The notes beneath the pieces were generated by a model, which did not search any database, was not told the DNA's origin, and saw only the letters and a list, made by a program, of their open reading frames with translations. The position numbers were made by a program, and so were the translations under genes. Shown here in pieces: positions 1 through 64,000 of a stretch of DNA of 64,000 nucleotides. The stretch is from Acidimicrobium ferrooxidans (lineage in GTDB: Bacteria > Actinomycetota > Geothermincolia > Fen-727 > Anoxymicrobiaceae), in the NCBI GenBank assembly GCA_020723485.1, contig DYIU01000001.1, forward strand, positions 757,850 through 821,849, in the 5' to 3' direction. Every line of letters starts with the position of its first letter. Within the stretch, counting starts at the first letter, position 1.

Positions 1-224
1 GAAGATGGGTATCTCATGTAAGGCCTCACCCGCCGCGCCCGTCTTTGAACGCATCAATATTATCAGAGATGGTGAAGCCCCCCACAGGGGCCGTTCACCC
101 CGACCCGGGTGCTTCCGGCGGTTCGCGCGTAAGACTGACCGCGGAGCGGGAATGGTGTAAAATTGAGTTCTAGAGCTATCTATGATGAAAAGAGCCCCCA
201 CGTTCACTGGGGGATATATTTGTT

Positions 225-1631
225 ATGAGACACCCCAAGGACACTGACGAGCCGCACCTGCACCTCGACGGCGACCAACCACATCTATATCGGAAACGCC
301 TCAGGCGGCGCGAGCTGAAAGGGCACGTGGAAGCCCCCGGCGAGCCACATATGTACCTGGACGGCGACCAGCCCCACATCTACCGGCGGAAACGCAGGCG
401 GTGGACGTCGGTACTCAAGTGGGGAGCGCTTGCCCTCGTGATACTCCTGCTAGCGGGCTTCGCCTGGGGGTACGTATGGCTCAAGTCCAAGGAGTCCAGG
501 ATGCGCGTGGAGGGTATCGCGGACTCTCTCGATCCCAAGCAGAAGGGTCAGCCCGTGACGACGCTCGTGATGGGGGTGGACAAGGGGAGTGTCCCCGGCG
601 AAGAGGAGAGCCGCACCGACATCATGATGCTGGTGAGCGTCGACCCGGCCACCGACAAGGCGGCCGTTATCTCCATCCCCCGCGACACGAGGGTCGAGAT
701 CCCGGGGAAGAGCGGCTATAACAAGATAAACGCGGCTAACGCGTTCGGCGGCCCCGAGCTCGCGATCGAGACGGTCAAGGATTTCACCGGCCTCGACATC
801 AACCATTTCGTGGTGCTCGACTTCGAGGGTTTCAAGCATATCGTGGACGCGGTCGGCGGGGTCAGGATGAACATAGAGGTCGCGATCAACGACAAGTACG
901 CGGGCAAGGTCCCGGCGGGAGACCAGGTCCTCAACGGGGACCAGGCGCTGGCTCTGGTCCGGGCGCGCCACGACGTGAAGTCCGTCCCGGCGGGCGACCT
1001 GGACCGCATAAAGAACCAGCGGAAGTTCCTGCAGGCGATGCTCTCCACGGTGGCGCACACCCGCAACCCGTTCAAGATAATCAAGCTCATCGACGTGACG
1101 TCCCAGAACGTCAAGACCGACCTCACCTTCACCGAGATCCTCTCGCTGGGGCGCAGGCTCCAGGGGGCCGGCGGCAACCTCACCATGACCACCGTCCCCG
1201 GCAGGACAAGGGTGATGAACGGAGTATGGTATTACATTGCAGACATGCAGCAGTTCCAGTCGATGCTCGATACGTTCAAGACGAAGCAGGAGGTGGACGC
1301 GAGCGTCGAGGAGCAGGCGAGCTCAGAGGGCTCGTCGAGGTCCGGCATGAAGGTGGCCGTGCTGAACGGGGCCGGGACGCCCGGGCTGGCAGCGGCGGTG
1401 GCCGAGGCGCTGGCCAAGGAGGGATACACCGGCGTGAAGACGGGCAACGCCGAGAGCCGCTACAGCACGACTACGATATACTACTCGGACGATGAGAGCG
1501 AAAAGGCAGGGCTGGTTGCGGCGGACCTTGCCGGCGCCGAGGAGCCCGCTATCCAGAGCAGCGACGAGCTGACCTCCAGGTACGGCGTTGAGGTGCTGGT
1601 CGTCCTGGGAGCGGATTACCAGAGCCCGTGA
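225..1631 (+). CDS. LytR-CpsA-Psr (LCP) family cell-envelope protein with N-terminal membrane anchor
   Basis: ATG at 225; single TM helix (WGALALVILLLAGFAWGYVWL); LCP core reads MMLVSVDP...ISIPRDTRVEIPG...NKINAANAFGGPELAIETVKDFTGLDINHFVVLDFEGF; C-terminal LytR_C-like region (VAVLNGAGTPGLAA...TTTIYY). Cytoplasmic tail holds a tandem-duplicated ~30-aa motif. Confidence 0.8.
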   Translation: MRHPKDTDEPHLHLDGDQPHLYRKRLRRRELKGHVEAPGEPHMYLDGDQPHIYRRKRRRWTSVLKWGALALVILLLAGFAWGYVWLKSKESRMRVEGIADSLDPKQKGQPVTTLVMGVDKGSVPGEEESRTDIMMLVSVDPATDKAAVISIPRDTRVEIPGKSGYNKINAANAFGGPELAIETVKDFTGLDINHFVVLDFEGFKHIVDAVGGVRMNIEVAINDKYAGKVPAGDQVLNGDQALALVRARHDVKSVPAGDLDRIKNQRKFLQAMLSTVAHTRNPFKIIKLIDVTSQNVKTDLTFTEILSLGRRLQGAGGNLTMTTVPGRTRVMNGVWYYIADMQQFQSMLDTFKTKQEVDASVEEQASSEGSSRSGMKVAVLNGAGTPGLAAAVAEALAKEGYTGVKTGNAESRYSTTTIYYSDDESEKAGLVAADLAGAEEPAIQSSDELTSRYGVEVLVVLGADYQSP

Positions 1632-1686
1632 CCCCCAGGCCTTGCGCCGGAACCAGAAGCCCGGCGGATGGAAAGGCGGCGGCGAG

Positions 1687-2133
1687 ATGCACATCGAGGA
1701 GAAGCTCGAATTGGCCGGCCCGGAAGACATCCAGAGGGAGATGGAGAGGTTCTTCGAGCACGTGGGCCGCTGGAAGCGCCCGGTGTTCTTCTTCGAGAAG
1801 GCGTGGAAGCCGCTCTGCGACGTCTCAGAGTCCGACAGCGAGGTCATCGTGGTCGCCGACCTCGCGGGCGTGACCGTCGACAACATAGACATCCAGGTGC
1901 AGAACAACGTACTGCTCATCCGCGGCATCAGGGGCGAGCCCCCGGGGGCGCCGCGCACCAACTACCACCTCATGGAGATAAGCTACGGGACGTTCGAGCG
2001 GGAGATACCGCTTCCCGTCAGGGTCGATGCCGAGGCCGCCAAGGCCACATACGACGAGGGTTTCCTCGAGATAAGGCTCCCCAAAGCTGCCAAGGAACCG
2101 CCGAAGGGGGTGGACGTCGATGTGTCCACCTGA
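1687..2133 (+). CDS. Hsp20/alpha-crystallin family small heat-shock protein
   Basis: ATG at 1687 (MHIEEKLEL...) chosen inside the longer ORF 1588..2133; alpha-crystallin domain-like sequence (VIVVADLAGVTVDNIDIQVQNNVLLIRGIRG...GTFEREIPLP...EGFLEIRLPK); stop overlaps the lon start. Confidence 0.8.
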   Translation: MHIEEKLELAGPEDIQREMERFFEHVGRWKRPVFFFEKAWKPLCDVSESDSEVIVVADLAGVTVDNIDIQVQNNVLLIRGIRGEPPGAPRTNYHLMEISYGTFEREIPLPVRVDAEAAKATYDEGFLEIRLPKAAKEPPKGVDVDVST

Positions 2134-4579
2134 GAGTGACGGCCTCGGAGAGGAAGTGCAGTCGAACGCGCAGGGAGGCGAGTTCGACTCCGACGAGCGG
2201 GCCACGGTCATCAAGGCGATCGCGGAGAACCAGGAGCGGGAGCGCGAGGAAGGCACCCCCATCGAAAAGATCGAGATAGCCGAGGAGCTCCCGATCCTCC
2301 CTCTCAAGGACACGGTCATATACCCGCACATAGTGGCGCCGCTGCTCGTGACCGAGGAGCCCCTTATAAAGCTCATAGACGACGCGCTGGCGGGCGACCG
2401 CATTGTGGGCGTCCTCACCGCGATGGAGGAGGTCGAGGAGGACATCCCGGCCCCCGAGCAGCTGTACGATGTGGGTTCGGCCGTCGCCGTGGCACGGATG
2501 TTCAAGCTGCCCGACGGCAAGATGCAGCTCCTGGTGCAGGGCATAGCCAGGATAAAGGTGGAGGAGTTCACCCAGACGCAGCCGTACCTGAGGGCGAAGG
2601 TCGAGCGCCTCCGTGACACCGTGGAGGACGGGGTCGAGGTCGAGGGGCTGGCCCGCAACGCCCTCAACCTGTTCCGAAACATCGTGAACCTGGCGCCCTA
2701 CCTCCCCGAGGAGATATTCATCGCCGCCATGAACGTGAGCGAGCCGAACGACCTCGCCGACTTCCTCGCCGCCAACATCAACCTCGACACGAAACAGAAG
2801 CAGGAGCTCCTCGAGGAGCTGGACGTAAAGGAGCGCCTCCGCAAGCTCACCGTGTTCCTCAACCACGAGGTCGAGGTGCTGGAGATAGGCTCCCGCATCC
2901 AGGACCAGGTCCAGTCGGAGCTGGGCAAGGGCCAGCGCGAGTTCTTCCTGCGCGAGCAGATGAAGGCCATCCAGAAGGAGCTGGGGGAGCTCGACGAGAA
3001 GACCGTCGAGGTTAACGAGCTTCGCGAGGCCATCGAGGCGTCCGGAATGACGGAGGAGGCGCGCAAGGAGGCCGAGCGCGAGCTGGACCGACTGGCAAAC
3101 ATGCCGGCGGCCGCCGCCGAGTACACCGTCGCGCGCACGTACCTGGACTGGATGATAAACCTGCCCTGGGAAAAGAGCACCGAGGACAACCTCGACGTCA
3201 AGCGCGCCGCGCGCATACTCGACGAGGACCACTACGACCTCGAGAGGGTAAAGGAGCGGATAGTCGAGTACCTGGCGGTGCGGAACATCAAGGAGGACAC
3301 GAAGGGGCCCATCCTGTGCTTCGTCGGTCCCCCGGGCGTGGGCAAGACGTCGCTCGGCCACTCCATCGCGCGCGCCCTCGGGCGCACGTTCCACCGAATC
3401 TCCCTCGGCGGTGTGCGCGACGAGGCAGAGATTCGCGGGCACCGCCGCACGTACGTGGGCGCGCTGCCGGGCAGGATAATCCAGGGCCTCCGCAAGGCGG
3501 GCACCAACAACCCCGTGTTCATGCTCGACGAGGTGGACAAGCTGGGCGTTGACTTCCGGGGCGACCCGGCGGCGGCCCTCCTGGAGGTGCTCGATCCCGA
3601 GCAGAACGATTCGTTCTCGGACCACTACCTCGACGTGGCGTTCGACCTCTCGAAGGTGATGTTCATAACGACCGCGAACATCCTGTTCACTATCCCCCCG
3701 GCCCTGCTCGACCGCATGGAGGTCCTCGAGCTCCCGGGATATACCGAGCCCGAGAAGATAAACATCGCGAAGCAGTTCCTGGTGCCCCGGCAGCTGGAGG
3801 AGCACGGCCTGAAGGACGCCGACCTCGATATCCAGGAGAGCGCGCTGCACGGGATAATTCGCAACTACACCCGCGAGGCGGGGGTCCGCAACCTCGAGAG
3901 GGAGATAGCCGGCGTCTGCCGCAAGATAGCAAGAAAGGTCGCCGAGGGGGAGAAAGGCCCGTTCGAGGTCACCGGCGACGACCTGCACGATATGCTCGGC
4001 CCCATCAAGTTCCGGCAGGATGTCATAGGGCAGGAGGACGAGGTCGGTGTTGCCACCGGGCTGGCGTGGACCGAGACCGGCGGCGACGTGCTGTTCGTCG
4101 AGGCGGAATCGTTCGGCGGCAAGGGCAACCTGAGCCTCACCGGCAAGCTCGGCGAGGTCATGCAGGAATCGGCCCGGGCGGCCGTCACCTACGCGAGAGC
4201 CAACTCCGACAGGCTGGGTATTTCAGACGATTTCTTCGAGAAGAACGACGTCCACATACACGTGCCGGCGGGTGCCATCCCGAAGGACGGCCCCTCGGCG
4301 GGGGTGACGATGGCGGCCGCACTCGTCTCTGCGGCGACCGACAGGCCGCTCATCAAGGACACCGCCATGACCGGCGAGATAACCCTGCGGGGCAAGGTGC
4401 TCCCGGTCGGCGGCATCAAGGAGAAGGTCATCGCGGCTCACCGCGCGGGCGTCAAGAAGGTCATCCTGCCGGAAGACAACGAAAAGGACCTCGAGGAGGT
4501 CCCCGACTTCGTCAAGAAGGACATGGAGTTCTCGTTCGTAAAGGACGTGAACGACCTCATGTCCCAGGTCCTGAAATAA
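2120..4579 (+). CDS. lon: ATP-dependent Lon protease
   Basis: 819 aa; Lon N-terminal substrate domain; AAA+ Walker [10 protein letters not shown]; C-terminal protease domain with PKDGPSAGV...[19 protein letters not shown]; start overlaps the Hsp20 stop by 14 bp. Confidence 0.92.
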
Positions 4580-4712
4580 TGTGTGGCCCCGCAGGTTTGA
4601 ATCCCAACGGTTAACTGTATTTGTCACCTGTTGTTCAGGACAACAGGAGTATCGCCCGCAGCGGCTTTCTTGCCCGAGCCTGATTGATTTCCGTGGTCAG
4701 TGACAGCGTTTG

Positions 4713-5831
4713 TCAACAACTGTTGTCAGAGTTATTCAAACCTGCGGCGCCCGCTTGCAGGTTGGCTAGGCGCTCGGCGACGAGCGCTTCGCCGTATTCG
4801 GCCAACTCGTCCATGACCGCCTGGACACCCTCGGTCTGCCTATCGGCCAGGGCATCTGTGGTCTTCCACTCAAGCTCGCGCTTCCTGCGGGCGAAGAACG
4901 CGGCGGCGGTCTCGCTGAACCGGTAAGGGCAGACGAAGAAGTACTTGAGCCCGAGCTCGTTGTCAGGGAACTGTCCACGGGCCTTCCCATTGACCAGGCT
5001 GTCGAGTTTCCTGATCGCTTCGGCGAGCGCCTCGGGTTTCCCGGTGACACCGGCGGCGACGGAATCGGCGAGCAGGTAATCCTGAGAGTCCGGCCGCCGC
5101 AGCCTCCGAACGACGAGCCCTCCAAGGAAGAGGACAGCCGCGGCCCCTGCCAGGAAAGCCACGCCCAGGCCGGTCCTGCCCCCCGCCCCGACCATGGGCG
5201 CCGCGGCGAGTCCGAGCAGGGAGAAGAGCCCCAGGAGACCGTAGGCTGCGAGCTCGAAGCCGAACGTCCCCGGCTTCCTCAGGTAATCCGAGGCGATGAT
5301 GCCCGCGAGCTGGTGCGCCATCACGGCCTCGGCCTCCTTGTAGGAGAGGTCTGACTCGAGCAGGCCGCGGGTCACGCCCACTACGGCCTTCCCTCCGTGT
5401 CCCTCGAAGGTGAGAGCGTTCGGGCTGGAAGAAGCAAGCACGGCGACAGGCGGCTCGTCCACCCCGGCTTTCAACCTCGCCCCGTCGAGCGCGTTCATGA
5501 ACATCGCCAGCCGCCGGGCGTCGTACTCCCCCGCCCTGGACGTGAGCTTCGCGTAGTAGCGCCTGTCGCGCACCACGCCCGGGATATAGAGGAGCGCGAA
5601 GACGACGTCCAGCACAAGCGCCACGGCGGCAAGCGCGGCGACCCGCCCGGCCCCACCGGCAGCGGTCACCAGGGGGCTGAGCTCGGTGCTCCCGGCCGCG
5701 TACGGCACGATGACCAGGACGATGACGGCAATACAGAGCGCCCCCAGCACCGCGAAAAAGGCGCCCCTGGCGGCGCGGGAGCGCCGCCGGTCACGGCTTA
5801 TGCGCGCGGCTAGCTCGCGTTCCAGTTCCAT
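4713..5831 (-). CDS. Hypothetical polytopic membrane protein (HtpX/M48-like layout but HExxH replaced by HQLAG)
   Basis: ATG at 5831 (reverse strand); several hydrophobic helices; segment EAEAVMAHQLAGIIASDYLRK resembles the M48 active-site helix but lacks the HExxH motif. Confidence 0.5.
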   Translation of the reverse strand: MELERELAARISRDRRRSRAARGAFFAVLGALCIAVIVLVIVPYAAGSTELSPLVTAAGGAGRVAALAAVALVLDVVFALLYIPGVVRDRRYYAKLTSRAGEYDARRLAMFMNALDGARLKAGVDEPPVAVLASSSPNALTFEGHGGKAVVGVTRGLLESDLSYKEAEAVMAHQLAGIIASDYLRKPGTFGFELAAYGLLGLFSLLGLAAAPMVGAGGRTGLGVAFLAGAAAVLFLGGLVVRRLRRPDSQDYLLADSVAAGVTGKPEALAEAIRKLDSLVNGKARGQFPDNELGLKYFFVCPYRFSETAAAFFARRKRELEWKTTDALADRQTEGVQAVMDELAEYGEALVAERLANLQAGAAGLNNSDNSC

Positions 5832-6010
5832 GCCGGTAGTCTAGCAGAACGCCGCTTGCCTGAAGGTACTGCCCCCCGTCCCCGGAACCAGGAGCGCGCA
5901 GCGAAGGAACGCGCGGCTCGCGCGAGGCCGAGCAGGAGGTACCGAGCGTTGCCATGCAGGGCGCGCCTTTGCGATATGATACCGGGAGTCGCGTAGCAAC
6001 AAGGAGAGCG

Positions 6011-6751
6011 ATGGGTGACGGCGACCGGTACTCGATAGAGACCCGCGGGCTCACTAAGCGATACGGTAAGTTCACGGCAGTGGACGGGTTCGACCTGCGC
6101 GTCGAGCCGGGCGAGGTATACGGCCTCCTCGGACCCAACGGCGCAGGCAAGACCACCACTATCAAAATGCTCTGCGGCCTCCTGAGGATGACCAACGGGG
6201 AGGCCCGCCTCCTGGGAGAGAGCGTCCCTGACAAGAAGATATCCTCCCGGCTCGGCTATATGCCCCAGGAGACAGCGCTCTACGAGGGGCTTACGGCTCA
6301 CCAGAACATCGCGTTCTACGGACGGGTCTTCGGGCTGACGCGCACACAGATAAACGACCGCGAGCGCCAGCTGCTCGAGTTCGTAGACCTCACCAGGTGG
6401 CGCGACGAGCTGGTACAGAACCTGTCCGGCGGGATGAAGCACCGCGTGTCGCTCGCGTGCGCACTCATCCACCAGCCCCCGCTGCTCTTTCTGGACGAGC
6501 CCACCGTGGGGGTGGACCCCGAGCTTCGCGCGTCGTTCTGGGAGTACTTCGATGAGCTGAAGGCCGGCGGGGTCACGATACTCATTACTACGCACTACAT
6601 GGACGAGGCAAGCCACTGCGACAGGGTGGGATTCATGCGGAGCGGAAGGCTGATAGCCGAGGGGACCCCCCAGGAGATACTGCGGGAAGCGGGGGCGTCG
6701 TCGCTGGAGGACGCGTTCCTCGCCCTGTCGAGGGAGGCGGACCGGCGATGA
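6011..6751 (+). CDS. ABC transporter ATP-binding protein (ABC-2 exporter type)
   Basis: ATG at 6011 preceded by AAGGAGAG; Walker A GPNGAGKTT; ABC signature LSGGMKHRVSLA; Walker B LLFLDEPTVGVD. Confidence 0.88.
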   Translation: MGDGDRYSIETRGLTKRYGKFTAVDGFDLRVEPGEVYGLLGPNGAGKTTTIKMLCGLLRMTNGEARLLGESVPDKKISSRLGYMPQETALYEGLTAHQNIAFYGRVFGLTRTQINDRERQLLEFVDLTRWRDELVQNLSGGMKHRVSLACALIHQPPLLFLDEPTVGVDPELRASFWEYFDELKAGGVTILITTHYMDEASHCDRVGFMRSGRLIAEGTPQEILREAGASSLEDAFLALSREADRR

Positions 6752-7890
6752 AAGCCCCACGCTTCCTGGCGGTGACCAGACGGATATTCCTGGACCTCAA
6801 GAACGACAAGCGCACACTCGCGCTCATCTTCATAGCCCCGATATTCGCGATGTTCGTGTTCGGCCTCGCTTTCAGCGGCGAGGTGAAGGACGTAAGGGTG
6901 GAGGTCGTGAACCTCGACAAGGGCGCTCCGGGCCCGGTGCCCGGCACCACGGTCTCGATACCGGAGAAGGTGCTCTCGAACATCGACGACGAGACCCTGG
7001 ACCTGCACGACGAAGCTGACCTGGACGCTGCCATCCAGCGTGTGAAAGACGGCGACGCCTACGCGGCCATAGAGTTCCCGGAAGGGCTTACCGCCGGCGT
7101 GATGGCACAGATGCAGGGCCAGCCGGGGGCCGGCCAGGCCGAGGTGAAGCTCTATCTCGACCAGAGCAACGTGAACGTCGCAAACGCCGTCGTGCAGGAG
7201 TTGAACCAGGCGCTCCTCGAGACATCGAAGGAAGCCGGCATCGAGCCGCCGGTCACAGTCGACAGCATCGCCATTTACGGCAAAGGGGCCAAGTTCATCG
7301 ACTTCTTCGTGCCCGGCATCATGTCGTTCGTGGTGTTCATGCTCACCACCCTGCTGACGCTGATGTCCTTTGTGGGCGAGCGCACCTCTGGGACACTCGT
7401 CAGGATGCTCGCGACCCCCCTCAGGGAGAGGGACATCGTGATGGGGTATGCCGTCACGTTCAGCATCATCGGGATCGTCCAGTCGTCGATACTTCTCGCG
7501 ATAGGCATCCTGGTCTTCGACATAATCATCGTCGGGAACGTGCTGCTCGCCCTCCTCGTGATCGCCCTGCTCGCGGTGGTCTCCCAGGCCCTGGGCATCC
7601 TGCTGTCGAGCATGGCCAGGCGCGAATCACAGGTGATCCAGTTCTTCCCGTTCATCATCCTGCCCGTCTTCCTCCTCGCAGGCATCTTCTGGCCCCTGGA
7701 AGCGATTCCGTCCTGGCTGAGACCTTTCTCCTACCTGGTTCCACCCACGTACTCGGTTCAGGCGTGCCGCGCGGTCATGCTGAAGGGCTGGGGCATCTCC
7801 CAGATATGGGTGGACATAGTAGCCCTGCTGGCCTTCGCCGCGGTGTTCCTCTCTCTGGCGACGGCCTCCCTCAAGGTCCGCAAAGGCTGA
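6748..7890 (+). CDS. ABC-2 family transporter permease
   Basis: ATG overlaps the stop of the ATPase gene; N-terminal TM helix, large extracytoplasmic loop, then multiple C-terminal TM helices, typical of ABC-2 permeases. Confidence 0.8.
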   Translation: MKAPRFLAVTRRIFLDLKNDKRTLALIFIAPIFAMFVFGLAFSGEVKDVRVEVVNLDKGAPGPVPGTTVSIPEKVLSNIDDETLDLHDEADLDAAIQRVKDGDAYAAIEFPEGLTAGVMAQMQGQPGAGQAEVKLYLDQSNVNVANAVVQELNQALLETSKEAGIEPPVTVDSIAIYGKGAKFIDFFVPGIMSFVVFMLTTLLTLMSFVGERTSGTLVRMLATPLRERDIVMGYAVTFSIIGIVQSSILLAIGILVFDIIIVGNVLLALLVIALLAVVSQALGILLSSMARRESQVIQFFPFIILPVFLLAGIFWPLEAIPSWLRPFSYLVPPTYSVQACRAVMLKGWGISQIWVDIVALLAFAAVFLSLATASLKVRKG

Positions 7891-8019
7891 CCCCCGGTTT
7901 AGGCGCGTTTCAGGTCGCGCGGCATTTCGCCGATGAAAATCAAGGGTGGTCAAACCGCTGCTCCCGTTTACTGTGCCGGCACCAGCCCGATTGCGGCTGC
8001 AGGACCTGAGGGGTATTCG

Positions 8020-11000
8020 ATGGATGTCTTCGCTCGTCACAAGATGCTTTTTGTCGTTCCAGTGATAGCCGCAGCCGTCTGTATTGTGCTTACGGCAACC
8101 GGGCTGATAGTCCCGCCGGTGACAAAGGCGGCCGACCTCAACCAGGGCGACGTCGCCCGACTCCTCCAGAAGACCTGGTACATGGCGGAAGGCTACACCG
8201 GCGGCTCGTTCCAGACCTGGGTCGCGGTGCAGAACCCGGGGGCCCAAAAGGCCAACGTCTCGATGGAGTTCCAGGTGCCCGCGGGACGTCCGGCCCCCGC
8301 CCCTTACGCGTTCGAGCTGCCTGCGAAGACCAGGAAGAGCGTCAGGCTCGACGACATACCGGGACTCGAGAACACCGAGGTGTCCACCAGGGTCAGCGCC
8401 GACGTGAATATCTATGCCCAGCGCTCGATGTACTTCGACGAGAACGGCAGGCAGGGCGGAAGCAGCACCATGGCGGCGGCCATACCCGACTTCGAGTGGT
8501 ACCTCGCGGAGGGCTACACCGGCGGCACGTTCGAGACTTTCGTCTGCATCCAGAATCCCGGACCTGACACCTGCAAGGTAACGATGAGCTTCAACCTGCT
8601 GGCCGGCGGCGCCGCCGACCCGTACGCCTTTGACCTGCCCGGCCGCACCCGGCGGACGGTCAAGCTCGATGACCTGCCGGGGCTCATGGGCACGGACGTC
8701 TCCACCAGGGTCTCCGCCACCCAGCCCGTGGTGGTGGAGAGGGCGATGTACTACGACTATTTCGGGAAAGACGGCGGGGACTGCTCGCTCGGCCAGACCA
8801 GCACCGATACGGAATGGTACATCCCCGAGGGTTACACGGGCGATTCCTTCGACACGTACGTGCTGGTGCAGAACCCGGGAACCGAGGAGGCCGCCGTAAG
8901 GCTCAACTTCCAGCTCTCCGGAGGGGAGGACGGTGAAACGCGCGCGTTCAAGATGGCGCCGGGAACGCGCCGGACGGTGAAGCTCGACGAACTCCCCGGG
9001 TTGGACTCCGCCGAGGTCGCGACGGTCATATCCTCGGATAAGCCCGTTGTCGCGGAGCGGGCGATGTACTTCGACCGCGCCGGAAGCGACGACGGCCATT
9101 CCTCGCCGGCCAGCGATTCCATAAGCGACGTGTGGCAGGTCCCGGAGGGATGTACGAGCGACGGCTTCGAGACCTACTTGAGCGTGCAGAACCCCGGCGA
9201 CTCCCAAGTCGAGGTGACGCTCGAGTTCCAGCCGGCGCCTGGTTACGAGATAGAACCCTACAAGTTCGAGGTTCAGGCGGACGGGCGCGAGAGCGTGTCC
9301 CTCAACCGGATTGACGGTTTCCCCGAGACGGACGTCTCGACGACCGTGCGGGCCACCGCTCCCGTGATAGTCGAGTCCTCGATGTACTACGACCGAGTGG
9401 GAATGAACGGCGGACACAGTTGCCTGGGGGTCATCCCCAACACCCTGATGCCGAACGGGGTCATGCTGGACCAGGCGAGCGAGGCGCTCGTGACCTCGGC
9501 CCCGGACGGCCAGGTCGTTTTCAGCTCTTCCAACGACCTCATCGACTCCATCGAGGTGGACGACGTGGTCTGCGGCATGCCCTGTGAGGGCGCGCCGAGC
9601 GGGTTCATGAGGAAGGTGAAGGAGGTCCAGCACGCGGGCAGCGTGGTGACGCTCATCACCGAGCAGGCGGCCCTCCAGGAGTTCGTCAGGTACGGTTTCT
9701 TCTACGGCACCCACGACCCGGCCGGGGGCGCCCGGCAGGGCGGCTTCGACGTCACGGTCCCGTTCAACGTCGACCTTTCCTCTTACGGGAACATAAAGGG
9801 CGAGGTCTCCGTCGGCGTCAGCGTCGACATCTCGATACACATCAAGTGGAAGGGCTGGTGGATATTCAAGGTACCCGTCGGGTTCACGTTCAGGATGGCG
9901 GCGGGGTTCCAGCAGTCGGCGAACTTCACACTGACCGCCGGGGACAACTTCACGCTCGACAAAGAGGTGAAGATCAAGACGTTCTACCTGTCTCCGATAG
10001 ACGCGGGGCCGCTGGTGTTCTTCCCGAGGGTGAGCATCTACGTGGGCTTCACCGGCAACTTAGCCAGGGGAACGGTCTTGTCGTGCGGTGAATCCCTGTC
10101 CGCGCAGGCGGGCTTCGGGTACGACGACGGCTGGTACACCATATCCAACTTCGACCCGGGTGCCTCGGCGGACGCGAGCCTGCCGTACGCCTCCATGGAC
10201 GCCAAGCCCTACATCAGGGAGGCGCTCGAGTGTCTGCTCTACGACATCGTGGGGCCGTACATCGACGTGATGCAGTACATCAGGCTCCACTCGGACCCGG
10301 CCGCCGACCCGTGGTGGGTGGTGTACGCCGGTGTGCAGGCCGACGGCGGGATAGACATAGACCTGCTCATCTGGACCCTGAAGTGGCACGGGAAGATATA
10401 CGGGTACGAATGGCAGATCAAGAGCGCCCCCCCGAAGCCGAAGATTACCGGGATAAACCCCAACCCGAGCGCGACCGGGACGCAGGTGACGCTGAGCGGT
10501 TCGAGCTTCGGGGGCGCCAAGAGCCCGAGCTGGTACGTGACGTTCGGGGGGACACGTGCGTCCGAATACGGGCCCTGGTCCGACGGTTCAATAACGTGTA
10601 CGGTGCCGGGCGGCCTGTCCGGCCGGGTGACGGTGCAGGTGTTCAATGACGGAGGGTTATCAGCGGGGGCGGATTTCGGAGTGCAGCCCCACATAGGCGG
10701 CGTCTCGCCGCCATCCGGTAAAACCGGCTCCAACGTGACGGTCACCGGCACGTCCTTCGGCGCCTCGCGAGGCAGCTCGTACGTCTGCTTCAACGGGGTC
10801 GGCTCCCCGGGGTACTCCAGCTGGTCGGACTCCAGCGTGACCTGCGAGGTCCCTGCCGGCATCTCGGGCGTGGCGAACGTCACAGTGACAACCTCCGGCG
10901 GGGAGTCCAACTGGTTCCAGTTCAACGTGATACCCGACCTCGATGCTGTCACCCCTGCTTCCGGAACGATAGGGAGCGAGGTCAAGCTGACGGGCAATGC

Positions 11001-13977
11001 CTTCGGGGCGACTCGGGGCGGCTCTTACGTGACGTTCGGCGGGGTACAGGCGACCCAGTACACCGGCTGGGCGGACGGCGAGATACGCTGCCTGGTGCCC
11101 GCCGGAGTGTCGGGGACGGTCGACGTGACGGTGACAACGCCGGGAGGCACTTCGAACGCGGTCAAGTTCGGCGTGGCCCCGCACATCGACGGGCTCTCGC
11201 CCGGGTCCGGGACCGTCAACACCACCGTTACCATCGTCGGCAGCGGGTTCGGCCCGGCGCAGGGTGACTCCTACGTCAAGTTCGACGGAGTGAAGGCCGT
11301 GGCGTATGCATCCTGGTCTGACGGTCAGGTGGTCTGCAACGTGCCGTTCGGGGCATGGGGGATAACAAACGTCACCCTGGTCACCGGCGGAGGCACCTCC
11401 AACGGGCAGCGGTTCGTTGTGGTGCCGCACCTGGACATCATGGACCCGCAGTCGGGGATCGTAGGCAGCACCGTTACGCTGACCGGCAGCGCATTCGGGC
11501 CGACCAGGGGAAGCTCATACGTGATGTTCGGCGACACAAAGGTGACCACCTACACCAGTTGGAACGACGTCAAGATAGTCTGCAAGGTGCCCCTCGGGGC
11601 GGCCGGGCCGGTCCAGGTCGGCGTAACGACTGAAGGAGGTGCCTCCAACACGATGGGCTTCAGCGTCGTTCCCGACGTGGACGACGTGGACCCGAACGCC
11701 GGGGTCGTCGGCTCGCAGGTGACGCTGACCGGCACCGGTTTCGGCGGCTCCAGGGGGGACTCCTCCGTGACGTTCGGCAGCGTCCCGGTTACCGACTACG
11801 ACAGCTGGACCGACACGAAGGTGGTCTGCCACGTCCCGGTCGGCGCTTCGGGGAACGTGCCAGTGGTCCTGACGACCGCCGGCGGCTCTTCCGCGCCGCT
11901 CTACTTCAACGTCATACCACGTGTCGACGGGGTCGACCCGGGGTCGGGAGTGGTCGGGACCGCGGTCACGATGGCCGGCGCCGGCTTCGGTGACACCCAG
12001 GGCGACTCATTCGTGGCGTTCGGCGGGGTGAAGGTGGTGGACTACCAGTCCTGGGCGGACAACCAGGTAGTGTGCCTGGTCCCGCTGGGGGCGCACGGGG
12101 ACACAAGCCTGACGGTCACGACCGGGGGCGGCACCTCCGCCGGAGCCGACTTCAAGGTGATACCGAAGATAGACGGCATCGACCCGGCGGCAAGCCAGGC
12201 CGGGACCCAGGTCACGATAAGCGGCAGCGCGTTCGGCGACGACCAGGGGACCTCGTTCGTCACGTTCGGCCCGTTCACCGTCACGGACTACGTGTCATGG
12301 TCCGATACGCAGGTCGTCATCGAAGTCCCGAACGACGCGTTCGGGCAGGTGCAGGTCAGCCTGACCACGGACGGCGGCGAGTCGAACCAGGTCGGCTTCA
12401 ACGTGCTCCCCTACATCAACGACGTCCTGCCGCCCTCCGGAGGCATGAGCACCACGGTGAGCGTGGAAGGAAGCGGCTTCGGCACCTCCAGGGGGGACTC
12501 GATGGTCCTGTTCGGCACCACCGAGGCGGCCAGGTACACCTCCTGGTCCGACAGGGTCATAAAGTGCGTCGTCCCCGTAGGGCCGACCGCCGGGACCGTC
12601 CGGGTGGTGACCTCGGGAGGCACGAGCAACGGCGAGGACTTCACAGTATTCACGCCGACCTGGTACCTGTCAGAAGGAACGTGCGCCTGGGGTTTCAGCA
12701 CTTACATAACGATAATGAACCCCAACCCCGAGGCGCTTACCGCTTCGGTCACGTACATGATCCCCGAGGGCGCGGGCAAGGCCGGCGGCGGGGTCCCGCC
12801 GATGAAGGTGGACCTCCCGCCGAACAGCCAGACCACGATAAACCCGATGGACTACCTGAAGTTCGAGACCGACTTTTCCACGCGCGTGGATTGTCTTGAG
12901 GGGAAGATGATCGCCGTCGACAGGACGATGCAGTGGACCGGCGCGGGAGCCCCATCGTTCGAGAAGCAGTGCTCGGTAGGGACGGTGGCACCGGCCACCC
13001 ACTGGATGCTGCCCGAGGGCTCGGCGCTCTGGGGCTTCGAGACGTGGCTCACCCTGCAGAACCCGGGTGACGCACAGGCGAACTGCGAGGTCACCTACAT
13101 GATTGAGGGCGGCGAGCCCCGCAAGGTGACGCACAAGCTCGCGCCGAGGTCGCGGACGACATACGGACTGGTCGAGGAGGTCGGCCGGGTGGACGCCTCC
13201 GTCGAGGTAGACTCCGACCTGCCCGTCATCGCCGAGGGGGTCATATACAGGAACTCCCGCCGCGAGGGCAGCTCCTCTGTCGGCACCACGCTCCCGGCCC
13301 ACGGCTATTACGTCGCCGTGAAGGGCAGGGGCCTCTCGCACGACCAGTTCCTGGCGGAGGGCACCACCAGGGAAGGGTTCACCACCTTCCTGGAGCTGCA
13401 GAACCCCAACGCCGAGGCCGGCTGGGTCCGTGTCCAGTACATGACCGAGGACGGCGTCGTGACCCAGCCGGAGTTCACCATGCCGCCCATGTCACGCAAG
13501 ACGATCAGGGTGAACGACGTGCTCCCCGGCAGGGATTTCGGGATACACGTGCACGGCCAGCACCCGGTCGCCGCGCAGAGGACCATGTACTGGGGCGCCG
13601 GGACGCCGGCGGGCGAGGCGACGCACGGGACCATCGCGATGACCGACCTGCACAACGCGTTCTACTTCCCCGACGGGCAGACCTCCAACGGGTGCGAGAC
13701 GTACACCGTCCTCCAGAACCCGAACAAGGGAGCGGTCTGGGTGGAGGTCAGCTACCTCTCCGCCGAAGGCGATGTGCTGTCCCGGTTCAAGGTGGAAGTG
13801 CCGCCGGGCTCGCGGCGCACTCTCAACATGGCGGACAAGGTCAAGGACCGCAGGGCCTCGGTGCTCGCGCGCGTCGTCTGGAGCGAGCAGCGCATCATGG
13901 CCGAGCGTGTCATGTACTGGAACAACCGCGGCGCCGGAGCGTGCTCCATCGGAGGTTTCGAGGACAGCCTCCCGTAG
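8020..13977 (+). CDS. Giant secreted repeat protein (~1985 aa): 4 type-A repeat modules, a unique middle region, 9 tandem IPT/TIG domains, 4 type-B repeat modules
   Basis: ATG at 8020 preceded by GAGGGG, giving a signal-peptide-like N-terminus (MDVFARHKMLFVVPVIAAAVCIVLTATG); the ORF is open from 7933. Type-A modules begin WY[ML][AP]EGYTGGxFxTxVxxQNPG and end ERAMY[YF]D; nine 82-aa repeats match the IPT/TIG pattern (P.I.G..P..G..G..VT..G..FG...G.S.V.FG........W.D..I.C.VP.G..G.V.V.V.T.GG.SN); type-B modules begin W[YM]L.EG[TS]..WGF.T[WY][IL]...NP. Confidence 0.8.
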   Translation: MDVFARHKMLFVVPVIAAAVCIVLTATGLIVPPVTKAADLNQGDVARLLQKTWYMAEGYTGGSFQTWVAVQNPGAQKANVSMEFQVPAGRPAPAPYAFELPAKTRKSVRLDDIPGLENTEVSTRVSADVNIYAQRSMYFDENGRQGGSSTMAAAIPDFEWYLAEGYTGGTFETFVCIQNPGPDTCKVTMSFNLLAGGAADPYAFDLPGRTRRTVKLDDLPGLMGTDVSTRVSATQPVVVERAMYYDYFGKDGGDCSLGQTSTDTEWYIPEGYTGDSFDTYVLVQNPGTEEAAVRLNFQLSGGEDGETRAFKMAPGTRRTVKLDELPGLDSAEVATVISSDKPVVAERAMYFDRAGSDDGHSSPASDSISDVWQVPEGCTSDGFETYLSVQNPGDSQVEVTLEFQPAPGYEIEPYKFEVQADGRESVSLNRIDGFPETDVSTTVRATAPVIVESSMYYDRVGMNGGHSCLGVIPNTLMPNGVMLDQASEALVTSAPDGQVVFSSSNDLIDSIEVDDVVCGMPCEGAPSGFMRKVKEVQHAGSVVTLITEQAALQEFVRYGFFYGTHDPAGGARQGGFDVTVPFNVDLSSYGNIKGEVSVGVSVDISIHIKWKGWWIFKVPVGFTFRMAAGFQQSANFTLTAGDNFTLDKEVKIKTFYLSPIDAGPLVFFPRVSIYVGFTGNLARGTVLSCGESLSAQAGFGYDDGWYTISNFDPGASADASLPYASMDAKPYIREALECLLYDIVGPYIDVMQYIRLHSDPAADPWWVVYAGVQADGGIDIDLLIWTLKWHGKIYGYEWQIKSAPPKPKITGINPNPSATGTQVTLSGSSFGGAKSPSWYVTFGGTRASEYGPWSDGSITCTVPGGLSGRVTVQVFNDGGLSAGADFGVQPHIGGVSPPSGKTGSNVTVTGTSFGASRGSSYVCFNGVGSPGYSSWSDSSVTCEVPAGISGVANVTVTTSGGESNWFQFNVIPDLDAVTPASGTIGSEVKLTGNAFGATRGGSYVTFGGVQATQYTGWADGEIRCLVPAGVSGTVDVTVTTPGGTSNAVKFGVAPHIDGLSPGSGTVNTTVTIVGSGFGPAQGDSYVKFDGVKAVAYASWSDGQVVCNVPFGAWGITNVTLVTGGGTSNGQRFVVVPHLDIMDPQSGIVGSTVTLTGSAFGPTRGSSYVMFGDTKVTTYTSWNDVKIVCKVPLGAAGPVQVGVTTEGGASNTMGFSVVPDVDDVDPNAGVVGSQVTLTGTGFGGSRGDSSVTFGSVPVTDYDSWTDTKVVCHVPVGASGNVPVVLTTAGGSSAPLYFNVIPRVDGVDPGSGVVGTAVTMAGAGFGDTQGDSFVAFGGVKVVDYQSWADNQVVCLVPLGAHGDTSLTVTTGGGTSAGADFKVIPKIDGIDPAASQAGTQVTISGSAFGDDQGTSFVTFGPFTVTDYVSWSDTQVVIEVPNDAFGQVQVSLTTDGGESNQVGFNVLPYINDVLPPSGGMSTTVSVEGSGFGTSRGDSMVLFGTTEAARYTSWSDRVIKCVVPVGPTAGTVRVVTSGGTSNGEDFTVFTPTWYLSEGTCAWGFSTYITIMNPNPEALTASVTYMIPEGAGKAGGGVPPMKVDLPPNSQTTINPMDYLKFETDFSTRVDCLEGKMIAVDRTMQWTGAGAPSFEKQCSVGTVAPATHWMLPEGSALWGFETWLTLQNPGDAQANCEVTYMIEGGEPRKVTHKLAPRSRTTYGLVEEVGRVDASVEVDSDLPVIAEGVIYRNSRREGSSSVGTTLPAHGYYVAVKGRGLSHDQFLAEGTTREGFTTFLELQNPNAEAGWVRVQYMTEDGVVTQPEFTMPPMSRKTIRVNDVLPGRDFGIHVHGQHPVAAQRTMYWGAGTPAGEATHGTIAMTDLHNAFYFPDGQTSNGCETYTVLQNPNKGAVWVEVSYLSAEGDVLSRFKVEVPPGSRRTLNMADKVKDRRASVLARVVWSEQRIMAERVMYWNNRGAGACSIGGFEDSLP

Positions 13978-14162
13978 GAGCTGCGCCGAGGCGGGCCGTA
14001 CTCTGAGAGCGGCGCGTGGAACTCCTTTCCGCGCGCCGCCTTCGCTTCTCCGCCAATTTGCCCTTGACTTCCCGTACAAATATAATCTTCCCTGACCGAT
14101 TCGGGAGGGTTGCCGGCGCTGGGACGCGTCCAGATTCCGGCCCCACTGAGGAAGGGGGCAGC

Positions 14163-14951
14163 ATGAGAGGGAAGAGGCTTATGACTGCGGCGCTGGGGCT
14201 CGTCCTCGTGGCGCTGCTGGCCGTGCCGTTCGTGGCCGGCTGCGGGTCGTCCAGCTTCACCATCAAGGAGGGCAAGCTCCTGATGGGCAGCGACACCGCC
14301 TACCCACCGTTCGAGAACATGGAGAACAACAAGGCCGTGGGCTTCGACGTCGACATCGCCGAGGCCATCGCCAAGAAGCTCGACCTCGAGCTCGAGGTCA
14401 TCTCCACGGCGTGGGACGGGATCATCCCGGGTCTCAAGTCGAACAAGTACGACATCATCATGTCGGCGATGACCATCACCGAGGACCGCAAGAAGCAGAT
14501 AAACTTCTCCGACCCTTACATCGACAGCGACCAGTCCATCGCGGTGGTCACCGGTTCCCCGATAAAGGATGAGGCCGGCCTTAAGGACAAGGTGGTCGGC
14601 GTCCAGCTTGACACCACAGGCCAGTTCAAGGCCGAGGAGATACAGAAGGCCGGGGGCCTCAAGGAGATACAGAAGTTCGACACCATCCTGCTCGCCTTCC
14701 AGGCGCTCGAGCAGGGCAAGGTCGACGCCATCATAAACGACTACCCCGTCAGCCAGTACATCTGCATGACCCGCGGCAACAAGACCACTGTTGTCGCCAA
14801 CATCAAGACCGACGAGCAGTACGGCATCGGCGTGAACAAGGACAACACCGACCTGCTCGACAAGGTGAACGACGCCCTCCAGGAGGTCAAGGACGACGGC
14901 ACCTACAACGAGGTCTACATGAAGTGGTTCGGCGTGGAACCCGCCGAATAG
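14163..14951 (+). CDS. Polar amino-acid ABC transporter substrate-binding lipoprotein (SBP family 3)
   Basis: ATG at 14163 inside the longer ORF from 14016; lipoprotein signal with lipobox VAGC; family-3 SBP sequence (DTAYPPFENMEN...GFDVDIAEAIAKKL...YDIIMSAMTITEDRKKQINFSDPY). Confidence 0.85.
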   Translation: MRGKRLMTAALGLVLVALLAVPFVAGCGSSSFTIKEGKLLMGSDTAYPPFENMENNKAVGFDVDIAEAIAKKLDLELEVISTAWDGIIPGLKSNKYDIIMSAMTITEDRKKQINFSDPYIDSDQSIAVVTGSPIKDEAGLKDKVVGVQLDTTGQFKAEEIQKAGGLKEIQKFDTILLAFQALEQGKVDAIINDYPVSQYICMTRGNKTTVVANIKTDEQYGIGVNKDNTDLLDKVNDALQEVKDDGTYNEVYMKWFGVEPAE

Positions 14952-14980
14952 CACAGTCCTTGTAGCATCACAGTTGTCGT

Positions 14981-15009
14981 GGGCCTGCGTTCATTTCGAG
15001 CGCAGGCCC
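14981..15009 (+). terminator. Intra-operon hairpin between the SBP and permease genes (candidate partial terminator)
   Basis: GGGCCTGCG-TTCATTTCGAG-CGCAGGCCC followed by ATGTTTCTCT; 30 bp after the SBP stop. Confidence 0.4.
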
Positions 15010-15136
15010 ATGTTTCTCTAAAGGAGAAGGTCAGATCCCGGAGCACAGGGAAGGGTACGAGTTCAACCAGGAGGGCCAGCCGGTCTCTCTCTTCGAGAGG
15101 CAGGATGTAAGCGGGTGGGCCAAGGCCTCGCTCCTC

Positions 15137-16003
15137 ATGGGCATTGCAGGCCTCACGTTCCTCCCCGTCATCGGGGCCATCCTTGCGATAGTCTTCGCGG
15201 CCAGGGCCAAGAAGCAGATACTCACCTCGGACCTGGAGGGCATGGGACTGGCAAAGGCCGGCCGGACCCTGGGCATAATCGGGATAGTGATCCCGGCGCT
15301 CGCGCTCATCCTCTTCCTCCTGCGCGACAACGTGAGGGCGTTCATCGACGAGTTCTTCGACCTGGAGATAATGAAGGAGTCCTGGAGCTTCCTGCTCAGG
15401 GGCCTGGTCGTCACCCTCGAGCTCGCGCTGGTATCGGAGGCCTGCATCCTGGTGCTCGGTCTGATAGTCGCGCTCATAAGGATATCGAGGATAAAGGTAT
15501 TCCGCTTCATCGCCGCGGTGTACATCGACGTCATCAGGGGCATGCCCCTCCTCCTGCAGATAATAATCATCTACTTCGGGCTTTCGTACCTCGGATTGAA
15601 CCTCAGCCGGTTCACAGCGGGCGTCCTTGCGCTCACCATATGTTACGCCGCGTACGAGGCGGAGATATTCAGGGCCGGCATCGAATCGATCCACAAGGGC
15701 CAGATGGAGGCAGCCCGCTCGCTGGGCATGACCTACCTGCAGTCCATGCGCTTCGTAGTGCTGCCCCAGGCGGTGCGTAGGGTCATCCCGCCGCTTTCCA
15801 ACGAGTTCATAGCGCTCTTGAAGGATACCGCCCTGGTGTCTGTCATCGGGCTGGGCGAGATGATGCTCAGGGCGAGGGAGCTCATGGGGACCAAGGCGAG
15901 CGTCACGCCGCTGGTCGTGGCGGCTTTCTTCTACCTCATGATAACCATCCCGCTCATGAGGCTTGTCCAGGTCATGGAAAAGAGGCTTTCGAAGGGTGAT
16001 TGA
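15137..16003 (+). CDS. Polar amino-acid ABC transporter permease
   Basis: His/Glu/Gln/Arg-type permease; multiple TM helices; conserved EAA-like loop region ([27 protein letters not shown]). Confidence 0.85.
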
Positions 16004-16790
16004 GACGGAAGACGAGAACACGGAAAAGAAGACGCAGGCAGAACAGTCCGACGGACCGATGATACGCGTCCTGGGCCTGCACAAGAAGTTCGAGGACTTC
16101 GAGGCCCTCCGGGGCATCGACCTCGACGTGCTGCCGCAGCAGGTGGTGGTCGTGGTCGGGCCGAGCGGCTCGGGCAAGAGCACCATGCTAAGGTGCATCA
16201 ACGGGCTCGAGCAGGCGACCCGCGGGCAGATATTCATCGAGGGCATCGACATCACTCACCATGCGACGGATATCAACGAGGTGCGTCAGAAGGTCGGGAT
16301 GGTGTTCCAGAGCTTCAACCTGTTCCCTCACCTGACCGCCCTGAAGAACGTGACCCTCGCCCCCATCAAGGTCAGGGGGATGGACCAGGACGAGGCGAGC
16401 GAGAAGGCCTTGAAGCTGCTCGAGAAGGTCGGCCTGAGCGACAAGGCCGACGCTTACCCCGCGCACCTCTCGGGAGGCCAGCAGCAGCGCGTCGCGATCG
16501 CCAGGTCGCTCGCGATGGATCCCGACGTCATGCTGTTCGACGAGGTCACCAGTGCCCTGGACCCCGAGCTGGTCAAGGAGGTCCTCGACACAATGCAGGA
16601 CCTTGCCCGCGAGGGCATGACCATGGTGGTGGTCACTCACGAGATGGGCTTCGCGAAGGAAGTCGGATCCCGGCTCATCTTCATGGACGAGGGGATAGTG
16701 GTGGAGGACGGCGACCCGGAGCAGGTGTTCACCAACCCGCAGCACCCGCGGACGCAGGAGTTCTTCTCCAAGATCCTCTCACATATATAG
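15996..16790 (+). CDS. Polar amino-acid ABC transporter ATP-binding protein (GlnQ-like)
   Basis: Walker [10 protein letters not shown]; signature [16 protein letters not shown]; Walker [13 protein letters not shown]. Start placed at GTG 15996 (GAAGG upstream); the ATG at 16059 ([11 protein letters not shown]) is an equally plausible start. Confidence 0.85.
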
Positions 16791-16807
16791 AGGGGCCAGG
16801 CCCGCGA

Positions 16808-17770
16808 GTGCAGAGCAACAATCCACGAACAGAGGGCGCAGATTCGCCCGGTGCGCGGCCGGGACGCCGGCCCCTGCTCAGTGACAGGCGCCGCGCCGAG
16901 TTCCTGCTCATCAGCATAACCGTCGTCTGGGGGCTGACCTTCGCGCTCATCAAGAAGAGCCTGAAGGACATACAGCCGTTCGTCTTCATGTCCTGGCGGT
17001 TCTGGATAGCGGCCTTTCTCATGGGGGCCCTGAGTGTCCCGAAGCTCCGCGAGCTCGACTGGAAGATAGTGCGGGCCGGGGTCCTGCTGGGCCTCCTGCT
17101 CTACGCCTCATACTCGTTCCAGACGTTCGGGCTCCAGTACACCACGGCGAGCAACGCCGGGTTCATAACCGGGCTGTTCATAGTCTTCACGCCCATCCTG
17201 GCCACCGTCTTTCTCGGGCACCGCCCCGACGCCAAGTCGGTCGCGGCGGTCGCGATCGCCCTGGTCGGCCTGGGCTTCCTTTCCATTCAGTCGGGCTTCA
17301 CGGTGAACGCCGGGGACGCGCTGGTGCTGGCGTGCGCGTTCTGCTACTCGGTGCACATAATCCTCCTGGACGGGTACGTGAAGAAGCACGACCTGGTGCT
17401 TCTCACGTTCCTGCAGATGCTGGTGCTCGCGGTCGCGTTCACCGCTTCGGGGCTCATCTTCGAGGATTTCATCGCGCCGCCGAACGGGTTCGTATGGATG
17501 ACCATCCTGGTATGCGGGGTGCTCGCCTCCGCGGCGGCGTTCTACGTGCAGGCCTATGCCCAGCGGATCCTGACCCCGGTGCGCACCTCGATGGTGCTCA
17601 TAATGGAGCCGGTCTTCTCGGTCATCTTCGGGATACTTATCCTCGGCGAGGTGCTCACCTTGCGCAGCTGGGTGGGTTGCGGGCTCATCTTCGCCGGCAT
17701 GCTGCTCACCGAGCTGCCGATAGGCCGCAGCGCGGAGCCATCACCGCCCGGGCCGGGGGCCCAGGCCTGA
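16808..17770 (+). CDS. EamA/DMT-superfamily transporter
   Basis: About ten predicted TM helices in two EamA-like halves; start set at GTG 16808 because the upstream part of the ORF (from 16193) overlaps the preceding ATPase gene in another frame. Confidence 0.7.
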   Translation: MQSNNPRTEGADSPGARPGRRPLLSDRRRAEFLLISITVVWGLTFALIKKSLKDIQPFVFMSWRFWIAAFLMGALSVPKLRELDWKIVRAGVLLGLLLYASYSFQTFGLQYTTASNAGFITGLFIVFTPILATVFLGHRPDAKSVAAVAIALVGLGFLSIQSGFTVNAGDALVLACAFCYSVHIILLDGYVKKHDLVLLTFLQMLVLAVAFTASGLIFEDFIAPPNGFVWMTILVCGVLASAAAFYVQAYAQRILTPVRTSMVLIMEPVFSVIFGILILGEVLTLRSWVGCGLIFAGMLLTELPIGRSAEPSPPGPGAQA

Positions 17771-17815
17771 GGGACCCCGGCCTCCGGCCCCGGAACGCTG
17801 CCGCTCCCTCCCCGG

Positions 17816-18034
17816 CTAACCCTGCACGTTCCATCGCTGCAGGACCATCTCCGCCTCCTCGGGGGTGTTGTATGTGCCCTCGGGCAGGTTCTCGATGAAC
17901 CAGCGCCTCTCCTCCTCCGGGATATCGGAGACGTTGTTGCAGGCCTGGATAATGTCCTCTTTCGTGGCAGGCCAGGTCTTGATGTGCTCCCGCAGGTGAG
18001 TGGTCACCTCTTCTGACATCATGTGCATCTCCAT
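17816..18034 (-). CDS. Small DUF2795-like protein (hypothetical)
   Basis: 72-aa ORF; the pattern WPATKEDIIQ...LPEGTYNTPEEA resembles the short DUF2795 family as I remember it; assignment not verified. Confidence 0.45.
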   Translation of the reverse strand: MEMHMMSEEVTTHLREHIKTWPATKEDIIQACNNVSDIPEEERRWFIENLPEGTYNTPEEAEMVLQRWNVQG

Positions 18035-18204
18035 TCGAGCTCACCTCCTCGGCGCGTGCTGACGGACGGCCCTCCGCCGGCTCCGCCCCGCCTCCACCCG
18101 GGAGCAGCTTGTGAGAAATACCATTCGGGCGGGCCCCGACGATTCCTGCATCCCCGAACAATCCAGGCGTTACGCTCTGGAAAGACCACGCCAGGCGAAG
18201 GCTG

Positions 18205-18233
18205 GTTGAATATCACATAAATATGTGTTATAC
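18205..18233 (+). promoter_or_regulatory. Candidate sigma70-like promoter of vapBC with a palindrome in the spacer
   Basis: TTGAAT (18205-18210), 17-nt spacer, TATACA (18228-18233); the spacer contains the palindrome CACATAAATATGTG (18213-18226); the region is locally AT-rich. Confidence 0.4.
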
Positions 18234-18272
18234 ATGATTTTGTGTATCCATGAGATCTGGGAGTAAGCTGAA

Positions 18273-18515
18273 ATGGCTAAGAGGAACATAACCCTCGCCC
18301 TTCCCGAGGAGCTAATCAAAAAGGTAAAGGTACAGGCCGCGAGGGAGGGAAAGTCGATAAACATGTACGCGCGGCAGGCCCTGGAGGAACGCCTGAGGGA
18401 GCGGTCGGGTTACGCCGCAGCGATGAGGCGACAACTGTCAGCCATGGAATCGGGCGCTTACATGGGAACAGGGGGGAAGGTGGAGCTCACAAGGGACGAA
18501 GTGCATGAGCGGTAA
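18273..18515 (+). CDS. vapB: Ribbon-helix-helix (CopG/VapB-like) antitoxin
   Basis: 80 aa; N-terminal RHH-like segment (NITLALPEELIKKVKVQAAREGKSINMYARQALEERL); overlaps the downstream PIN gene by 11 bp. Confidence 0.7.
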   Translation: MAKRNITLALPEELIKKVKVQAAREGKSINMYARQALEERLRERSGYAAAMRRQLSAMESGAYMGTGGKVELTRDEVHER

Positions 18516-18939
18516 GACTTTCGTGGACACGAATGTGCTGGTCTACGCCTACGACCGCTCACACGCCGGAAAGAACGAGACCGCGAGGTCGCTGGTGGCC
18601 GACCTGTGGGCCTCGGGCCTGGGAGTGTTGAGCACGCAGGTGCTCCAGGAGTTCTTCGTCACCGTCACGGCGAAGGTGCCGCGACCCCTCAAGATCGAGA
18701 AAGCACGCGAGATAGTGCGCGACCTCCTCAGATGGGAGGTTGTGGTCAATGACGCGGAGTCACTGGTCGGCGCGGCCGACCTGCAGAAGAGGTACGGGTA
18801 CTCGTTCTGGGACTCGCTCATCATCCGCGCAGCGGTAGAAGCGGGCGCGGACATACTCGTCACGGAGGACCTCGCAGCGGGACAGACCATCGGAGGAGTG
18901 ACCATCAGGAATCCGTTCTCTGGAGGGACAGGTGGCTGA
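18505..18939 (+). CDS. vapC: PIN-domain toxin (VapC-like)
   Basis: 144 aa; PIN acidic residues in the expected order (FVDTNVLVYAYD...E...D..I...A......LVTEDL). Confidence 0.8.
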   Translation: MSGKTFVDTNVLVYAYDRSHAGKNETARSLVADLWASGLGVLSTQVLQEFFVTVTAKVPRPLKIEKAREIVRDLLRWEVVVNDAESLVGAADLQKRYGYSFWDSLIIRAAVEAGADILVTEDLAAGQTIGGVTIRNPFSGGTGG

Positions 18940-19600
18940 CGGCTGGACAGACATATCGGTACCGATAATGCCGGGGATTCCCGTGTGGCCCGGTGACCCG
19001 GAGGTCGAGGTATCGAGGCGCCTTTCGATCGACGGGGGCGACGATTTCAACATATCCGTGGTCACGATGAGCTCGCACACGGGCACGCACATGGACTCCC
19101 CTCTCCACTTCATCGCCGGCGGCGCAGGGCTGGAGAGCATGCCGCTCGATGCCACGATGGGACCGGCGAGGGTCATCGAGATATCCAGCCGCGTCTGCAT
19201 CGACCCCGACGAGCTTGTTTCCCACAACATAGGCCCCGGACAGCGCCTGCTCTTCAAGACCGCGAACAGCCTCAGGCGCTGGTGGGAGGAGCCGTTCACG
19301 GAGGACTACGTGTTCCTGTCGCTCGCCGGGGCGCGGTTCCTGGCCGAGCGCGCCGTTGCGTGCGTCGGCAGCGACTACCTCTCGATAGCCGGCGTGGGCA
19401 CGGACGCGGCCGAGACCCACGTGACCCTGCTCGAGGCGGGCGTCTGGATAATCGAGGGACTCTTCCTGGGCGGAGTCGAGCCCGGGGATCACGAGCTGGC
19501 TTGCCTTCCCCTGCCCCTGCAGGACGCGGACGGGGCTCCCGTCCGCGCCGCGCTACGAATGGGGTCATACCACTTTCGTTCCACTGGCAACACTGGTTGA
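18932..19600 (+). CDS. Cyclase-family protein (kynurenine formamidase-like metal hydrolase)
   Basis: GTG start at 18932 overlapping the vapC stop; motif HTGTHMDSPLHF matches the HxGTHxDxPxH signature of the cyclase/arylformamidase family. Confidence 0.7.
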   Translation: MADGWTDISVPIMPGIPVWPGDPEVEVSRRLSIDGGDDFNISVVTMSSHTGTHMDSPLHFIAGGAGLESMPLDATMGPARVIEISSRVCIDPDELVSHNIGPGQRLLFKTANSLRRWWEEPFTEDYVFLSLAGARFLAERAVACVGSDYLSIAGVGTDAAETHVTLLEAGVWIIEGLFLGGVEPGDHELACLPLPLQDADGAPVRAALRMGSYHFRSTGNTG

Positions 19601-19679
19601 CTTTAAGAACAGACATAGCGTAACTCCGGTCAACCGTCTATATGGTGCCGACGGCATGACGAAAGTGGTCTGACCCCGG

Positions 19680-22600
19680 GTGTACAATGGCCCAGTGAGT
19701 TACTCGATCAACAGACTGGTTCAGAACCTCAGAGACCTGTGCGCCGACAGGGTCCTCAACGAGAAATGGCTCATCGCCCCTTCGCGCCGCGTCGGCATGC
19801 AGTGGCTCGACGCCGTCGCGCGCTCCGGGCAGCCGGTCCTGAACTTCCGGGTAAAGACTCTGCCAGCGCTGGCGCTGGAGCTTGCGTCGCAGGCGATGGT
19901 TGATCGCGGTCTCGAGCTGATAAGCGGCATTCGCCATCGCGTGCTCACGGCCCGTCTCTACGCAGGCCTGTCCGGCGGCAGCCGGGAATACCTCTCCGGT
20001 CTCGAGGCGAGCCGGGGCCTGGCCGACACCCTTGCCCGGGTGCTGGGAGAGCTCCGGCGGGCCGGCCTCGGCTCTTCCGATCTCGAGCCGCGGCGATTCG
20101 AGGTGCCTGCCAAAGGGAGGGCGGTCAAGGCATTACTGGCGGCTTACGAGCGCGAGCTCGAGTCAGCCGGACTCGTCGATTATCCCGGGTCGCTGAGGCT
20201 GGCCATCGCGAGGCTCGAGAGCGGAGCCGGGGTCACGGGCGGCCAGGCACTGATGATGATTCCGGATTTCTTAGAGGTCGAGCTCCGGGGCCTGGAGTCG
20301 CGCCTCTGGCAGGCGTTGCCCGAAGGCGAGAGGCTCGTTCTCGCTTCCGACGCCGCCGGGGACGTGGACCGCACAGGCACCAACGCTTCACTCCTCGCCT
20401 GCATAAGAAGCCCTGCCGACGCCCCCGAGCCGACCGGAATCGACGGCACCCTGCAGATATTCCGCGCGGTCGGCGAGGTCAACGAGGTGCGAGAGGTCCT
20501 GCGCCGCTGCGTGGAGCGCGGTATCCCTTTCGACGACGTCGAGATACTGCACACCGACAGCGCCACATACGTGCCGCTTATATTCGAGCTCTGTTGCCGG
20601 TTGAAGCCCGAAGACCCGGCATCGATTCCGGTCACGTTCTACGAGGGAGTCGCGTCAACATACTCCAGGCCGGCCCGCGCCCTTCTCGGCTGGCTCAACT
20701 GGATCTCGGAGGGCTACCCGCAGTCCGCGCTCGTGGACATGGTAACCGACGGGCTCCTTCGGTTCGGCATCGATGATTCGCTGTCAATGAGTTTCGCGCG
20801 CCTCGGCGCGATCCTGCGAGCGGTGCCGATCGGTGGCGGCCGTGACCGGTACCTGCCGGCCATCGACCGCGCGCTCGGGGCCCTCAACATGCAGATCGTG
20901 GACGAAGAGGAGCCGGTCGGGGCTGAAGACGAGACCTGTTCACCAGAGGAGAGATCGGCAAGGATTTCCAGCCTGCGCGAGAGGGCTGCCGGGCTCGAAG
21001 CGCTACGAGAGACGGCGGCCGGGCTCCTTTCGCTGTCCCCGGACAAGCGGGCGACCCAGGAGTCTATTCTCCTTGGCGCCCGTTCATTCATCGACCGTTT
21101 CGCACGCCGGGTCAACGAGTTCGACCAGTACTGTTACCGGCGCCTCTCCGACGAGATCGAGGCCGCCGCAGGCTGCTTCGAAGGAGGTGACGTGCAGGGT
21201 TTTGACCCGGCTGCATGGCTGGAGGCCCTTCCCGCGGACACCGCCGTCGAAGGCAAGGGGCCAAGGCCCGGCTGCCTGTATGTCTCGAACGTCCGCGGTG
21301 GTGGGCACTCCGGGCGCGGGCACACATTTATCATCGGGCTCGACGACACGCGCTTTCCCGGCACGGGCCGGCAGGACCCGCTGCTCCTCGACGCCGAGCG
21401 CTCACGCATCTCAGACGAGCTCCCCACAGGCGCCGGGCGTCTCTCCCGAGAGGTCGACGACCTTGCGCGGACGATGGCCGGGCTCCGGGGAAACGTCACC
21501 CTGGGCTACTCCTGCCGCAGCCTGGAGGACGACCGCGAGCTTTTCCCCAGCCCGGTGGTAGTCTCCGCCTTCCGTCTGATCGGCAGGCGAGACGGCGACC
21601 AGAAAGACCTGGCCCGCTGGGCGGGCCATCCCGCTTCTTTCGCTCCTTCAGATCCCGACCGCTGCATCGACTCGACCGAATGGTGGCTCTCGAGGACCTG
21701 CGGGGACGTGCTCGCCGAGGGCCTCGAGCTCGCGACGTCGGTGTCGTTCCCAAACCTGGGTCGCGGTTTCGTTGCCAGGGCGGCGCGCTCCGGCGACGAC
21801 TTCACAGAGTACGACGGGTATGTTCCCGAGGCGGGCGCCGAGTGTGATCCAGCCAGTCCCGGCGGCCCGACGCTTTCCGCCTCCAGGCTGGAGACGCTCG
21901 CGAAGTGCCCTCTGGAATACTTCTTCCGTTACGTGTTGAAGGTCGAGCCTCCGGAGGAGTTCGAGATCGATCCGGCGGTCTGGCTCGACCGGGCGCGCAG
22001 GGGCGAGCTGCTTCACTCAGCCTTTCGCGAGTTCATGACACACCTCACCGAGAAGGGGCTCAAGCCCGATTTCAACCGGGACCTTCCGCTCATCATGCGG
22101 GTGCTCGACGAGGAGGTGGCCCGCTGGGAGGCCAGGCTCCCAGCCCCCAGCACCGTGGTCTTCGAGAGCGAGAAGCGTGAGCTGTGCCGAATATCCCGCA
22201 TCTTTCTCCAGGAGGAACACGAGCACTGCATGGGGAACAGGCCGGTCTACTTCGAGGCGTCTATCGGCCTCGAGCCCGAAGGGGAGGGGTGCCCGCTCGA
22301 CTGCGAAAGCGGCGTCGAGATCGAGCTGCCGGGCGGACGGAGCATCAGGGTCCGCGGGCGCATCGATCGTATTGACGAGCTGCCCTCCGAGGGAGCGCCC
22401 CGGTTCGCTGTGTGGGATTACAAGACCGGGAGCATGTACGGCTATTCACGGGAAGACCCGTTCAGGCAGGGCCGGCACCTGCAGAACGCCTTGTACCTCG
22501 AGCTGGCGGCGGCGCGCCTTGCCGAGCTCCACCCGGGTGCCCGCGTGGTAAGCTTCGGCTACTTCTTCCCGGGCACACGCGCCCACGGGGCGCGGATCGT

Positions 22601-22856
22601 GTGGGACGAGGTCGAGCTCGCCGGAGCCAGGTCCCTGCTCGACAGGCTCTGCCGGATGGTCGCCTCCGGATGCTTTCCATTCACCGACGACCCCGAGAAC
22701 GACCTGAAGTTCAGCGACTTCACGCCCGCTTTCGGCGACGTCGAAGCCGCCGCCGCCGATATCACCCGCAAGCTCGCCAACCCGGCGAACGAGATGCTCC
22801 GGCCCTACCGCGAGCTGAGAGCTCTCGAGGACGCTTTCGAGGGGGCGGACAAATGA
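19680..22856 (+). CDS. AddB-like PD-(D/E)XK nuclease-family protein (helicase-nuclease partner subunit)
   Basis: 1058 aa, GTG start; no Walker A seen; C-terminal RecB-type nuclease motifs (CPLEYFFRYVLKV, GRIDRIDEL, AVWDYKTGS, QNALYLEL); stop overlaps the start of the downstream UvrD-like gene. Confidence 0.65.
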   Translation: MYNGPVSYSINRLVQNLRDLCADRVLNEKWLIAPSRRVGMQWLDAVARSGQPVLNFRVKTLPALALELASQAMVDRGLELISGIRHRVLTARLYAGLSGGSREYLSGLEASRGLADTLARVLGELRRAGLGSSDLEPRRFEVPAKGRAVKALLAAYERELESAGLVDYPGSLRLAIARLESGAGVTGGQALMMIPDFLEVELRGLESRLWQALPEGERLVLASDAAGDVDRTGTNASLLACIRSPADAPEPTGIDGTLQIFRAVGEVNEVREVLRRCVERGIPFDDVEILHTDSATYVPLIFELCCRLKPEDPASIPVTFYEGVASTYSRPARALLGWLNWISEGYPQSALVDMVTDGLLRFGIDDSLSMSFARLGAILRAVPIGGGRDRYLPAIDRALGALNMQIVDEEEPVGAEDETCSPEERSARISSLRERAAGLEALRETAAGLLSLSPDKRATQESILLGARSFIDRFARRVNEFDQYCYRRLSDEIEAAAGCFEGGDVQGFDPAAWLEALPADTAVEGKGPRPGCLYVSNVRGGGHSGRGHTFIIGLDDTRFPGTGRQDPLLLDAERSRISDELPTGAGRLSREVDDLARTMAGLRGNVTLGYSCRSLEDDRELFPSPVVVSAFRLIGRRDGDQKDLARWAGHPASFAPSDPDRCIDSTEWWLSRTCGDVLAEGLELATSVSFPNLGRGFVARAARSGDDFTEYDGYVPEAGAECDPASPGGPTLSASRLETLAKCPLEYFFRYVLKVEPPEEFEIDPAVWLDRARRGELLHSAFREFMTHLTEKGLKPDFNRDLPLIMRVLDEEVARWEARLPAPSTVVFESEKRELCRISRIFLQEEHEHCMGNRPVYFEASIGLEPEGEGCPLDCESGVEIELPGGRSIRVRGRIDRIDELPSEGAPRFAVWDYKTGSMYGYSREDPFRQGRHLQNALYLELAAARLAELHPGARVVSFGYFFPGTRAHGARIVWDEVELAGARSLLDRLCRMVASGCFPFTDDPENDLKFSDFTPAFGDVEAAAADITRKLANPANEMLRPYRELRALEDAFEGADK

Positions 22857-25800
22857 CGACAGGTCCGAATCCCCCGCCCGACCAGCACGAGAGGGACCGC
22901 ATCCAGAACGGGCTCCACGCCTGCATGCTGGTGGAAGCAGCTGCGGGAACGGGAAAGACCACCAGCATGGTCGGGCGCATGGTCGAGCTTCTGAAGAGCG
23001 GCACCTGTGCCGACATAAGGACTCTGGCCGCGGTCACTTTCACCCGCAAGGCCGCCGCCGAACTGCGGGCCCGCTTCCAGGTCACGCTCGAGAAGGCGGC
23101 CCACGAGTCTTCCGGAGAAGAGCGCGCCAGGCTCGAGAGGGCCCTGGCCAACGTCGAGCAGTGTTTCGTCGGAACGATTCACTCCTTCTGCGCGCGGCTG
23201 CTTCGCGAGCGCCCGGTGGAGGCCGGTGTCGACGTCGAGTTCGAGGAGATAGACGAGGACGCCGACGCGCTGCTCCGCACAGAGGCGTGGAGCGAGCACT
23301 GCGCGCGGCTGATCGCCGATGACGGCGAAGGGATCGTGTCAGAGCTGAGCCGTCTCGGCATACAGCTGTCCGACCTCGAGCAGGCGTTCAAGACGTTCGT
23401 GCTCTACCCCGACGTCGTGCGCTGGCCGATGCCGGCGGAGAGCCGGGACCTCGAAGGTCTCGAGGAGGCCGCGGCGGCTCTCGACGATTACATCGAGCAC
23501 ATGCGAGCTCTGGCCCCTGGTCTTCCTGAAGACTGCGGTCGGGACACCCTGATCCCCGCTTTTCGCAGCCTGCCGCGCGTGGTCTCCCACTACGAGGACC
23601 TGGGTGATCCCGCGCAGCTGATGGAGGTTCTCGAGCAGCACTTCAACAGGGGCGTCAGGGTGATACAGAAGGTCTGGGCACAGGCCGGCTACGCTCCCGA
23701 AGACGCCAAGGCCGAGGGCACGCGGTGGGCCGATTTCCAGGCGCAGGTCGTGAGCCCGCTCGTCCGCGCGTGGCGCGAGGCCCGGTACAGGCCGGTGATG
23801 AGGGTGCTGTTCCAGGCGCGTGAGCTGTACGACCTCAAGCGCTCAGAGCGCGGCCAGCTCAACTTCCAGGACCTGCTCATGAAGGCGGCGGGCCTCCTCC
23901 GGGGCAATCCGCACGTCAGGCGGTACTTCAGCCAGCGCTTCACCCACCTGCTGGTGGACGAGTTCCAGGACACAGACCCGATCCAGGCCGAGGTCATGGT
24001 CCTGCTCGCTTCCGCGAGCTTCGACGAGACTGACTGGAGAAAATGCCGGCCGAGGCCGGGCTCGCTGTTCGTAGTGGGTGATCCCAAGCAGTCGATCTAC
24101 CGCTTCCGCAGGGCTGACATTGTCACCTACAACGAGGTGAAAAACCTCATCCTCTCACCGGGCTCGGAGGGCGAGCCCGGCGAGCTGGTGCGGCTCTCCG
24201 CCAACTTCCGGACGGTCAGCCCCCTCGTCGAATGGGTGAACTCCACTTTTCAGCCCGTGGACGACACGGATGCCGCCGACGGGGGCGTAATGACCCGCTT
24301 CTGCTTGGAAGAGTCCGCCGAGTCGCCGTCATACGTTCCCCTCGGGGTCGGCCGCCGGGAAGGCAGCGCCGGCGAACTGGTGGGGGTCTGCACGCTTCTC
24401 ATAGATGAAGAGGCGGGCAACCGCGACGAGGCAACCGCATTCGAGGCCGACTTTATAGCCCGGTTCATACGCGCCGCCATTGACGACGGTGTCGCGGTGC
24501 CGCGGACCGTCGAACAGCTGGAGGCGGGGCAGGAGGCAGCTGCCGGCCCCTCCGATTTCATGATAGTCACCCGGTACCGCTCCGGCCTGAGCGTCTACGC
24601 CGCGGCCCTTCAACGGTACCGCATCCCACACCAGGTCACCGGCGGCACGGCGCTGAACGAGGTCTCCGAGCTCAAGCTCCTGCAGGCGTGCCTGCGCGCG
24701 GTCGCCCGTCCGGACGACCCCGTTGCGCTCCTGTCTGCGCTGCGGGGCGAGGCGTTCGGAGTGAGCGATGCCTCGCTATACAGGTTCAAGGCGGCGGGCG
24801 GCAGGTTCAACTACAACTCTCCCTTGCCCGAAGAGCTCCCGCCAGGCGATCTCGAAGCGTTCACCGACAGCTTCGCGAGACTCCAGAAATACCACCGTTG
24901 GCTCTCGAGCCTCCCGGCGGTCTCGGCCATCGAGAACGTAGTCTCTGACCTCGGGCTCGCGGTACTGGCGAGCGCGCGCGAGGGCGGTGACGTCGAGGCG
25001 GGCAGCCTGGGGAAGGCCGTCGAGCTGGTCAGGTCCGTTGCCCGGAGCGAGTGGTCGACCGTCAAGCTCGTTCAGTTCCTCGGCCAGATAGTGGACATGG
25101 AGCAGAAGTACGACGGCGTCTCCGCGAGCTCGCGGGAGGTCCCGGCCGTCAGGCTCATGAACCTGCACAAGGTGAAAGGCCTGGAAGCCCCGGTCGTCTT
25201 CCTTGCCAATGCGTTCGGGGAAGGGGCGCACGACGTAGGTCTGTTCGTGGACCGTTCGGGCGAGGAGGTCCACGGGTACATGGCGGTCCGCGGGGCGAGA
25301 AGAGGACGGGCCGCAGGGCCGCTCCTGGCTCACCCGGAAGGTTGGGACGAGCTGGCCGCGAAGGAGTCGGCTTTCACGACCGCCGAGGAGCTGAGGCTCA
25401 GGTACGTGGCCGCGACCAGGTCGGGCTCGATGCTCGTCGTCACCGAGAGGCCGAAGTCCAACAGGTGGAACGCCTGGCGGCATTTCCTGCCGGTGCTGCC
25501 TGGCGACCGTTTCCTCGAGGACGCCGGCGAGCGAGCCGCGCCGGCACGGCGGAGAACCGCCCTCTCCGCCGCTGACGCTTCCGCCGCGGTCGAGGCCCTG
25601 GCTTCGCGACTCGCCACGGCGGAAGCACCGACTCACGCGGTGAGCCCGGCAAAGGAGCTGGCCCTCTCGACCCCCGGGAAGACGGCGGCACCGCCGTCCC
25701 CGGACACCGGGGACGTGCCGCCGTTCGCGGACGGCGAGCACGGTGTCGAGTGGGGACAGGCGGTCCACCAGCTCCTCGAGCTGGCCATGCGCGAGCCCGG

Positions 25801-26212
25801 GGCTGATCTTAATGCCGCGGCGCGTGCCCTGCTCGAAGAGAACGGCATTGACCCGTCACATGTCCCGGTCGCGGTCGAGACCGCATTATCAGTGGTAGCG
25901 TCGGACACCTGGAAAAGAGCAGAGAACTCGACCCGAAGACTCTCCGAGGTCCCGTTCGAGATGGTGCTGGAGGACAGGGAACCGCCTACTCTGGTAAGGG
26001 GGGCGATAGACCTCGTCTTCGCCGAGAACGGGGGGTGGGTGCTGGTCGATTTCAAGACGGACCTGGTGTCGGATGCCGGCACTGCCGCGCTCGCGGAGAG
26101 GTACAGGCCCCAGCTCGCGCTGTACAGGCAGGCATGGGAGCGGTGCACCGGCGAGGAGGTCAACGAGTGCGGTATCTTTCTGACCCGTACTGGCCGGTAC
26201 GTCACGACTTGA
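22853..26212 (+). CDS. UvrD/AddA-like helicase-nuclease
   Basis: ATG at 22853 (MTTGPNPP) inside the longer ORF from 22412; Walker A AAAGTGKTT; UvrD motif Ia-like AAVTFTRKAAAELR; C-terminal PD-(D/E)XK nuclease (GAIDLVFAENGGWVLVDFKTD...QLALYRQAW). Confidence 0.8.
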   Translation: MTTGPNPPPDQHERDRIQNGLHACMLVEAAAGTGKTTSMVGRMVELLKSGTCADIRTLAAVTFTRKAAAELRARFQVTLEKAAHESSGEERARLERALANVEQCFVGTIHSFCARLLRERPVEAGVDVEFEEIDEDADALLRTEAWSEHCARLIADDGEGIVSELSRLGIQLSDLEQAFKTFVLYPDVVRWPMPAESRDLEGLEEAAAALDDYIEHMRALAPGLPEDCGRDTLIPAFRSLPRVVSHYEDLGDPAQLMEVLEQHFNRGVRVIQKVWAQAGYAPEDAKAEGTRWADFQAQVVSPLVRAWREARYRPVMRVLFQARELYDLKRSERGQLNFQDLLMKAAGLLRGNPHVRRYFSQRFTHLLVDEFQDTDPIQAEVMVLLASASFDETDWRKCRPRPGSLFVVGDPKQSIYRFRRADIVTYNEVKNLILSPGSEGEPGELVRLSANFRTVSPLVEWVNSTFQPVDDTDAADGGVMTRFCLEESAESPSYVPLGVGRREGSAGELVGVCTLLIDEEAGNRDEATAFEADFIARFIRAAIDDGVAVPRTVEQLEAGQEAAAGPSDFMIVTRYRSGLSVYAAALQRYRIPHQVTGGTALNEVSELKLLQACLRAVARPDDPVALLSALRGEAFGVSDASLYRFKAAGGRFNYNSPLPEELPPGDLEAFTDSFARLQKYHRWLSSLPAVSAIENVVSDLGLAVLASAREGGDVEAGSLGKAVELVRSVARSEWSTVKLVQFLGQIVDMEQKYDGVSASSREVPAVRLMNLHKVKGLEAPVVFLANAFGEGAHDVGLFVDRSGEEVHGYMAVRGARRGRAAGPLLAHPEGWDELAAKESAFTTAEELRLRYVAATRSGSMLVVTERPKSNRWNAWRHFLPVLPGDRFLEDAGERAAPARRRTALSAADASAAVEALASRLATAEAPTHAVSPAKELALSTPGKTAAPPSPDTGDVPPFADGEHGVEWGQAVHQLLELAMREPGADLNAAARALLEENGIDPSHVPVAVETALSVVASDTWKRAENSTRRLSEVPFEMVLEDREPPTLVRGAIDLVFAENGGWVLVDFKTDLVSDAGTAALAERYRPQLALYRQAWERCTGEEVNECGIFLTRTGRYVTT

Positions 26213-26326
26213 CGGTAGCGCGGACCGACACCCGGGTCCACTTGATTTACGCCACCGCCGCTTATATTGTGAACCCGGAGTTCGATGCCGGGGCGGCAGC
26301 ACCCGGTGGATATGGGGGATGAGGAG

Positions 26327-27394
26327 ATGTCCGAGATAAAGCTGTGTAGAGAGTGCGGCGTGCCGCTGATGGTCTCGAGGGAGCACACCTGGCACGACAA
26401 CGGGATAATCACCCAGACCGCGGACCCCGACCATCGGATGATATTCTACGAGTCCGCGAACCTCGACGGCCTCTTCAGCGGCGTGGAGGAGATCCTCGGC
26501 CTCTCCATAGAGAAGATAGTGCTCGAGAGCAAGCGCAGGGAGGTCAAGGAGTACGTCGAGAAAATGATGTCACCCCTGACCCTCAAAGCCGCCAAGTACT
26601 TAGGTATCGGAAAGGTCATCGACAAGCTCTCGAAGAACGGCCGGGCCTTCGGCTACGGTGAGATCGGGCTGGTCGACCGCCGCAGGAAGGGCGACGAGGG
26701 CGACTTCGTGACCATGTCGGTGAGGAACCCGCATTCGGTGCTCTTCTTCGCCGGCGAGGTGCTGGGGGCCTGGGAGGCCATCGACGGCCGCGAGCACTAC
26801 GTCGAGCGCGAGCAGGTGGACGACGACACCTTCCATATCACCTGCAGGCCCGGCCCGCATCCTATCGAGCTGCAGGAGCGGCTCAAGGTGAGGCATTTCA
26901 AGTACAAGCCCGGCGACATAACCTACGAGCGCTGCTCGACCTGCGACGTCCCGTCCGGAGTCGGCAAGTACAACTGGAACCTGGGGGCCGGCACCATCAC
27001 CCACCCCGAGAACAACCGCCGGATGGCCATATTCAGCCCCATGGGCCTGGAGGCGATCCTGGACGACCTCGAGGCGGAGCTCGGGGAAGCGATACCCGAG
27101 GTGGTCATCGAGGCGCAGAGGCGGCACGTGAGAGCGACGATGGACGACCTTTCCTGGCTGGGCGACCAGGAGCGCTACCGCCGCATGATGGGCTTCAGGG
27201 GCCTGTGCAACATAACCTACTTCCAGAGGGAGGAGGGCAGGGTCTCCATCACCATGGAGAACCCCTGCGTCCCTCTCCTCGCGGTAGGCCAGACCCAGGG
27301 GATGGTCGAGCTCGCCGCCGGCGCCGACGCCTCGGACTACAAGTTCGAACGGGCCCCTGACGGAGACCTCTCTATCGAGATAACCCTGGGATAG
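26327..27394 (+). CDS. Hypothetical protein with internally duplicated CxxC-containing domain
   Basis: Two halves each begin with a CxxC motif (CRECGVP and CSTCDVP) and share similar downstream layout; no family recognised. Start could also be 26285 or 26312. Confidence 0.5.
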   Translation: MSEIKLCRECGVPLMVSREHTWHDNGIITQTADPDHRMIFYESANLDGLFSGVEEILGLSIEKIVLESKRREVKEYVEKMMSPLTLKAAKYLGIGKVIDKLSKNGRAFGYGEIGLVDRRRKGDEGDFVTMSVRNPHSVLFFAGEVLGAWEAIDGREHYVEREQVDDDTFHITCRPGPHPIELQERLKVRHFKYKPGDITYERCSTCDVPSGVGKYNWNLGAGTITHPENNRRMAIFSPMGLEAILDDLEAELGEAIPEVVIEAQRRHVRATMDDLSWLGDQERYRRMMGFRGLCNITYFQREEGRVSITMENPCVPLLAVGQTQGMVELAAGADASDYKFERAPDGDLSIEITLG

Positions 27395-27412
27395 GAGCGA
27401 CCCGGCCGGGCG

Positions 27413-28360
27413 CTACTCCCACCCGTAGAGCATCGCCGCCGCGCCCCCGGTGACCATGTCGATCTCTTCGGTCGTGAAGCTTATCCCCGACGGACTCTTC
27501 GGCTCGAGCCACGCCTGCATCCAGTCCCTCGGCCACAGCATCACGTTCGTCATCGAGCCGTCTGTCCCGAACATCACCCGCGAGGCGCCCAGCACGTTGA
27601 TGGCCGCCCGCAGCACGAAATAGAAGTAGTCCGGGTCGCCGTTGTACTCGGCCTGCCACCCGGAGAAGTCGACATACAGGTTCGGCTTGGACATCGCCAT
27701 GTCGAGGGCCTCGATCCACCAGCCGTGGCCGCAGTGCGCGATGATGAACGTGACCTCGGGAAAATCCGCCGCGGCCGCGTCGATGTACTTCGGCTGCGAG
27801 AACATGGGCTTGAGCGGCGCGGGCTCGGTCCCGGAGTGTATGAGCACCGGGACGCCCATCTCGCGCGCCGCCTCGTAGAACGGGTAGCAGACCGGGTCGT
27901 GCGGGTAGAATCCGGCGGTGGGGTGCAGCTTGAGCCCCAGCATCCCCCACTCCTCGATGCCCCTGCGGAACAGCTCGAGCGCGCCCTTCCTCCGGGGGTC
28001 TACCCCCAGGTAGGAGTAGAGCCTCCCCGGGTACTTGCGCGTGAACTCGGCGTAGAGCTCGTTCCTCTCGAGGATGGTGAGCCTCTCGAGCTTGCCGATC
28101 GCAGGCTCGTCGCAGCCCATACCGAAATCGAGGGGGAGCAGCACCGAGCGGTCGATGCCCGCCTCGTCCATCCACCCTACGAGCTTCGAGGCGTCGGGGT
28201 CCCCGAGCTCGCCCATCGCCGACTCCCTCAGGACCTCCGGCGCGACGGCCACCCCGCTCTTCTGCTCTACGATCTTCGCCCCCACGCGGGCGCAGCCTAA
28301 GATGAACTCCTCTGGGTCACTGCCCTCGAAAAAGACGTGAACGTGCGAATCGACTCTCAT
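27413..28360 (-). CDS. Amidohydrolase-2 family metal-dependent hydrolase
   Basis: ATG at 28360 with AGGAGG upstream; N-terminal metal-binding MRVDSHVHVF; TIM-barrel hydrolase-like length and composition. Confidence 0.75.
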   Translation of the reverse strand: MRVDSHVHVFFEGSDPEEFILGCARVGAKIVEQKSGVAVAPEVLRESAMGELGDPDASKLVGWMDEAGIDRSVLLPLDFGMGCDEPAIGKLERLTILERNELYAEFTRKYPGRLYSYLGVDPRRKGALELFRRGIEEWGMLGLKLHPTAGFYPHDPVCYPFYEAAREMGVPVLIHSGTEPAPLKPMFSQPKYIDAAAADFPEVTFIIAHCGHGWWIEALDMAMSKPNLYVDFSGWQAEYNGDPDYFYFVLRAAINVLGASRVMFGTDGSMTNVMLWPRDWMQAWLEPKSPSGISFTTEEIDMVTGGAAAMLYGWE

Positions 28361-28397
28361 CTCGTGCCTCCTCTATGGTCACCGTACGGTCTTACTT

Positions 28398-29315
28398 CTA
28401 CCTGTGCCGTCGGTAGTACCAGCCGCCGTGGATGTTCTGGTAATGCCACACCAGCCTGATTAGTCCCGGCAGCGCCGGTGTCCAGAACCCGGCGGGCGGC
28501 TCCTCTGAGGCAGACGTCCGTCCCGGCTCCACCTCGGCGACGGCGATGCCCTCACCGTCCTCGCGGCGGAGCCGGGCAAGCACCCTTCCTCCCGCGTCCA
28601 CGACCTGCGCCTCGCCGAGGAACCCCGACCGGTAGGGAAACCCGGGCATGAGCGGCATGCCCGCCTTGAACTCTCCAGCGTGGGCCGCGTGGATGAGCGG
28701 CGCCCCGACCAGGCGGGCCAGCCGGGCGGGGGTGTCGATCATTATCTGCATGTTGCGCTCCGCCGCGCGGCGCTTCCCGGGGATCGGGATGGCCCTGTCC
28801 GGGACGTCCCACCAGCACGACCCTCCTATCAGGAGGTCGACGCGACCCCGCAGGCGGCGCACGGTCCTGGTGCGGACCATCTCCCAGCACATGGCGACCC
28901 CGACGCTGCCGGGCGCCCCGCCGGTCTCCAGCACGCCTTCGTCCGACCCGGCGACGTACCAGCAGTTCTCCCACATCGTCGGCTGGTCCTTGTCGTGCGT
29001 CCAGCGCTCGCCCGTAGGGCCGACGAGCACCCAGGTGTTGTAGTCGTCGCCGTCCCGCGAGCATATGAAGGAGCCCGCCACCCAGCCGCCGTGCCGCCGT
29101 GCCGCCGATTCCATCATCTCCAGAGCCGGGCCCTCGAGCGGCATCGCGACGCTCCCCATGTCGGGGTGGAATGCCACCGCGGACGTGAAGAACTCCGGCA
29201 GGACGACCATCTCGCAGCCCTGTGCGAAAGCCCTGTCCGCGAGCGCCCCGGCGCGCTCCAGGTTGTAATCGACGTCCGCAAGCCGGGCTTTCATCTGCAC
29301 AGCCGCTACCTTCAA
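28398..29315 (-). CDS. Carbon-nitrogen hydrolase family protein (nitrilase/amidase superfamily)
   Basis: TTG start at 29315 with AGGAGG upstream; CN-hydrolase N-terminus (KVAAVQMKARLADVDYNLERA...EMVVLPEFF) with a later catalytic Cys context (GIAMCWE). Confidence 0.75.
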   Translation of the reverse strand: MKVAAVQMKARLADVDYNLERAGALADRAFAQGCEMVVLPEFFTSAVAFHPDMGSVAMPLEGPALEMMESAARRHGGWVAGSFICSRDGDDYNTWVLVGPTGERWTHDKDQPTMWENCWYVAGSDEGVLETGGAPGSVGVAMCWEMVRTRTVRRLRGRVDLLIGGSCWWDVPDRAIPIPGKRRAAERNMQIMIDTPARLARLVGAPLIHAAHAGEFKAGMPLMPGFPYRSGFLGEAQVVDAGGRVLARLRREDGEGIAVAEVEPGRTSASEEPPAGFWTPALPGLIRLVWHYQNIHGGWYYRRHR

Positions 29316-29330
29316 GGTCTGCCTCCTGTT

Positions 29331-30560
29331 TCACATGCGTGCACGGAGCTCAGACAGGATACCGCGACCGACGCCGCGAAGCGCCGTCAATCCGTAGATG
29401 GACCTGGGTTCCTGAACTCCTGAAAACACCCTGCAGTAGTGCCCGAGCCAGGTGTTCTCGCCGGCCCGCGCATCAGTTATCACCTTGAGGGACAGGTCGA
29501 AGCGCCAGTCCACCTGCGTATAGGTGAACAGCTTGCCCGCCGTCCACAGCCAGAAAGAGCCGGTGTCCATCATCCTCCTGCGGTATCCCGAGAACGAGAA
29601 ATCACCGCAATCGAAGGCCCGAAGTATCTCCTCCGCTGCCAGTACGGCTGAATCCGCGCTGACCCCGATGCCCTCGCCTGTCAGGGGGTCCACCCCCAGC
29701 TGCTCCCCGACGAGCAGCACCCGCTCGGCGGAGAACTCCTGCCTGAAGGAGAGGACGCGCTCGGGGTACGGTTTCAACTTAAGGGCGTCGGGGCCCGCCG
29801 CCGTCATCTCCGGGTGCCGCTCGATCGTGGAGGCGAAGTGGTCCTGGAGGCGGCCGGCGCCCCCCCGCGCGAGCTCACCGCCGGTGACTCCCGTGTTTAT
29901 CACCAGTCCGCCGTCCTCGCCCACGGAAGGGAAGAACCAGACGTAGCCCTTCAGCCCGTGTTTGATGGGGGTGAAGTCTATCAGGAGCGAGCCGCCAGTC
30001 GGGTCTGTTCCGGGGGCCGTGGGCAGCCATCCCTGCAGGAGGAGCTGCCTGTCGTTAGCGGGGGGGAGCCCGAACCATACCCGGCTTGAGCCGTTCACCC
30101 CGTCGGCGCCGACGAAGACGTCGCACCGGTAGGCCTCGCCGCCGCCGCCGACAACGACGACGCCCGAGCGCTCCCGGTATGCCCCGGCGGCCGGTGTCCC
30201 CTCCCTGACCTCGACGCCCAGCTCCCTGGCCCTGTCGAGGAGGTACTGGTCCAGTACGCTCCGCCGGAGGACGTAGCCGTCCTGGCCCCCGAACGGGGTA
30301 TAGCTCTCGAAATCTCCGTAGTTGACGGTGAGACCGCTGACACTGGTGTGGGGCAGGCCGTCGAGGGGCGCGCCGATGGAATCGAGCCAGCTCACCACCC
30401 TGCCCGCGACCCCGCCTCCGCATATCTTCTCCCTGGGGAAGCGCCTGCGCTCGAGTAGCAGTATACGGGGGGCGAGGTCCGGCCTCGACCTGGCCAGGCA
30501 CACGGCTGTCAGGGCCCCTGCCGGCCCCCCGCCGACTATCGCCACCCTGTACCTGTCCAA
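29331..30560 (-). CDS. FAD-dependent oxidoreductase (geranylgeranyl-reductase-like family)
   Basis: Dinucleotide-binding motif VAIVGGGPAGA near the N-terminus; start set at TTG 30560 with GAGGGGG upstream; the ORF is open to 30707 but the extension is low-complexity. Confidence 0.7.
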   Translation of the reverse strand: MDRYRVAIVGGGPAGALTAVCLARSRPDLAPRILLLERRRFPREKICGGGVAGRVVSWLDSIGAPLDGLPHTSVSGLTVNYGDFESYTPFGGQDGYVLRRSVLDQYLLDRARELGVEVREGTPAAGAYRERSGVVVVGGGGEAYRCDVFVGADGVNGSSRVWFGLPPANDRQLLLQGWLPTAPGTDPTGGSLLIDFTPIKHGLKGYVWFFPSVGEDGGLVINTGVTGGELARGGAGRLQDHFASTIERHPEMTAAGPDALKLKPYPERVLSFRQEFSAERVLLVGEQLGVDPLTGEGIGVSADSAVLAAEEILRAFDCGDFSFSGYRRRMMDTGSFWLWTAGKLFTYTQVDWRFDLSLKVITDARAGENTWLGHYCRVFSGVQEPRSIYGLTALRGVGRGILSELRARM

Positions 30561-30802
30561 GCCACCCCCTCTCGAGCCTCTGGAACCGCGCGGAGACCGC
30601 TGTTCCGGGTTCCTATCCGAGGCCGCTTTATGGTAGCATATCAATCCCCGAGGGGGTCTTCTGATGCGGGTGCATGCTCTCTTTCCCGCGAATGAACTTG
30701 GGCGCAAGGCCGTAGATGAGTACGGCTGTGATGAGCTTCAGGATCGGAGGTCCGAAAGCAGGCGACAATCCTCGCGAAAGCAGGGAACAAGGAGGGAAAG
30801 TT

Positions 30803-31363
30803 ATGGCGCTTACGTACGGCACAGACGAGTGGGAGCAGGCATACGTAGCCGAGGTCGCGGAGAGGCAGAAGGCACCGCGGCCCTACATCGCTTTCAGCCC
30901 GGAGTGGATAGGGCTCTACGAGAAGGCTGTGCAGGAAGACGCCCTTTACAAGGAAGCCGCCGCGACCTGGGAGGGCTCGGTCGTGCTCCACGTGCTGGCG
31001 GCCCCCGAGGTCGGTATCGACGAGGACCTGTACCTGTTCATGGACCTGTGGCACGGCGACTGCCGTTCGATGCGGCTCGTTCCCAAGGAGGCCGGCGAGG
31101 CGGGCGACTTCGTCATCACCGGCTCGATGGAGCGCTGGCTTCAGGTGTCCAGGAAGCAGCTCGATACCGTCAAAGGGATGATGCAGGGCAAGCTCAAGCT
31201 CAAGGGCGACCTGCCGACCATCGTCCGCGCGGTGAAGGCGGCGTCGCGGCTCGTCGACATCGTCGCCGACATGGATTCCATCTATCCCGACGAACTGACC
31301 CCGGAGCAGATAGAGGAGCTCAGGGGCTGGATAGTGCCCCTCCGCGAGAAGTTCGGCGTCTGA
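30803..31363 (+). CDS. SCP2 (sterol-carrier-protein-2) domain protein
   Basis: ATG at 30803 with AAGGAGGG upstream; C-terminal SCP2-like motif (MMQGKLKLKGDLPTIVRAV). Confidence 0.65.
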   Translation: MALTYGTDEWEQAYVAEVAERQKAPRPYIAFSPEWIGLYEKAVQEDALYKEAAATWEGSVVLHVLAAPEVGIDEDLYLFMDLWHGDCRSMRLVPKEAGEAGDFVITGSMERWLQVSRKQLDTVKGMMQGKLKLKGDLPTIVRAVKAASRLVDIVADMDSIYPDELTPEQIEELRGWIVPLREKFGV

Positions 31364-31536
31364 ACACGACTTTTCAGACAGGCGGGGCATCCTCCAGGTG
31401 TCCCGCCTGTACAGCATCAGCGACCACACGGAGGCGCCCGGGGAAGGCCCCTCCGGCTGAGAACACGTGAGCCCCGTGCCGGCGTCCACGGGACGGGGGC
31501 CTCATAACGTCCCCGGCCAACAACGGGAGGTATGAG

Positions 31537-32700
31537 ATGGCTTACGACAGAGACCTTTCATTCGTCTACCGCAATCCCACCAAGCTGGTATTCGGTGAGA
31601 ACAGCGCGAAGGACGTCGGCATCGAGGTGGGCGAACTCGGGTGCAGCAAGGCGTTCCTGGTCACGGACCCCGGCCTCGTCGAGACCGGGCTGCCCGAGAT
31701 CATCGTAAAGGCGCTCGGCAATAAGTACGCCGGAACGTTCGACCAGTGCATACAGGACTGCGGGCTTCACATCATAAACGAGGCCGCGGAGGTGGCGAAG
31801 GCCGCCGGCGCGGACTGCCTCGTGAGCCTCGGTGGGGGCAGCACGATAGACACTGCCAAAGGGATGGCGATCCTCATCAAGGAGGGCGGCAGGATAGAGG
31901 ATTACGCGGGGCTACAGATGCTGACCCGCCCGCAGACGCCGCACATCGCCATTCCGACCACGGCGGGGACCGGCAGCGAGGTCACCTACGCCTTCGTGGT
32001 CAAGGACTGGGAAAAGAACCAGAAGCTCATCTTCGCCGACACGTTCGTCATACCGAACATCGGCATCCTCGACCCGACGCTCACGGAGGGCCTGCCGCCC
32101 GGCCTCACGGCCACCACCGGCATGGACGCCATGACCCACGCTGTGGAGGCCATCCACGCGCTGCAGGCCATGCCCATGTCCGATGCCATGGCGATGCATG
32201 CGATCAGGCTCATCATGGAGTACCTCCCCACCTGTGTCGAGAACGGCACCGACTTGTTCGCGCGCGGCCAGCAGCAGATAGCCGCGACGATGGCGGGCAT
32301 CGCCTTCGGCAATGCGCAGATCGGCATGGTGCACGCGATGGCGCACAGCGTAGGCGGCCTGTTCAAGGTGCCGCACGGGCTGGGGAACAGCATCCTGCTC
32401 CCGCACGTGATGCTCTACAACATGGACGAGTGCGCGGACCGCTACGCGATGGTGGCGGACGCCATGGGCCTGGACACCAAGGGCATGAGCGACCTTGAGG
32501 CCAGCGAGGCAGCGGCGAACGCGATATGGGACCTGACCAGGAAGATGGGCGTTCCCCAGAAGCTGAGCGAGGTAGGCGTGCCCGAGGACGGGCTCGACGC
32601 GGCGGCCGACCTGGCGCTCTCGGACGGCTCCATAGTGTACAACCCGAAGCTCATCTACGAGACGGACCAGATACTCGAGGTCTACAAGAAGGCCTACTAG
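31537..32700 (+). CDS. Iron-containing (group III) alcohol dehydrogenase
   Basis: GGGAGG RBS; Fe-ADH sequence (GGGSTIDTAKGMAI...; metal-ligand His in HAMAHSVGG and GLGNSILLPHV). Confidence 0.85.
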   Translation: MAYDRDLSFVYRNPTKLVFGENSAKDVGIEVGELGCSKAFLVTDPGLVETGLPEIIVKALGNKYAGTFDQCIQDCGLHIINEAAEVAKAAGADCLVSLGGGSTIDTAKGMAILIKEGGRIEDYAGLQMLTRPQTPHIAIPTTAGTGSEVTYAFVVKDWEKNQKLIFADTFVIPNIGILDPTLTEGLPPGLTATTGMDAMTHAVEAIHALQAMPMSDAMAMHAIRLIMEYLPTCVENGTDLFARGQQQIAATMAGIAFGNAQIGMVHAMAHSVGGLFKVPHGLGNSILLPHVMLYNMDECADRYAMVADAMGLDTKGMSDLEASEAAANAIWDLTRKMGVPQKLSEVGVPEDGLDAAADLALSDGSIVYNPKLIYETDQILEVYKKAY

Positions 32701-32744
32701 AGTCATTTCATCGACCACGCAGTAGATAGTTGGGAGGGTAAGAG

Positions 32745-33269
32745 ATGGTAACGTACCTGGTGGGCGCGCTGCTCGTAGCCCTGGGCGGAATCGCAATCGT
32801 CCTGATAATCGCGAGTTCCAAGGCGGAGGTGGGCTCAGGCGGAACGGGCGAGCTCGACGTCACGATGGCGGAGGGCGTAGAGGATAACGGCATGGCGGTG
32901 ATGCTGGCCGAGATGATAAAGACCAACCTCACCAACAAGCCCGAGAGGGTCAAGGACTTCAACAAGCTCAAGGGCACCGTCTGGATCACGGCCGAGGACG
33001 CCGACGTCGAGATGACGATGGATTTCAACAAGGGGAGCCTGACAGTGCGCGACGGGAAAGTCGGTAAGCCGATCCTCGCTATCTCGACAGACTCCGCGAC
33101 CCTCATGGACCTCGCCAACATAGACATAAAGTTCGGCATGCCCTATTACTTCGACGAGACGGGGATGATGGTCATCAAGAAGCTGCTCAAGAGGGAGCTC
33201 AAGATCAAGGGCCTGCTCACGCATACCATCGCCCTGACCTACATGACCAAGATAATGTCGGTGAAATAG
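32745..33269 (+). CDS. Membrane-anchored SCP2-like domain protein
   Basis: N-terminal TM helix (LVGALLVALGGIAIVLIIA) then SCP2-like region ending KRELKIKGLLTHTIAL. Confidence 0.6.
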   Translation: MVTYLVGALLVALGGIAIVLIIASSKAEVGSGGTGELDVTMAEGVEDNGMAVMLAEMIKTNLTNKPERVKDFNKLKGTVWITAEDADVEMTMDFNKGSLTVRDGKVGKPILAISTDSATLMDLANIDIKFGMPYYFDETGMMVIKKLLKRELKIKGLLTHTIALTYMTKIMSVK

Positions 33270-33339
33270 CAGCGGGCCGTCCCGCGTATGCGCGCGGGGA
33301 ACGGACCCGGCCGTAAGCCGAGAACGAGGGGGGACTCGA

Positions 33340-35196
33340 ATGTACGGCAATACCGGAAAGGTGCTCGACGTCGATCTGACGTCCGGGGAGATCAACGTTA
33401 TCGAGCTCGACGAGGATACTTACCGCCAGTACGTGGGGGGCACGGGCCTCGCCGCCAGGCTGCTTTACGACCACGGCGACCTCGAGGCGGGCCCTCTCGA
33501 CCCCGGGAACCTCTTCATCGTGGCCATCGGACCGATGCAGGACACCGGGATGTACGGCACCAGCCGGTTCTCGGTTGGCGCCCGCTCTCCTCTGACCGGT
33601 GTCTGGGGCCAGGCCAGCTGCGGCGGCGACTTCGGCCCGGAACTCAGGCGCTGCGGCTACGACGCGGTTATCTTCAGGGGCAAAGCCTCCGAGCCGGTCT
33701 ACCTTCTCATCGAAGAATCAGAGGCTTCACTCCAACCCGCCGGCGACCTCTGGGGCAAGGACACCTACGTGGTCGACGACGAGCTCAAGGCAAAGCACAG
33801 CAAGCAGCACAGGATAATGGTCATCGGCCCCGCCGGCGAGAACGGCGTGCTCTTCGGCAGCATCGCCAACAGCAAGGGCCACCATGCCGGCCGCTCGGGA
33901 ATGGGCACGGTCATGGGCTCGAAGAACCTCAAGGCGGTCTGCGCGAAGGGCAGCATGAAGCAGGAGTACGCCGACCCCGAGGGCCTCAAGTCTTTCTGGC
34001 AGGACACGGTCCGGCCGCAGATGGACGAGAGCATCTACTGCCAGACTGTCGGAGCTTTCGGAACGGCTGCCAACATGGAGATGAAGATGATCGAGGGCGA
34101 CGTGCCCACCAAGAACTTCCTGGTCGGCTCCTGGGAAGAGGGCCCCGAGACCCTGAGCGGCATCGCGATGGCGGACACTATCCTGACAGGCCGGGAGACC
34201 TGCCGCGGCTGCGGAATCCGCTGCAAGCGGGTGGTGAAGATAGAGGAAGGCCCGTACGCGATAGGCGAAGGCCCGGGGCCGGAGTACGAGACCATCGGCA
34301 CGTTCGGCACGATGCTCATGAACCCCAACCTCGAGGCCGTGGCGAAGGCCAACGACCTGTGCAACCGCCTGGGGATGGACACCATGACCTGCGGGTCGAC
34401 GATCGCCTGGGCCATGGACTGCTTCGACCGAGGCATGTTGAAGCCGGAGGACTGGGACGGCATAAAGCTGGAGTGGGGCGAGATAGATCCTGTCATCGAC
34501 CTCGTCCAGAAGATCGCCGTGCGCGAGGGCAAGCTCGGCGAGCTGCTCTCCAGGGGCTCCGCGAAAGCCGCCGCGGAGGTCGGCAACGGGAGCGAGGAGC
34601 TGCTGACGACCAGCAAAGGCCTCGAGTCTCCCATGCACGACCCGCGCTGCAACTGGGGCGACGGCCTGGCTTACGCTACCTCAGTCCGAGGCGCGTGCCA
34701 CGTCTCCAACCTCATGTTCCTGCTCGAGTGGGGGGCCCTGGACTTCCCGGAGATAGGGGTAGACCACATACTCGACCCGATGGGAACCGAGTACAAGGCG
34801 GACGGGGCCGCGAAGATGCACGATATCGGGTGCATCACGAACTCTGCGTGCTGGTGCCAGTTCCCCTCGCAGGCTCTCAGTCTCCCCCAGTGGGTCGAGG
34901 CGTTCAACCTGGTCACCGGCTGGGGTTGGGACATCGACGAGTTCATGAAGACCGGCGGCCGCATATGGTTCCTGCAGCGCTGCCTCGGTCACATCTGGGG
35001 CGCGACCGCTGAAGACGACGTCATGGGCGCCAGGAGCATGTACCCGACCGAGGACGGCATGATCGCGGGCTCGGTGCCCGACATGGACACCATGCTCAAG
35101 GAGTTCTACGAGCTGCGGGGCCTGGACTCCGACGGCAAGCCGACGGAAGAGACCCTGAAGGACTACGGCCTCGACTTCCTCATCGGCAAGATCTGA
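33340..35196 (+). CDS. aor: Aldehyde:ferredoxin oxidoreductase (tungsten-pterin AOR family)
   Basis: 618 aa; AOR N-terminal domain (MYGNTGKVLDVDLTSGEINVIELDEDTYRQYVGGTGLAARLLY) and conserved Cys-containing Fe-S/pterin region (CRGCGIRCKR). Confidence 0.85.
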   Translation: MYGNTGKVLDVDLTSGEINVIELDEDTYRQYVGGTGLAARLLYDHGDLEAGPLDPGNLFIVAIGPMQDTGMYGTSRFSVGARSPLTGVWGQASCGGDFGPELRRCGYDAVIFRGKASEPVYLLIEESEASLQPAGDLWGKDTYVVDDELKAKHSKQHRIMVIGPAGENGVLFGSIANSKGHHAGRSGMGTVMGSKNLKAVCAKGSMKQEYADPEGLKSFWQDTVRPQMDESIYCQTVGAFGTAANMEMKMIEGDVPTKNFLVGSWEEGPETLSGIAMADTILTGRETCRGCGIRCKRVVKIEEGPYAIGEGPGPEYETIGTFGTMLMNPNLEAVAKANDLCNRLGMDTMTCGSTIAWAMDCFDRGMLKPEDWDGIKLEWGEIDPVIDLVQKIAVREGKLGELLSRGSAKAAAEVGNGSEELLTTSKGLESPMHDPRCNWGDGLAYATSVRGACHVSNLMFLLEWGALDFPEIGVDHILDPMGTEYKADGAAKMHDIGCITNSACWCQFPSQALSLPQWVEAFNLVTGWGWDIDEFMKTGGRIWFLQRCLGHIWGATAEDDVMGARSMYPTEDGMIAGSVPDMDTMLKEFYELRGLDSDGKPTEETLKDYGLDFLIGKI

Positions 35197-35206
35197 GTAA
35201 TAACCT

Positions 35207-35286
35207 GGGGTCACGTCATATTTTATTACCGGCGGTCACGCGTGCCTCGATAATCGGCACCAGGTAATAAAATTAGACGTGACCCC
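35207..35286. repeat. 80-bp palindromic element (24-bp arms GGGGTCACGTCATATTTTATTACC, 32-nt loop) between convergent genes
   Basis: Left arm 35207-35230 and right arm 35263-35286 are reverse complements with one or two mismatches; shares the GGGGTCA-GTCA 5-prime core with the element family found further downstream. Confidence 0.7.
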
Positions 35287-35289
35287 ATC

Positions 35290-36282
35290 TTATGACACGC
35301 TGTAGTAAGCGGTCTCACCGCGGAGCTCGCTTCCCACCCTGCGTTCGCTCTCGAGTATGACCAGGTGGCCGAAGACCTCCCGCATGCCCAGGAAGATGTT
35401 CTCCACGGTGTTCTCGGCCTCGATGTCCGCAAGCATGTCGAAGGTGAGCTCGATGACCGTCTTCTCCCCGTCCCCGAGCGCGCCCTCGATGAAACGCAGT
35501 CGCTCATCGTGGTGTGCGAGCACCTCCTCGACCCGCCTGCTGAAGTCCTCGATGCAGTCACCGTGACCCGGGAGCGCCAGGCGGACGTCCAGGCCCCTCA
35601 GCTTCTCGAGGGACCTGATGTAGTCGGGAAGGCCGCTCCGCTGTTCGCTCTGCCATGGGGGGTACATGTCGGGGTTCGGCGTGATGGTGTTGAGCAGCAT
35701 GTCGCCGGTGAAAAGGAGCTTCTGCGCCCTAAGGTAGAGGCAGATGTGGTCTATCGAGTGGCCGGGCGTGTGGATTACCTCGAGGTCGAACGGTTCGCCC
35801 TCCAGTATGTCTCCTTCCTCTACAGGCCTGTCGACGGCCACCCCTTCCGCTACCACGTCCCACTGGGAACTGGTCAGCGCCGTTGTTTTCACCAGCTCGC
35901 GGTCCAGCCCCATCAGCGGCGACATCCCTATCAGGTACTCGCGCAGGCGGACGGCCTCCTCCCTGTAGCTTCCGACCGGCCCGAGCCCGAGACGGTGACA
36001 GACCACCTCCGCGCCGCCCTCGGCCTTGAACCGTGCGGCTAGGCCCATGTGGTCGGGGTGGTGATGCGTGACGATTATCCTCTGGATGGAGGCCGGCGGG
36101 TGACCAAGCTCCGATAGCGTGCGCGGGATGGTCTCGGTGACTTCTTCCATGATGGGGCCGGTGTCGATGAGCGTCACCGGCTCGCCCTCGATGAGGTACA
36201 GGTTGACGGGCTGGACCGTGTAAGGTATCTCGAAGTGGAGCTTCCGGATGCCACCAGTGATATCGACTATCTCACGCTTCAA
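35290..36282 (-). CDS. MBL-fold metallo-hydrolase
   Basis: TTG start at 36282 with GGAGG upstream; metallo-beta-lactamase motif IIVTHHHPDHMG. Confidence 0.8.
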   Translation of the reverse strand: MKREIVDITGGIRKLHFEIPYTVQPVNLYLIEGEPVTLIDTGPIMEEVTETIPRTLSELGHPPASIQRIIVTHHHPDHMGLAARFKAEGGAEVVCHRLGLGPVGSYREEAVRLREYLIGMSPLMGLDRELVKTTALTSSQWDVVAEGVAVDRPVEEGDILEGEPFDLEVIHTPGHSIDHICLYLRAQKLLFTGDMLLNTITPNPDMYPPWQSEQRSGLPDYIRSLEKLRGLDVRLALPGHGDCIEDFSRRVEEVLAHHDERLRFIEGALGDGEKTVIELTFDMLADIEAENTVENIFLGMREVFGHLVILESERRVGSELRGETAYYSVS

Positions 36283-36379
36283 ACCCGGCCTCCGTTTCCT
36301 CCTGCCCCGCTCGCCATAGCGTATCAGAGTGGGCGGGTCGCCGCGCCGCGGGGTACGATCCTAAAACCTCGAAATCGTA

Positions 36380-36433
36380 TTGACACCATTGTCACATGCG
36401 GATAGAATCCCTGGCAAGTGAGTGCTCACTCAC
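36380..36433 (+). promoter_or_regulatory. Canonical sigma70-type promoter plus palindromic operator upstream of a TetR gene
   Basis: TTGACA (36380-36385), 17-nt spacer, TAGAAT (36403-36408); palindrome GTGAGTG-CT-CACTCAC (36418-36433) sits at the predicted transcription start. Confidence 0.6.
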
Positions 36434-36458
36434 CTGGGATGTGGAGGCGCAGGTGCCC

Positions 36459-37064
36459 ATGAAAGCGGAGCCGGAAACGGCACAGGAAACAGAATCGGCA
36501 AGGGGTCCCCGTTACAACGAAATCCTGACGGCCTCGATAGAGGTCTTCTCGAGGACGAACTACGAGAAGGCCACCACGGCACTGCTCGCTAAGGAAGCCG
36601 GGATCGCAGAGGGAACCCTGTACAGGTACTTCCCCACCAAGAAGGACCTCTTCCTCGAGTGCTTCCGCTACATAACGAACCAGATGGTCGAACGGTACAT
36701 CGATGTCTACAGGAGGGTCGGCCAGGACCCGCGCTCGTACCTGATAGAGGTCGCGAAGAGCTACTTCGAGTTCCTCCAGGAGAACCCGAGCATGCGGCTC
36801 TTCATGGCGTTCGTCCTCAACAACTCCTTCGACCAGGATTTCCGCGACGAGCTCGACAGGTTCGTGATGTTCAACGTCAACGCGACGGAGCGCATGCTCA
36901 GGCTCGCCATCGAGAAGGGGGAGATCCGCGATGACATCAACCCCAGGGTCGGGGCGTGGTTCTTCGTCGGCGGTTATTTCACCCTGATACTCATGTCCGA
37001 GCTGGACGCCGACGACTTCAAGCACCCCGACTTCATGGATGACCTCTTGAAGCTGTTCCTGTGA
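36459..37064 (+). CDS. TetR-family transcriptional regulator
   Basis: ATG at 36459 inside the longer ORF from 36396; helix-turn-helix region TTALLAKEAGIAEGTLYRYFPTKKDLF. Confidence 0.8.
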   Translation: MKAEPETAQETESARGPRYNEILTASIEVFSRTNYEKATTALLAKEAGIAEGTLYRYFPTKKDLFLECFRYITNQMVERYIDVYRRVGQDPRSYLIEVAKSYFEFLQENPSMRLFMAFVLNNSFDQDFRDELDRFVMFNVNATERMLRLAIEKGEIRDDINPRVGAWFFVGGYFTLILMSELDADDFKHPDFMDDLLKLFL

Positions 37065-37109
37065 GGTCCCACGGCCTGACGGGCGACCGGTCCGCATAGG
37101 GAGGATTGT

Positions 37110-38840
37110 ATGACGAGTGACGAGTTGACCATCCTCAAGAACAAGGTCCTGCTTGGGGCGAGGCTCGCCAGGTCGCTGCTGCTCTTCTTCATCGATGAGT
37201 ACAGGCGTGGGACGCTCCTCGAGAACCTCAAGAGCATCAGGCAGGCCAGGGGCATATCGGTGGCCGTGGACATGTCACACGCCGACCTGCTGGAGGAGAA
37301 GTCCGCCAGGCCGCGGCTCGCCGGCAAGGTGTTCCTCCGGTTCAAGGACGAGTCGTTCACCTACAGGCAGATGGACGAGAACGCGAACCGGCTGGCGAAC
37401 TACCTCGCGGGCATGGGCGGAGGGTGGGGCGTCGGGCTCGCCATAATGATGAAGAACTCCCCCCGCTGGCTCGACGTGTTCTTCGGGCTGGAGAAGCTCG
37501 GCATGTACCTCGTCCCGGTGAACATCGCGCTGCGGCAGGACCAGCTCGCTTACATCCTCGACAACTCCGAGGCCTCGATACTCGTGATAGACCACGACCT
37601 CCTGGACCATTACCGTGCTGTCGCGGACAGGGTGCCGGGCATCAGGCAGGTGATAGTGAACACCGAGCGTGCCCCGGAGGACTACCGTGTCCCGGACGGC
37701 ATGGAAAGCCTGCAGGCCGCGTACGGCCCCGGTTCGAGCACGGAAAGGCCGCCCACCCGCGCCAACCCGGACGACCTGTGTATCATCATGTACACATCCG
37801 GCACGACGGGCCTCCCCAAGGGAGTCGTCTACCGCTACAATTCCACCAGCGTGAAGCCGCTCGCCATCATGACCCGGCTGCTGATGTCGTCGGACGACGT
37901 CGCGTATACTTGCTATCCTCTCTTCCACGCCAACGCCCTCTTCCTGACGGTCACCACCGGCCTCCACGCCGAGGCGAGCATGGCGCTGGCCGAGAGGTTC
38001 AGCGCGAGCCGCTTCTGGGACGACATGAGGCGATATCACGTGACGACCTTCAACGGGCTGGGCGCGGTGATGCCGATACTGATGAAACAGCCGCGGAAAC
38101 CCGATGACGCGCGCAACGACGTCAGGGTGGTCCTCGCAGCAGGCTGCCCCGCGGAGATCTGGCGCGGCTTCGAGGAGCGCTTCGGTTTGACCATTTTCGA
38201 GGGCTACGGCGCGGTCGACGGCGGCAGCACCGTCATCATGAACGTCGGGACCGCGCCGGTCGGCTCGATGGGAAGGCCGATAGGGTCCAGGGTGCGCATC
38301 ATCGATTCAGAGGGCCGAGACTGCCCGCCGGGCACGCCCGGGGAGCTCATCTGCGAGGTGGGAAGGAAGAAGAGCTCCGTCGAGTACTTCAAGAACAGGG
38401 ACGCCACCAGCGACAAGGTCCGCGACGGCTGGCTGTACACCGGCGACCTGGTCTACGCGGACGAGGACGGCTACATCTACTTTGTGGGCAGGAACACGGA
38501 ATCGATGCGCTGCAAGGGAGAGAACGTCTCCGCCTACGAGGTCGAGCACGCCATCATGCAGCACCCGGACGTGCTTGAGTGCGCCGTGTACGCGGTACCC
38601 TCCCAGCTCGCCGAGGACGAGATAATGACGACGCTCGTGCCCGTCGAGGGCAGGAGCATAGACCCCTACACGATGCCGGCGTTCCTGTCCGAGAGGCTCG
38701 CGAAGTTCGCGGTCCCGAGGTACTACAGGGTCGTGGAGAGCCTGCCGAAGACCGAGACCCACCGCGTGATCAAGAAAGAGCTGGAAAAGCTCGGAGTCAC
38801 CGGGGACACATACGACGCGGACGCCGTGTCCGCGAAATAG
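37110..38840 (+). CDS. AMP-forming acyl-CoA synthetase / fatty-acid-CoA ligase
   Basis: AMP-binding motif YTSGTTGLPKGV; C-terminal adenylate-forming domain (TGDLVYADEDGYIYFVGR); GGGAGGA RBS. Confidence 0.85.
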   Translation: MTSDELTILKNKVLLGARLARSLLLFFIDEYRRGTLLENLKSIRQARGISVAVDMSHADLLEEKSARPRLAGKVFLRFKDESFTYRQMDENANRLANYLAGMGGGWGVGLAIMMKNSPRWLDVFFGLEKLGMYLVPVNIALRQDQLAYILDNSEASILVIDHDLLDHYRAVADRVPGIRQVIVNTERAPEDYRVPDGMESLQAAYGPGSSTERPPTRANPDDLCIIMYTSGTTGLPKGVVYRYNSTSVKPLAIMTRLLMSSDDVAYTCYPLFHANALFLTVTTGLHAEASMALAERFSASRFWDDMRRYHVTTFNGLGAVMPILMKQPRKPDDARNDVRVVLAAGCPAEIWRGFEERFGLTIFEGYGAVDGGSTVIMNVGTAPVGSMGRPIGSRVRIIDSEGRDCPPGTPGELICEVGRKKSSVEYFKNRDATSDKVRDGWLYTGDLVYADEDGYIYFVGRNTESMRCKGENVSAYEVEHAIMQHPDVLECAVYAVPSQLAEDEIMTTLVPVEGRSIDPYTMPAFLSERLAKFAVPRYYRVVESLPKTETHRVIKKELEKLGVTGDTYDADAVSAK

Positions 38841-38856
38841 AGCTGGAGACACATAG

Positions 38857-40101
38857 ATGAGCGACAACGTGTACGTGGCGGACGTGGTGATGACGCGTTT
38901 CGACAAGCACCCGGACAAGAGCATAAAGCAGTTGACCGCCGAGGCGGTGAACGCGCTGCTGCAGTCGTCCGGCGTGGACGTTAAGGACCTCGAGGCGGCC
39001 TGGTTCTCGAACTCCGGGTGGGGCCTGAGCCAGACACAGCACTGCATACGGGGCCAGGTCGCGCTCGCGCCGATAGGGATACAGGGGCTCCCCATAACGA
39101 ACGTCGAGAACGCCTGCGCCGGGGGCTCGACCGCGATACATTCGGCCTGGACCGCAGTGAAGGCCGGGCTCTACGACCTTGTGCTCGCGGTAGGGGCTGA
39201 AAAAGTCTACTTCCCCCAGGACCGGAAGAAGATGTTCGAGGGTTTCATGTCAGGCACCGACGTCGAGTTCGCCCAGTCGATGATCGAGATGATGAAGGCG
39301 GACGCGAAGAAAAAGGCCGAGGAGGCCGGGGCGTCGGGCGAGGAGAAGAAGGGCGGGCACTCCGCGTTCATGGACATCTACGCCATGGGCGCCAGAATGC
39401 ACATGAAGGCGTACGGCACCACCCAGCGCCAGCTCGCCGTCATCGCCGCCAAGAACAGGGCCAACGGGGCGCTGAACCCGCTCGCGCAGTTCCAGCACGA
39501 GATGAGCGTCGAGGAGGTCCTCGCCGACGTGCAGGTCGCCTACCCGCTGACCAGGGCCATGTGCGCGCCCATCGGTGACGGCGCGGCCGCGGCGCTCATC
39601 GCGAGCGAGAGGGGCCTTAAGAAGCTCGACGGCGCCAGGCCGGCTCTCGTCAGGGCGTCCATGCTGGCGTCCGGGTCGCTGCCCGGAAGCGGGCTCGAAG
39701 GCATCAGCCGCAGGCTCAGCCAGGCCGCGTACGAGAAGTCGGGGCTCGGCCCGGAGGACATCGACGCGGTGGAGGTACACGACGCCACCGCGTTCGGCGA
39801 GCTCCTGCAGTGCGAGGACCTGGGCCTCTGCCCGGTCGGTGAGGGAGGGCCCTACGCGGAGTCCGGCGCAACCAGCCTGGGCGGAAAGCAGCCGGTGAAT
39901 CCTTCCGGCGGCCTGGAATGCCGCGGGCACCCAATAGGGGCTTCAGGCATCGCCCAGGTCTACGAGCTCGTGACCCAGCTCCGCGGCGAGGCCGGGCGGC
40001 GGCAGGTGGAGGGCGCCCGCGTGGCGATGGCCGAGAACGGCGGCGGCTTCATCGGGGTGGGCGAAGCCGCCATGTGCATACACATACTGGAAAAGGTCTG
40101 A
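38857..40101 (+). CDS. Thiolase-like protein, SCPx/lipid-transfer-protein type
   Basis: Thiolase active-site Cys context (ITNVENACAGGSTAI); C-terminal thiolase region (GGLECRGHPIGASGIAQV); overall layout like non-specific lipid-transfer-protein thiolases. Confidence 0.8.
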   Translation: MSDNVYVADVVMTRFDKHPDKSIKQLTAEAVNALLQSSGVDVKDLEAAWFSNSGWGLSQTQHCIRGQVALAPIGIQGLPITNVENACAGGSTAIHSAWTAVKAGLYDLVLAVGAEKVYFPQDRKKMFEGFMSGTDVEFAQSMIEMMKADAKKKAEEAGASGEEKKGGHSAFMDIYAMGARMHMKAYGTTQRQLAVIAAKNRANGALNPLAQFQHEMSVEEVLADVQVAYPLTRAMCAPIGDGAAAALIASERGLKKLDGARPALVRASMLASGSLPGSGLEGISRRLSQAAYEKSGLGPEDIDAVEVHDATAFGELLQCEDLGLCPVGEGGPYAESGATSLGGKQPVNPSGGLECRGHPIGASGIAQVYELVTQLRGEAGRRQVEGARVAMAENGGGFIGVGEAAMCIHILEKV

Positions 40102-40161
40102 GCAGGGCAGTTAAATCGGGGTCAGGCCTGGATTCAAGGCCCCTCGAGTCAGGAGTCCGGA

Positions 40162-41415
40162 TTGAAGAAGTGGCCCCTACTGGTTGCGCTGGCCGCCGGC
40201 GAGGCGGCGAGGCGGTTGCTGCGCACCGCCCCGGGTCCCGTGTCGCCGAAGTACCCCGACTTCGTGCCGGACGACTACCCCCCGCTGCTGTTCGAGGTGC
40301 CGACGGGTGACGGCCTGGTACTGCGGGGCAAGAGGTACGAGAACCCGGGAGCGACGCCGCTCATACTGATGGCCGGGTTCAGCGGAAACGGGTTCAACTA
40401 CGACATCGCCTTCGAAGAGACCAATTTCGCCCTTCACATGGCCCGCCGGGGCTACGACGTGTGGGTGGCCAATTTCCGCGCGACGGGCAGGAACCCGTAC
40501 AGGAGCGATTCCGGGGATTACTCGCACCACATCCAGGACCTGTGCGTCTACGACGCCCCCGCGCTCGTGGCCGCGGTAACAGAGAGGACCGGGATGAAGC
40601 CGGTCATATTCGGGCACAGCATGGGTGGGGTCGTGTGCTACGGGTACCTGCAGGGAGCGGACTACGAGGTGGACGGCGCAGTGCGCCGCCTTGTCTCGGA
40701 TCCCGACCTCGCGCGTGAGCGGAACGAGGCGGTGGCCGGCGTGGTCTCCCTGGCCGGCCCGGCGAGCTTCTACTGGCCGAAGGACTCCAGGTACTACTGG
40801 CTGGTCGCGAGCCCGGTGTCGAGGCTGTTCCTGAGGGCTTTCAGGGCACTGCTCCTGCGCTTCTCGACCAACCCGCGGCCGGTGCCGGTCGAGGACTCGG
40901 TAGTCGGGCTCATCCGGCGCGCGCCGAGGCTCGCCTACCTGGTCCTGAGGGCGGGCTACTCCTTCTTCGCCAATCTCGAGAACATGGACCCGGAGATGCT
41001 CATGGAGTCGGCGGCGTCCGGGATGAGCGACGTATCCGCGAGCGAGCAGTGCCAGCTGGTGGAAGCGCTCCTGACCGGGGACCTCGTCTCGCGACGGGTC
41101 GACGGCGCCGACGGCGGAGAGCCCCACAACCTGACAAGGCACATGCACATGATAACCGCGCCCATACTCTTCGTCGCCGCCGAGCTCGATGCGGTGAACC
41201 CGGCGGTGCTCTACCGCGACGGCTTCGAGCAGGTGGGAAGCCGGACGAAGTATTTCAAGTGCTTCACCGGGTACGGCCACGTCGACCTGATCCAGGGATA
41301 CGGGATAGGAGACACCGTCATTCCATACGTGGCGCGCTGGCTGGAGAAGGTGCTCGGAGACCAGCCGGATTCAAAGGGAGCTGTCGATGGCGCTTATGAA
41401 AAGGTCGGGGAATAA
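40162..41415 (+). CDS. Alpha/beta-hydrolase fold protein
   Basis: TTG start with AGGAG RBS; nucleophile elbow GHSMGG; length and layout typical of alpha/beta hydrolases. Confidence 0.7.
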   Translation: MKKWPLLVALAAGEAARRLLRTAPGPVSPKYPDFVPDDYPPLLFEVPTGDGLVLRGKRYENPGATPLILMAGFSGNGFNYDIAFEETNFALHMARRGYDVWVANFRATGRNPYRSDSGDYSHHIQDLCVYDAPALVAAVTERTGMKPVIFGHSMGGVVCYGYLQGADYEVDGAVRRLVSDPDLARERNEAVAGVVSLAGPASFYWPKDSRYYWLVASPVSRLFLRAFRALLLRFSTNPRPVPVEDSVVGLIRRAPRLAYLVLRAGYSFFANLENMDPEMLMESAASGMSDVSASEQCQLVEALLTGDLVSRRVDGADGGEPHNLTRHMHMITAPILFVAAELDAVNPAVLYRDGFEQVGSRTKYFKCFTGYGHVDLIQGYGIGDTVIPYVARWLEKVLGDQPDSKGAVDGAYEKVGE

Positions 41416-42238
41416 GGAGGTCTCGGGGGCCTCGGTAGTGGTCACAGGGGCCGCGTCGGGCCTCGGCAGGGGGCTCGCCCTCGAGTTCGCACGCGCGGGG
41501 GCCGCGCGCGTCGCGCTGGTCGACGTCGACGAGGAAGGCCTCGCCGGGACGAAGGGGATGGTCGAGGCTATCGGCGCCCGGGCGGTCTCGCACCGGGTGG
41601 ACGTCGCGGACTGGGACCAGATGGCCGGGTTCGCATCGGAGCTGCTGGCGGATTGGGGCGCCGTGGACATCCTGGTGAACAATGCCGGCGTCGGCGTGGG
41701 AGGCGAGCTGAAGGACGTCGACATACGCGACTTCGACTGGATAGTCGGCATCAACCTGATGGGAGAGATATACGGGACCAGGCTCTTCCTCCCGCACATG
41801 ATCGAAAGGGGCTCCGGCCACATAGTGAACATCGCATCGCTCTCCGGGCTGGTGCTCCTGCCTTTCCACCTGCCTTACACCACCACCAAGTACGGCCTGA
41901 CCGGATTCTCGGAAGCGCTCTGGGCGGAGGCAAGGCGCTTCGGCGTCGGGGTGACCCTGGTGTGCCCCGGGGCTGTAAAGACGTCCATAATGCAGAACAC
42001 CCGCGTGCCGGACGTGACCGGCAGGCAGCAGCAGTTCGTCGAGAGGTTCCAGGCCCGGCTCGAGGAGAAGGGCATGGAGCCGGAAGACGTGGCGCGCAGG
42101 GTCGTTGGGGCCGTGGAGCGCAACAGGTTCCTGCTCCTCACCGGCCCGGAGTCGTTCATCATGTACTACTTCAAGCGACTGGCTCCCGGAGCATGGCGGA
42201 GGCTGATCGCCTCCTTGACCGATATAGCCTCGAGATAG
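41387..42238 (+). CDS. Short-chain dehydrogenase/reductase (SDR)
   Basis: Cofactor motif VVVTGAASGLGRGLA; NNAG motif (LVNNAGVGVGG); catalytic YxxxK region present. Confidence 0.8.
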   Translation: MALMKRSGNKEVSGASVVVTGAASGLGRGLALEFARAGAARVALVDVDEEGLAGTKGMVEAIGARAVSHRVDVADWDQMAGFASELLADWGAVDILVNNAGVGVGGELKDVDIRDFDWIVGINLMGEIYGTRLFLPHMIERGSGHIVNIASLSGLVLLPFHLPYTTTKYGLTGFSEALWAEARRFGVGVTLVCPGAVKTSIMQNTRVPDVTGRQQQFVERFQARLEEKGMEPEDVARRVVGAVERNRFLLLTGPESFIMYYFKRLAPGAWRRLIASLTDIASR

Positions 42239-42330
42239 ACCACCGGCGGGCCGTGTCGGACGGTCCGCCGCGATCGACGGAGCGGTACACGCGGGGCCCG
42301 GGTGCGGGGCCCGGCAGCAAGGGAGGGACC

Positions 42331-43833
42331 ATGGTACCTCGAGGAGCCAACCTGGCCGTGCTCGAGCGGGAGCCGACGCCGAAGGACATCATGTGCGGGC
42401 TCGACGCGTCGGGCGGAATGCCGCGGGCCATTCGCAAGGAGACCCTGGAAGTCCTTGCGCTTGCGAGGCGGTTCAACGAGCTGGTAGTGAGGCCCGGCGC
42501 GCTCGAGCTCGACCGCAGAAAACACGAGGAGCCCGACTACCTGCCCTGGGATTTCGTGCACGAGGCCAACAGCTGGGGCCTCTACACCATGTTCATCCCG
42601 AAGCTCTTCGGGGGACAGGGTTACAACCTGCCCGCGCTATCTTACATGGTGGAGGAGCTCGGCTCGGCGTGCACCGGCATGGCCAACCTGGTGGGAGTCC
42701 ACTACCTCGGCGTGGCGACGCTCTGTTCCAGCTGGAACATGCGCCTGATGAACAAGGTGATGCGCGACACCGTGGAGGGCGAGAAGACCGGCGAGCCCTG
42801 CCTTATCTCACTCGCGATAACGGAGCCGGGCGCCGGCACCGACGTAGAGGAGGTGGAGCTGGTCTCCAAGGCGACCGTGACCTGCCAGGCGAAGAAGGTA
42901 CCCGGCGGCTACGTGGTCAACGGCCGCAAGATATTCATCTCGAACGGCCATCTCTCCACCTGGCATATGCTCATCGCCTACGAGGACCTCGCCAGCCCGG
43001 AGACCAGCACGGTCATGCTCGCGGTGCGAAACGGCATGGAGGGATTCTCCTTCGGGCGCCAGGAGCGCAAGATGGGGCAGAAGGGCTGCCCTGCGAGCGA
43101 GCTCATCTTCGAGGACTGCTTCGTCCCCGACGAGAACGTCTGTTTCAGCGCCTCCGAGGCAGGGAGCATGAAGGGCTCGGCCGAGCGCGTCACGATGCAG
43201 GTCATCGATTCAGTGGTATCCACCTCGCGCGCCGGGGTGGCCGGCTTCGGGACAGGTGTCGCGCGAGGGGCCTACGAGGAGGCGCTGCGCTTCGCGAGCG
43301 AGACCGAGGTGGGCGGCAAGCTCCTCATCAACCACGAATGGGCGCAGTGCATACTCGCCGAGATGTACAAGAACGTAGCCGTTTCCCGGCTCACGTACGT
43401 GGAGACGAACAACGCCAACGGGATGTACGGGATGTTCAAGATCATGCAGTGGAAACCGGTCTACTACTACCTGAAGTTCGTGCCCCGGGCTGTAATCGAC
43501 AGGGTCGTCCAGCCGCTGTTGGACCTGCCCGCTATGACGTGGCTGTTCCGGAAGGTGATGTTCGAGTGGCAGAAGGACTCCGACTGGCAGTGCACCTCGG
43601 GCTGGGGCTCGCTCGCGAAGTTCACCGCGACGGACGCCGGGGTCAGGAACTGCCAGCTCGCCCTCGAGCTGATGGGGCGTGCCGGCCTGCGGCACGACCG
43701 GGGGGCGGAGAAGCACCTGCGCGACTCCAAGCTCCTGCAGATATACGAGGGAACCAACCAGCTCAACCGGCTGAACGTCTTCAAGTGCTTCATCGGGCGC
43801 CAGGTGCCCGAAGCGCAGGTCTTCGAGGATTAG
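42331..43833 (+). CDS. Acyl-CoA dehydrogenase family protein
   Basis: ATG at 42331 with GGGAGGG RBS, inside the longer ORF from 41653; ACAD middle and C-terminal regions (FISNGHLSTW..., LLQIYEGTNQLNRL). Confidence 0.8.
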   Translation: MVPRGANLAVLEREPTPKDIMCGLDASGGMPRAIRKETLEVLALARRFNELVVRPGALELDRRKHEEPDYLPWDFVHEANSWGLYTMFIPKLFGGQGYNLPALSYMVEELGSACTGMANLVGVHYLGVATLCSSWNMRLMNKVMRDTVEGEKTGEPCLISLAITEPGAGTDVEEVELVSKATVTCQAKKVPGGYVVNGRKIFISNGHLSTWHMLIAYEDLASPETSTVMLAVRNGMEGFSFGRQERKMGQKGCPASELIFEDCFVPDENVCFSASEAGSMKGSAERVTMQVIDSVVSTSRAGVAGFGTGVARGAYEEALRFASETEVGGKLLINHEWAQCILAEMYKNVAVSRLTYVETNNANGMYGMFKIMQWKPVYYYLKFVPRAVIDRVVQPLLDLPAMTWLFRKVMFEWQKDSDWQCTSGWGSLAKFTATDAGVRNCQLALELMGRAGLRHDRGAEKHLRDSKLLQIYEGTNQLNRLNVFKCFIGRQVPEAQVFED

Positions 43834-43845
43834 GGAGGGATAAAG

Positions 43846-44976
43846 ATGGGGTCCCGGATAGACGAGGAGCTCCGCATGCTCGAGGAGATGGCGCTCGACT
43901 TCGCGGAGCGTGAGCTGAAGGACAGGCGCGAGGAGTGCGACCACTACCCCTACGCGCCGCTCGAGGAGAACGTGCTCGAGAAGGCCTGCGACGTGGGGTT
44001 TTTCTGCATGACCGTACCCGAGGAGCTCGAGGGCGGGGCCATGGGCGTCGAGGCGCTGTCGCTCGTGCTGAAGGACATATCGCGAACCGACGCGAGCCTC
44101 GCGGGAGTGATCTTCACTACCGCGCTCGCCCAGGAGCTCGTGCTGGCCGCCGGGGCCGGGTCGGTGCTTGCGGGCGCGCCGGGCAACGGCAGCTGGCGCG
44201 AATCTCTCATCGCGTTCCCCTCCTTCGACGACGCCGCCGAGAACCTCGGACTGAGTGCCGAACGGGCCGGCGGGGCGGGTTACACCCTGACGGGGAAGGT
44301 GGAATACGTTGTCCTGGGCGGTCTCGCCTCCAGGGCCCTGCTGCCGGCGGCGGTTCCCGGCGTGGACGGCTACTCCTTCTTCCTGCTCGACCTCGACGCC
44401 GAGGGTGTCAGGAAGAGCGAGCCTGTGCTGAGCCTCGGCCTGCACTCGTGCCCGGCCGTGGACCTGGAGCTCGACGGCGCGAGGGCCGCGCTCGTCGGAG
44501 AGGAGGGGCTGGGCGCCAGCTATTTCACCGACTGCGCCGACAGGCTGAGCATACCCGCCGCGGCCATCTCAACCGGCATCATGAAGGGGTGCCTCGACGA
44601 GGCGCTGGAGTACTCGCGGCAGAGGTTCCAGGGGGGCAGGGAGATAGTCAACTGGTCGGAGCTCAGGCGCATTCTCGCGGACATGGCGACCGTCCAGGCG
44701 ACGGCCGACGCGCTGGTCGCATGCGCCTGCGTGCGGGCCGAGGCAGACGAGCCCGGGTGGCGCCTGCTGGCCAGGGCGACGGCCCTCCAGGTGCAGGCCG
44801 CCGCCTGCGACGTCACGACCGACGGCATACAGGTCCTCGGCGGGAACGGCTACATGGAGGACTACGGGCAGGAGAAGCGGTTCCGCGACGCCAAGCAGGT
44901 CCAGGCGCTGCTCGGCCTGGTGCCGATGAGAAAGCTCGAGTACATAACCCGTGTCATCGAAGGCGAACCCACTTGA
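43846..44976 (+). CDS. Acyl-CoA dehydrogenase-like protein (second paralogue)
   Basis: Follows the first ACAD by 12 bp; N-terminal ACAD-like helical domain; C-terminal region ends with a GGNGY-type motif (LGGNGYMEDYGQEKRFRDAK). Confidence 0.7.
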   Translation: MGSRIDEELRMLEEMALDFAERELKDRREECDHYPYAPLEENVLEKACDVGFFCMTVPEELEGGAMGVEALSLVLKDISRTDASLAGVIFTTALAQELVLAAGAGSVLAGAPGNGSWRESLIAFPSFDDAAENLGLSAERAGGAGYTLTGKVEYVVLGGLASRALLPAAVPGVDGYSFFLLDLDAEGVRKSEPVLSLGLHSCPAVDLELDGARAALVGEEGLGASYFTDCADRLSIPAAAISTGIMKGCLDEALEYSRQRFQGGREIVNWSELRRILADMATVQATADALVACACVRAEADEPGWRLLARATALQVQAAACDVTTDGIQVLGGNGYMEDYGQEKRFRDAKQVQALLGLVPMRKLEYITRVIEGEPT

Positions 44977-44986
44977 ACGCAAAATC

Positions 44987-45008
44987 GGGGTCAGGTCACT
45001 TTGTTGCG
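44987..45008. repeat. Solo 22-bp arm of the GGGGTCAGGTCA element family
   Basis: GGGGTCAGGTCACTTTGTTGCG, 11 bp after the ACAD stop; no partner arm within 100 bp. Confidence 0.7.
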
Positions 45009-45047
45009 TTTCCTGGACAGGATCGAAAGGACGGGCGGGAGGACACA

Positions 45048-45821
45048 ATGGATGACGAGCTGTCGACCGAGCTGAGAGAGATGGACGACGAGCTGGACGA
45101 GATGCTCGAGGGCGAGGACCTCGCGCCGCCGCAGGGGGACGACTGGAACCCGGTGGAGAAGGTGATACTCGAGCGGCGCAGCGTGCGTAAATACAAGGAC
45201 AAACAGGTCCCGGAGAGCGTGGTGCGCCGCATACTGGAAGCCGGCCGGTTCGCGCCGTCGGCCGGCAACTGCCAGCCCTGGAAGTTCATAGTCGTCAGAG
45301 ACCCGGAGTTGATAGACGAGATGGAGCGGGACGCCCGCCGCATGTGCAGGCTGTTCCGGTTCTTCATGGACTGGCGGACGAGTCCCCTCGGTTACTGGAT
45401 CCCCTGGCTGCTCGCGCAGACGTACATAAGGCTGCTGCACCACGAGCTGCACCCGATACCGATGGGCGCCGTGTTCGCCATCTCGGAGGGCAACCTGTCC
45501 CTCTTCCACGGAGCGCCGACCGTCGTCTTCATCCTCGAGGACTTCCGCGGTGTCAGCAAGCCGAAAGTGGACATAGGCTGCTGCGGCCAGAACATGGTCC
45601 TTGCGGCACACAGCATGGGCCTGGGGACCTGCTGGGTGGGCACCATCAAGCTGCTCACCTTCACCCCGAAGTGGAGAAGGCGCCTGGGAGTAAAGTTTCC
45701 TTACAAGTTCTGCGAGGCCGTCACCATAGGGTACCCGGTGGGGCACCCGGACGGGATGATACCCAGGGAGACCGTGGAGACAGACTGGTACGAGGACGGA
45801 CGCAAGCGGACCACCTTCTGA
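45048..45821 (+). CDS. Nitroreductase-family flavoprotein with acidic N-terminal extension
   Basis: ATG at 45048 with GGGAGG RBS; nitroreductase motif RRSVRKYKDKQVPESVVRRILEAGRFAPSAGNCQPWKFIVV; N-terminal ~30 aa very acidic. Confidence 0.75.
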   Translation: MDDELSTELREMDDELDEMLEGEDLAPPQGDDWNPVEKVILERRSVRKYKDKQVPESVVRRILEAGRFAPSAGNCQPWKFIVVRDPELIDEMERDARRMCRLFRFFMDWRTSPLGYWIPWLLAQTYIRLLHHELHPIPMGAVFAISEGNLSLFHGAPTVVFILEDFRGVSKPKVDIGCCGQNMVLAAHSMGLGTCWVGTIKLLTFTPKWRRRLGVKFPYKFCEAVTIGYPVGHPDGMIPRETVETDWYEDGRKRTTF

Positions 45822-45837
45822 GCCTTGGAGGCTGTAA

Positions 45838-46167
45838 ATGGGCGAATTCACCCTCTTCGAGATGCTGCGGATACCCACGTACGACAACGAGGACTACGCG
45901 ACCACCGGGCGGGTCACGATCGACCTCGAGAAGTGCAACGGCTGCGGGTTGTGCGCTAAGGTGTGCCCGGGCAAGGCGCTCTATGTCGCAGGCGAGGGGA
46001 AGGACCGGAAGGCGCACATGCACGCTGATTTCCCGCAGTGCATGTCCTGCAACGACTGCGCCGCGATATGCGAGCGCGACGCCATATTCGTGAGCGTCCC
46101 CTACTTCTTCCCGTTCTTCTTCAAGACGCAGGGCAAGGGCGAGTTCTCGCCCCCCCGCAAGTTCTAA
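45838..46167 (+). CDS. 4Fe-4S dicluster ferredoxin-domain protein
   Basis: Two cysteine clusters: CNGCGLCAKVCP and CMSCNDCAAICE. Confidence 0.7.
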   Translation: MGEFTLFEMLRIPTYDNEDYATTGRVTIDLEKCNGCGLCAKVCPGKALYVAGEGKDRKAHMHADFPQCMSCNDCAAICERDAIFVSVPYFFPFFFKTQGKGEFSPPRKF

Positions 46168-46176
46168 CGAAACACA

Positions 46177-46249
46177 GGGTCAGGTCACTTGTTGCATTTC
46201 TTACTCTGAACTTGGCGGAGGATACAAGTGCAACAAGTGACCTGACCCC
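46177..46249. repeat. Full palindromic element of the GGGGTCAGGTCA family (20/21-bp arms, 32-nt loop)
   Basis: Arms GGGTCAGGTCACTTGTTGCA (46177-46196) and TGCAACAAGTGACCTGACCCC (46229-46249) are reverse complements; lies in the 85-bp gap between the ferredoxin and SDR genes. Confidence 0.8.
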
Positions 46250-46267
46250 GATGTGCAGGGAGGTGCA

Positions 46268-47119
46268 ATGGGTTACAGCGACATCCCGCGCACGGCGGTC
46301 ATAACCGGGGCCGGCTCGGGCCTGGGGAGGGCGATGGCGCTTACCCTGGCCCGGGAGGGCTTCAGGGTCGGAGCGGCCGACATCGACCTCGAGAGCGCCC
46401 GGGAGACCGTGGAGATAGTGCGCCGCGCCGGCTCTACAGGTGAGGCGGTCTCCTGCGACGTACGGTCCCACGACGCAGTCCACGCGCTGGCCGACCATTT
46501 CTTCGACGAATGGGGAGAGGTAGGCATAGTGGCGAACAACGCGGGCGTAGCCGACGTCGGCCACGTCGGTGACATCCCCATGCACTGCTGGCAGCGGACT
46601 ATCGAGACCAGCCTCTGGGGAGTCATCTACGGGTGCCACGCGTTCCTCCCCCGCATGAAGGCCAGCGGCGCCGGCCACATCATCAACACTGCTTCGGCCG
46701 CCGGCTTCATGAACATGCCCGAGATGGCGCCCTACAATATCGTCAAGGCGGGGGTCATCTCGCTGTCCGAGACGCTCAGGGTCGAGCTGACCCCGTTCGG
46801 CGTCGGCGTGACCGTCCTGTGCCCCAGCTTCATCGCGACTAACCTCGACAGGACCGCGACTGTCACCGACCCGTGGCAGGGCGAGCTGGTGACCGCCCTC
46901 TTCCAGAACGCGAAGGTCACCCCCGGCCAGGTCGCGGAGGCCACGCTGAAGGCGGTCAAGCGCAACCGCCTCTACGTGGTCCCCCAGTTCACCCCCAGGT
47001 GGGGCTGGAGGTTGAAGAGGTTGAATCCCGGAGCTTTCACCGCCGGCTTCGCCGCGGCCTACAACGCCCCCTTCGGCAAGCGCGTTGCCATGTTCTTCGC
47101 CCGCCGGGGGATGATATAG
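46268..47119 (+). CDS. Short-chain dehydrogenase/reductase (SDR)
   Basis: ATG at 46268; cofactor motif AVITGAGSGLGRAMA; NNAG motif (VANNAGVADVG). Confidence 0.8.
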   Translation: MGYSDIPRTAVITGAGSGLGRAMALTLAREGFRVGAADIDLESARETVEIVRRAGSTGEAVSCDVRSHDAVHALADHFFDEWGEVGIVANNAGVADVGHVGDIPMHCWQRTIETSLWGVIYGCHAFLPRMKASGAGHIINTASAAGFMNMPEMAPYNIVKAGVISLSETLRVELTPFGVGVTVLCPSFIATNLDRTATVTDPWQGELVTALFQNAKVTPGQVAEATLKAVKRNRLYVVPQFTPRWGWRLKRLNPGAFTAGFAAAYNAPFGKRVAMFFARRGMI

Positions 47120-47242
47120 GCCGGGACCTATTGCATTCCCCGGGCGAACTGGGATAAAAAAGACCCGTCCCTTCACAAAGGGATTTCACCCTGACTGGAA
47201 GAAGTTAGGGGTGTCTGACGAGGTCTGCTTGAGGGTGACGCG

Positions 47243-47461
47243 ATGGTGGCGGAAAAGCGCGCTACACGCATGCTCATACTCATCCCGGTTTTTGCGGTGC
47301 TGCTCGCTCTTCTCTTCTCTATGACAGGTCTCAACATGGGCATGACGGTCGCCGAGAGGCCGACGGCTCCCAGGGCCCTGATCCACGCCGCCGTCCTTTT
47401 CTCTGACGCCCTCTACATTACCGCCACCGGCGCCCAGGCGCTCGTGGCCCGTCGACAGTAA
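47243..47461 (+). CDS. Small hypothetical membrane protein (72 aa)
   Basis: ATG preceded by GAGGGTGA; one predicted TM helix (MLILIPVFAVLLALLFSMTGL); no homology recognised. Confidence 0.3.
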   Translation: MVAEKRATRMLILIPVFAVLLALLFSMTGLNMGMTVAERPTAPRALIHAAVLFSDALYITATGAQALVARRQ

Positions 47462-47568
47462 TCGCGGCGGCCCCCCTCAAAACGTGCCGGAACCCATTAC
47501 CTCGCACCGTGTGCGCCCGCGCCGCGACGGCTATTATATAGGCGACCGCAAAGAACAAGGGGGCTGCC

Positions 47569-48348
47569 ATGGACGAGGTGCTGGTCGAGAAGAGCGGGAA
47601 GGTCTGCACGGTCATCATCAACCGGCCCGAGGTGCGCAACTGCGTGAACCGGCCGACCGCCGAGCGGCTCTTCGAGGCGTTCAAGGAGTTCGACTCCGAC
47701 GATTCACTGTGCGCCGCGGTGCTCTGGGGCCAGGGCGGGTACTTCTGTGCCGGGGCTGACCTCAAGGCGCTGGCGAGCGGTGACCTCAACCTGATTAATC
47801 CCCTGAACGAGGACATGAGCCTCTGCGCCCCGATGGGCCCGACGCGGCTGCTCCTCTCAAAGCCGGTCATAGCGGCCGTCGCCGGCTACGCCGTAGCCGG
47901 TGGGATCGAGCTCGCCTGCTGGTGCGACCTCCGAATCGTTGAGGAGGACGCGGTGTTCGGGGTCTTCGACCGCAGGTTCGGCGTCCCCCTCATCGACGGG
48001 GGCACCCAGCGGCTCCCGCGGCTGGTCGGCCTGAGCCGCGCGCTCGACATGATACTGACAGGCCGGGCGGTGGGAGCCCGTGAGGCGCTCGAATTCGGGC
48101 TTGCGAACAGGGTGGTCGGCAAAGGGGAAGCCAGGCTGGAGGCGGAGAAGCTGGCCGCCGAGCTCGCGGAGTTTCCACAGTCGGGGCTGCGGGGCGACCG
48201 GAAAGCGGCCTATCTCGGGTTCGGGCTCGAGCTCGACAGGGCGATGGAACTCGAGTACAGGGTCGGCATCGAGGCTATCACCAGCGGCGAGGCGGTCACG
48301 GGAGCCACCGAGTTCACCGGCGGCAAGGGAAAGCACGGGCAGTTCTGA
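47569..48348 (+). CDS. Enoyl-CoA hydratase/isomerase (crotonase family)
   Basis: Crotonase oxyanion-hole region (FCAGADLKAL) and conserved catalytic stretch (VAGYAVAGGIELACWCDLRI). Confidence 0.85.
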   Translation: MDEVLVEKSGKVCTVIINRPEVRNCVNRPTAERLFEAFKEFDSDDSLCAAVLWGQGGYFCAGADLKALASGDLNLINPLNEDMSLCAPMGPTRLLLSKPVIAAVAGYAVAGGIELACWCDLRIVEEDAVFGVFDRRFGVPLIDGGTQRLPRLVGLSRALDMILTGRAVGAREALEFGLANRVVGKGEARLEAEKLAAELAEFPQSGLRGDRKAAYLGFGLELDRAMELEYRVGIEAITSGEAVTGATEFTGGKGKHGQF

Positions 48349-48457
48349 CTCCCGGCGCGCTGCGTGACAGCACGAAGGAGGCGCGGTGCCCGGGCGTTGC
48401 CTCTGTGGCAAGAGGTCGCTGGCTGGCTTTCCGCCCGGGCCCCACCGCCGAACTTCG

Positions 48458-51211
48458 CTAGTCGGTTCCGCTCACCCCGAGTGACGCGTGCGCAGCCTGC
48501 CGGTACGTCCCGTCCGCGCCGTGCCAGTACATCGCTCTCTCGGCTATTACCGGCGCATCGGAGGTTACCAGGGTGGAGACGCTCCACTCACCGGGCAGCG
48601 TGTCGGCCACGCTGAGGGTCTGCCTGCCTCCCGGCTCGAGGGGCGGCAGAGGCGGGCCGGGCACACTCCCCTCGAGCGTCATGTACGTTATCAGCGGGTT
48701 GGCAACTTCGGTCCCGGCGTTGAAGATTGTGATCCAGGTCTCGAAAGAGCCGAAGGTGCCCGAGCCCGTTGAACCTTCGGCGAAGCACCACTCCACCGCA
48801 CCGGCCGTGGCGCCGATCGACCCGTGCGCCGCCTGCCGGTAGGTCCCGTCAGAACTGTGCCAGTACACTGAGCGCTCCGCGACTATCGGTACGTCTGATG
48901 CCACATGCGTGGAGAAGCTCCACTCACCGGCAATGCCGACGTTGTACGTCTGCCTCGTACCCGGCTCCAGCGGGGGAACTATGTGCCGGGTCGCGGATTC
49001 AATGTTGACGTTTGCCGTCTCGGTCCCCGGGTTCTGAACGGTGATCCAGGTCTCGAACGAGCCGTGGCCGTCCGAGCCCGCGGAGCCCTCCGCGAAGTAC
49101 CAATCCGTCGCCCCGGCTGTGACCCCGATGGAATCGTGCGCCGCCTGCCGGTAAGCCCCGCCGGAACCGTGCCAGTAAACCGCCCTCTCCGCGACGATCG
49201 GTACGGTGGAGCTGACCCGGGTTGAGACGCTCCATTCGCCGGGAACCGTGTCCCCAACGCTGAACGTCTGCCTGGTCCCGGGCTCCAGAGGCGGCACGGC
49301 CGGTCCCGCTACCTCGCCCTCCGGAGTCATGTAAGTCATCACCGGGAGGGCGGTTACGGCTCCCGGATTCTGCAGTGTGATCCAGGTCTCGAACGAGCCA
49401 CGCGAGTCAGAGCCGGTGGAGCCTTCAGCGAAGTACCAGTCGGACGCACCCGCGTTGACCCCGATGGAATCGTGAGCCGCCTCGCGGTAGCCGCCGTCAG
49501 CGCCGTGCCAGTACTGCGCCCTTTCGGCAGCTATCGGCACGTCCGAGGTGACATGGGTGGACACGCTCCACTCATCCGGGACCGTGTCACCCACCGAGTA
49601 CGTTTGCCTGGTCCCCGGCTCCAGGGGCGGGACGGGCGGTCCGGCCACCTCGCCGCCCGGCGTCATGTAGGTGATCACCGCCTGCGCCGACTGGTTCCCC
49701 GGGTTCTGAAGGACAATCCATGTCTCGAAAGACCCACGGGCGTCAGCGCCGGTGGAGCCCTCGGCGAAGTACCAGTTCTGTGCCGTATCCGGGAGCTCGG
49801 GGTTGTTTACGACCGTCTGTGTATCGCTCGCGGTCTTGTAGTAACCGGTCTGCTCGTCCTTTATCTCGGCGATGTTTATCAATAGGACGTCCCCGAAACG
49901 CGGGAACTGGTCCTGCGCCTTGAGGGTCAGCCTGTAGCTGAACTCGCTGGTGGCCGAACCGCCCTCGAGCCGCCCGACCTGCCATCGGACCTTCCCGCCG
50001 TCGATTACGCTCCCCCCGTCCGTGATGCCGGTCACGCTCTCCACGAGGCTCTCGTCGTAGTCGTCCATGACCGCTACCTGGTTCGCGGCGGTCTGGCCGC
50101 GGTTCTCGAAGCTCACGGTGTACTCCAGGGTGTCCCCGGGCGAGATGAGCCCGTCGCCGTCGCGGTCGACGGCCAGCCGCCCGCTTTTCTCGATATTGAA
50201 GTCGACCATCGCGGCGAACCAGAACCAGTCGAAGTAGAAATCGGCGTAATACCCGTCGTCGTCCGTGTTGACGAGGTCGACCGAGTACCTGGCTGTGTCC
50301 GTGGCGACGTGCCCGGCCAGAGGGTAGGTCCTGTCGTCCCAGCTGTTCCCGTCCGTATCCTCGCAGACGTCGTCCTGGTGGAAGTCCGGAGCGTTGCGGT
50401 TGCCCCACTCGTCATAGGAGCGGAAGTCGTAGGACATTGTGTCCGGGGCGTGGCCTTCGGATGTCAGGATGCCCTTGTAGGCGGAGGGGAGTGTCGGCCT
50501 GGTGGTGAAGTCCATGGCGGAACAACTCGCCTGGTGATGCGAGTCCATGATGTTACAGCCGTCGGCGATGCACACCTCGCCCATGGTGATCGACTGGTGA
50601 GTGAAGACTATTACGAGGCTTGCCCCCCACCACGCCTTCAGGGGAAGGAGGCTGAGCGGCCCGGTCTCGACGTGGTACATCCGGTTGGGCTCGTCCCCGA
50701 TGAGGTCGGTGACCTCCGCGCGGTACAGGCGGCGGTGGTTGACGCCGTTCATCATCTCGTAGCCGACCTGGTCGACGTCGCCCCCCTCGTCCCTCCAGCC
50801 GGTCAGGGGCGTGCCCTCGAACGTTATCTCGCCGGACCCGGCCGGCGCCTGGTCCCTTCCCGGTATGGAACGCCCGTCGGTCCCGAAGTTCCCTCCCCAG
50901 TAGAGGAAGGCTCTCTTTATCTCAGCACCTTCCGGCACATGGTTTATCGTGGCGTTACCGGGGGACATGTCGATGTACATCTGGCTCCTGTCCGGGGCCT
51001 CGTGCATCCCGATACCCTCGGAAGTTATCCCCACGTTACCGGCAGCCCTGAGGAAGACGGTGGTGGAGCCGTCCTTACCGACCGACCAGTCAATGGTCTC
51101 GTCGTATGACAGGGCCGACTTGTCCGCCGCAGCCGCCGGCCCGTACGCGCCGATGATGAGACAGGCCAGTATGAAAACCGCCGGCAGGACGATAAGGCGT
51201 CTTCTCAACAT
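48458..51211 (-). CDS. Secreted repeat protein (917 aa), paralogue of the giant protein: unique N-terminal half plus 4 type-A repeat modules
   Basis: ATG at 51211 with AAAGGA RBS; signal peptide (MLRRRLIVLPAVFILACLIIGAYGPAAAA); C-terminal half holds four ~110-aa modules beginning [WC][YF]FAEGS.G....GSFETWI.[VLI].N.G and ending AER[AS].YWH. Confidence 0.8.
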   Translation of the reverse strand: MLRRRLIVLPAVFILACLIIGAYGPAAAADKSALSYDETIDWSVGKDGSTTVFLRAAGNVGITSEGIGMHEAPDRSQMYIDMSPGNATINHVPEGAEIKRAFLYWGGNFGTDGRSIPGRDQAPAGSGEITFEGTPLTGWRDEGGDVDQVGYEMMNGVNHRRLYRAEVTDLIGDEPNRMYHVETGPLSLLPLKAWWGASLVIVFTHQSITMGEVCIADGCNIMDSHHQASCSAMDFTTRPTLPSAYKGILTSEGHAPDTMSYDFRSYDEWGNRNAPDFHQDDVCEDTDGNSWDDRTYPLAGHVATDTARYSVDLVNTDDDGYYADFYFDWFWFAAMVDFNIEKSGRLAVDRDGDGLISPGDTLEYTVSFENRGQTAANQVAVMDDYDESLVESVTGITDGGSVIDGGKVRWQVGRLEGGSATSEFSYRLTLKAQDQFPRFGDVLLINIAEIKDEQTGYYKTASDTQTVVNNPELPDTAQNWYFAEGSTGADARGSFETWIVLQNPGNQSAQAVITYMTPGGEVAGPPVPPLEPGTRQTYSVGDTVPDEWSVSTHVTSDVPIAAERAQYWHGADGGYREAAHDSIGVNAGASDWYFAEGSTGSDSRGSFETWITLQNPGAVTALPVMTYMTPEGEVAGPAVPPLEPGTRQTFSVGDTVPGEWSVSTRVSSTVPIVAERAVYWHGSGGAYRQAAHDSIGVTAGATDWYFAEGSAGSDGHGSFETWITVQNPGTETANVNIESATRHIVPPLEPGTRQTYNVGIAGEWSFSTHVASDVPIVAERSVYWHSSDGTYRQAAHGSIGATAGAVEWCFAEGSTGSGTFGSFETWITIFNAGTEVANPLITYMTLEGSVPGPPLPPLEPGGRQTLSVADTLPGEWSVSTLVTSDAPVIAERAMYWHGADGTYRQAAHASLGVSGTD

Positions 51212-51429
51212 GACAGGTTCCTTTCTCTCCAGCCTTCGCTCATCAGGGCGCTCAGGCCGACCTTTACCACGCGGGGATGTTCTTCACCAGCGCGGGAGCA
51301 CCCGCCGCCATCGCACTCGTCATCATCCGCCAGCGGGTAGCGCGGGAGGGAGCATTCCCCCGACCACGGCCCGGAGTACGCCCTGAGGTACTGCGCTATC
51401 CAGTTCCGCGGGAGTGGTTCGTACTTCAT
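51205..51429 (-). CDS. Small hypothetical Cys-containing protein (74 aa)
   Basis: ATG at 51429 preceded by GAGGAG-type RBS; four cysteines; stop region overlaps the start of the downstream secreted-protein gene. Confidence 0.35.
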   Translation of the reverse strand: MKYEPLPRNWIAQYLRAYSGPWSGECSLPRYPLADDDECDGGGCSRAGEEHPRVVKVGLSALMSEGWRERNLSC

Positions 51430-51645
51430 CGCTTCTCCTCGTGGTTGGCAGGGGTTTCGCGCATTTGCCCTCCTGTGACTCGCCGCCGCCGTAAGAGTGC
51501 ACCTTCCCGTTTCAGGTTATGTAGTGAGTCAATAATGCGTACTAGCAATATAGGTTGGACAGTGGGTTAATTTCAATAGCCGCAGCGGGAATTGTTGATA
51601 AAATACCCTGAATAGGGGATTATCTGACGTTCACTTAATGCAGTA

Positions 51646-51693
51646 TTGACAAAAAACCATCTGAAATATATTATTAATTATCCAATTAATTAA
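51646..51693 (+). promoter_or_regulatory. Canonical sigma70-type promoter with ATTAATTA operator-like motifs upstream of the second TetR gene
   Basis: TTGACA (51646-51651), 17-nt spacer, TATTAT (51669-51674); two ATTAATTA motifs (around 51673-51680 and 51685-51692) overlap the -10 and predicted start; embedded in a ~160-bp AT-rich divergent region. Confidence 0.55.
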
Positions 51694-51702
51694 GGAGTTC
51701 AA

Positions 51703-52326
51703 ATGGCGAGGACGCCGGCAGGCCCGGGACCGGAAGAGAGGAAGAAGCAAATACTGGAGGCCGCAATCGAGGTGTTCGGCCAGAAGGGATACGGCAACGC
51801 GACCGCCGTGGAGATAGGTGAGAAGGCGGGTGTATCATCAGGGACGGTATTCCACTATTTCGGGAACAAGAAGGAGCTGTTCCGCGAGGCTCTGAGGAAC
51901 TGCGCCGTCGATCTTCGGGCGGCGATGGAAAGGGGCAGCCCACCCACCGACGACATAAAGACGTTTCTCAAGATGACGTCGAGGAACTTCTTCGCGTATC
52001 TTCTCGAGAACCCCATGAAGGTGAAGATCCTCTTTCACAGCCCCGAGACCCTCGCGGACCAGGACATCAAGTACGAGTACCGGCGCGTGATGGAAGACCT
52101 CTACCAGTTCGTGTACTCGATGCTCGAAGGTGCCCGGAACAGGGGAGAACTGCCGGAGGACCTCTATATCCAGGGAATCGCCGAGTACATGCTGGGTTTT
52201 AGCTTCTTCACGTCATATCTCTCATTCCTGGGGATAGAGTGGTTCCAGGGCGGCGGGGTATTCCGGTTTACCGACGGCGACTACCTCATCGACTACCTGA
52301 CCAGGCCGCAGGCCGGCCGGGCGTGA
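51703..52326 (+). CDS. TetR-family transcriptional regulator
   Basis: AAGGAG RBS; helix-turn-helix region (KKQILEAAIEVFGQKGYGNATAVEIGEKAGVSSGTVFHYFGNKKELF). Confidence 0.8.
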   Translation: MARTPAGPGPEERKKQILEAAIEVFGQKGYGNATAVEIGEKAGVSSGTVFHYFGNKKELFREALRNCAVDLRAAMERGSPPTDDIKTFLKMTSRNFFAYLLENPMKVKILFHSPETLADQDIKYEYRRVMEDLYQFVYSMLEGARNRGELPEDLYIQGIAEYMLGFSFFTSYLSFLGIEWFQGGGVFRFTDGDYLIDYLTRPQAGRA

Positions 52327-52346
52327 CGCCGTCACCCGAGAAGGAC

Positions 52347-52377
52347 GAAACCCCCGGTACAGATGACCGGGGGTTTC
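52347..52377. terminator. Hairpin with 10-bp GC-rich stem between convergent genes (candidate bidirectional terminator)
   Basis: GAAACCCCCGG-TACAGATGA-CCGGGGGTTTC, immediately after the TetR stop and before the stop of the minus-strand membrane-protein gene. Confidence 0.55.
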
Positions 52378-52398
52378 GAATGAAGGTTCCGGATCGCG

Positions 52399-53094
52399 CT
52401 ACTGCTGGGGTGTCCCCGGCTCCGCCGGCTGCGGCGGCAGCTGCGGGGGCGCCTGCGTCTCCACCGGCGTCGCCGCAAGCAGGGTGCGGTACACGTAAGC
52501 GTTAGTCACCAGTATCACCGGGACCGCGAACAGCATTCCTACGCAGCAGGCGAGGAACCCGAGGATGTTGATCCCCAGGATCGTCCACCAGAGCCCGAAC
52601 ATGTGCCACCACACGCCGCGGGTCAGCTGACCGCTCCGCTTGATGGCGTCCACCGGGCCCAGGTCCTGGTCGATGATGAGGTAGGTGAAGAACTGGTACC
52701 GGATGGCCCAGTAGATGCCCGGGATGATAAGCAGTATGAACCCGGCCAGGACGATCAGGCCGTAGAGTATCATTCCGACCAGCACATCCAGGAACTTCGG
52801 GTACTTGTCGACCAGGTCGGGGAAGTCGGCCGTCTCGCCGCTCACGAACTTCAGGCCGACGTTGGCCTGGGCGATGTTGATGAACACGCTGACGACGAAG
52901 CTCGCGATGCCGAAGATTATCGACCATATCGCGGCAGCGGTACTGGACATGTACGCGCTCATCGACTGGATGCCGCCGGGAATCGCACCGGCCACCCAGA
53001 AGATGAGCACCGTCGGGATGAAGAACCCCAGGTTCGTCTTCATCGCGTTCCAACCGAACGAAACGGCGTCCCCGATAGAGAAGTTCTTCTCCAT
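52399..53094 (-). CDS. Hypothetical integral membrane protein with Pro/Gln-rich C-terminal tail
   Basis: ATG at 53094; about six predicted TM helices; C-terminus ATPVETQAPPQLPPQPAEPGTPQQ. Confidence 0.6.
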   Translation of the reverse strand: MEKNFSIGDAVSFGWNAMKTNLGFFIPTVLIFWVAGAIPGGIQSMSAYMSSTAAAIWSIIFGIASFVVSVFINIAQANVGLKFVSGETADFPDLVDKYPKFLDVLVGMILYGLIVLAGFILLIIPGIYWAIRYQFFTYLIIDQDLGPVDAIKRSGQLTRGVWWHMFGLWWTILGINILGFLACCVGMLFAVPVILVTNAYVYRTLLAATPVETQAPPQLPPQPAEPGTPQQ

Positions 53095-53344
53095 TTAAAG
53101 CCCCCTTCCGCCGGGGCGACCTCGCCCTCCGGCACCAGCTGAGCAGGCAAACACCTGCCACAATGATATCGTGCATCTCCAAAGATAACTTTACACGCGG
53201 GCCGCCGCGTTCCTCCACGGGGCCTGGAGCGCGTTCTTACCGAAGGTAAAATCCTGCGTGCGACAGCGGCGGATATGCACGGGGCGAGCCCACTCTTATA
53301 TAATTTGACACTGGCCTGATTGTATTTAGTGGAGGGAGTTGTCA

Positions 53345-54391
53345 ATGAAGACCAAGATCACCGAACTCCTGGGCATCGAACACCCGATAATCCTCTCGGG
53401 TATGAGCTGGATAAGCACGCCGGAGATGGTGGCCGCCGTGAGCAACGCGGGGGGCCTGGGCATACTGGCGACGGGCGTCCTGGACGCGGACGAGACGAGG
53501 AAGGCCATCAAGCGCATAAGGGAGCTGACCGACAAGCCTTTCGGGGCGAACGCTTCCCTGCTCTTCCCGGGAGCCGCCGCGAACGCCGCTGTGTGCCTCG
53601 AGGAGAAGATACCGGTTGTCAACTTCTCGCTGGGAAAGGGCGACTGGATAGTGCAGATGGCTAACGAGTACGGCGGCAAGGTCCTGGCGACCGTCACCAA
53701 CGCCCGCCACGCGAAACGCGCCCAGGACTACGGCTGCCACGGGGTCATCGCGACCGGGAACGAGGCGGCCGCGCACGGCGAGCCACCGACGACCTTCTGC
53801 CTTGTGCCGAGCATGGCCGATGTCATCGACATCCCCATTATTGCGGCGGGCGGAGTGGGCGACGGGCGCGGGCTGGCGGCGGCCATGGCACTGGGCGCCG
53901 AGGGGGTCGCCATGGGGACCCGGCTGATGACGACAGTCGAAAGCCCCCTCCACGAGAATTACAAGAAGCTCTCGATCGAGAAGGACGTCTACGACACGCT
54001 CTACAGCAAGCGCTTCGATGGCCTGTGGTGCCGCGTCCTGGACACTCCGGGCGCCAGGAAGTCCATCAAGGCGGGCATCTTCCCGTGGGGTTACCTCAAG
54101 GCGATACCCAACTCGAAGTTCCTCGCCGACATGCTGAACCTCCCATACTGGAAGATGTTCATCGGGGTGCTGGCCTCCGGGTGGAGCAACGCCCGGCAGC
54201 TCGCCTACATGGCGAACGCTTTCAACAAGATAAAGGAAGCGACCGAGGAAGGCGACGTTGTAAAGGGCGTTCTGCCGGTCGGCCAGGTGACCGGTCTCCT
54301 GCACGATATCCCGACCGTCGCAGAGGTGATCGAGCGCACCGTCCGGGAAGCCGAGGAGATAATAAAGGCCCGGCTGGCCCAGATGGCGTAG
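53345..54391 (+). CDS. Nitronate monooxygenase / FMN-dependent enoyl-reductase-like (NMO family) protein
   Basis: ATG at 53345 with GGAGGGAG RBS; NMO sequence (ITELLGIEHPIILSGMSWISTPEMVAAVSNAGGLGILA...; IPIIAAGGVGDGRGLAAAMALGAEGVAMGTR). Confidence 0.8.
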   Translation: MKTKITELLGIEHPIILSGMSWISTPEMVAAVSNAGGLGILATGVLDADETRKAIKRIRELTDKPFGANASLLFPGAAANAAVCLEEKIPVVNFSLGKGDWIVQMANEYGGKVLATVTNARHAKRAQDYGCHGVIATGNEAAAHGEPPTTFCLVPSMADVIDIPIIAAGGVGDGRGLAAAMALGAEGVAMGTRLMTTVESPLHENYKKLSIEKDVYDTLYSKRFDGLWCRVLDTPGARKSIKAGIFPWGYLKAIPNSKFLADMLNLPYWKMFIGVLASGWSNARQLAYMANAFNKIKEATEEGDVVKGVLPVGQVTGLLHDIPTVAEVIERTVREAEEIIKARLAQMA

Positions 54392-54395
54392 GGAA

Positions 54396-55526
54396 TTGGC
54401 CTCAGAAACGCGCTTCGCCCCGCCGGAACGGGAGGAAAGACAGCAGGCGCTGGCCGAGTCGCGCAGGCTCGGAAAGGACAGCGACCTGCAGCTGCTGCTG
54501 AGAGCAGTGCCTGACTGCGCGGCCATCCTGAACGACAAGAGGCAGGTGCTGCTGGCGAACGGCGAGCTCCTGGGGCTGCTCGGGGCGGAGGACCTCGAGA
54601 ACGCGGTAGGGAGCAGGCCCGGGGAGGCGGTGGGCTGCATCCACGCATGGGATTCCCCCGCAGGATGCGGCACCTCGGAAAGCTGCAGATACTGCGGCGC
54701 GGCCCAGGCGCTGGTGGCGGCAGTCGAGACCGGTAGGAAAACGACCCACGAGTGTCGTATCACAGCGAGCTGCGAGACCGAGACGGAGTGGCTCGACCTC
54801 CTGGTGACCGCGCTTCCCATCGAACACGAGGGAAGCACGCTGGTCCTTCTCACTCTCTCGGACATAAGCGACCTCAAGCGCAGGAGAGCCCTCGAGAGGA
54901 TATTCTTCCACGACGTGCTGAACTCGGCCTCTGCGCTCTACGGGTTACTGCAGATGGCGCACGACTTCGAGGAGGGTGACGTCCGCGAAGAGCTCGGGCG
55001 GCTCGTCGACCTCGGCGGGCGGCTGATAGACGAGATAACCTCGCAGAGGGACCTGCTCGCGGCCGAGAGCGGCGAGCTCAACGTGCAGCCCAGGCCGGTG
55101 GATATCCAGGAGCTGCTCCTGGAGGCGGCCTCGCAGTTCAGGAGCATGACACTGGACGAGGGCAAGGAGCTTGTGGTCGAGGAAGGGGCGGCCCTGGAGA
55201 TAATCACCGACCAGCGGCTGCTGTTCCGCATCATCACGAACATGCTCAAGAACGCGCTCGAGGCATCGGGCGAGGGCTCGACCGTGACCGCGGGTGCCGA
55301 GGCCGTGGGCGAAGGTGCCCGCGTATGGGTGCGGAACCCCGGATGGATGCCCAGGGAGGTCCAGCTGCAGGTGTTCCAGCGCTCTTTCTCCACGAAGGGT
55401 GCCGGCCGGGGCATCGGCACTTACAGCATGAAGCTCATCGGCGAGCGCTATCTCAAGGGTGAGGTCTCGTTCGAATCCGACGAAGTGAGAGGTACGGAGT
55501 TCAGCATCACGCTGCCCCCGGCGTAG
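54396..55526 (+). CDS. Cytoplasmic sensor histidine kinase (no adjacent response regulator)
   Basis: TTG start; no TM helix; N-terminal sensor-like region with a four-Cys stretch (CIHAWDSPAGCGTSESCRYC); H-box-like IFFHDVLNSASAL; ATPase N-box (ITNMLKNALEAS) and G-boxes (GAGRGIGTYSMK). Confidence 0.7.
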   Translation: MASETRFAPPEREERQQALAESRRLGKDSDLQLLLRAVPDCAAILNDKRQVLLANGELLGLLGAEDLENAVGSRPGEAVGCIHAWDSPAGCGTSESCRYCGAAQALVAAVETGRKTTHECRITASCETETEWLDLLVTALPIEHEGSTLVLLTLSDISDLKRRRALERIFFHDVLNSASALYGLLQMAHDFEEGDVREELGRLVDLGGRLIDEITSQRDLLAAESGELNVQPRPVDIQELLLEAASQFRSMTLDEGKELVVEEGAALEIITDQRLLFRIITNMLKNALEASGEGSTVTAGAEAVGEGARVWVRNPGWMPREVQLQVFQRSFSTKGAGRGIGTYSMKLIGERYLKGEVSFESDEVRGTEFSITLPPA

Positions 55527-55590
55527 AGATACGGGTGAGGGCGGCCGTCGGGCTGACCATGGGGTACAATATCCAGAGCGGCCCAGTGAG

Positions 55591-55998
55591 ATGAAGACGC
55601 GTGAGGAGCGTGCCATGCCGGATGACAAAGCCTTGCTCGAGACCCTGGTAGCGCGCGAGAAGGTTCGCCGCGAGGCCTGGCTCAACCATGACGCGGAGGC
55701 GCTCCGCGGCCTGCTGACGGACGACTACGTCGAGGTCAACCTGCTGGGTCGCCTGTCGCGCGAACAGGTGCTCGAGGAGATATTCCCCTACCTCGAGATG
55801 AAAGAGTACGAGATGAGCGACTTCCGCCTGGCCCGCGCGGGAACCGGGGCGGCTGCCATCACCTACCACTGCCGGGAGAGGGTGAGCTTCAAGGGCGAGC
55901 CCGACATCACCGGCGACTTCCACGTCTCCGCCGTATACACGCAGGAAGACAGCGAGTGGCGCCTGCTGCTCTGGTCGATCACCCCCTACGAGAAGTAA
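55591..55998 (+). CDS. NTF2-like/SnoaL-like fold protein (DUF4440-like)
   Basis: 135 aa; composition and motif spacing (W..HD.EAL..LL.DDY...N..G......V.........) typical of small NTF2-like proteins; not verified. Confidence 0.55.
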   Translation: MKTREERAMPDDKALLETLVAREKVRREAWLNHDAEALRGLLTDDYVEVNLLGRLSREQVLEEIFPYLEMKEYEMSDFRLARAGTGAAAITYHCRERVSFKGEPDITGDFHVSAVYTQEDSEWRLLLWSITPYEK

Positions 55999-56163
55999 GA
56001 GCAAGGGGTCAGACCACTAACGTCACGTCCCCAGCAGCAGTACTAGCCGCTGACGCCCGTTTTCGGAGTAATGCCGTTGAATTCGCCGGTGCGCAATATG
56101 ACGAAACCGGCCTGACCCCATCTGGTATACTGACGCGAGTGTCACCAAACACGGGAGGGCCCA

Positions 56164-58032
56164 ATGAGAGGCGACTCGATCACGGGCTGCGAGCTCATCT
56201 CGCGGTGCCTCGAGGCGGAGGGCATCCGCTACGTCTTCACGGCACATACCGAGCGCCTGCACCCCCTGCTCGACGCTCTCGAGCAAAAGGGAGACATCAG
56301 GGTGGTGGCGGCCAGAAGCGAGACCGCGGCCACGGTGATGGCCGACGGGTACGTCCGGCGCTCGAGGCGCGTCGCGGCGGTCCTGACCGACGACAACGGC
56401 GCCGCGTTGTCGCAGGTGAGCGGGGTGACCAACGCGTGGGCGGACAAGATCCCCCTGCTGTCGCTGTCACTCAGCGCGGACAGTGAGCCAGACTTCAGCA
56501 AAGGGTATGACCGTTACCGCTTCGACCAGGGTGAGGTCTTCCAGCCGGTCACCCAGTACAGGAGTAAGCTCGAGTCGCTTTCCGAGGCGCAGTCGGTCTT
56601 TGCCGAGGCCGTTGCGCGTTCCACCAGCAACAAGATGGGGCCGTGCCACGTAGACATCCCGGCGCGCCTGCTTGGCGAGACTATCGACGGCAGGTCGGCG
56701 CCTGACCCGGGCGGTTTCGAGGAGCGGAGGATAGAGTCCGTCAGGATGTGCGGTGACGGGGACGCCGTGGAGCGCGCCGCGGCCCTGATCGCCGGTGCCG
56801 AAAGGCCCCTGCTGTTCCTCGGCGGCGGTGTCCATGCCTCGGGCGCCCATGCCGAGGCCGCCGGGCTTGCCAGGGGGCTTGGCATTCCCGTGGCGACCTC
56901 GATGGCCGGCGTCGGGGCGTTCCCGCTGGACGACCCGCTCTGCCTGGGGGGCCCGAGCTATACCTCGGGTGAGGTCTTCCATGCGGCGATCAAGGAAGCG
57001 GACACGGTCGTAGCCGTGGGTGTCAGTTTCGGCGGCCTCGAGGGCTTCGGACTTCCACCGCTGTGGTCGGACGCGATACGGTTCATACACATCGACGTCG
57101 CCCCCCTGCAGATGGGCTTGAACGTACACCCGGAGGTAGCGGTGCTGGGTGACGCGCGGACCGTCCTGACCCAGCTGGCGGAAACGCTCGCGGGTCGTGG
57201 CTTCACGGGCCGGCCGGAGTGGGGCCGCTGGAGCGCCAGACTGGCGGAGCTCAAATCCGGGCGGGCCAGGCGGCTGGAGCGCAACGCCATGAGGCGTTGG
57301 CCCTCCATGCACCAGGGAAGGGCAGCGATGGAGCTCGGCAGGCTCGTGGACCGGGACGACCTGCTGATAGTCATCGACGGCGGCAACACTCCGCTCTACG
57401 CCACCATGTACGCCCCCACCATAAAGCCCGGACAGGCGTTCTTCCCGTTCGGGATGGCCGCCCTCGGCGGGGGAATCCCATACGCGATAGGGGTGCAGCT
57501 CGCGTCGCCCGACAGGCGGGTGCTGCTGGTCACCGGTGACGGTTCTTTCATGTACAACGTCCAGGAGCTGGAGACGATCAAGAGGCTCGGGCTCCCGATA
57601 ATGATCGCCGTGAACAACGACTCCGCCTGGAACATGATAAAGGCCATGCAGGACTCCCTGTTCGCGCGCAACTTCGTGGGCACGTGCCTGCCGGATGTCG
57701 ATTACTCGAAGATAGCCTCCGGGTTCGGCCTCCACGCTGAGAGGGTCTCGCGGCCCGAGGAGATAGCCCCTGCTTACGAGCGGGCGGTGGCTTCGGGCGG
57801 CCCGGCGCTCATCGACGCGGTCACTGACTCCACGAACATCCCGGACAGCCTGCTCAGCTTCTTCCTTGTCGAGTTCGAGGGAGCGTTCGCGGGCATCAGC
57901 CCCACCAAGCTCGCCAGGAGCCTCTGGATGATGAGAGACGTGGGAATCCACAGGATGATGTACATGTCGACTTACATCAGGAAAGCGCTCTTGAAGGTGT
58001 TCATCCCTTCGGGGTGGGGGAGGTCGTCATGA
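56164..58032 (+). CDS. Thiamine-pyrophosphate-dependent enzyme (acetolactate-synthase/2-hydroxyacyl-CoA-lyase superfamily)
   Basis: TPP N-terminal domain with catalytic Glu context (ARSETAATVMADGY); central domain; intact TPP-binding motif GDGSFMYN...NNDSAWN. Confidence 0.8.
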   Translation: MRGDSITGCELISRCLEAEGIRYVFTAHTERLHPLLDALEQKGDIRVVAARSETAATVMADGYVRRSRRVAAVLTDDNGAALSQVSGVTNAWADKIPLLSLSLSADSEPDFSKGYDRYRFDQGEVFQPVTQYRSKLESLSEAQSVFAEAVARSTSNKMGPCHVDIPARLLGETIDGRSAPDPGGFEERRIESVRMCGDGDAVERAAALIAGAERPLLFLGGGVHASGAHAEAAGLARGLGIPVATSMAGVGAFPLDDPLCLGGPSYTSGEVFHAAIKEADTVVAVGVSFGGLEGFGLPPLWSDAIRFIHIDVAPLQMGLNVHPEVAVLGDARTVLTQLAETLAGRGFTGRPEWGRWSARLAELKSGRARRLERNAMRRWPSMHQGRAAMELGRLVDRDDLLIVIDGGNTPLYATMYAPTIKPGQAFFPFGMAALGGGIPYAIGVQLASPDRRVLLVTGDGSFMYNVQELETIKRLGLPIMIAVNNDSAWNMIKAMQDSLFARNFVGTCLPDVDYSKIASGFGLHAERVSRPEEIAPAYERAVASGGPALIDAVTDSTNIPDSLLSFFLVEFEGAFAGISPTKLARSLWMMRDVGIHRMMYMSTYIRKALLKVFIPSGWGRSS

Positions 58033-59570
58033 GGTACCCGAGCGGAGGCGAACTGCTGGTCGAGTGCCTGGTCCGGCAGGGGGTATCCCATGTCTTCTCC
58101 ATCATCGGGGGCCAGATGGGCACCATCTACGACGCTATCGGCAGGTCGGGGGACATAGACGTTGTGACGCCCCGGAGCGAGACGGCGGCCGCGCTCATGG
58201 CGTGCGGCTACACCGCCGCGAGCGGCCGCCCGTGCGTGTCGATGGCGACGGTCGGCGCCGGGGTGGTCTACGAGGTCGCGGGCCTCTCCAAGGCGTGGTT
58301 CGATTACCTGCCGGTGATATCGATCGCGCCGCAGGTCCAGAGCTACCGGGTCAAGCCTCACCAGGAGAGCCTGCAGGCGTGCGAGCAGGACGAGCTCTTC
58401 TACCCGATAACGAAATGGAACTCCATTGTCTTCCACTGGGCGAGGATACCCCAGATGGTGGACAGGGCATTCAGGGAGGCGCTCACTGGAGTGCCCGGGC
58501 CGGTTCACCTCGACATCCCGGTGGACGTCCTGTTCAAGCGAAGCCCGCTCACGGCCGCGCGGGAGCAGAGGTTGATGGTGGAACCGGGCCGGTCGCGCTA
58601 CGAGGGCTCCATCATGGGAGAAGCCGACGCGGCCGGGAGGGTTTTCCGGGCACTGAGCGCGGCGAGAAGGCCGCTTGCCGTCATCGGACAGGGATTCGGC
58701 CGGCCCGGCAGGTTCCCTGCGGCCGCCGCGTCATTGGAGGAGATGGGCGTTCCTGTCGTCACTACCGTGCACAGTGCCGGGGTGATGCCGGATGGGAGCG
58801 CCTGTTACGCGGGCGACCTCGAGTCCTGCGAGGGGCTCGAAGTGGTCGGACAGACCGATCTCGTCCTGCTGGTGGGCATAGACCACGGCTCCCGGGGGTT
58901 CATTGAGCGAATAGGCGCCGCGGTTCCCGTCGTGCAGGTCGAGACGGACCCCACGGCGTTTCTTTCCGGGCGTGATGTGCGCGTCGCCGTCTACGCGGAC
59001 CCCGAGAACGCGCTCGCCGGGATGAAGGAGGCCACGGTGAAGGCCGACGTCAGCTCCTGGCGCGAAGAGTTCGTTGCGGCCGCAAGGGACGCAGCCGACT
59101 CGGCTGCGGCGGAACACCAGGTCGTGGGCACGATTGTCGACATGCTCCGTGAGGCCGGCACCGGGAGGAACGTCATAGTCGCCGATGGAGAGGTCCCTGC
59201 GCTTGCGGCACGGCGGGTACTTACGCGGGTAGAGCACAAGGCCGTCTTCATCATGGACGAGCGTGAGATCCGCGGAGCCGGCCTCCCGTTCGCAATCGGC
59301 GCGCACCTGTCCGAACCGGGCGACAATGTCATCCTCGTGTGCGACAAGAACTCGCTCTTCTACCACGTAAGGGAGCTTCAGCCGGCGGTCTGTGGCGGAA
59401 TGGACATAACTGTGATCTGCGTCGATGACGTCGATGCGGAGACCAACGTCGCGGACACGGGCAGCGTCCTCTCCGGGCTCGGATGCGACGTCAGAAGATG
59501 CGCTGGGGGCCGGAGGGGGGACCTCGCTTCCTGCCTGGCCGGCGTACCCTCCGCGGTCATCCTCCAGTGA
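58029..59570 (+). CDS. TPP-enzyme homologue with degenerate TPP-binding motif
   Basis: ATG at 58029 with GGGGGAGG RBS, overlapping the upstream stop; TPP N-terminal-like domain present (PRSETAAALMACGY) but the position of the GDG...NN motif reads CDKNSLFYHV...VCVDDVD. Confidence 0.7.
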   Translation: MRYPSGGELLVECLVRQGVSHVFSIIGGQMGTIYDAIGRSGDIDVVTPRSETAAALMACGYTAASGRPCVSMATVGAGVVYEVAGLSKAWFDYLPVISIAPQVQSYRVKPHQESLQACEQDELFYPITKWNSIVFHWARIPQMVDRAFREALTGVPGPVHLDIPVDVLFKRSPLTAAREQRLMVEPGRSRYEGSIMGEADAAGRVFRALSAARRPLAVIGQGFGRPGRFPAAAASLEEMGVPVVTTVHSAGVMPDGSACYAGDLESCEGLEVVGQTDLVLLVGIDHGSRGFIERIGAAVPVVQVETDPTAFLSGRDVRVAVYADPENALAGMKEATVKADVSSWREEFVAAARDAADSAAAEHQVVGTIVDMLREAGTGRNVIVADGEVPALAARRVLTRVEHKAVFIMDEREIRGAGLPFAIGAHLSEPGDNVILVCDKNSLFYHVRELQPAVCGGMDITVICVDDVDAETNVADTGSVLSGLGCDVRRCAGGRRGDLASCLAGVPSAVILQ

Positions 59571-59584
59571 CGTGATGCAACACT

Positions 59585-59606
59585 GGGGTCAGGTCATTTT
59601 GTTGCG
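59585..59606. repeat. Solo 22-bp arm of the GGGGTCAGGTCA element family
   Basis: GGGGTCAGGTCATTTTGTTGCG, 15 bp after the stop of the second TPP-enzyme gene. Confidence 0.7.
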
Positions 59607-59686
59607 TTTTCAACTGGCAGGGGGGTGGAAGCGGGCCTTCGTAGGGCGTAATCTGTATCCCACAGCAGCAGATCGAGGAGGTCTTC

Positions 59687-60238
59687 ATGGGGGACGAGAT
59701 GAACGGGACTGCCGGCGAAGCCGGAGCGTCCGGGTGGAGTGACCCCAAGGTCGCTGGCTATCTGATGACGCTGACATATGCGTGCGGCGCCGCCGGAGTG
59801 GCACTCGGTGTCTACGGGTATGGGACGGACGGAGCCGTGAAAGGGCTGCACTACGCCTGCATCCTGATGGTCGGCGTCGTCGGGATCATCTCCGGGATAC
59901 GGCACACCGTCTTCTATCGAAGCGACCTTGCGCGGATGGGCATAAGCGAGGGGAAACCGTTCTTCCAGTGGGAGACCGGCTTCGCCAACCTTGCGCTGGG
60001 CGTCATCGCGGTCATCGCCTTCTTCGCCGGCTGGGGCGGCGGCGCCGAGGTGGCCCTCATACTGGCATATGCGCTCTACCTCGCCCTCGCCCTCTCGCTC
60101 GTGATCTACAGGCGCGTCAGCTCGAAGAGCCTGGACGCGGGCGTGATATTCGCTATGGTCATGTGGGCGGTAACGGTGGGCTTCATGCTCTTCTTCGGTA
60201 TCGCGGCGGCCGTTTCTTCCGAGCTGTCGCTGTTCTGA
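59687..60238 (+). CDS. Hypothetical membrane protein (183 aa)
   Basis: GAGGAGG RBS; four to five predicted TM helices; no family recognised. Confidence 0.6.
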   Translation: MGDEMNGTAGEAGASGWSDPKVAGYLMTLTYACGAAGVALGVYGYGTDGAVKGLHYACILMVGVVGIISGIRHTVFYRSDLARMGISEGKPFFQWETGFANLALGVIAVIAFFAGWGGGAEVALILAYALYLALALSLVIYRRVSSKSLDAGVIFAMVMWAVTVGFMLFFGIAAAVSSELSLF

Positions 60239-60247
60239 CGCAAACAA

Positions 60248-60326
60248 GGGGTCAGGTCACTTTGTTGCATTTTCACGTGTTCGATCCAGTGAAGTGCAGT
60301 AAAACGCAACAAAGTGACCTGACCCC
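60248..60326. repeat. Full palindromic element of the GGGGTCAGGTCA family (22-bp arms, 35-nt loop) between convergent genes
   Basis: Arms GGGGTCAGGTCACTTTGTTGCA (60248-60269) and CGCAACAAAGTGACCTGACCCC (60305-60326); starts 10 bp after the membrane-protein stop and ends 10 bp before the stop of the minus-strand aldo/keto reductase gene. Confidence 0.8.
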
Positions 60327-60335
60327 GATGTTGCG

Positions 60336-61337
60336 CTACTTGCCGATGGGGAGGTAGTGGCGGAACCTGCGCGAGAGCTGGTCGATGCGGTCCATCTCCC
60401 TGTCCGAGAGCTTGAGCTGCATCGAGGCCACGTTCTGCTCGGCCTGGCTGACCTTGGTCGCGCCCGGGATGGCGACGACGGTATCCCCGTAGTAGTTGGT
60501 GAGCCAGCTCAGGGCGACCACAGCCGCGCTCACCCCGTTCGCGTCCGCGATCTCCTCGAGGCCCTCTACGAGCTTCCGGCTGCGCTCCAGCTGGATGCGC
60601 ATCACCTGCCGGCGCCCGAACGGCCTCGTCTTAAGCAGGGACGGGTCCTTGTGGAACTTGCCCGTCAGTATGCCCATCTCAAGGGGCGACCAGGCGATGA
60701 GGGTGATTCCCAGCTCCTTCGCGGCCTTGAGCGTCCCCAGCGTCTCGATGCGCCGGTTGAGGAGGCTTATCTTCACCTGGTTTGACGCGAGCGGAACCCC
60801 GCGCATGGCGAGCGCCGCGTGCGCTTTTCTCATCATGAACCAGGGGAAGTTGCTGACCCCGGGGGCGCGTATCTTGCCCGTTTCCACCAGGTCCGCCATC
60901 GCGTCCATCTGGGCCCGGACAGAGGAGAGCGCGATGGGCTGGTGTATCTGGAACAGGCCGACCGGGTAAGGGGCAAGGCACTCTATGCGCGTGTCGATAT
61001 TCACCCGCAGCGAGTCGGCCGTCCTCATGAACGGGAACCACTTGGTGGCGACCAAGACGTCCGTTTCTGCATATTCCGCGGCCTCCAGCGCGCAGGCGAG
61101 CCTGCGCTCGGAGCGCCCCATGCCGTATGCCTCGGCGGTATCGAACCAGTTCACGCCCCCCGCCTTCGCCGTCTTGACGATTTGGATGGTCTCGTCGTCG
61201 CAGACCTCCTGCCAGACGAGGCCGTCGAAACCCTGCCCCCCGGCGAACTGCCAGGTCCCGAGGCCGATGGGGGATATCTCGATCCCGGTGCGGCCGAGCT
61301 GCCGCCTCGGGGCTCCGTCAGTAGCTACAGCGCTCAT
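60336..61337 (-). CDS. Aldo/keto reductase
   Basis: ATG at 61337; AKR N-terminus (LGRTGIEISPIGLGTWQFAGG...VNWFDTAEAYG) and C-terminal region (QLSRRFRHYLP). Confidence 0.85.
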   Translation of the reverse strand: MSAVATDGAPRRQLGRTGIEISPIGLGTWQFAGGQGFDGLVWQEVCDDETIQIVKTAKAGGVNWFDTAEAYGMGRSERRLACALEAAEYAETDVLVATKWFPFMRTADSLRVNIDTRIECLAPYPVGLFQIHQPIALSSVRAQMDAMADLVETGKIRAPGVSNFPWFMMRKAHAALAMRGVPLASNQVKISLLNRRIETLGTLKAAKELGITLIAWSPLEMGILTGKFHKDPSLLKTRPFGRRQVMRIQLERSRKLVEGLEEIADANGVSAAVVALSWLTNYYGDTVVAIPGATKVSQAEQNVASMQLKLSDREMDRIDQLSRRFRHYLPIGK

Positions 61338-61413
61338 CTAGAACCACCCTTCTTTCGTGCGGGTATTGCCGGACGGATGCAGTTGGGCAGGGGCCCGGTG
61401 CTCCCGCAAGCGG

Positions 61414-61866
61414 TCACCTGATAATGGCGATCACTATGAACCCGATGAGCGGGTTCAACGCTATGCTCGCGGCGCCGAGAGCGATGCCCCAACCCGCCAG
61501 CCTGCTCTCCCCTTCGACGTTGACGAAAGAGCCGATGCGTTCCCTTCGCGGCTCCGGCAGCCCGTTGATGAACCGCCTGGTCCGCACGCCTGTCTGCATC
61601 GCCATGACCGCCAGGAATAGTGCGGCTATCCCCCCGATGGGCAGGAACATGAACCTGCCGCTGTGCAGGGGGTCCGAGGGATTCAGGAGCAGGGGCACCA
61701 TGAATCCCACGAGGTACCCGCCCACCGCGACCGCGAGTGCCGCCAGGCCCCGGTTGAAGCTCGCCCTGCCCGGCCTCCGCGGACCAGGCCTCTCGGAAGT
61801 GCCGCCCTTCTCGTTCAAATCCGCTCCAGGATACTCTCGTGCCACCGATACGTCTCCAGGGGCCAA
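61414..61866 (-). CDS. Hypothetical membrane protein
   Basis: Three predicted TM helices; true start uncertain; no family recognised. Confidence 0.4.
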   Translation of the reverse strand: MAPGDVSVAREYPGADLNEKGGTSERPGPRRPGRASFNRGLAALAVAVGGYLVGFMVPLLLNPSDPLHSGRFMFLPIGGIAALFLAVMAMQTGVRTRRFINGLPEPRRERIGSFVNVEGESRLAGWGIALGAASIALNPLIGFIVIAIIR

Positions 61867-61961
61867 TATCGTAGCACTGTTGATGTCCCCCTGCGCAGAA
61901 AAGGCGAAGGCCGCGCCCCGGCGCTCGTGGCGCGGCCTTCACTGACGCGTTGTCGGAACGC

Positions 61962-63359
61962 CTAGTCGTCCCAGGCGCCGATGGTCTCCTCCCCCGAGGT
62001 GCGGGCGGAAAGAGACCCCGCCTCGGTCCATATGTAAGTGGCGCGCTCGCAGATTATGTTCTGTCCGGGGGTGAGGCTCCTCACCCTGATCGCATACCTG
62101 CCCGGCGTGGTCATGGTGTCCGCCAGGTTGTAGGTGGCTCGCGTGTTGGCAAGGACAGTCCTGTTGATGGTCGCGTCCGGAAGCACGCCCTCACCGTAGT
62201 ACTTCATCTCGATGTTGACGTCCACCGGATTTGGATTCTGCACGCAGGTCCAGGTCTCGTACAGCAGTCCGCAGTTGCCTCCGGGGAGGTACCAGTAGGC
62301 GTGAGACCCGTCAACCCCTATGGAGTCGTGGCCCACCTCGCGCCAGATGCTTCCGGAGCCCCAGTACATCGGTCGCTCGGCGAGGAGCGGGAGGGTGCCC
62401 GACACCTTGATGGACAGGTCGGTGTTGGGCGCCTGCTCGTTGACCTTGATGGTCTCGCGTGTCTGGGGGGCCATCGGGAATGGAGCCATTACGATCTGGC
62501 CGCTCGGCTTCATGTAGGTGATGGTCACCTGGTTCACAGCCGCGTTGGGATTCTGGATGCACAGGAATGTCGTGAACCCCCAGGCCGTCGTTCCCTCGGC
62601 GAGGAAGAAGTCGTTGGCCGGGGTAGTGGCGCCGACCGACTCGTGACCCATCCTGCGGGAGTCCCTGTACATGGACCTTTCGCAGATTATCGGCTGGTTT
62701 CCCAGCACCTGGATGGAGGCGTCCGCCGAGCCTATGTCGTTCGTCATGTTGTAGGACGCGCGAGAATTAGAGGGGACCGTCTTGTTGACGGCGAACGGCC
62801 CGAAACCCTCGATCATGTAAGTGATGATGATGTCTGTAGCTGCCACGTTCGGGTTCTGCACCGTTAGCCAGGTCTCGAAGCCCCATGCGCTGGAGCCCTC
62901 CGGGAGATACCAGATGTTGTTCGGGGCGGTGACGCCTACAGATGAGTGGGTCTCCAGGTTCTGCTCCACTTCGGAGCCCGGCCCACCCATCCAGAACATA
63001 GTCCGATCGACGGCAATAGTCCTGGTCGGGTCGAGGCACTCCACCAGGGTGCTGAAATCCCGCTGGCCAACTGCAGTCAGGGGATTTACGGTCACTCGGC
63101 TCTCGGAAGGCATCGTGAACGGGGGCTGGACGAGCGGGCCCAGGTCCGCGGTCATGTAGGTTATGCGGATCTGGACGTCAACGGTGTTCGGGTTCTCTAT
63201 GTTGATGTAGGTGCCGAAGCCCCAGGCGGTAGTGCCTTCTGCGAGGTACCAGGTCGGGAGCGGGCCCGCCACGGCCGCCCCTCCGCCGAGGAGCATTAGC
63301 GATGCCGCGCCGGCGCACATCATAAGGGCTACCAGAATCGAGATCATCTTCCGTGCCAT
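61962..63359 (-). CDS. Secreted repeat protein (~465 aa) made of signal peptide plus 4 type-B repeat modules
   Basis: ATG at 63359 (MARKMISILVALMMCAGAASLMLLGGGAAVAG); the upstream part of the ORF (to 63470) is translated palindromic element; four ~110-aa modules beginning WYL[AP]EG[TS].AWGF.T[YW][IL]...NPN. Confidence 0.75.
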   Translation of the reverse strand: MARKMISILVALMMCAGAASLMLLGGGAAVAGPLPTWYLAEGTTAWGFGTYINIENPNTVDVQIRITYMTADLGPLVQPPFTMPSESRVTVNPLTAVGQRDFSTLVECLDPTRTIAVDRTMFWMGGPGSEVEQNLETHSSVGVTAPNNIWYLPEGSSAWGFETWLTVQNPNVAATDIIITYMIEGFGPFAVNKTVPSNSRASYNMTNDIGSADASIQVLGNQPIICERSMYRDSRRMGHESVGATTPANDFFLAEGTTAWGFTTFLCIQNPNAAVNQVTITYMKPSGQIVMAPFPMAPQTRETIKVNEQAPNTDLSIKVSGTLPLLAERPMYWGSGSIWREVGHDSIGVDGSHAYWYLPGGNCGLLYETWTCVQNPNPVDVNIEMKYYGEGVLPDATINRTVLANTRATYNLADTMTTPGRYAIRVRSLTPGQNIICERATYIWTEAGSLSARTSGEETIGAWDD

Positions 63360-63440
63360 CACACCCACCTCCGTAAGGTTGCCTGCTTCAAGAGTACTCC
63401 TGCGGGCAATGACGGTCGAGAGCGCAGTTCCCTTACATGC

Positions 63441-63529
63441 GCACAATGGGGTCAGGTCATTTTGTTGCATTCAAGGAGTCTGGGATGAGTATGGTCAAAA
63501 TGCAACAAAATGACCTGACCCCATTGTGC
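63441..63529. repeat. Full palindromic element of the GGGGTCAGGTCA family with extended arms (~28 bp, 31-nt loop)
   Basis: Core arms GGGGTCAGGTCATTTTGTTGCA (63448-63469) and TGCAACAAAATGACCTGACCCC (63501-63522); the palindrome extends outward to GCACAATGGGG...CCCCATTGTGC; lies between two minus-strand genes. Confidence 0.8.
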
Positions 63530-63533
63530 ACCG

Positions 63534-63995
63534 CTACTCTTCGTCCCACCAGAACGGCGGCTTGGAGCAGTCGAAATAGGGCTCGCCGCTGCGCTTGATG
63601 ATGTAGACCGGCATACCTACGAAGCACTGCTCGAACAGCGCCTCGACGTCAGCCATGCGCATGCGGATGCAGCCGTGGGAGACGGAGTAACCGATGGAGC
63701 CCGTGTCGCTGGTCCCGTGGATGAGCACGCCGCCCCCGTTGATGTGCATCGCCCTCGTGCCGAGAGGGTTGTTGGGGCCGGGAGGTATCATGTCCGGCAT
63801 GTTCTCCATCCAGGTCGACCCGCGGTTGTACCAGGTGGGGTTCTTCTCCATCCTGACTATCTTCCACTGGCCGATGACCGTGGGGTACTTGGCCGAGCCG
63901 ACTGCGACCGGGTACTTTGCCAGGAGCTTGTCGCGGTCGTAGAGCGAGATGGTATGCGCCTCCTGGTTCACCAGAAGCAGCTTGCCGACGGTCAC
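63534..63995 (-). CDS. L,D-transpeptidase (YkuD domain), probably truncated at the window edge
   Basis: Catalytic motif HGTSDTGSIGYSVSHGCIRM; no signal peptide within the window, so the N-terminus likely lies beyond position 64000. Confidence 0.7.
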   Translation of the reverse strand: MTVGKLLLVNQEAHTISLYDRDKLLAKYPVAVGSAKYPTVIGQWKIVRMEKNPTWYNRGSTWMENMPDMIPPGPNNPLGTRAMHINGGGVLIHGTSDTGSIGYSVSHGCIRMRMADVEALFEQCFVGMPVYIIKRSGEPYFDCSKPPFWWDEE

Positions 63996-64000
63996 CTCTT

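Follow-up and report, generated by a model that had tools for sequence, protein, structure and literature searches.

Pairs of acyl-CoA dehydrogenases (ACADs) of the alpha/beta type typically serve CoA esters of steroids and other bulky compounds (background in PMC8399759 and PMC6678751). In Desulfococcus multivorans, five-gene operons comprising a ligase, an ACAD, two dehydrogenases and a thiolase are induced by 3-phenylpropanoate (PMC5109826). The locus considered here lies in a window of 64,000 nucleotides (the whole stretch of DNA that was analysed) from Acidimicrobium ferrooxidans, an anaerobe among the Candidatus Geothermincolia-type actinobacteria. Identical proteins are recorded for a 1,099,391-bp NCBI contig and confirm several of the start codons. 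Its gene set consists of two separately conserved units, Module A and Module B, and the arrangement is not due to chance since its order recurs in other genomes: the full gene order of the locus is also present in L089, Module B in L083, L084 and L088, and a six-gene core in about 20 loci of three phyla. A preliminary description had read the region as a CoA-dependent, TetR-controlled catabolic locus of the beta-oxidation type in an anaerobe, and this is supported, whereas its alpha-oxidation, SCPx-type thiolase, single island and isoprenoid or sterol substrate are not. All the gene classes that it named were recovered at about the same coordinates by a GC3-based gene call and Pfam; its gene list lacked a metallo-beta-lactamase-fold (MBL) gene (35290-36282, minus strand) and a 72-aa membrane ORF (47243-47461). 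No enzyme reached a curated NCBIfam equivalog cut-off except for one generic hydratase family, so that substrate and direction are read from context alone. ETF and DUF35 Pfam families were found neither in the window nor in nine annotated relative loci. Module A and its flanking genes are as follows:

29331..30707, minus strand: geranylgeranyl-reductase-family FAD protein (Pfam FAD_binding_3/DAO), divergent from SCP2a
30803-35196, plus strand: Module A (SCP2a, Fe-ADH, SCP2b, AOR)
30803..31363, plus strand: SCP2a, 186-aa SCP2 lipid-carrier-domain protein (Pfam SCP2, 8.7e-11)
31537..32700, plus strand: iron-type (group III) alcohol dehydrogenase, Fe-ADH (Pfam Fe-ADH and ADH_Fe_C)
32745..33269, plus strand: SCP2b, second SCP2-domain protein (Pfam SCP2, 7.8e-05)
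33340..35196, plus strand: aldehyde:ferredoxin oxidoreductase (AOR), canonical AOR clade (Pfam AFOR_N and AFOR_C, full length)
35290..36282, minus strand: MBL-fold hydrolase (Pfam Lactamase_B, 5e-29), divergent from the TetR gene

Module A is kept in L089, L090 and L091 and recurs by itself, including in a Deltaproteobacteria MAG. SCP2a, whose exact 186-aa protein is on record, has 2026 homologues found by search (183-204 aa among those listed) and adjoins Fe-ADH in the same three loci. SCP2b shares 74% (L089), 65% (L090) and 59% (L091) identity with the ORF found behind Fe-ADH in these loci, and its own ORF may be over-extended at an N-terminal hydrophobic stretch, as the orthologues begin at about residue 28-40. 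Fe-ADH contains an NAD motif, GGGSTID, along with D/H metal ligands and reaches no NCBIfam equivalog cut-off; the AOR retains Cys288/291/295 and Cys498 and matches the PDB entries 9mqx, 9g7j and 1aor at 1e-104 to 1e-107. Upstream, the geranylgeranyl-reductase-family gene is a neighbour that may belong to the system; it is kept at the same position in L089, where the homologue has 408 aa, and its real start is probably later than the ORF start. Downstream, the MBL-fold gene has kept its place in L083 and L089, and its product, which reaches no NCBIfam family cut-off, may be a thioesterase or esterase. Module B comprises the following features:

36380-48348, plus strand: Module B, 12-gene same-strand array with promoter and palindromic operator
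36380-36408, plus strand: promoter-like site TTGACA-17-TAGAAT (11/12 consensus positions)
36407-36440, plus strand: 34-bp palindrome from an inverted-repeat search, presumed TetR operator, overlapping the promoter
36459..37064, plus strand: TetR-family repressor (Pfam TetR_N and TetR_C_11; ORF opens at 36396)
37110..38840, plus strand: AMP-forming acyl-CoA synthetase, core cassette (Pfam AMP-binding and AMP-binding_C)
38857..40101, plus strand: BbsB-like thiolase of the SCP2-thiolase superfamily, core cassette (Pfam Thiolase_C_1)
40162..41415, plus strand: alpha/beta hydrolase, weakly lipase-like (Pfam Hydrolase_4/Abhydrolase_1)
41387..42238, plus strand: SDR1, short-chain dehydrogenase, candidate 3-hydroxyacyl-CoA dehydrogenase (Pfam adh_short)
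42331..43833, plus strand: ACADL, 500-aa catalytic acyl-CoA dehydrogenase subunit, core cassette (Pfam ACAD N/M/C domains)
43402-43605, plus strand: private three-helix insertion of ACADL, 68 aa
43846..44976, plus strand: ACADS, 376-aa non-catalytic ACAD-fold partner, core cassette (Acyl-CoA_dh_M hit absent)
45048..45821, plus strand: NTR, nitroreductase-fold FMN protein, core cassette (Pfam Nitroreductase)
45838..46167, plus strand: FD, 109-aa 2x[4Fe-4S] ferredoxin, core cassette (Pfam Fer4_7/Fer4)
46253..47119, plus strand: SDR2, second short-chain dehydrogenase (Pfam adh_short)
47243..47461, plus strand: 72-aa ORF from the ORF list with one predicted membrane helix (no Pfam hit)
47569..48348, plus strand: enoyl-CoA hydratase, mycobacterial EchA5 type (Pfam ECH_1), last gene of the array

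With gaps of -29 to 123 nt between its 12 same-strand genes, Module B most likely forms one operon, which would be repressed by its own TetR at the putative operator over a strong promoter. The -35 box and the core AGTGAGnnCTCACT are kept upstream of TetR in L001, L083, L084 and L089 (a variant in L088) within spacers that are otherwise divergent among these five relatives, and the palindrome occurs once within the window. The TetR start is likely at 36459, downstream of promoter and operator, rather than at the ORF opening; homologues have 192-216 aa and the best NCBIfam match is the Bacillus-type FadR (1.4e-19, under its cut-off). The alpha/beta hydrolase, matching gastric and lysosomal acid lipases at just 1e-7 to 1e-4, is found outside the window in L083 only and is absent from L089, L084 and L088; like SDR1 and the MBL-fold protein it is a lineage-specific addition, here inserted into the operon. 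SDR1, whose gene overlaps that of the hydrolase by 29 nt, matches best, within NCBIfam, the SDR portion of PRK05855, a family of hydrolase-SDR fusions. SDR2 follows FD conservedly in the Actinomycetota loci, and the 72-aa ORF has a homologous 71-aa gene at the same position in L083. The hydratase passes the cut-off of NCBIfam PRK08259 (374.6 vs 273), matches PDB EchA5 entries at 1e-84 to 1e-89 and is 89% identical in L083. It is absent from the Desulfobacterota cassettes and lies outside the cross-phylum cassette, an absence that counts against the beta-oxidation model.

The core six (acyl-CoA synthetase, thiolase, 500-aa ACADL, 376-aa ACADS, NTR and 2[4Fe-4S] ferredoxin) occur together in varied gene orders in Actinomycetota (L001-3, L083, L084, L088, L089), Desulfobacterota (L010, L013-15, L086) and Desulfomonilia (L087), with paralogous copies within one MAG (L001 and L004) and, in L014, a cassette isolated between unrelated genes. 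Among the best 120 homologues of ACADL and of NTR, at least 20 sit on contigs of the same length. The ferredoxin is fused to the synthetase in L081, L086 and L014 (Desulfobacterota), a START protein adjoins the cassette in L086, and a sister cassette has an SCP2 protein inside the operon in about 45 loci. Strain Hxd3 possesses only NTR, the ferredoxin-synthetase fusion and ACADL, and the absence of ACADS and thiolase nearby weakens the readings of an obligate heteromer and of obligate beta-oxidation. The cassette, common in Desulfobacterales, is widespread and so far undescribed; no literature on it was found.

The preliminary description counted two ACADs, and two ACAD-fold genes are indeed present, but motif alignment indicates that one is catalytic and the other non-catalytic. 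In ACADL the YEGT motif keeps its glutamate without exception (it reads FEGT in L003) and TEPxAGTD is likewise conserved; the 120 homologues listed all have 59% identity or more and, with few exceptions, a length of about 500 aa. Its AlphaFold2 model (pLDDT 84.6) has MCAD-type ACADs as best fold matches, at 25% identity, and its insertion gave just 10 matches among 1.84 billion representatives. ACADS, whose gene starts 12 nt past ACADL, has Leu, Met or Phe at the catalytic Glu position and has lost signature 1 in all 20 aligned sequences (the window and 19 orthologues), with signature 2 (QxLGGxGYMxDxGQEKRFRDA) intact. The loss is complementary in all orthologues: ACADS lacks the catalytic Glu and signature 1, ACADL lacks signature 2. 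Both have acryloyl-CoA reductase AcrC as best NCBIfam match, far under its cut-off. NTR (exact 257-aa protein on record) has an acidic N-terminus, a lid insertion and invariant RRSxR and SAGNxQPW motifs, and its fold matches only uncharacterised anaerobe nitroreductases and iodotyrosine deiodinase. FD, with two CxxCxxCxxxC motifs, is always encoded directly 3' of NTR, and the two genes are adjacent or overlapping in L083-L088. The synthetase shares 52-84% identity with its counterparts in syntenic loci, and its NCBIfam and PDB matches mark it as generic. The thiolase has as best PDB matches BbsB (7pxp_C, 6.6e-58) and an SCP2-thiolase (6hsj, 1.6e-55); Cys87, His358, Cys236 and the HDA of HDAT are conserved in 86 of 86 homologues, with the T replaced by S in two. 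A true SCPx-type thiolase, as first proposed, is not supported: HDAT stands in place of the catalytic HDCF of SCP2-thiolases, the cysteine that defines the type being missing.

What is observed are the gene identities, their synteny, the ACAD motif losses that complement each other, an operator kept among relatives and the fusion of ferredoxin to synthetase, and on them a model can be built that appears somewhat likelier to be right than wrong, in which a hydrophobic alcohol is converted to an acid and a CoA ester and broken down by beta-oxidation-type reactions with NTR-FD as redox partner; the order and direction of the reactions, the coupling of the two modules and the role of NTR-FD are what we infer. 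In some Geothermincolia-type anaerobic actinobacteria the two conserved units lie side by side. SCP2a and SCP2b would hold a poorly soluble alcohol, the NAD(P)-dependent Fe-ADH would oxidise it to the aldehyde and the AOR, with ferredoxin as acceptor, to the acid; an ADH and AOR front end delivering acids, already put forward in the preliminary description, is plausible. In Module B the synthetase would form the CoA ester and the heteromeric ACAD, with one active site per heterodimer, would introduce the 2,3 double bond; hydration by the EchA5-type enzyme and oxidation by an SDR would then lead to the 3-oxoacyl-CoA, which the BbsB-like thiolase would cleave. NTR and FD are most likely the dedicated redox partner of the ACAD pair, to judge from their constant association with it, the synthetase and the thiolase. 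A lipid-like or aryl-alkyl acid, bulky or hydrophobic, is the probable substrate, since the ACAD alpha/beta pair, the SCP2 proteins, the START protein of L086, the SCP2 of the sister cassette and the weakly lipase-like hydrolase all fit such a compound.

Other substrates and the opposite direction have to be weighed against this model. The view that one island degrades methyl-branched (isoprenoid-derived) or sterol-side-chain compounds, both alcohols and acids, by alpha- and beta-oxidation could draw on the ACAD pair, the SCP2 proteins, a synthetase distantly similar to FadD17 and CasI models and the geranylgeranyl-reductase-family neighbour kept in L089. That neighbour is the sole hint of isoprenoids and reaches 118.5 bits with TIGR02032, whose cut-off is 158.8; the two TPP enzymes invoked for alpha-oxidation score best with acetolactate-synthase models, all under cut-off, reach 190 bits with the 2-hydroxyacyl-CoA lyase model (cut-off 600) and are replaced by another gene in L083. 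Racemase, acyl-CoA carboxylase, MaoC/DUF35 hydratase and Ltp2/Sal-type aldolase were not found in the window or its relatives, the IpdE2 and PimD models are far under their cut-offs, the hydratase is of a generic EchA5 type and the thiolase has HDAT rather than HDCF, all of which makes this reading quite improbable. Side-chain beta-oxidation of aryl-alkanoates (phenylpropanoid type), with the thiolase releasing aroyl-CoA and acetyl-CoA and ADH/AOR oxidising aromatic alcohols and aldehydes, is also improbable: SCP2 and START neighbours indicate more hydrophobic substrates, benzoyl-CoA pathway genes are in none of the locus tables, no BbsA/DUF35 partner for the thiolase was found and the thiolase scores just 229 with the BbsB equivalog model (cut-off 750), even though BbsB releases benzoyl-CoA, the synthetase is about equally near anthranilate-, feruloyl- and benzoate-CoA ligases and fatty-acid ligases, the cassette is common in Desulfobacterales, and the 3-phenylpropanoate-induced D. 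multivorans operons might be comparable (PMC5109826). A reductive route, in which the thiolase condenses, the ACAD pair is a ferredoxin-driven enoyl-CoA reductase and AOR with ADH turns acids into alcohols as an electron sink (reverse beta-oxidation), seems very unlikely. AOR and Fe-ADH are reversible and other anaerobes use them to reduce acids, ferredoxin would suit as a donor and the distant AcrC match of both ACADs would agree with it; uptake and catabolism are nevertheless what an acyl-CoA synthetase of the ATP-to-AMP kind and a FadR-like TetR repressor are hallmarks of. The cassette is also common among sulfate reducers and syntrophs that oxidise fatty acids and hydrocarbons, and no CoA transferase or thioesterase devoted to product release is present, unless the MBL-fold protein serves.

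Within the oxidative model itself, the link between the modules and the role of NTR-FD can be read otherwise. The single island proposed earlier is not supported, since Module A shows conservation of its own, lacks any copy of the operator of Module B (window scan) and stands apart from Module B in the closest relative, L083. It is possible, if on the whole unlikely, that the two are functionally unrelated neighbours and that Module A is a general unit for alcohol and aldehyde detoxification or fermentation: it is alone in L091, the operator is not shared, a convergent MBL gene lies between the modules and a large sensor kinase intervenes at the corresponding positions in L083. Against this, the window and L089 both have them directly next to each other despite only 68-78% protein identity, they share a contig in the two further MAGs behind L083 and L090 (matched by contig bp), and an SCP2 protein is also part of the sister cassette. 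As for NTR-FD, acyl-CoA, at about -10 mV, would have to pass electrons thermodynamically uphill to reduce a low-potential ferredoxin, so the pair may act on the substrate or be an electron source instead of an acceptor. A ferredoxin-driven reductase that primes the substrate itself for ordinary beta-oxidation, by attacking an extra C=C (2,4-dienoyl-CoA-reductase-like), a halogen, a nitro or an N-oxide group, would avoid this problem, would have a strong donor in reduced ferredoxin produced by the adjacent AOR, and has precedents in the reductive dehalogenases of the fold (iodotyrosine deiodinase is among the matches) and in the C=C reductases of the family (the sequence-family matches include the C-terminal domain of FbiB). 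It remains doubtful given that NTR and FD co-vary with the ACAD pair through gene rearrangements, that the ferredoxin is fused to the synthetase and not to NTR, and that the Hxd3 set looks like a single enzymatic unit and not like an auxiliary step that is optional.

Set beside the described systems, the locus has a thiolase whose nearest solved relative is BbsB, and an ACADL/ACADS pair in which the complementary motif loss is as in alpha2beta2 ACADs for bulky substrates.

Genes were called from the codon-position G+C pattern and then scanned with Pfam, in a window of 60–67% G+C where shadow ORFs crowd the raw lists. All the gene classes named in the preliminary description were found between 30.8 and 48.3 kb, together with two genes that it had overlooked: a metallo-beta-lactamase-fold gene (MBL) and, between the second short-chain dehydrogenase (SDR2) and the hydratase, a 72-aa membrane ORF whose counterpart in the closest relative locus, L083, is a called gene of 71 aa (14818–15033). 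Exact matches to several window proteins on record (1,099,391-bp NCBI contig) fix the starts of SCP2a, ACADS, NTR and others; for ACADL a 500-aa form is on record (Logan contig) and the NCBI record is a 546-aa call.

Genes of the locus (rows without a remark are G+C-pattern calls with a Pfam match)
30803–31363, SCP2 protein (SCP2a)
31537–32700, iron-dependent alcohol dehydrogenase (Fe-ADH)
32745–33269, SCP2 protein (SCP2b)
33340–35196, aldehyde:ferredoxin oxidoreductase (AOR)
35290–36282, minus strand, MBL; overlooked previously
36396/36459–37064, TetR regulator
37110–38840, acyl-CoA synthetase
38857–40101, thiolase
40162–41415, alpha/beta hydrolase
41387–42238, SDR (SDR1)
42331–43833, acyl-CoA dehydrogenase (ACAD), 500-aa catalytic subunit (ACADL)
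43846–44976, ACAD, 376-aa non-catalytic subunit (ACADS)
45048–45821, nitroreductase-fold flavoprotein (NTR)
45838–46167, 2x[4Fe-4S] ferredoxin
46253–47119, SDR (SDR2)
47243–47461, plus strand, 72-aa membrane ORF with one hydrophobic helix and no Pfam family; overlooked previously
47569–48348, enoyl-CoA hydratase

The nearest relatives of the thiolase (73–64% identity) come from MAGs of Candidatus Solincola, Candidatus Geothermincola and other Geothermincolia/Actinomycetota, and the second-nearest from Desulfobacterales, Syntrophales and Spirochaetota. Since AOR, Fe-ADH and ferredoxins are encoded, it is a reasonable inference that the host is an anaerobe. No core protein passed the curated cut-off of an NCBIfam equivalog except the hydratase, which did so for a generic family (PRK08259); it is of the mycobacterial EchA5 type. 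The synthetase is generic in NCBIfam and PDB-level comparison, and the hydrolase, only faintly lipase-like, occurs in the window and L083 alone.

The twelve genes from TetR to the hydratase (Module B, 36380–48348 with its promoter) are co-oriented, with gaps of −29 to 123 nt. The window proteins were compared by tblastn with 80–91 loci from other genomes, with gene tables for nine of these. From MBL to the hydratase the gene order is identical in L083 (ACADL 85% identity), and six of the genes (thiolase, synthetase, ACADL, ACADS, NTR and ferredoxin) co-occur much more widely and in varying orders. The order in Actinomycetota (L001–L003, L084, L088, L089) is TetR, synthetase, thiolase, ACADL, ACADS, NTR, ferredoxin, SDR, a further gene and SDR, and that in Desulfobacterota/Desulfomonilia (L010, L013–L015, L086, L087) is thiolase, TetR (in some), NTR, ferredoxin, synthetase, ACADL, ACADS and, in some, SDR. 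One MAG harbors further, more divergent paralogous copies of the cassette (L001 and L004), and in L014 the cassette stands alone with unrelated genes on both sides. When the best 120 ACADL homologues were set against the best 120 NTR homologues, at least 20 were found on identically sized contigs. The complete genome of Desulfosudis oleivorans Hxd3 (L081) has a reduced set of NTR, ferredoxin-synthetase and ACADL only; here, as in two other loci, the synthetase carries the ferredoxin as an N-terminal fusion, an architecture for which we know of no rationale.

Ferredoxin-synthetase fusions of Desulfobacterota (708–718 aa)
L081, 7831–9957
L086, 6851–8977
L014, 12652–14808

Because the linkage survives rearrangement and is reinforced by this fusion, there is strong evidence that the six cassette proteins work together. 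The window has genes of all five classes that a complete beta-oxidation set would need (synthetase, ACAD, enoyl-CoA hydratase, candidate 3-hydroxyacyl-CoA dehydrogenase and thiolase), but the cross-phylum cassette lacks the hydratase, and the SDRs are not assignable to a 3-hydroxyacyl-CoA dehydrogenase role. As far as the literature could be searched, neither this cassette nor the sister cassette described below has been reported; each of the components is of a known kind and the combination is not. In its more distant versions from Actinomycetota, the operon also encodes, between the two SDR genes, a 358-aa protein (starting MKQCAECGFP) that belongs to no Pfam family (L084, 14680–15756; L088, 13791–14867); it was considered as a diverged form of the window hydrolase and rejected, as the two show no relationship.

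Motif alignment of 19 ACADL and 20 ACADS sequences, the window's included, gave a complementary pattern. ACADL keeps the catalytic glutamate (YEGT; FEGT in L003) and TEPxAGTD in all orthologues aligned, and its signature 2 (the QxxGGxG-type motif) is degenerate in all of them. In ACADS the glutamate position is Leu, Met or Phe (ALLGL), the first motif is lost (AFPSFxNP), QxLGGxGYMxDxGQEKRFRDA is intact, and the ACAD middle domain gives no match. The genes lie 12 nt apart and are adjacent across the syntenic loci, Hxd3 excepted. In ACAD dimers FAD is held by both chains, and such a complementary pattern is the defining trait of the alpha2beta2 ACADs of steroid and dicarboxylate catabolism; judged by these motifs, ACADL and ACADS are the two parts of one predicted enzyme. 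The pair falls outside the alpha2beta2 subfamilies as modelled, with scores of 34.3 against 450 bits for IpdE2 and 26.8 against 652.7 bits for PimD_small. Heterotetrameric ACADs of this kind are associated with bulky substrates; the isoprenoid or sterol-type substrate proposed in the preliminary description is a weak candidate, and we consider it improbable. The 120 ACADL homologues listed share at least 59% identity, and nearly all have a length close to 500 aa. The predicted structure (single chain, pLDDT 84.6) places three extra helices in a 68-aa insertion, which has only 10 matches in 1.84 billion representative proteins; the fold is otherwise ordinary (MCAD and cyclohexenecarboxyl-CoA dehydrogenase, 25% identity), and a fold search with the model returned generic ACADs only. 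A two-component monooxygenase, that is, an ACAD-fold oxygenase with a flavin reductase, was also considered and is unlikely, given the canonical dehydrogenase glutamate of ACADL and hosts and neighbours (AOR, ferredoxins) that are typical of strict anaerobes.

The thiolase belongs to the Thiolase_C_1 group; among solved structures, BbsB (6.6e-58) and the zebrafish-type SCP2-thiolase 6hsj (1.6e-55) match it best. It had been taken for an SCPx-type enzyme, which it is not in the strict sense, since the catalytic HDCF loop of SCP2-thiolases (as in 6hsj) reads HDAT. Across all 86 homologues the nucleophile Cys87, the GHP histidine His358, Cys236 and Ala310 never vary, Ala310 standing where the loop's acid/base cysteine would be. 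With SCPx (SCP2-thiolase type 1, of peroxisomal branched-chain oxidation) it thus shares the Thiolase_C_1 fold and SCP2 proteins encoded nearby, but the loop cysteine is alanine and the SCP2 domains are separate proteins, 6–8 kb away in the other module. It resembles BbsAB of anaerobic toluene degradation in having HDA(F/T) for HDCF (HDAF in BbsB) and in keeping the Cys nucleophile, the GHP histidine and the MC/CC cysteine. Unlike BbsAB, it is accompanied by no DUF35/zinc-ribbon partner (BbsA) in Pfam scans of the window genes or in the gene tables of L081–L091, the bbs-type CoA transferase is also absent, and its score with the NCBIfam BbsB equivalog is 229.3 against a cut-off of 750 bits. 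An aryl-alkanoate substrate, to which the BbsB likeness would point, is likewise graded weak and has little probability.

The majority of the other thiolase loci (about 45) hold a sister cassette of SCP2 (138 aa), two DUF2148 proteins, synthetase, a single 406-aa ACAD, thiolase and SDR (for example L022, 5103–12070). Further examples are L017, L020, L023–L027, L029, L032–L034, L036–L040, L042–L045, L047–L053, L055, L057, L058, L061, L063, L067, L068, L070–L072, L076 and L078–L080; the hosts are mainly Desulfobacterota, with MAGs of Spirochaetota and Chloroflexota. Among cultured isolates, Desulfosarcina widdelii PP31 is an example that carries this thiolase family, in a gene cluster with the same content as the sister cassette. 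The two cassettes have the same thiolase family (53–57% identity), synthetase, ACAD and SDR in common, and the sister cassette also carries two iron-sulfur-domain proteins and an SCP2 protein; they differ in that the window has an alpha/beta ACAD pair rather than the single 406-aa ACAD, and NTR with ferredoxin rather than DUF2148. No literature on DUF2148 was found, and a relationship between DUF2148 and NTR was rejected (profile comparison probability <1%; a local motif resemblance is no evidence). This thiolase family is therefore regularly accompanied by iron-sulfur proteins and, in the sister cassette, by an in-operon SCP2. In L086 a START protein adjoins the six-gene cassette. The in-operon SCP2 and this START protein make a hydrophobic substrate likely, and they also make it less likely that the SCP2 proteins of the window are accidental neighbours.

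Between MBL and TetR a near-consensus promoter (TTGACA-17-TAGAAT, 36380–36408) is followed directly by a 34-bp palindrome (36407–36440). The −35 box and the core AGTGAGnnCTCACT are kept 5' of TetR in L001, L083, L084 and L089, with a variant in L088, in a spacer that has otherwise diverged among these five loci. With its TetR_N helix-turn-helix and a putative palindromic operator overlapping its own promoter, the regulator would be an acyl-CoA-responsive repressor of TetR/FadR type; it is nearest to Bacillus FadR, below the cut-off (70.6 against 200 bits). No second copy of the operator was found in the window, the region upstream of Module A included, and there is thus no visible sign that this repressor also controls Module A. 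Directly 3' of SCP2a, an inverted repeat with a 12-bp stem (ACAGGCGGGGCA...TGTCCCGCCTGT, 31378–31410) lies in the 173-nt gap ahead of Fe-ADH and could be a terminator or attenuator within Module A.

Alpha-oxidation by the TPP-dependent lyases encoded about 8 kb downstream, as first suggested, did not hold. The two TPP genes (56164–58032 and 58014–59570) match acetolactate-synthase-type models best; a 2-hydroxyacyl-CoA lyase role was rejected, as the corresponding model (HACL) gave 190 bits against a cut-off of 600, lower than those models, and as L083 has a different gene and no TPP genes between the kinase and DUF6790. In the second protein (518 aa, plus strand), whose gene overlaps the first by 19 nt, only positions 31–82 of the 151-position C-terminal TPP-binding domain were matched; this protein may serve as a regulatory partner subunit, or be a degenerate one.

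Several other genes surround the locus. A nitronate-monooxygenase/FabK-like flavoprotein (TIGR03151, 241 against a cut-off of 453 bits) and a histidine kinase (53339–55526) are also found downstream of the operon in L083, and a link to it is possible; there the pair lies directly 3' of the hydratase, and in the window it is separated from it by a 917-aa CARDB/DUF11 surface protein (minus strand), a second TetR (51703–52326) and a DUF975 protein (48458–53094). The window flanks hold an AdnAB-type helicase-nuclease pair, an L,D-transpeptidase and DUF5719/TIG surface proteins, namely a 2014-aa protein with a DUF5719 region and nine IPT/TIG repeats (7933–13977, plus) and a second DUF5719 protein (61962–63470, minus); such large surface proteins are typical of the lineage. 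A PIN-domain toxin gene (18505–18939, plus) and the overlapping 80-aa ORF ahead of it (18273–18515) are probably a VapBC-type toxin-antitoxin pair. Over about 1.5 kb (16800–18270) no ORF shows the coding G+C pattern; neither an Rfam family nor a tRNA was found there or anywhere else in the window.

The single island proposed in the preliminary description resolves into two units. SCP2a, Fe-ADH, SCP2b and AOR (Module A, 30803–35196) are a separately conserved block: in the Deltaproteobacteria MAG L091 AOR, SCP2, Fe-ADH and SCP2b occur in surroundings free of beta-oxidation genes, a contig end in L090 carries SCP2, Fe-ADH and SCP2b, and in L083 the position of Module A is taken by a large sensor kinase, with an AOR of at least 90% identity found on a contig of 51,332 bp, which is also the length of the L083 contig. 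L089 keeps the whole window order from AdnAB through ACADL. That Modules A and B are unrelated neighbours, as their separate conservation would allow and the order kept in L089 would not suggest, seems to us doubtful. The AOR is canonical and lies near characterised AORs, with a sequence that cannot tell W from Mo. It is like the enzymes of Pyrococcus furiosus and Aromatoleum aromaticum in its full-length AFOR_N and AFOR_C domains (~1e-105 to 1aor) and identical [4Fe-4S] cluster cysteines, and differs from them in sitting in a conserved four-gene block with Fe-ADH and two SCP2 proteins and in having no adjacent AorA/AorC-type subunits. Such a block would be a ready-made oxidiser (or producer) of poorly soluble alcohols, of interest for biocatalysis.

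Taking the locus as a whole, we lean slightly toward a reading in which Module A would oxidize a poorly soluble alcohol through the aldehyde to the acid, with the SCP2 proteins as carriers, and Module B would activate the acid and pass it through a beta-oxidation-type cycle of heteromeric ACAD, EchA5-type hydratase, SDR and BbsB-like thiolase, with NTR and ferredoxin as the dedicated redox partner of the ACAD. The fold of NTR is that of a standard FMN nitroreductase, to which a lid insertion and an acidic N-terminus are added; the protein resembles only uncharacterised anaerobe proteins and iodotyrosine deiodinases, and a fold search with its model returned generic or uncharacterised nitroreductases only. 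No ETF Pfam family was found among the window genes scanned or the nine annotated relative loci. The high-potential electrons of acyl-CoA oxidation are a central problem of syntrophy, sulfate reduction and subsurface carbon turnover, and to our knowledge all the disposal routes known in strict anaerobes go via ETF. If NTR and ferredoxin are redox partners, they would mark an unrecognised electron route in the degradation of lipid- and hydrocarbon-derived acids in sediments and hot springs.

The weak points of this reading are the hydratase outside the conserved core, the reduced set of Hxd3 and an electron flow from acyl-CoA to low-potential ferredoxin that is uphill, and they are the reason for two alternatives. 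NTR and ferredoxin may instead reduce a group of the substrate, which is unlikely, and would then mark an unknown substrate class usable by many anaerobes; that they drive the ACAD in reverse is very improbable. A more specific form of the redox-partner reading, in which heteromeric ACAD, NTR and ferredoxin form one complex, an ETF-independent, ferredoxin-coupled acyl-CoA dehydrogenase/enoyl-CoA reductase of strict anaerobes of several phyla with a DUF2148 parallel in the sister cassette, is speculative and rather unlikely, and would be a new wiring of beta-oxidation electrons in anaerobes.

The tie of the ACAD pair to NTR and ferredoxin recalls butyryl-CoA dehydrogenase-EtfAB and caffeyl-CoA reductase CarCDE, where in strict anaerobes an ACAD-fold enzyme is likewise gene-linked to a dedicated flavoprotein and to ferredoxin chemistry; unlike these, the putative partner in the window is a nitroreductase-fold FMN protein with a separate 2[4Fe-4S] ferredoxin and not an ETF. 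The ACAD pair itself is closest in design to the alpha2beta2 enzymes, namely mycobacterial ChsE1-ChsE2, ChsE4-ChsE5 and IpdE1-IpdE2, PimCD of Rhodopseudomonas and the dicarboxylate ACADs. As in these, the genes are an adjacent co-oriented pair, one subunit has the catalytic Glu and the substrate/flavin motif, and the partner retains the motif with which, from its side, it binds the ADP part of FAD. Unlike them, the catalytic subunit of the window has its private three-helix insertion, and the pair invariably comes with a nitroreductase-fold protein and a ferredoxin, in hosts that are strict anaerobes.

Follow-up and report, generated by a model that had tools for sequence, protein, structure and literature searches.

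Correia elements of Neisseria and similar MITEs such as ERIC and RUP are small palindromic intergenic repeats with inverted ends of ~26 nt, and repeats of the Correia type fold in mRNA, where they can terminate or stabilize transcripts. Inverted pairs of DUS/USS sequences serve as terminators; they are built on a short core that occurs singly or inverted, with variable loops, downstream of genes, and that comes in taxon-specific "dialects." In high-GC Gram-positive bacteria, factor-independent bidirectional terminators take the form of stem-loops without a clear U-tract. The REP unit of Escherichia coli is a short imperfect palindrome in its own right and is preceded by a conserved GTAG-like tetranucleotide. 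REP-RAYT systems number tens to hundreds of copies in a genome and include a cognate RAYT gene that lies between REP units of its own kind. REPINs join REPs of a single group around a poorly conserved spacer, no two being identical (PMC3337134). They are intergenic hairpins of 80 to 110 nt that leave no target duplication, are accompanied by decaying singlets, and have A/T-rich flanks suggestive of use as terminators (PMC3337134). In a survey of RAYTs, the groups tied to abundant REPs were those studied in Escherichia and Pseudomonas, and Actinobacteria were not mentioned (PMC5581495).

The window (the whole 64-kb stretch of DNA that was analyzed) contains an 80-nt palindrome at 35207-35286, as a sequence-only reading had proposed and as both our reading of the sequence and a repeat finder agree. 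It lies between an aldehyde:ferredoxin oxidoreductase (AOR) gene (33340-35196, + strand; Pfam AFOR_N and AFOR_C, E values of 1e-72 to 1e-109) and a gene for a metallo-beta-lactamase-fold (MBL) hydrolase (35290-36282, - strand; Lactamase_B, E value of 5e-29). The 3′ ends of both genes abut the element, which fills most of the 93-nt spacer between their convergent stop codons (AOR TGA on the + strand, MBL TAA on the - strand), a placement that had likewise been recognized from the sequence. We consider the element to be a diverged, REPIN-like noncoding repeat, probably an old insertion that has been kept as a hairpin, that is predicted to act as a bidirectional terminator, and that belongs to a family putatively spread by an HUH enzyme, and we assign this reading a probability of about 0.6.

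The left arm, GGGGTCACGTCATATTTTATTACC (35207-35230, + strand), begins with the core GGGGTCAsGTCA and continues into an AT-rich distal part, while the right arm (35263-35286, - strand) has GGGGTCACGTCTAATTTTATTACC as its reverse complement. The 32-nt loop between them (35231-35262) is unique in sequence and holds the further small palindrome that had been noticed there, CACGCGTG, at 35237-35244. Pairing extends over 22 of the 24 arm positions; the two that do not pair, 12 and 13, lie next to each other (AT in one arm versus TA in the other). At both ends of the palindrome the core is GGGGTCACGTC, in which a G-to-C change at position 8 is compensated in the opposite arm. The description of this core as GGGGTCA-GTCA holds for the terminal part at both ends but not for its last base, which differs in the right arm (GGGGTCACGTCT). 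The inverted repeat also reaches further outward, to arms of 34 nt at 85% (35197-35230 and 35263-35296), and the structure is better bounded at 35197-35296. Its outer left flank, GTAATAACCT (35197-35206), lies immediately 3′ of the AOR stop codon and prolongs the inverted repeat; its outer right flank, ATCTTATGAC (35287-35296), runs across the MBL stop codon (TTA at 35290-35292, - strand). As RNA, the element folds at -49 kcal/mol on either strand, with a z score of about -7 and none of 200 shuffles as stable, and as DNA the palindrome folds at -31 kcal/mol. With up to 3 mismatches allowed, the arm is found at only these two sites in the window, against an expectation of 0. The palindrome is far beyond chance. 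In the left arm, GTAATAA in the outer flank and TTATTAC in the inner end are exactly complementary, a perfect 7-bp match of a kind seen at 0.6% of window positions (6 of 7 positions match in the right arm), and this pairing parallels the GCAACA/TGTTGC pairing of the main family in the window. Since the small hairpin that it implies for each arm is not energetically significant in the 35197-35296 element, we treat the complementarity as suggestive only.

That main family, here called A, is represented in the window by three doublets and two singlets with the arm GGGGTCAGGTCAyTTTGTTGCrTTT. The doublets have arms of 24 to 31 nt and loops of 26 to 27 nt that are unrelated in sequence. At 63441-63529, arms of 31 nt are 100% complementary around a 27-nt loop; at 60239-60335, the doublet occupies exactly the space that separates two convergent stop codons; and at 46177-46248, with a ferredoxin gene on one side and an SDR gene on the other, a variant with a 1-nt deletion is common to both arms. 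The singlets, both on the + strand, occupy 44977-45013 (one arm, from 44987, with an outer half-stem and then a U-rich tail) and 59575-59612 (arm from 59585). Both are directly 3′ of a stop codon and upstream of the next gene, and each folds as a 7- to 9-bp stem (GCAACA/TGTTGC) around the core followed by UUU(U), which gives it the look of a small terminator. Two doublets of another arm type, C, have arms of GGGGTCAkACCACTTTCGT(CA); one, at 19561-19677, encloses a 79-nt loop, and the second, more decayed, at 56005-56119, encloses a loop of ~100 nt, with the two interiors unrelated to each other. The 64 kb thus holds five main-family loci, two of type C, and one of the 35197-35296 type.

When up to 1 mismatch is allowed, the window contains the core GGGGTCANGTCA 10 times, compared with an expectation of 1.7, and every one of these sites is at an arm of a family palindrome. 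Each of the window's five long intergenic inverted repeats opens with GGG(G)TCA at both ends. Outside the elements we counted ~49 copies of GGGTCA against an estimated expectation of ~44, which gives no enrichment of the core inside genes. A further hairpin with these ends, GGGGTCATCTCG...CGAGCTGACCCC, is present inside the SDR gene (46253-47119) at 46744-46801, scores 17 bits in the family model described below, and may be due to chance. No doublet at any locus mixes arm types, and minor variants are paired as well (T with T, C with C, and the same 1-nt deletion in both arms). Across the elements, the marks of this lineage-specific superfamily of noncoding palindromes are an invariant GGGGTCA...TGACCCC stem base, a T-rich distal arm that is equal within an element, and a unique loop of ~19 to 32 nt.

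We built a covariance model from the three A doublets and two elements of relatives, leaving the 35197-35296 element out. The model matched 35200-35293 over its full length at 38.4 bits (E value of ~6e-8 by a rough calibration), the sole strong match outside the training set, with the next matches at 17 bits or less. The model also rewards generic long hairpins, at 7 to 21 bits, with 21 bits going to a long palindrome without the core in the relative L026. Since any long hairpin gains from the structure term, it is the excess over such scores that can be attributed to the core and the matching geometry. Models of sequence gave less: an HMM of the A-family arm returned the left arm as its best nonfamily match at an E value of 1.4, with only core positions 1 to 13 aligned, and a full-length sequence-only model scored a nonsignificant 8.2 bits (E value of ~0.2). 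Because the structure model is significant and the sequence-only model is not, it is the GGGGTCAsGTC core and the geometry of the hairpin, and not the sequence of the distal arm, that support membership. The geometry is the same overall, as had been stated, with 24-nt arms, a 32-nt loop, and a span of 80 nt compared with 74 to 80 nt from GGGG to CCCC in the A family. The AT-rich distal arm does depart from A, in that yTTTGTTGCrTTT is not matched and 8 of 24 arm positions differ. At all eight positions, the right arm departs from the A consensus in the same way as the left, and one change, from G-C to C-G, is a double change within the otherwise invariant part of the stem base.

These results bear out the proposal that the element is a diverged relative of the main palindromic element, which is supported by the core, the geometry, the niche, and the covariance-model match. 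The sequence-only reading had itself named a lack of similarity beyond the first 11 bases, together with an absence of other copies from the genome, as grounds for giving that proposal up; past the first ~13 bases, sequence similarity is by itself not significant, which comes close, whereas the match of core and structure is significant. Kinship with the A family is therefore supported on core and geometry. The opposing view would be that a bidirectional terminator evolved locally, without relation to the family, and matches it in its first bases by chance. Such a view would accommodate a distal arm and loop without significant sequence similarity to the main family, as well as the unrelated GC hairpins found at this junction in other relatives, but it has to contend with an exact GGGGTCA at both stem bases, a span within the same 74 to 80 nt, a T-rich distal arm, and a score of 38 bits where generic hairpins reach 7 to 21. 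By our estimate, the heptamer would fall exactly at the stem base with a chance of ~1e-4, and we regard coincidence as highly improbable.

The family appears to be organized in the manner of REPINs, with two inverted REP-like units making up one long hairpin and with singlets as putative decayed remnants. Like the REPINs of Pseudomonas fluorescens SBW25 and the REP/BIME sequences of E. coli, the elements join two inverted units of the same group in one hairpin of 80 to 110 nt around a variable spacer, and the window family shares with them the apparent remnants, the intergenic sites with A/T-rich flanks that hint at a terminator role, and the absence of target duplication. They differ from REPINs in that the conserved part is the stem base GGGGTCAsGTC and not a short, self-palindromic REP. 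No GTAG-like leader is present here, and the arms are not self-palindromic beyond the weak complementarity of outer flank and inner end. The putative unit hairpin has a loop of 17 to 18 nt, one core is common to several arm types, the window family has no RAYT linked to it, the host is an actinobacterium, and the element at 35197-35296 is so far single copy. The element also resembles the palindromic MITEs that have a second role as terminators, but Correia elements duplicate a TA target and have a conserved interior, whereas here there is no duplication and interiors are unrelated. DUS/USS pairs are similar in their short core, single or inverted, with variable loops 3′ of genes; the difference from them is that 24 to 31 nt of arm are conserved within the genome and that the core lacks enrichment inside genes.

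Target-site duplications were absent from all nine doublets inspected, the flanks of the present element being AACCT and ATCTT, and no transposase gene is encoded within the 64-kb window. These observations weigh against the idea that the elements are MITEs with GGGGTCA... terminal inverted repeats on which a DDE transposase acts, such as that of a Tn3-like element or another IS family. Terminal inverted repeats of 24 to 31 nt, small size, and intergenic sites would all suit a MITE, and the inverted repeats of the Tn3 family also start with GGGG, which is a resemblance only. With target-site duplications at 0 of 9 doublets, loops unrelated between copies, no DDE transposase encoded in the window, and singlets that carry their own outer half-stem, however, we find this origin very improbable. 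Two further identities were considered and rejected. The A arms (e.g., AGGTCACTTTGTTGCA at 60254-60269) have the GG-N10-GC spacing and the TTGCA of a sigma-54 promoter, but the "promoters" of a doublet would face its loop, two loci are at convergent junctions, and the 35197-35296 element lacks both dinucleotides; sigma-54 is generally absent from Actinobacteria. An integron attC site is not indicated either, as the sequence shows neither GTTRRRY nor RYYYAAC boxes, nor an array of cassettes.

All eight family loci in the window adjoin at least one gene 3′ end and none is in a divergent spacer, the latter not being statistically significant at n = 8, and two of the eight lie exactly between convergent stop codons. 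The 35197-35296 element, with its very stable folding on both strands, is most likely a bidirectional terminator and 3′-end protector. A consensus terminator scan did not call the element, which has no canonical U-tract, and the usual description of an intrinsic terminator, a GC-rich stem with a small loop and a T-run behind it, does not apply, with a loop of 32 nt instead of 3 to 8 nt and tails that are moderately T rich (ATCTTAT and AGGTTATTA). At gathering thresholds, Rfam had no match anywhere in the window, and at relaxed thresholds it returned one chance match to a microRNA precursor (14 bits against a threshold of 60). Searches of the literature for the core strings found matches only to eukaryotic nuclear-receptor or primer sequences and none that were bacterial. 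The element resembles the bidirectional terminators of high-GC Gram-positive bacteria in its convergent stop codons, its stable stem on both strands, and its weak U-rich tail, and it differs from them in having a stem that is shared with dispersed repeats, is unusually long (24 to 34 bp), and encloses a large loop. A terminator function that can be taken over by other hairpins would fit, because in the closest relative, L019, this place is taken by an ordinary GC hairpin.

By its AOR and MBL homologues, the host is one of the uncultured Actinomycetota, the nearest named group being "Candidatus Geothermincolia," and an 8.2-kb Logan contig from run SRR13164373 is identical to window positions 31181-39441. 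Elsewhere in the window (7933-13977, 18273-18939, and 19680-26212) we observed a 2,014-amino-acid protein with nine TIG domains and DUF5719, a pair of an RHH antitoxin and a PIN toxin, and an AddB/AddA-like nuclease-helicase pair whose called open reading frames overlap by ~440 nt.

We compared the AOR-MBL junction among relatives, for which the MBL tree gives the order (window, L019), L024, (L025, (L020, L028)), L026. The junction is nearly closed in L026 (MBL 67% identical to that of the window), with 2 nt between the MBL and AOR stop codons, and it measures 9 nt in L025 (72%), where TAA-GAATGGGGG-TCA aligns with TAA-GAT-GGGG-TCA of the window. L019 (86%) has a spacer of 92 nt with its ordinary GC-rich hairpin, and L020 (75%) has no family sequence in the 61 nt available. 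A main-family-like doublet together with the main-family outer flank is present in L024 (72%), and in L028 (77%) the contig stops right after TGA-AATGCAACAAC-GGG, inside an element of main-family type. The L028 contig end (L028:1477-1493) falls 14 nt past the MBL stop codon, where an element of that type would begin, and looks repeat induced. At the edge of the palindrome, CATAAGAATGGGGGTCA in L025 (L025:5245-5262) aligns with CATAAGATGGGGTCA in the window and could be either the remnant of a deletion or a preinsertion site. In L009, the AOR stop codon is followed by CCCC-GGCGTTGCA, which resembles a solo element end. L010 was considered as an empty site and then downgraded. Although identity reaches 83% for the AOR, it is only 58% for the convergent MBL-fold gene (L010:2438-3491), which means that the two junctions are not orthologous and that this neighbor either has been exchanged or is a paralogue.

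These junction states suggest that the site was originally empty and probably gained hairpins later. In the tree itself, gain and loss of a family element are equally parsimonious, requiring three gains or three losses. The loop stretch GTCACGCGTGC agrees at 10 of 11 positions with the loop that L024 has in its own element at this junction, a level that 28 of 5,000 shuffles reach and other loops, at 6 to 8 positions, do not. The suggestion of an older, diverged insertion fares accordingly: A-like elements at the same junction in two relatives and the loop match of 10/11 speak for it. We lean toward a single old insertion that diverged in place because of the loop match and the L025 remnant, and consider an old diverged insertion somewhat favored overall.

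Core-bearing hairpins are also found at other sites in relatives. In L009, whose AOR is 85% identical, a perfect doublet lies upstream of the AOR gene (L009:4598-4677), with 27-nt arms, a distal arm of GGGGTCAGGTCTTGAATCTTGAATTTA / TTGAATCTTGAATTTA, and a 26-nt loop; the orthologous spacer in the window (33270-33339) has no element, a difference of presence and absence. L026 (GCA_041890195.1), which is syntenic with the window over 26 to 48 kb, has a 48-nt perfect palindrome, TGGGGTCAGGCACCGTGATGTGAA (L026:1385-1432), downstream of the ferredoxin gene at the site of an A doublet in the window, as well as 27-nt mini-hairpins around GGGGTCAGACCCC at two junctions (L026:2554-2580 and L026:13480-13506), one of which is the site of the window singlet at 44987. 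Its long palindrome without the core (L026:18739-18832) is at a convergent junction. Two of these four L026 hairpins are thus at junctions where the window has main-family elements. Downstream of its thiolase gene, L024 has a minimal hairpin, GGGTCAGGC-TCCG-GCCTGACCC, with a 9-bp stem and a tetraloop, where the window reads GGGGTCAGGCC...; at this orthologous site, window 40111-40184 and L024:46-83 both show short, core-only hairpins on GGGTCAGGC. Given the core hairpins at the L026 and L024 sites, conservation across genera extends to the stem base but not to distal arms or loops.

Conservation of this kind raises the question of whether the hairpins are mobile DNA at all. They might instead be host signals in which GGGGTCAG...CTGACCCC is the site of a termination or RNA-processing factor or of a DNA-binding protein and in which each locus evolves in place, with selection acting on the core and on pairing. 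This would agree with core hairpins of very different sizes at orthologous junctions of the window and of L026 and L024 (MBL 67 to 72%), namely, downstream of the ferredoxin gene, at the ACAD/nitroreductase genes, and downstream of the thiolase gene; with a core that is invariant while distal arms and loops vary and their changes are compensated; and with the lack of target-site duplications and of a transposase in the window. Yet the eight A arms in the window, at unrelated loci, are identical at 20 of ~27 aligned arm positions, well past the 12-nt core, which argues for copying rather than convergence. Presence and absence also vary among close relatives, and an assembly break inside an element is typical of dispersed repeats. 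Host signals evolving in place are, in our judgment, unlikely. A variant that we hold to be still less probable would have a dedicated enzyme or factor of this deep-branching actinobacterial lineage recognize GGGGTCAG...CTGACCCC, with new palindromes arising by fold-back copying of adjacent sequence, such that the present element would have been made locally. Fold-back copying would explain why the distal arms here, in L009, and in L026 are locus specific and yet perfectly or nearly perfectly paired, and it would also explain the unique loops and the varied sizes of core hairpins at orthologous junctions across genera.

If the element belonged to a second subfamily of the same repeat, as had also been suggested, further copies of its arm would be expected elsewhere in the host genome. 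We found no second arm of this type in the 64-kb window or in ~190 kb of relatives' loci; in ~256 kb of sequence, at up to 7 mismatches, there was no other copy besides chance matches selected by the pattern. Exact-pattern scans (GGGGTCACGTCN{1,4}TTTTRTTRC) covered 185,579 GTDB species genomes, JGI metagenome contigs, and IMG/VR, three collections from which the window's own locus is absent. The GTDB genomes gave four pattern matches, all by chance: two are the overlapping ends of one alphaproteobacterial metagenome-assembled genome, one is a clostridial terminator, and one is inside a 699-amino-acid open reading frame of a genome with 45% GC. The three matches in the JGI metagenomes were also by chance, and IMG/VR had none to this arm pattern or to the main-family arm. 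The proposal of a second subfamily is thus without support so far, in the window, in relatives' loci, or in three collections that lack the host genome, and stands unproven, the element being known from one copy to date. A separately propagating lineage with the AT-rich arm would account for the identical derived arm on both sides, as expected if a doublet were copied whole from a master, and arm types do exist as discrete classes (C twice in the window, D in L009, and E in L026). Moreover, of a host genome of at least 1.1 Mb, the search covered only ~64 kb. Set against this are the missing second copy in the window, in relatives' loci, and, by exact pattern, in three public collections, together with a loop similar to the one that a relative's element has at this junction, which points to descent in place. 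We regard a true second subfamily as doubtful.

A candidate for a mobilizing enzyme in the lineage comes from the relative L017, whose AOR is 87% identical. Directly downstream of its AOR gene is a fragment of a RAYT-like Y1_Tnp gene (L017:2365-2764; Pfam Y1_Tnp, E value of 1.6e-7) that scores 50 bits against the NCBIfam model of the REP-associated tyrosine transposase, compared with 25 bits for IS200, has the motif PDHVHLVL, and ends at the contig end. The fragment is preceded by two to three tandem repeats of 37 nt, CCGGGTCTGTAATCCACTTGAGGCGGGTCTCTCAGGC, which are unrelated to the GGGGTCA family and absent from all other sequences compared. A word-indexed search for homologues of this RAYT-like gene found nothing. 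Because the L017 repeats differ from the family, a link between HUH enzymes and the GGGGTCA family is plausible at most.

We can nevertheless outline how the element may have come about if it is a diverged REPIN-like repeat. An ancestor would have acquired it by insertion, probably in a main-family-like form; a copy from an unseen source of this arm type would be the alternative. Since then it would have been kept as a hairpin through selection on pairing or through conversion of one arm by the other. On either transcript, the stem-loop of -49 kcal/mol would end and protect the 3′ ends of the AOR and MBL mRNAs. The family as a whole would have been spread by an HUH enzyme of the RAYT or IS200 type without target-site duplication.

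Taken by itself, the element is one more hairpin repeat between two genes and probably a terminator. The family to which it belongs is apparently an undescribed REP/REPIN-like repeat in a lineage of uncultured Actinomycetota, whose copies break metagenome assemblies, as in L028, and mark the 3′ ends of genes. With a stem-base core that is shared and a stem that covaries, it offers a natural test of mobility versus constraint on pairing versus use by the host as a terminator.

Follow-up and report, generated by a model that had tools for sequence, protein, structure and literature searches.

Stop-codon-adjacent repeat units in a Geothermincolia-related actinobacterium resemble the end-repeats of TIRYT transposase genes

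TIRYT, the TIR-associated tyrosine transposase, is a RAYT-like Y1/HUH enzyme of TnpA_REP subclass 2.1 and has a C-terminal HTH domain (PMC6006769). The inverted repeats that flank TIRYT genes share the sequence GGGGWSAS, i.e. GGGG[AT][CG]A[CG] (PMC3733652, Di Nocera et al. 2013; PMC6006769, Quentin et al. 2018). These repeats form families made up of singles, dimers and clusters, and some of the published TIRs are self-complementary (PMC3733652; PMC6006769). Actinobacteria are not mentioned in the main text of either paper. Among the roles that have been proposed for REPs are mRNA stabilisation, termination and, where a REP lies near a stop codon, effects on translation (PMC3733652; Liang et al. 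2015, as cited in PMC6006769). Here, a family of short intergenic repeats of an uncultured actinobacterium is described in a window of 64 kb, the whole stretch of DNA analysed. We regard the family as new but as belonging to a known kind of genomic repeat, and not as a new kind of system, because its tag GGGGTCAG matches the TIRYT end-repeats.

The repeated unit is non-coding and consists of a single polar arm of ~38 nt, aaYGCAACAyyGGGGTCAGGTCACTTTGTTGCRTTTYC. The first-pass annotation had taken a palindrome as the repeated element, a view that has to be given up: the palindromes seen at first are inward-facing pairs of the ~38-nt unit with the tags outermost, and solos, inverted pairs and, in relatives, tandems are its arrangements. 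In the main subfamily, SF1, a mini-stem GCAACA/TGTTGC encloses GGGGTCAG(GTCAC) and is followed by RTTTYC. A single consensus describes 44 SF1 units, which come from the window, from sediment metagenomes and from a Candidatus Geothermincolia MAG. Within SF1, GGGGTCAG does not vary; it is the sole block common to all subfamilies and lies outermost in every pair. From GGGG to CCCC a pair spans 65-82 bp, mostly 77-78.

All three full copies and both solo arms listed at first exist, far above chance. A search with the 22-mer, allowing up to 3 mismatches, returned six matches in the window, at 44987(+), 59585(+), 60248(+)/60305-60326(-) and 63448(+)/63501-63522(-), compared to 0.00 expected from 100 dinucleotide shuffles. 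The copy at 46177-46249 escapes this search because one T is deleted in both arms; it was recovered by a search with the 13-mer core and by a repeat search. The first SF1 solo (44976..45013, plus strand, aACGCAAAATC GGGGTCAGGTCAC TTTGTTGCG TTTCC, nhmmer E 2.5e-13) begins at the TGA stop of an acyl-CoA dehydrogenase gene (43846-44976), and the start of a nitroreductase gene follows 34 nt on. The left unit of the T-deletion pair, CACTTGTTGC (46177..46201, plus strand), lies 9 nt past the TAA stop of a ferredoxin gene (45838-46167); its partner on the minus strand (46226..46254) carries the same deletion and is followed after 13 nt by the start of an SDR gene (46268). The second solo (59575..59612, plus strand), a 22-mer match, is located 4 nt past the TGA stop of a TPP-enzyme gene (58014-59570), with a DUF6790 gene 74 nt on. 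In the next pair, the left unit (60238..60275, plus strand) abuts the TGA stop of this DUF6790 gene (59687-60238), and the right unit (60300..60336, minus strand) abuts the TAG stop of a convergent aldo/keto reductase gene (60336-61337, minus strand). The third pair (63441..63471, plus strand; 63496..63529, minus strand) has perfect 31-nt arms, both with the private variant GCACAAT...TCATTTTG, and its right unit lies 6 nt after the TAG stop of a YkuD-domain gene (63534-63998, minus strand).

The family had been confined to the interval 44987-63529 and to the 22-mer. It extends further, since three diverged pairs lie outside that interval or beyond the reach of the 22-mer, and the subfamilies have only GGGGTCAG in common. 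Variant A (35197..35296), GTAATAAcctGGGGTCACGTCAtattTTATTAC with an inverted partner, fills the entire spacer between convergent aldehyde:ferredoxin oxidoreductase and metallo-beta-lactamase-fold genes, and its mini-stem is altered on both sides relative to SF1. In variant B (19556..19677), ACGAAtGGGGTCATACCACTTTCGT ... ACGAAAGTGGTCTGACCCC, the arms are separated by 79 nt; the left arm is inside the last codons of a called cyclase ORF and an addB-like gene comes next. Variant C (56005..56119), GGGGTCAGACCAC ... CCGGCCTGACCCC, is a degenerate pair between DUF4440 and TPP-enzyme genes. Altogether, a GGGGTCA site occurs in 9 intergenic regions of the 64 kb, namely 8 clear element loci and a possible relic at 40118. 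One related locus, L031, has 5 loci with such a site in 20.7 kb, and extrapolation from the two regions suggests that there may be hundreds of copies per genome; classical REP/BIME repeats exceed 100 per genome.

The inverted arms are confirmed, but instead of 20-22 bp they extend over 23-35 nt: 31 nt at 100% identity (63441-63471/63499-63529), 35 nt at 86% (60239-60273/60301-60335) and 23 nt at 96% (46177-46199/46226-46248). Likewise, the interiors are indeed unrelated, but only 26-27 nt, not 31-35 nt, lie between the extended arms. Folding supports the long RNA stems predicted for the full copies (-50.7, -53.5 and -57.8/-61.2 kcal/mol; z -8.2 to -11.3), and solo copies fold no better than shuffles (z -0.37 and +0.15). 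As noted earlier, the pairs are not canonical intrinsic terminators, which have a GC-rich stem, a short loop and a 3' U-tract. The loops between the extended arms measure 26-27 nt (79 nt in variant B), the outer ends are not followed by a run of T, and a consensus scan found no terminator at the elements. Rfam 15 gave no gathering-score match in the window; in E-value mode, hits were limited to generic hairpins of the miRNA precursor type, all scoring far below threshold.

The mini-stem around GGGGTCAG comprises 5-9 bp and changes from subfamily to subfamily with complementarity kept (GCAACA/TGTTGC, TGCAAAA/TTTTGCA, GTAATAA/TTATTAC, TTCATG/CATGAA, CTAAT/ATTAG and AGTTAA/TTAACT). Mini-stem cells were paired in 90% of cases, a figure biased upward because the alignment was fitted to the stem, compared to 43% in shuffles, and none of 500 shuffles reached as high. 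For non-SF1 sites alone, the enrichment over coding-region controls was borderline (Fisher p = 0.056). As free single-stranded DNA the mini-hairpins are weak (-0.3 to -10.9 kcal/mol), several being no better than shuffles. The two arms of a pair have private variants in common (4.7 versus 7.6 differences per 36 nt, permutation p = 1e-4). The spacers enclosed by pairs are unrelated between loci and never shared; therefore, pairs seem not to move whole.

The motif is also found outside the window: SF1 units occur in the Candidatus Geothermincolia MAG and in about 19 sediment-metagenome contigs. Many short metagenome contigs end at a unit, as is expected of a multi-copy repeat. Comparison of orthologous spacers in four syntenic relatives (68-77% protein identity), a check proposed at the outset, revealed gain, loss and turnover, with sites that are filled, empty, or occupied by another arrangement or subfamily, depending on the relative. 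The DUF6790|AKR spacer holds a pair in the window and is an empty 35-nt spacer in L031. At the AFOR|MBL spacer, variant A in the window corresponds to an SF1-like pair in L028 and to 2 nt in L033. At the Fer4|SDR spacer the window has an inverted pair, whereas L028 has two units in tandem and L031 a single one; L033 carries a different subfamily there, and L035 only a plain GC hairpin that does not belong to the family. The 13-nt core stays nearly the same between genomes that have only ~76% protein identity.

Presence and absence at orthologous sites would also be expected of classical MITEs, deletion derivatives of an insertion sequence with a DDE transposase and GGGG... ends that move by cut-and-paste. 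Tn3-like ends start with GGGG, and the small, intergenic inverted repeats seen here have GGGG outermost. However, neither a target-site duplication of 3-9 bp nor any direct repeat of at least 3 bp was detected at offsets 0-19 in the 11 pairs examined, and the complementarity runs 9-11 nt outside GGGG. The copies have unrelated interiors, solos and tandems occur often, and plasmid and phage records showed no similarity to the repeats. The earlier proposal of a MITE or a REP-like family thus stands for a dispersed intergenic REP-like family and falls for a classical MITE, which we judge highly improbable. A DDE-type MITE is disfavoured by the missing target duplication and conserved interior.

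By our own gene calls the listed copies are all intergenic, as was claimed, while intergenic DNA makes up 7.2% of the window. The solo arms were rightly placed just after stop codons: the 22-mer begins 11 and 15 nt past the stop, and the full unit 0-5 nt past it. Copies are not as frequent within coding sequence as between genes, since GGGGTCA sites are enriched in non-coding DNA (74 non-coding versus 39 coding, with 12% of the 201 kb of window and related loci being non-coding). For about half of the 44 SF1 units, and for most of the solos, the start is no more than ~10 nt away from a stop codon on the same strand. Ordinary hairpins in the window start 20-30 nt after stops, compared to ~0-10 nt for the units. 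Between convergent genes, the two arms of a pair abut the two stops. Antisense solos exist as well (L025, L026). Sense orientation is inseparable from the direction of replication: across the window the GC skew has a positive sign and the plus strand carries most of the genes.

Placement of this kind might reflect host selection. The units could be 3'-end RNA hairpins that terminate without a U-tract, stabilise mRNA or are cut by RNase III, with no dedicated transposase, whose spread and uniformity arose through selection and gene conversion. Sense units 0-10 nt past stops and arms at both stops of convergent genes are consistent with this, as are the very stable hairpins of the pairs, the co-variation of their arms, and the occurrence of canonical terminators at chance level in the region. 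Some hairpin is present at the Fer4|SDR site in 5/5 genomes, including the non-family GC hairpin in L035. However, solos fold like shuffles, yet their 13-nt core is kept between the genomes of ~76% identity. Structure alone leaves the conserved tag common to subfamilies with different stems unexplained, and the tandem copies, the antisense solos and the match to TIRYT end-repeats are not accounted for either. We consider an origin as host-selected RNA elements unlikely.

Alternatively, a sequence-specific DNA-binding protein could recognise GGGGTCAG in duplex DNA. The site might, for instance, be bound by a nucleoid protein, form a polar roadblock to transcription or be the operator of a regulon. 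The conserved asymmetric core with its strict polarity relative to the upstream gene argues for such a site, and so do the fairly constant pair spacing and the HTH domain of TIRYT proteins. On the other hand, the genes flanking the units are functionally unrelated, a duplex site gives no reason for two-sided mini-stem changes between subfamilies, and presence or absence at orthologous sites together with the assembly breaks points to a multi-copy mobile repeat. A duplex binding site appears distinctly improbable.

Two further readings are barely credible. Integron attC core sites are RYYYAAC and GTTRRRY, which ACGCAAC and GTTGCGT match at 6/7 positions, and twice a solo followed by a pair brackets one or two small genes (44987...46249; 59585...60326). 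However, no integrase or recombinase is located nearby, the flanks are syntenic core metabolism kept across relatives, and the units do not form cassette arrays. A sigma-54 promoter (GG-N10-GC, TTGCA) is brought to mind by GG and GC 10 nt apart in SF1, followed by TTGCA, as read from the sequence, but the -24 hexamer agrees with TGGCAC at GG only, the spacing in the 46177 pair is 1 nt shorter, and other subfamilies are missing the GG-N10-GC motif. Neither reading fits units that lie after stops in both orientations. The 6/7 core match, the missing integrase and array, and the motif gaps disfavour the attC and sigma-54 readings.

The resemblance to TIRYT end-repeats starts from the tag, as GGGGTCAG fits GGGG[AT][CG]A[CG] exactly. 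At the Y1_Tnp locus of Geobacter pickeringii, aattacGGGGACACCATACTTAATT lies on both sides; GGGG forms the outer end, the units face inward, and the Geobacter repeats (GGGGACACC...) have the same polarity as SF1. The Y1_Tnp locus L039 (AATTCAGGGGACACCATACTTA) is likewise arranged with GGGG outermost and units inward. In a Nitrospirae MAG (L040/L041), gaacaaaaaaGGGGACAGGCTACTTTT flanks the Y1_Tnp gene on both sides, again with GGGG outermost and units inward. Its TIRYT repeat GGGGACAGGCTACTTTT is identical to SF1 at 13/17 positions from GGGG on, with the polarity of SF1, and a solo repeat copy is found ~2.4 kb away at L041:13047. The Dau_2153 repeats (GGGGTTTC) are without the WSAS part, and the enclosing complementarity in genuine TIRYT repeats is only 4-5 bp. 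With 7 RAYT/TIRYT proteins as tblastn queries, no Y1_Tnp (PF01797) gene was found in the window (64 kb) or in related Geothermincolia loci totalling ~140 kb. The link to TIRYT consists of a degenerate motif of 8 nt, a single resemblance at 13/17 positions and a common polarity.

Judged from the sequence, the units are probably, with moderate confidence, REP/REPIN-like non-autonomous end-repeats of a TIRYT gene in a Geothermincolia-related actinobacterium. They would be non-autonomous copies of its terminal inverted repeats, mobilised by the Y1 transposase. In single-stranded DNA, the hairpin that bears the tag would be recognised by an enzyme of the TIRYT type, cut and rejoined, leaving no target duplication. 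Copies may persist where they are harmless or useful, 0-10 nt past stops and in sense orientation. Once transcribed, pairs are predicted to give the preceding cistron a very stable, perfect 3'-end hairpin of 23-35 bp, which may block decay, serve as a processing site or terminate transcription without a U-tract. Such roles have been proposed for REPs in E. coli. A host RNA role that was co-opted secondarily is compatible with TIRYT-derived repeats. A transposase model by itself does not predict that the units lie so close to stop codons.

It is also conceivable, though quite unlikely, that Geothermincolia has domesticated the tag-in-hairpin unit, 0-10 nt past stop codons, as a "punctuation" signal for 3' ends throughout the genome, read by a dedicated protein as RNA or ssDNA. 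If so, the reader might be a domesticated Y1/HUH-HTH protein that sets the fate of the upstream cistron, by termination-coupled mRNA decay or stabilisation or by polar transcription arrest, and purifying selection on the 13-nt core would act on host function and not on transposition.

Among known systems, the Correia/NEMIS elements, a Neisseria MITE, share small intergenic inverted repeats, long RNA hairpins and presence/absence polymorphism with the units. In Correia elements the interior is conserved and the target duplication is TA, whereas here neither is seen and single arms are units themselves. DNA uptake sequences (DUS/USS) also combine a short conserved core, solo or as an inverted pair, with a variable loop 3' of genes, and in pairs serve as terminators; unlike them, the unit described here is ~38 nt long, far rarer than one per kb, has loops of ~27 nt and is absent from coding sequence in the window. 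Like the proteobacterial REP/BIME/REPIN repeats with RAYT (TnpA_REP) transposases, the unit is a 20-40-nt extragenic imperfect palindrome, enriched 3' of genes and between convergent or co-directional genes; singles, tandems and dimers of alternating orientation (head-to-head or tail-to-tail) occur, without target duplications, and doublets can fold into one long hairpin. However, its tag is GGGGTCAG and not the unpaired GTAG or CGTC end tag of classical REP/BIME, which is absent, and it sits inside a mini-stem, whereas the classical tag is found at the foot of a long stem rich in GC. On its own the unit forms a weak hairpin, and the spacers of tag-outside dimers vary, while they are usually conserved in REP families. 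Compared to TIRtrons, the TIR families of TIRYT, the pairs described here enclose 15-35 nt of unrelated spacer and not a gene, no TIRYT gene was seen with the units in the regions searched, the mini-stem is longer (6-9 bp) and co-varying, the units are tightly stop-codon adjacent, and the host belongs to an actinobacterial class. What the two have in common is GGGG[AT][CG]A[CG] at the outer repeat end with units facing inward, the occurrence as singles, dimers and clusters, and one TIRYT repeat, with a solo copy nearby, that is identical to SF1 at 13/17 positions.

The repeat is a single polar arm of about 38 nt. All window copies were aligned together with those in related DNA, which gave the consensus aaYGCAACAyyGGGGTCAGGTCACTTTGTTGCRTTTYC for the main subfamily, SF1, in which GCAACA and TGTTGC enclose the core GGGGTCAGGTCAC as a mini-palindrome. 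The copies reported in the first-pass annotation are real. The 22-mer GGGGTCAGGTCAYTTTGTTGCA, allowing up to 3 mismatches, was matched six times by pattern search of the window (44987, 59585, 60248 and 63448 on the forward strand, 60305-60326 and 63501-63522 on the reverse strand), with none expected from 100 dinucleotide-preserving shuffles. The copy at 46177-46249 has a one-T deletion in both arms and was recovered by a 13-mer core and as inverted repeat I5. The arms of the inward-facing pairs had been described as 20-22 bp long; an inverted-repeat scan found the arms, but with lengths of 23 nt (46177-46199/46226-46248, 96% complementarity), 31 nt (63441-63471/63499-63529, 100%) and 35 nt (60239-60273/60301-60335, 86%). 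The same scan yielded three diverged relatives that had not been annotated: variant A at 35197-35296 (GTAATAAcctGGGGTCACGTCAtattTTATTAC and a partner), variant B at 19561-19677 (ACGAAtGGGGTCATACCACTTTCGT and a partner) and variant C at 56005-56119 (GGGGTCAGACCAC ... GGCCTGACCCC). As had been claimed, every window copy lies outside genes, judged by our own codon-score gene calls (51 genes, leaving 7.2% intergenic DNA). A sequence after a thiolase stop, GGGGTCAGGCCTGGATTCAAGGCCCC (40118-40170), and a compact palindrome in the orthologous spacer of the syntenic relative L028, GGGTCAGGCtccgGCCTGACCC, may belong to the same superfamily, as minimal or relic members.

In the window and related DNA, 44 SF1 units were found with an nhmmer profile. 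They occur as solos, as inward-facing pairs and as direct tandems, the last with periods of 37 in locus L016, about 40 in L007 and about 52 in L028. In the pairs the tags are outermost, and the span from GGGG to CCCC is 65-82 bp, mostly 77-78. Pair interiors are unrelated between copies apart from their RTTTYC ends. Private variants are common to both arms of a pair (the T deletion at 46177/46249, the TCATTTTG and GCACAAT variants at 63441/63529), as are the palindromic yy linkers, and arms differ at 4.7 per 36 positions within a pair compared to 7.6 between pairs (permutation p = 1e-4). Direct repeats of at least 3 bp are absent from the flanks of the pairs at all offsets between 0 and 19. 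DDE-type MITEs, a rival reading, do less well on at least one tested feature. In two related loci, an SF3 unit directly abuts an SF1 unit (L023:1476-1541) and an outer flank, GGTGTTGCAC, is duplicated in tandem (L020:1144-1170), which suggests that units insert beside, or recombine at, existing units. A mixed-subfamily cluster was also seen in a Geothermincolia MAG, where a decayed SF1-like unit and an SF2 inverted pair lie in a 486-nt ECH|NMO spacer (L031:13285-13772).

Across the window and its relatives several subfamilies were distinguished, and only the 5' tag GGGGTCAG is common to them. Around this tag the sequence of a short stem changes between subfamilies and its complementarity is kept. 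The stem is GCAACA/TGTTGC in SF1, TGCAAAA/TTTTGCA in an L028 variant of SF1 (core GGGGTCAGGTGAC), TTCATG/CATGAA in SF2 (GGGGTCAGACACCyTGA), TCACAT/ATGTGA in SF2b (GGGGTCAGGCACCGTG), CTAAT/ATTAG in SF3 (GGGGTCAGAyCTGATTTC), AGTTAA/TTAACT in SF4 (GGGGTCAGACCCCATT), GTAATAA/TTATTAC in variant A (GGGGTCACGTCA) and ACGAA/TTCGT in variant B (GGGGTCATACCAC). In a 30-sequence alignment, which leans towards structure because the register was set sequence by sequence, 90% of the cells of a 7-bp stem were paired, compared to 43% in shuffles; 0 of 500 shuffles reached 90%, and all seven stem pairs showed changes on both sides. Complementarity of at least 6 nt was found at 9/34 non-SF1 sites and at 3/38 GGGGTCA sites in coding regions, a borderline excess (p = 0.056). 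As free ssDNA the mini-hairpins are weak (-0.3 to -10.9 kcal/mol), several being no better than shuffles; the SF1 consensus reaches -8.0 kcal/mol (z -4.6). Duplex protein-binding sites explain at least one tested feature less well, and comparison of the unit with known operator consensuses (parS, Rex, DasR, LexA, CRP) gave no convincing match. The same grading applies to attC sites or sigma-54 promoters. The attC core sites are matched at 6/7 positions, and integron context is absent; the GG-N10-GC spacing of sigma-54 promoters is found in SF1 only, its -24 hexamer is mismatched and the other subfamilies lack the motif.

GGGGTCA is strongly non-coding: in 201 kb with a non-coding share of 12%, it has 74 non-coding and 39 coding sites (p = 4e-40). 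It is not equally frequent inside coding sequence. Measured in the unit's own orientation and against the stops of real (high-GC3) genes, roughly half of all units, and most solos, have their 5' end no more than about 10 nt from a same-strand stop. Typical junctions are TGA|CGCAAACAA, TAA|CGCAACATT and TAG|CGCAACATC, all three stop codons being used, and between convergent genes each arm adjoins the stop of its own gene (60238/60336, 35196/35290 and locus L010). The next start codon follows at 13 to about 170 nt. Exceptions are antisense units in L026 and L025 and one in a divergent spacer in L018. Flanking genes have unrelated metabolic and housekeeping functions. A SECIS-like reading (AGGUCA in the loop after a stop) was rejected, as stops of all three kinds occur and the reading frames end there, and pairing of the core as Shine-Dalgarno/anti-SD was discarded as well, since it is limited to AGGU (AGGUGA in L028) and absent from SF2.

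RNA folding bore out the long stems that had been predicted for the full copies (-50.7 to -61.2 kcal/mol, z -8.2 to -11.3), and pairs would place perfect hairpins of 23-35 bp on the upstream transcript. Window solos folded no better than shuffled sequence. A scan with sigma-70 promoter and terminator consensuses found neither at the elements, in agreement with the earlier statement that they are not canonical intrinsic terminators. Ordinary GC-rich hairpins in the window begin 20-30 nt after stops, and in the relative L035 a plain hairpin lies 2 nt after the stop of a ferredoxin (Fer4) gene. At 52345-52385, between convergent genes and about 20 nt from each stop, a two-way terminator-like hairpin, GAAACCCCCGG-n9-CCGGGGGTTTC, was observed; ordinary GC-rich hairpins unrelated to the family are therefore also used by this genome. 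That the elements are host RNA hairpins only is an explanation weaker on at least one tested feature.

The motif also occurs outside the window. Among 185,579 GTDB species representatives, the exact SF1 20-mer was found in one, a Candidatus Geothermincolia MAG (JBBQKJ01, 4 contigs); two further matches without flanking consensus were taken as chance. JGI metagenomes contributed about 19 short sediment contigs and one chance match. Many of these sediment contigs start or end at a unit, as is expected since repeats break assemblies. The best named relatives of the window nitroreductase are from Geothermincolia, Anoxymicrobiaceae and Actinomycetota MAGs. No match was obtained when viral contigs were scanned for SF1 and SF2, or by plasmid and phage BLAST with a full copy. 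Rfam returned nothing at gathering score in the window and only miRNA-like hairpin noise in E-value mode, and a literature search for the core, on either strand, gave only unrelated primer and eukaryotic matches.

Orthologous spacers were compared in four syntenic relatives (L028, L031, L033 and L035; 68-77% protein identity), and presence, absence and replacement were all observed. The convergent spacer between the aldehyde:ferredoxin oxidoreductase and metallo-beta-lactamase-fold genes holds the variant A pair in the window and an SF1-like pair in L028, and is 2 nt long in L033; L031 has another upstream gene and no unit. Between the acyl-CoA dehydrogenase and nitroreductase genes there is an SF1 solo in the window, a decayed copy of another subfamily in L028, a GGGGTCAGGCAC unit in L035 and none in L031 and L033. 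The Fer4|SDR spacer contains an inverted pair in the window, two tandem units in L028, one solo in L031, a perfect 46-nt palindrome of another subfamily in L033 and a GC hairpin that is no family member in L035. The spacer between the DUF6790 and aldo/keto reductase genes carries a pair in the window (97 nt) and is empty in L031 (35 nt). Copies have thus been gained, lost and replaced, and the same stop-adjacent sites reused.

Several other features were seen in the window. A gene for a 71-74-aa hydrophobic protein without Pfam match (47243-47461) is immediately preceded by a leader of about 60 nt (...GGTGTCTGACGAGGTyTGCTTGAGGGTGA...). The leader is conserved in four genomes, between which the rest of the intergenic DNA cannot be aligned (window 47170-47242, L028:12242-12314, L031:12085-12157, L033:11373-11445), has no Rfam match at gathering score and could be a regulatory RNA leader. 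The divergent intergenic region 51212-51702 is unusually long (491 nt) and AT-rich, and contains the best sigma-70-like promoter matches of the scanned 20 kb (TTGACA-17-TATTAT at 51646-51674; further matches at 51576-51547 and 51595-51623). Two proteins have the look of cell-envelope proteins: one of 1963 aa with nine IPT/TIG domains and a DUF5719 region (8086-13977), and a second, DUF5719-related one (61962-63359) encoded beside a gene for a YkuD L,D-transpeptidase. At 18273-18939 a PIN-domain gene overlaps the small ORF that precedes it, an arrangement resembling a VapBC-type toxin-antitoxin pair. Just downstream of this pair is the cyclase gene that extends at its 3' end into the variant B element.

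The feature is real. It is a new family, from Actinomycetota of the class Geothermincolia, and belongs to a kind that is already known, though little studied. The best interpretation of the elements is a REP/REPIN-like family that arose from the end-repeats of a TIRYT-type (TIR-associated tyrosine transposase) Y1/HUH enzyme. Solos would be single ends, and pairs would be two ends without the gene between them. This origin would account for the tag and the hairpin-like unit with co-varying stems, the lack of target duplications, the co-occurrence of single, inverted and tandem copies, the turnover at orthologous sites, and a near-identical core across genomes with only about 76% protein identity. 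The tight placement in sense orientation after stops needs a further explanation. We attribute it to one of two causes, selection acting for or against effects at the RNA level, or strand-biased insertion combined with the loss of spare spacer DNA; the two are inseparable here, as gene and replication direction coincide in the window. A polarity linked to replication is what ssDNA transposition typically shows. On this reading, the TIRYT/GGGGWSAS class of REP-like repeats would reach into an uncultured class of Actinomycetota. The family offers a clean comparative set (several subfamilies with one tag and co-varying stems; filled, empty and differently filled orthologous sites; unusually tight polar stop placement) that makes testable what the TIRYT class of Y1/HUH proteins recognises, and whether the repeats are selfish passengers or co-opted 3'-end signals. 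Masking or modelling these repeats, which break metagenome assemblies of the lineage, is advisable in intergenic annotation.

TIRYT genes encode RAYT-like Y1/HUH transposases and are bounded by terminal inverted repeats instead of REPs. GGGGWSAS is common to many of these repeats; self-complementary ones occur among them, and some make up genomic families that include singles, dimers and clusters (Di Nocera et al., PMC3733652). TIRYT was later equated with TnpA_REP subclass 2.1, in which a C-terminal HTH domain is present, and the motif was restated as GGGG[AT][CG]A[CG] (Quentin et al., PMC6006769). The GGGGTCAG tag fits this motif exactly. The window contains no transposase, integrase or Y1 gene, and protein searches with TIRYT queries recovered Desulforudis-like and Geobacter-like clades only, without Geothermincolia or Actinomycetota names. 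TIRYT loci were located with sequences from the published supplement as queries. A Geobacter pickeringii Y1_Tnp (PF01797) gene is flanked by aattacGGGGACACCATACTTAATT and its inverse, and a related metagenomic gene by AATTCAGGGGACACCATACTTA. The repeats of Dau_2153, GGGGTTTCATTGTG, differ in lacking the WSAS part. A Y1_Tnp gene in a Nitrospirae MAG has gaacaaaaaaGGGGACAGGCTACTTTT on both sides, and an intergenic spacer at a distance of about 2.4 kb holds an extra solo copy. This repeat is identical to SF1 at 13/17 positions from GGGG on and has an outward extension like the GCAACAyy of SF1. In all four TIRYT loci the units face inward with GGGG at the outer end, the same polarity as in the window pairs.
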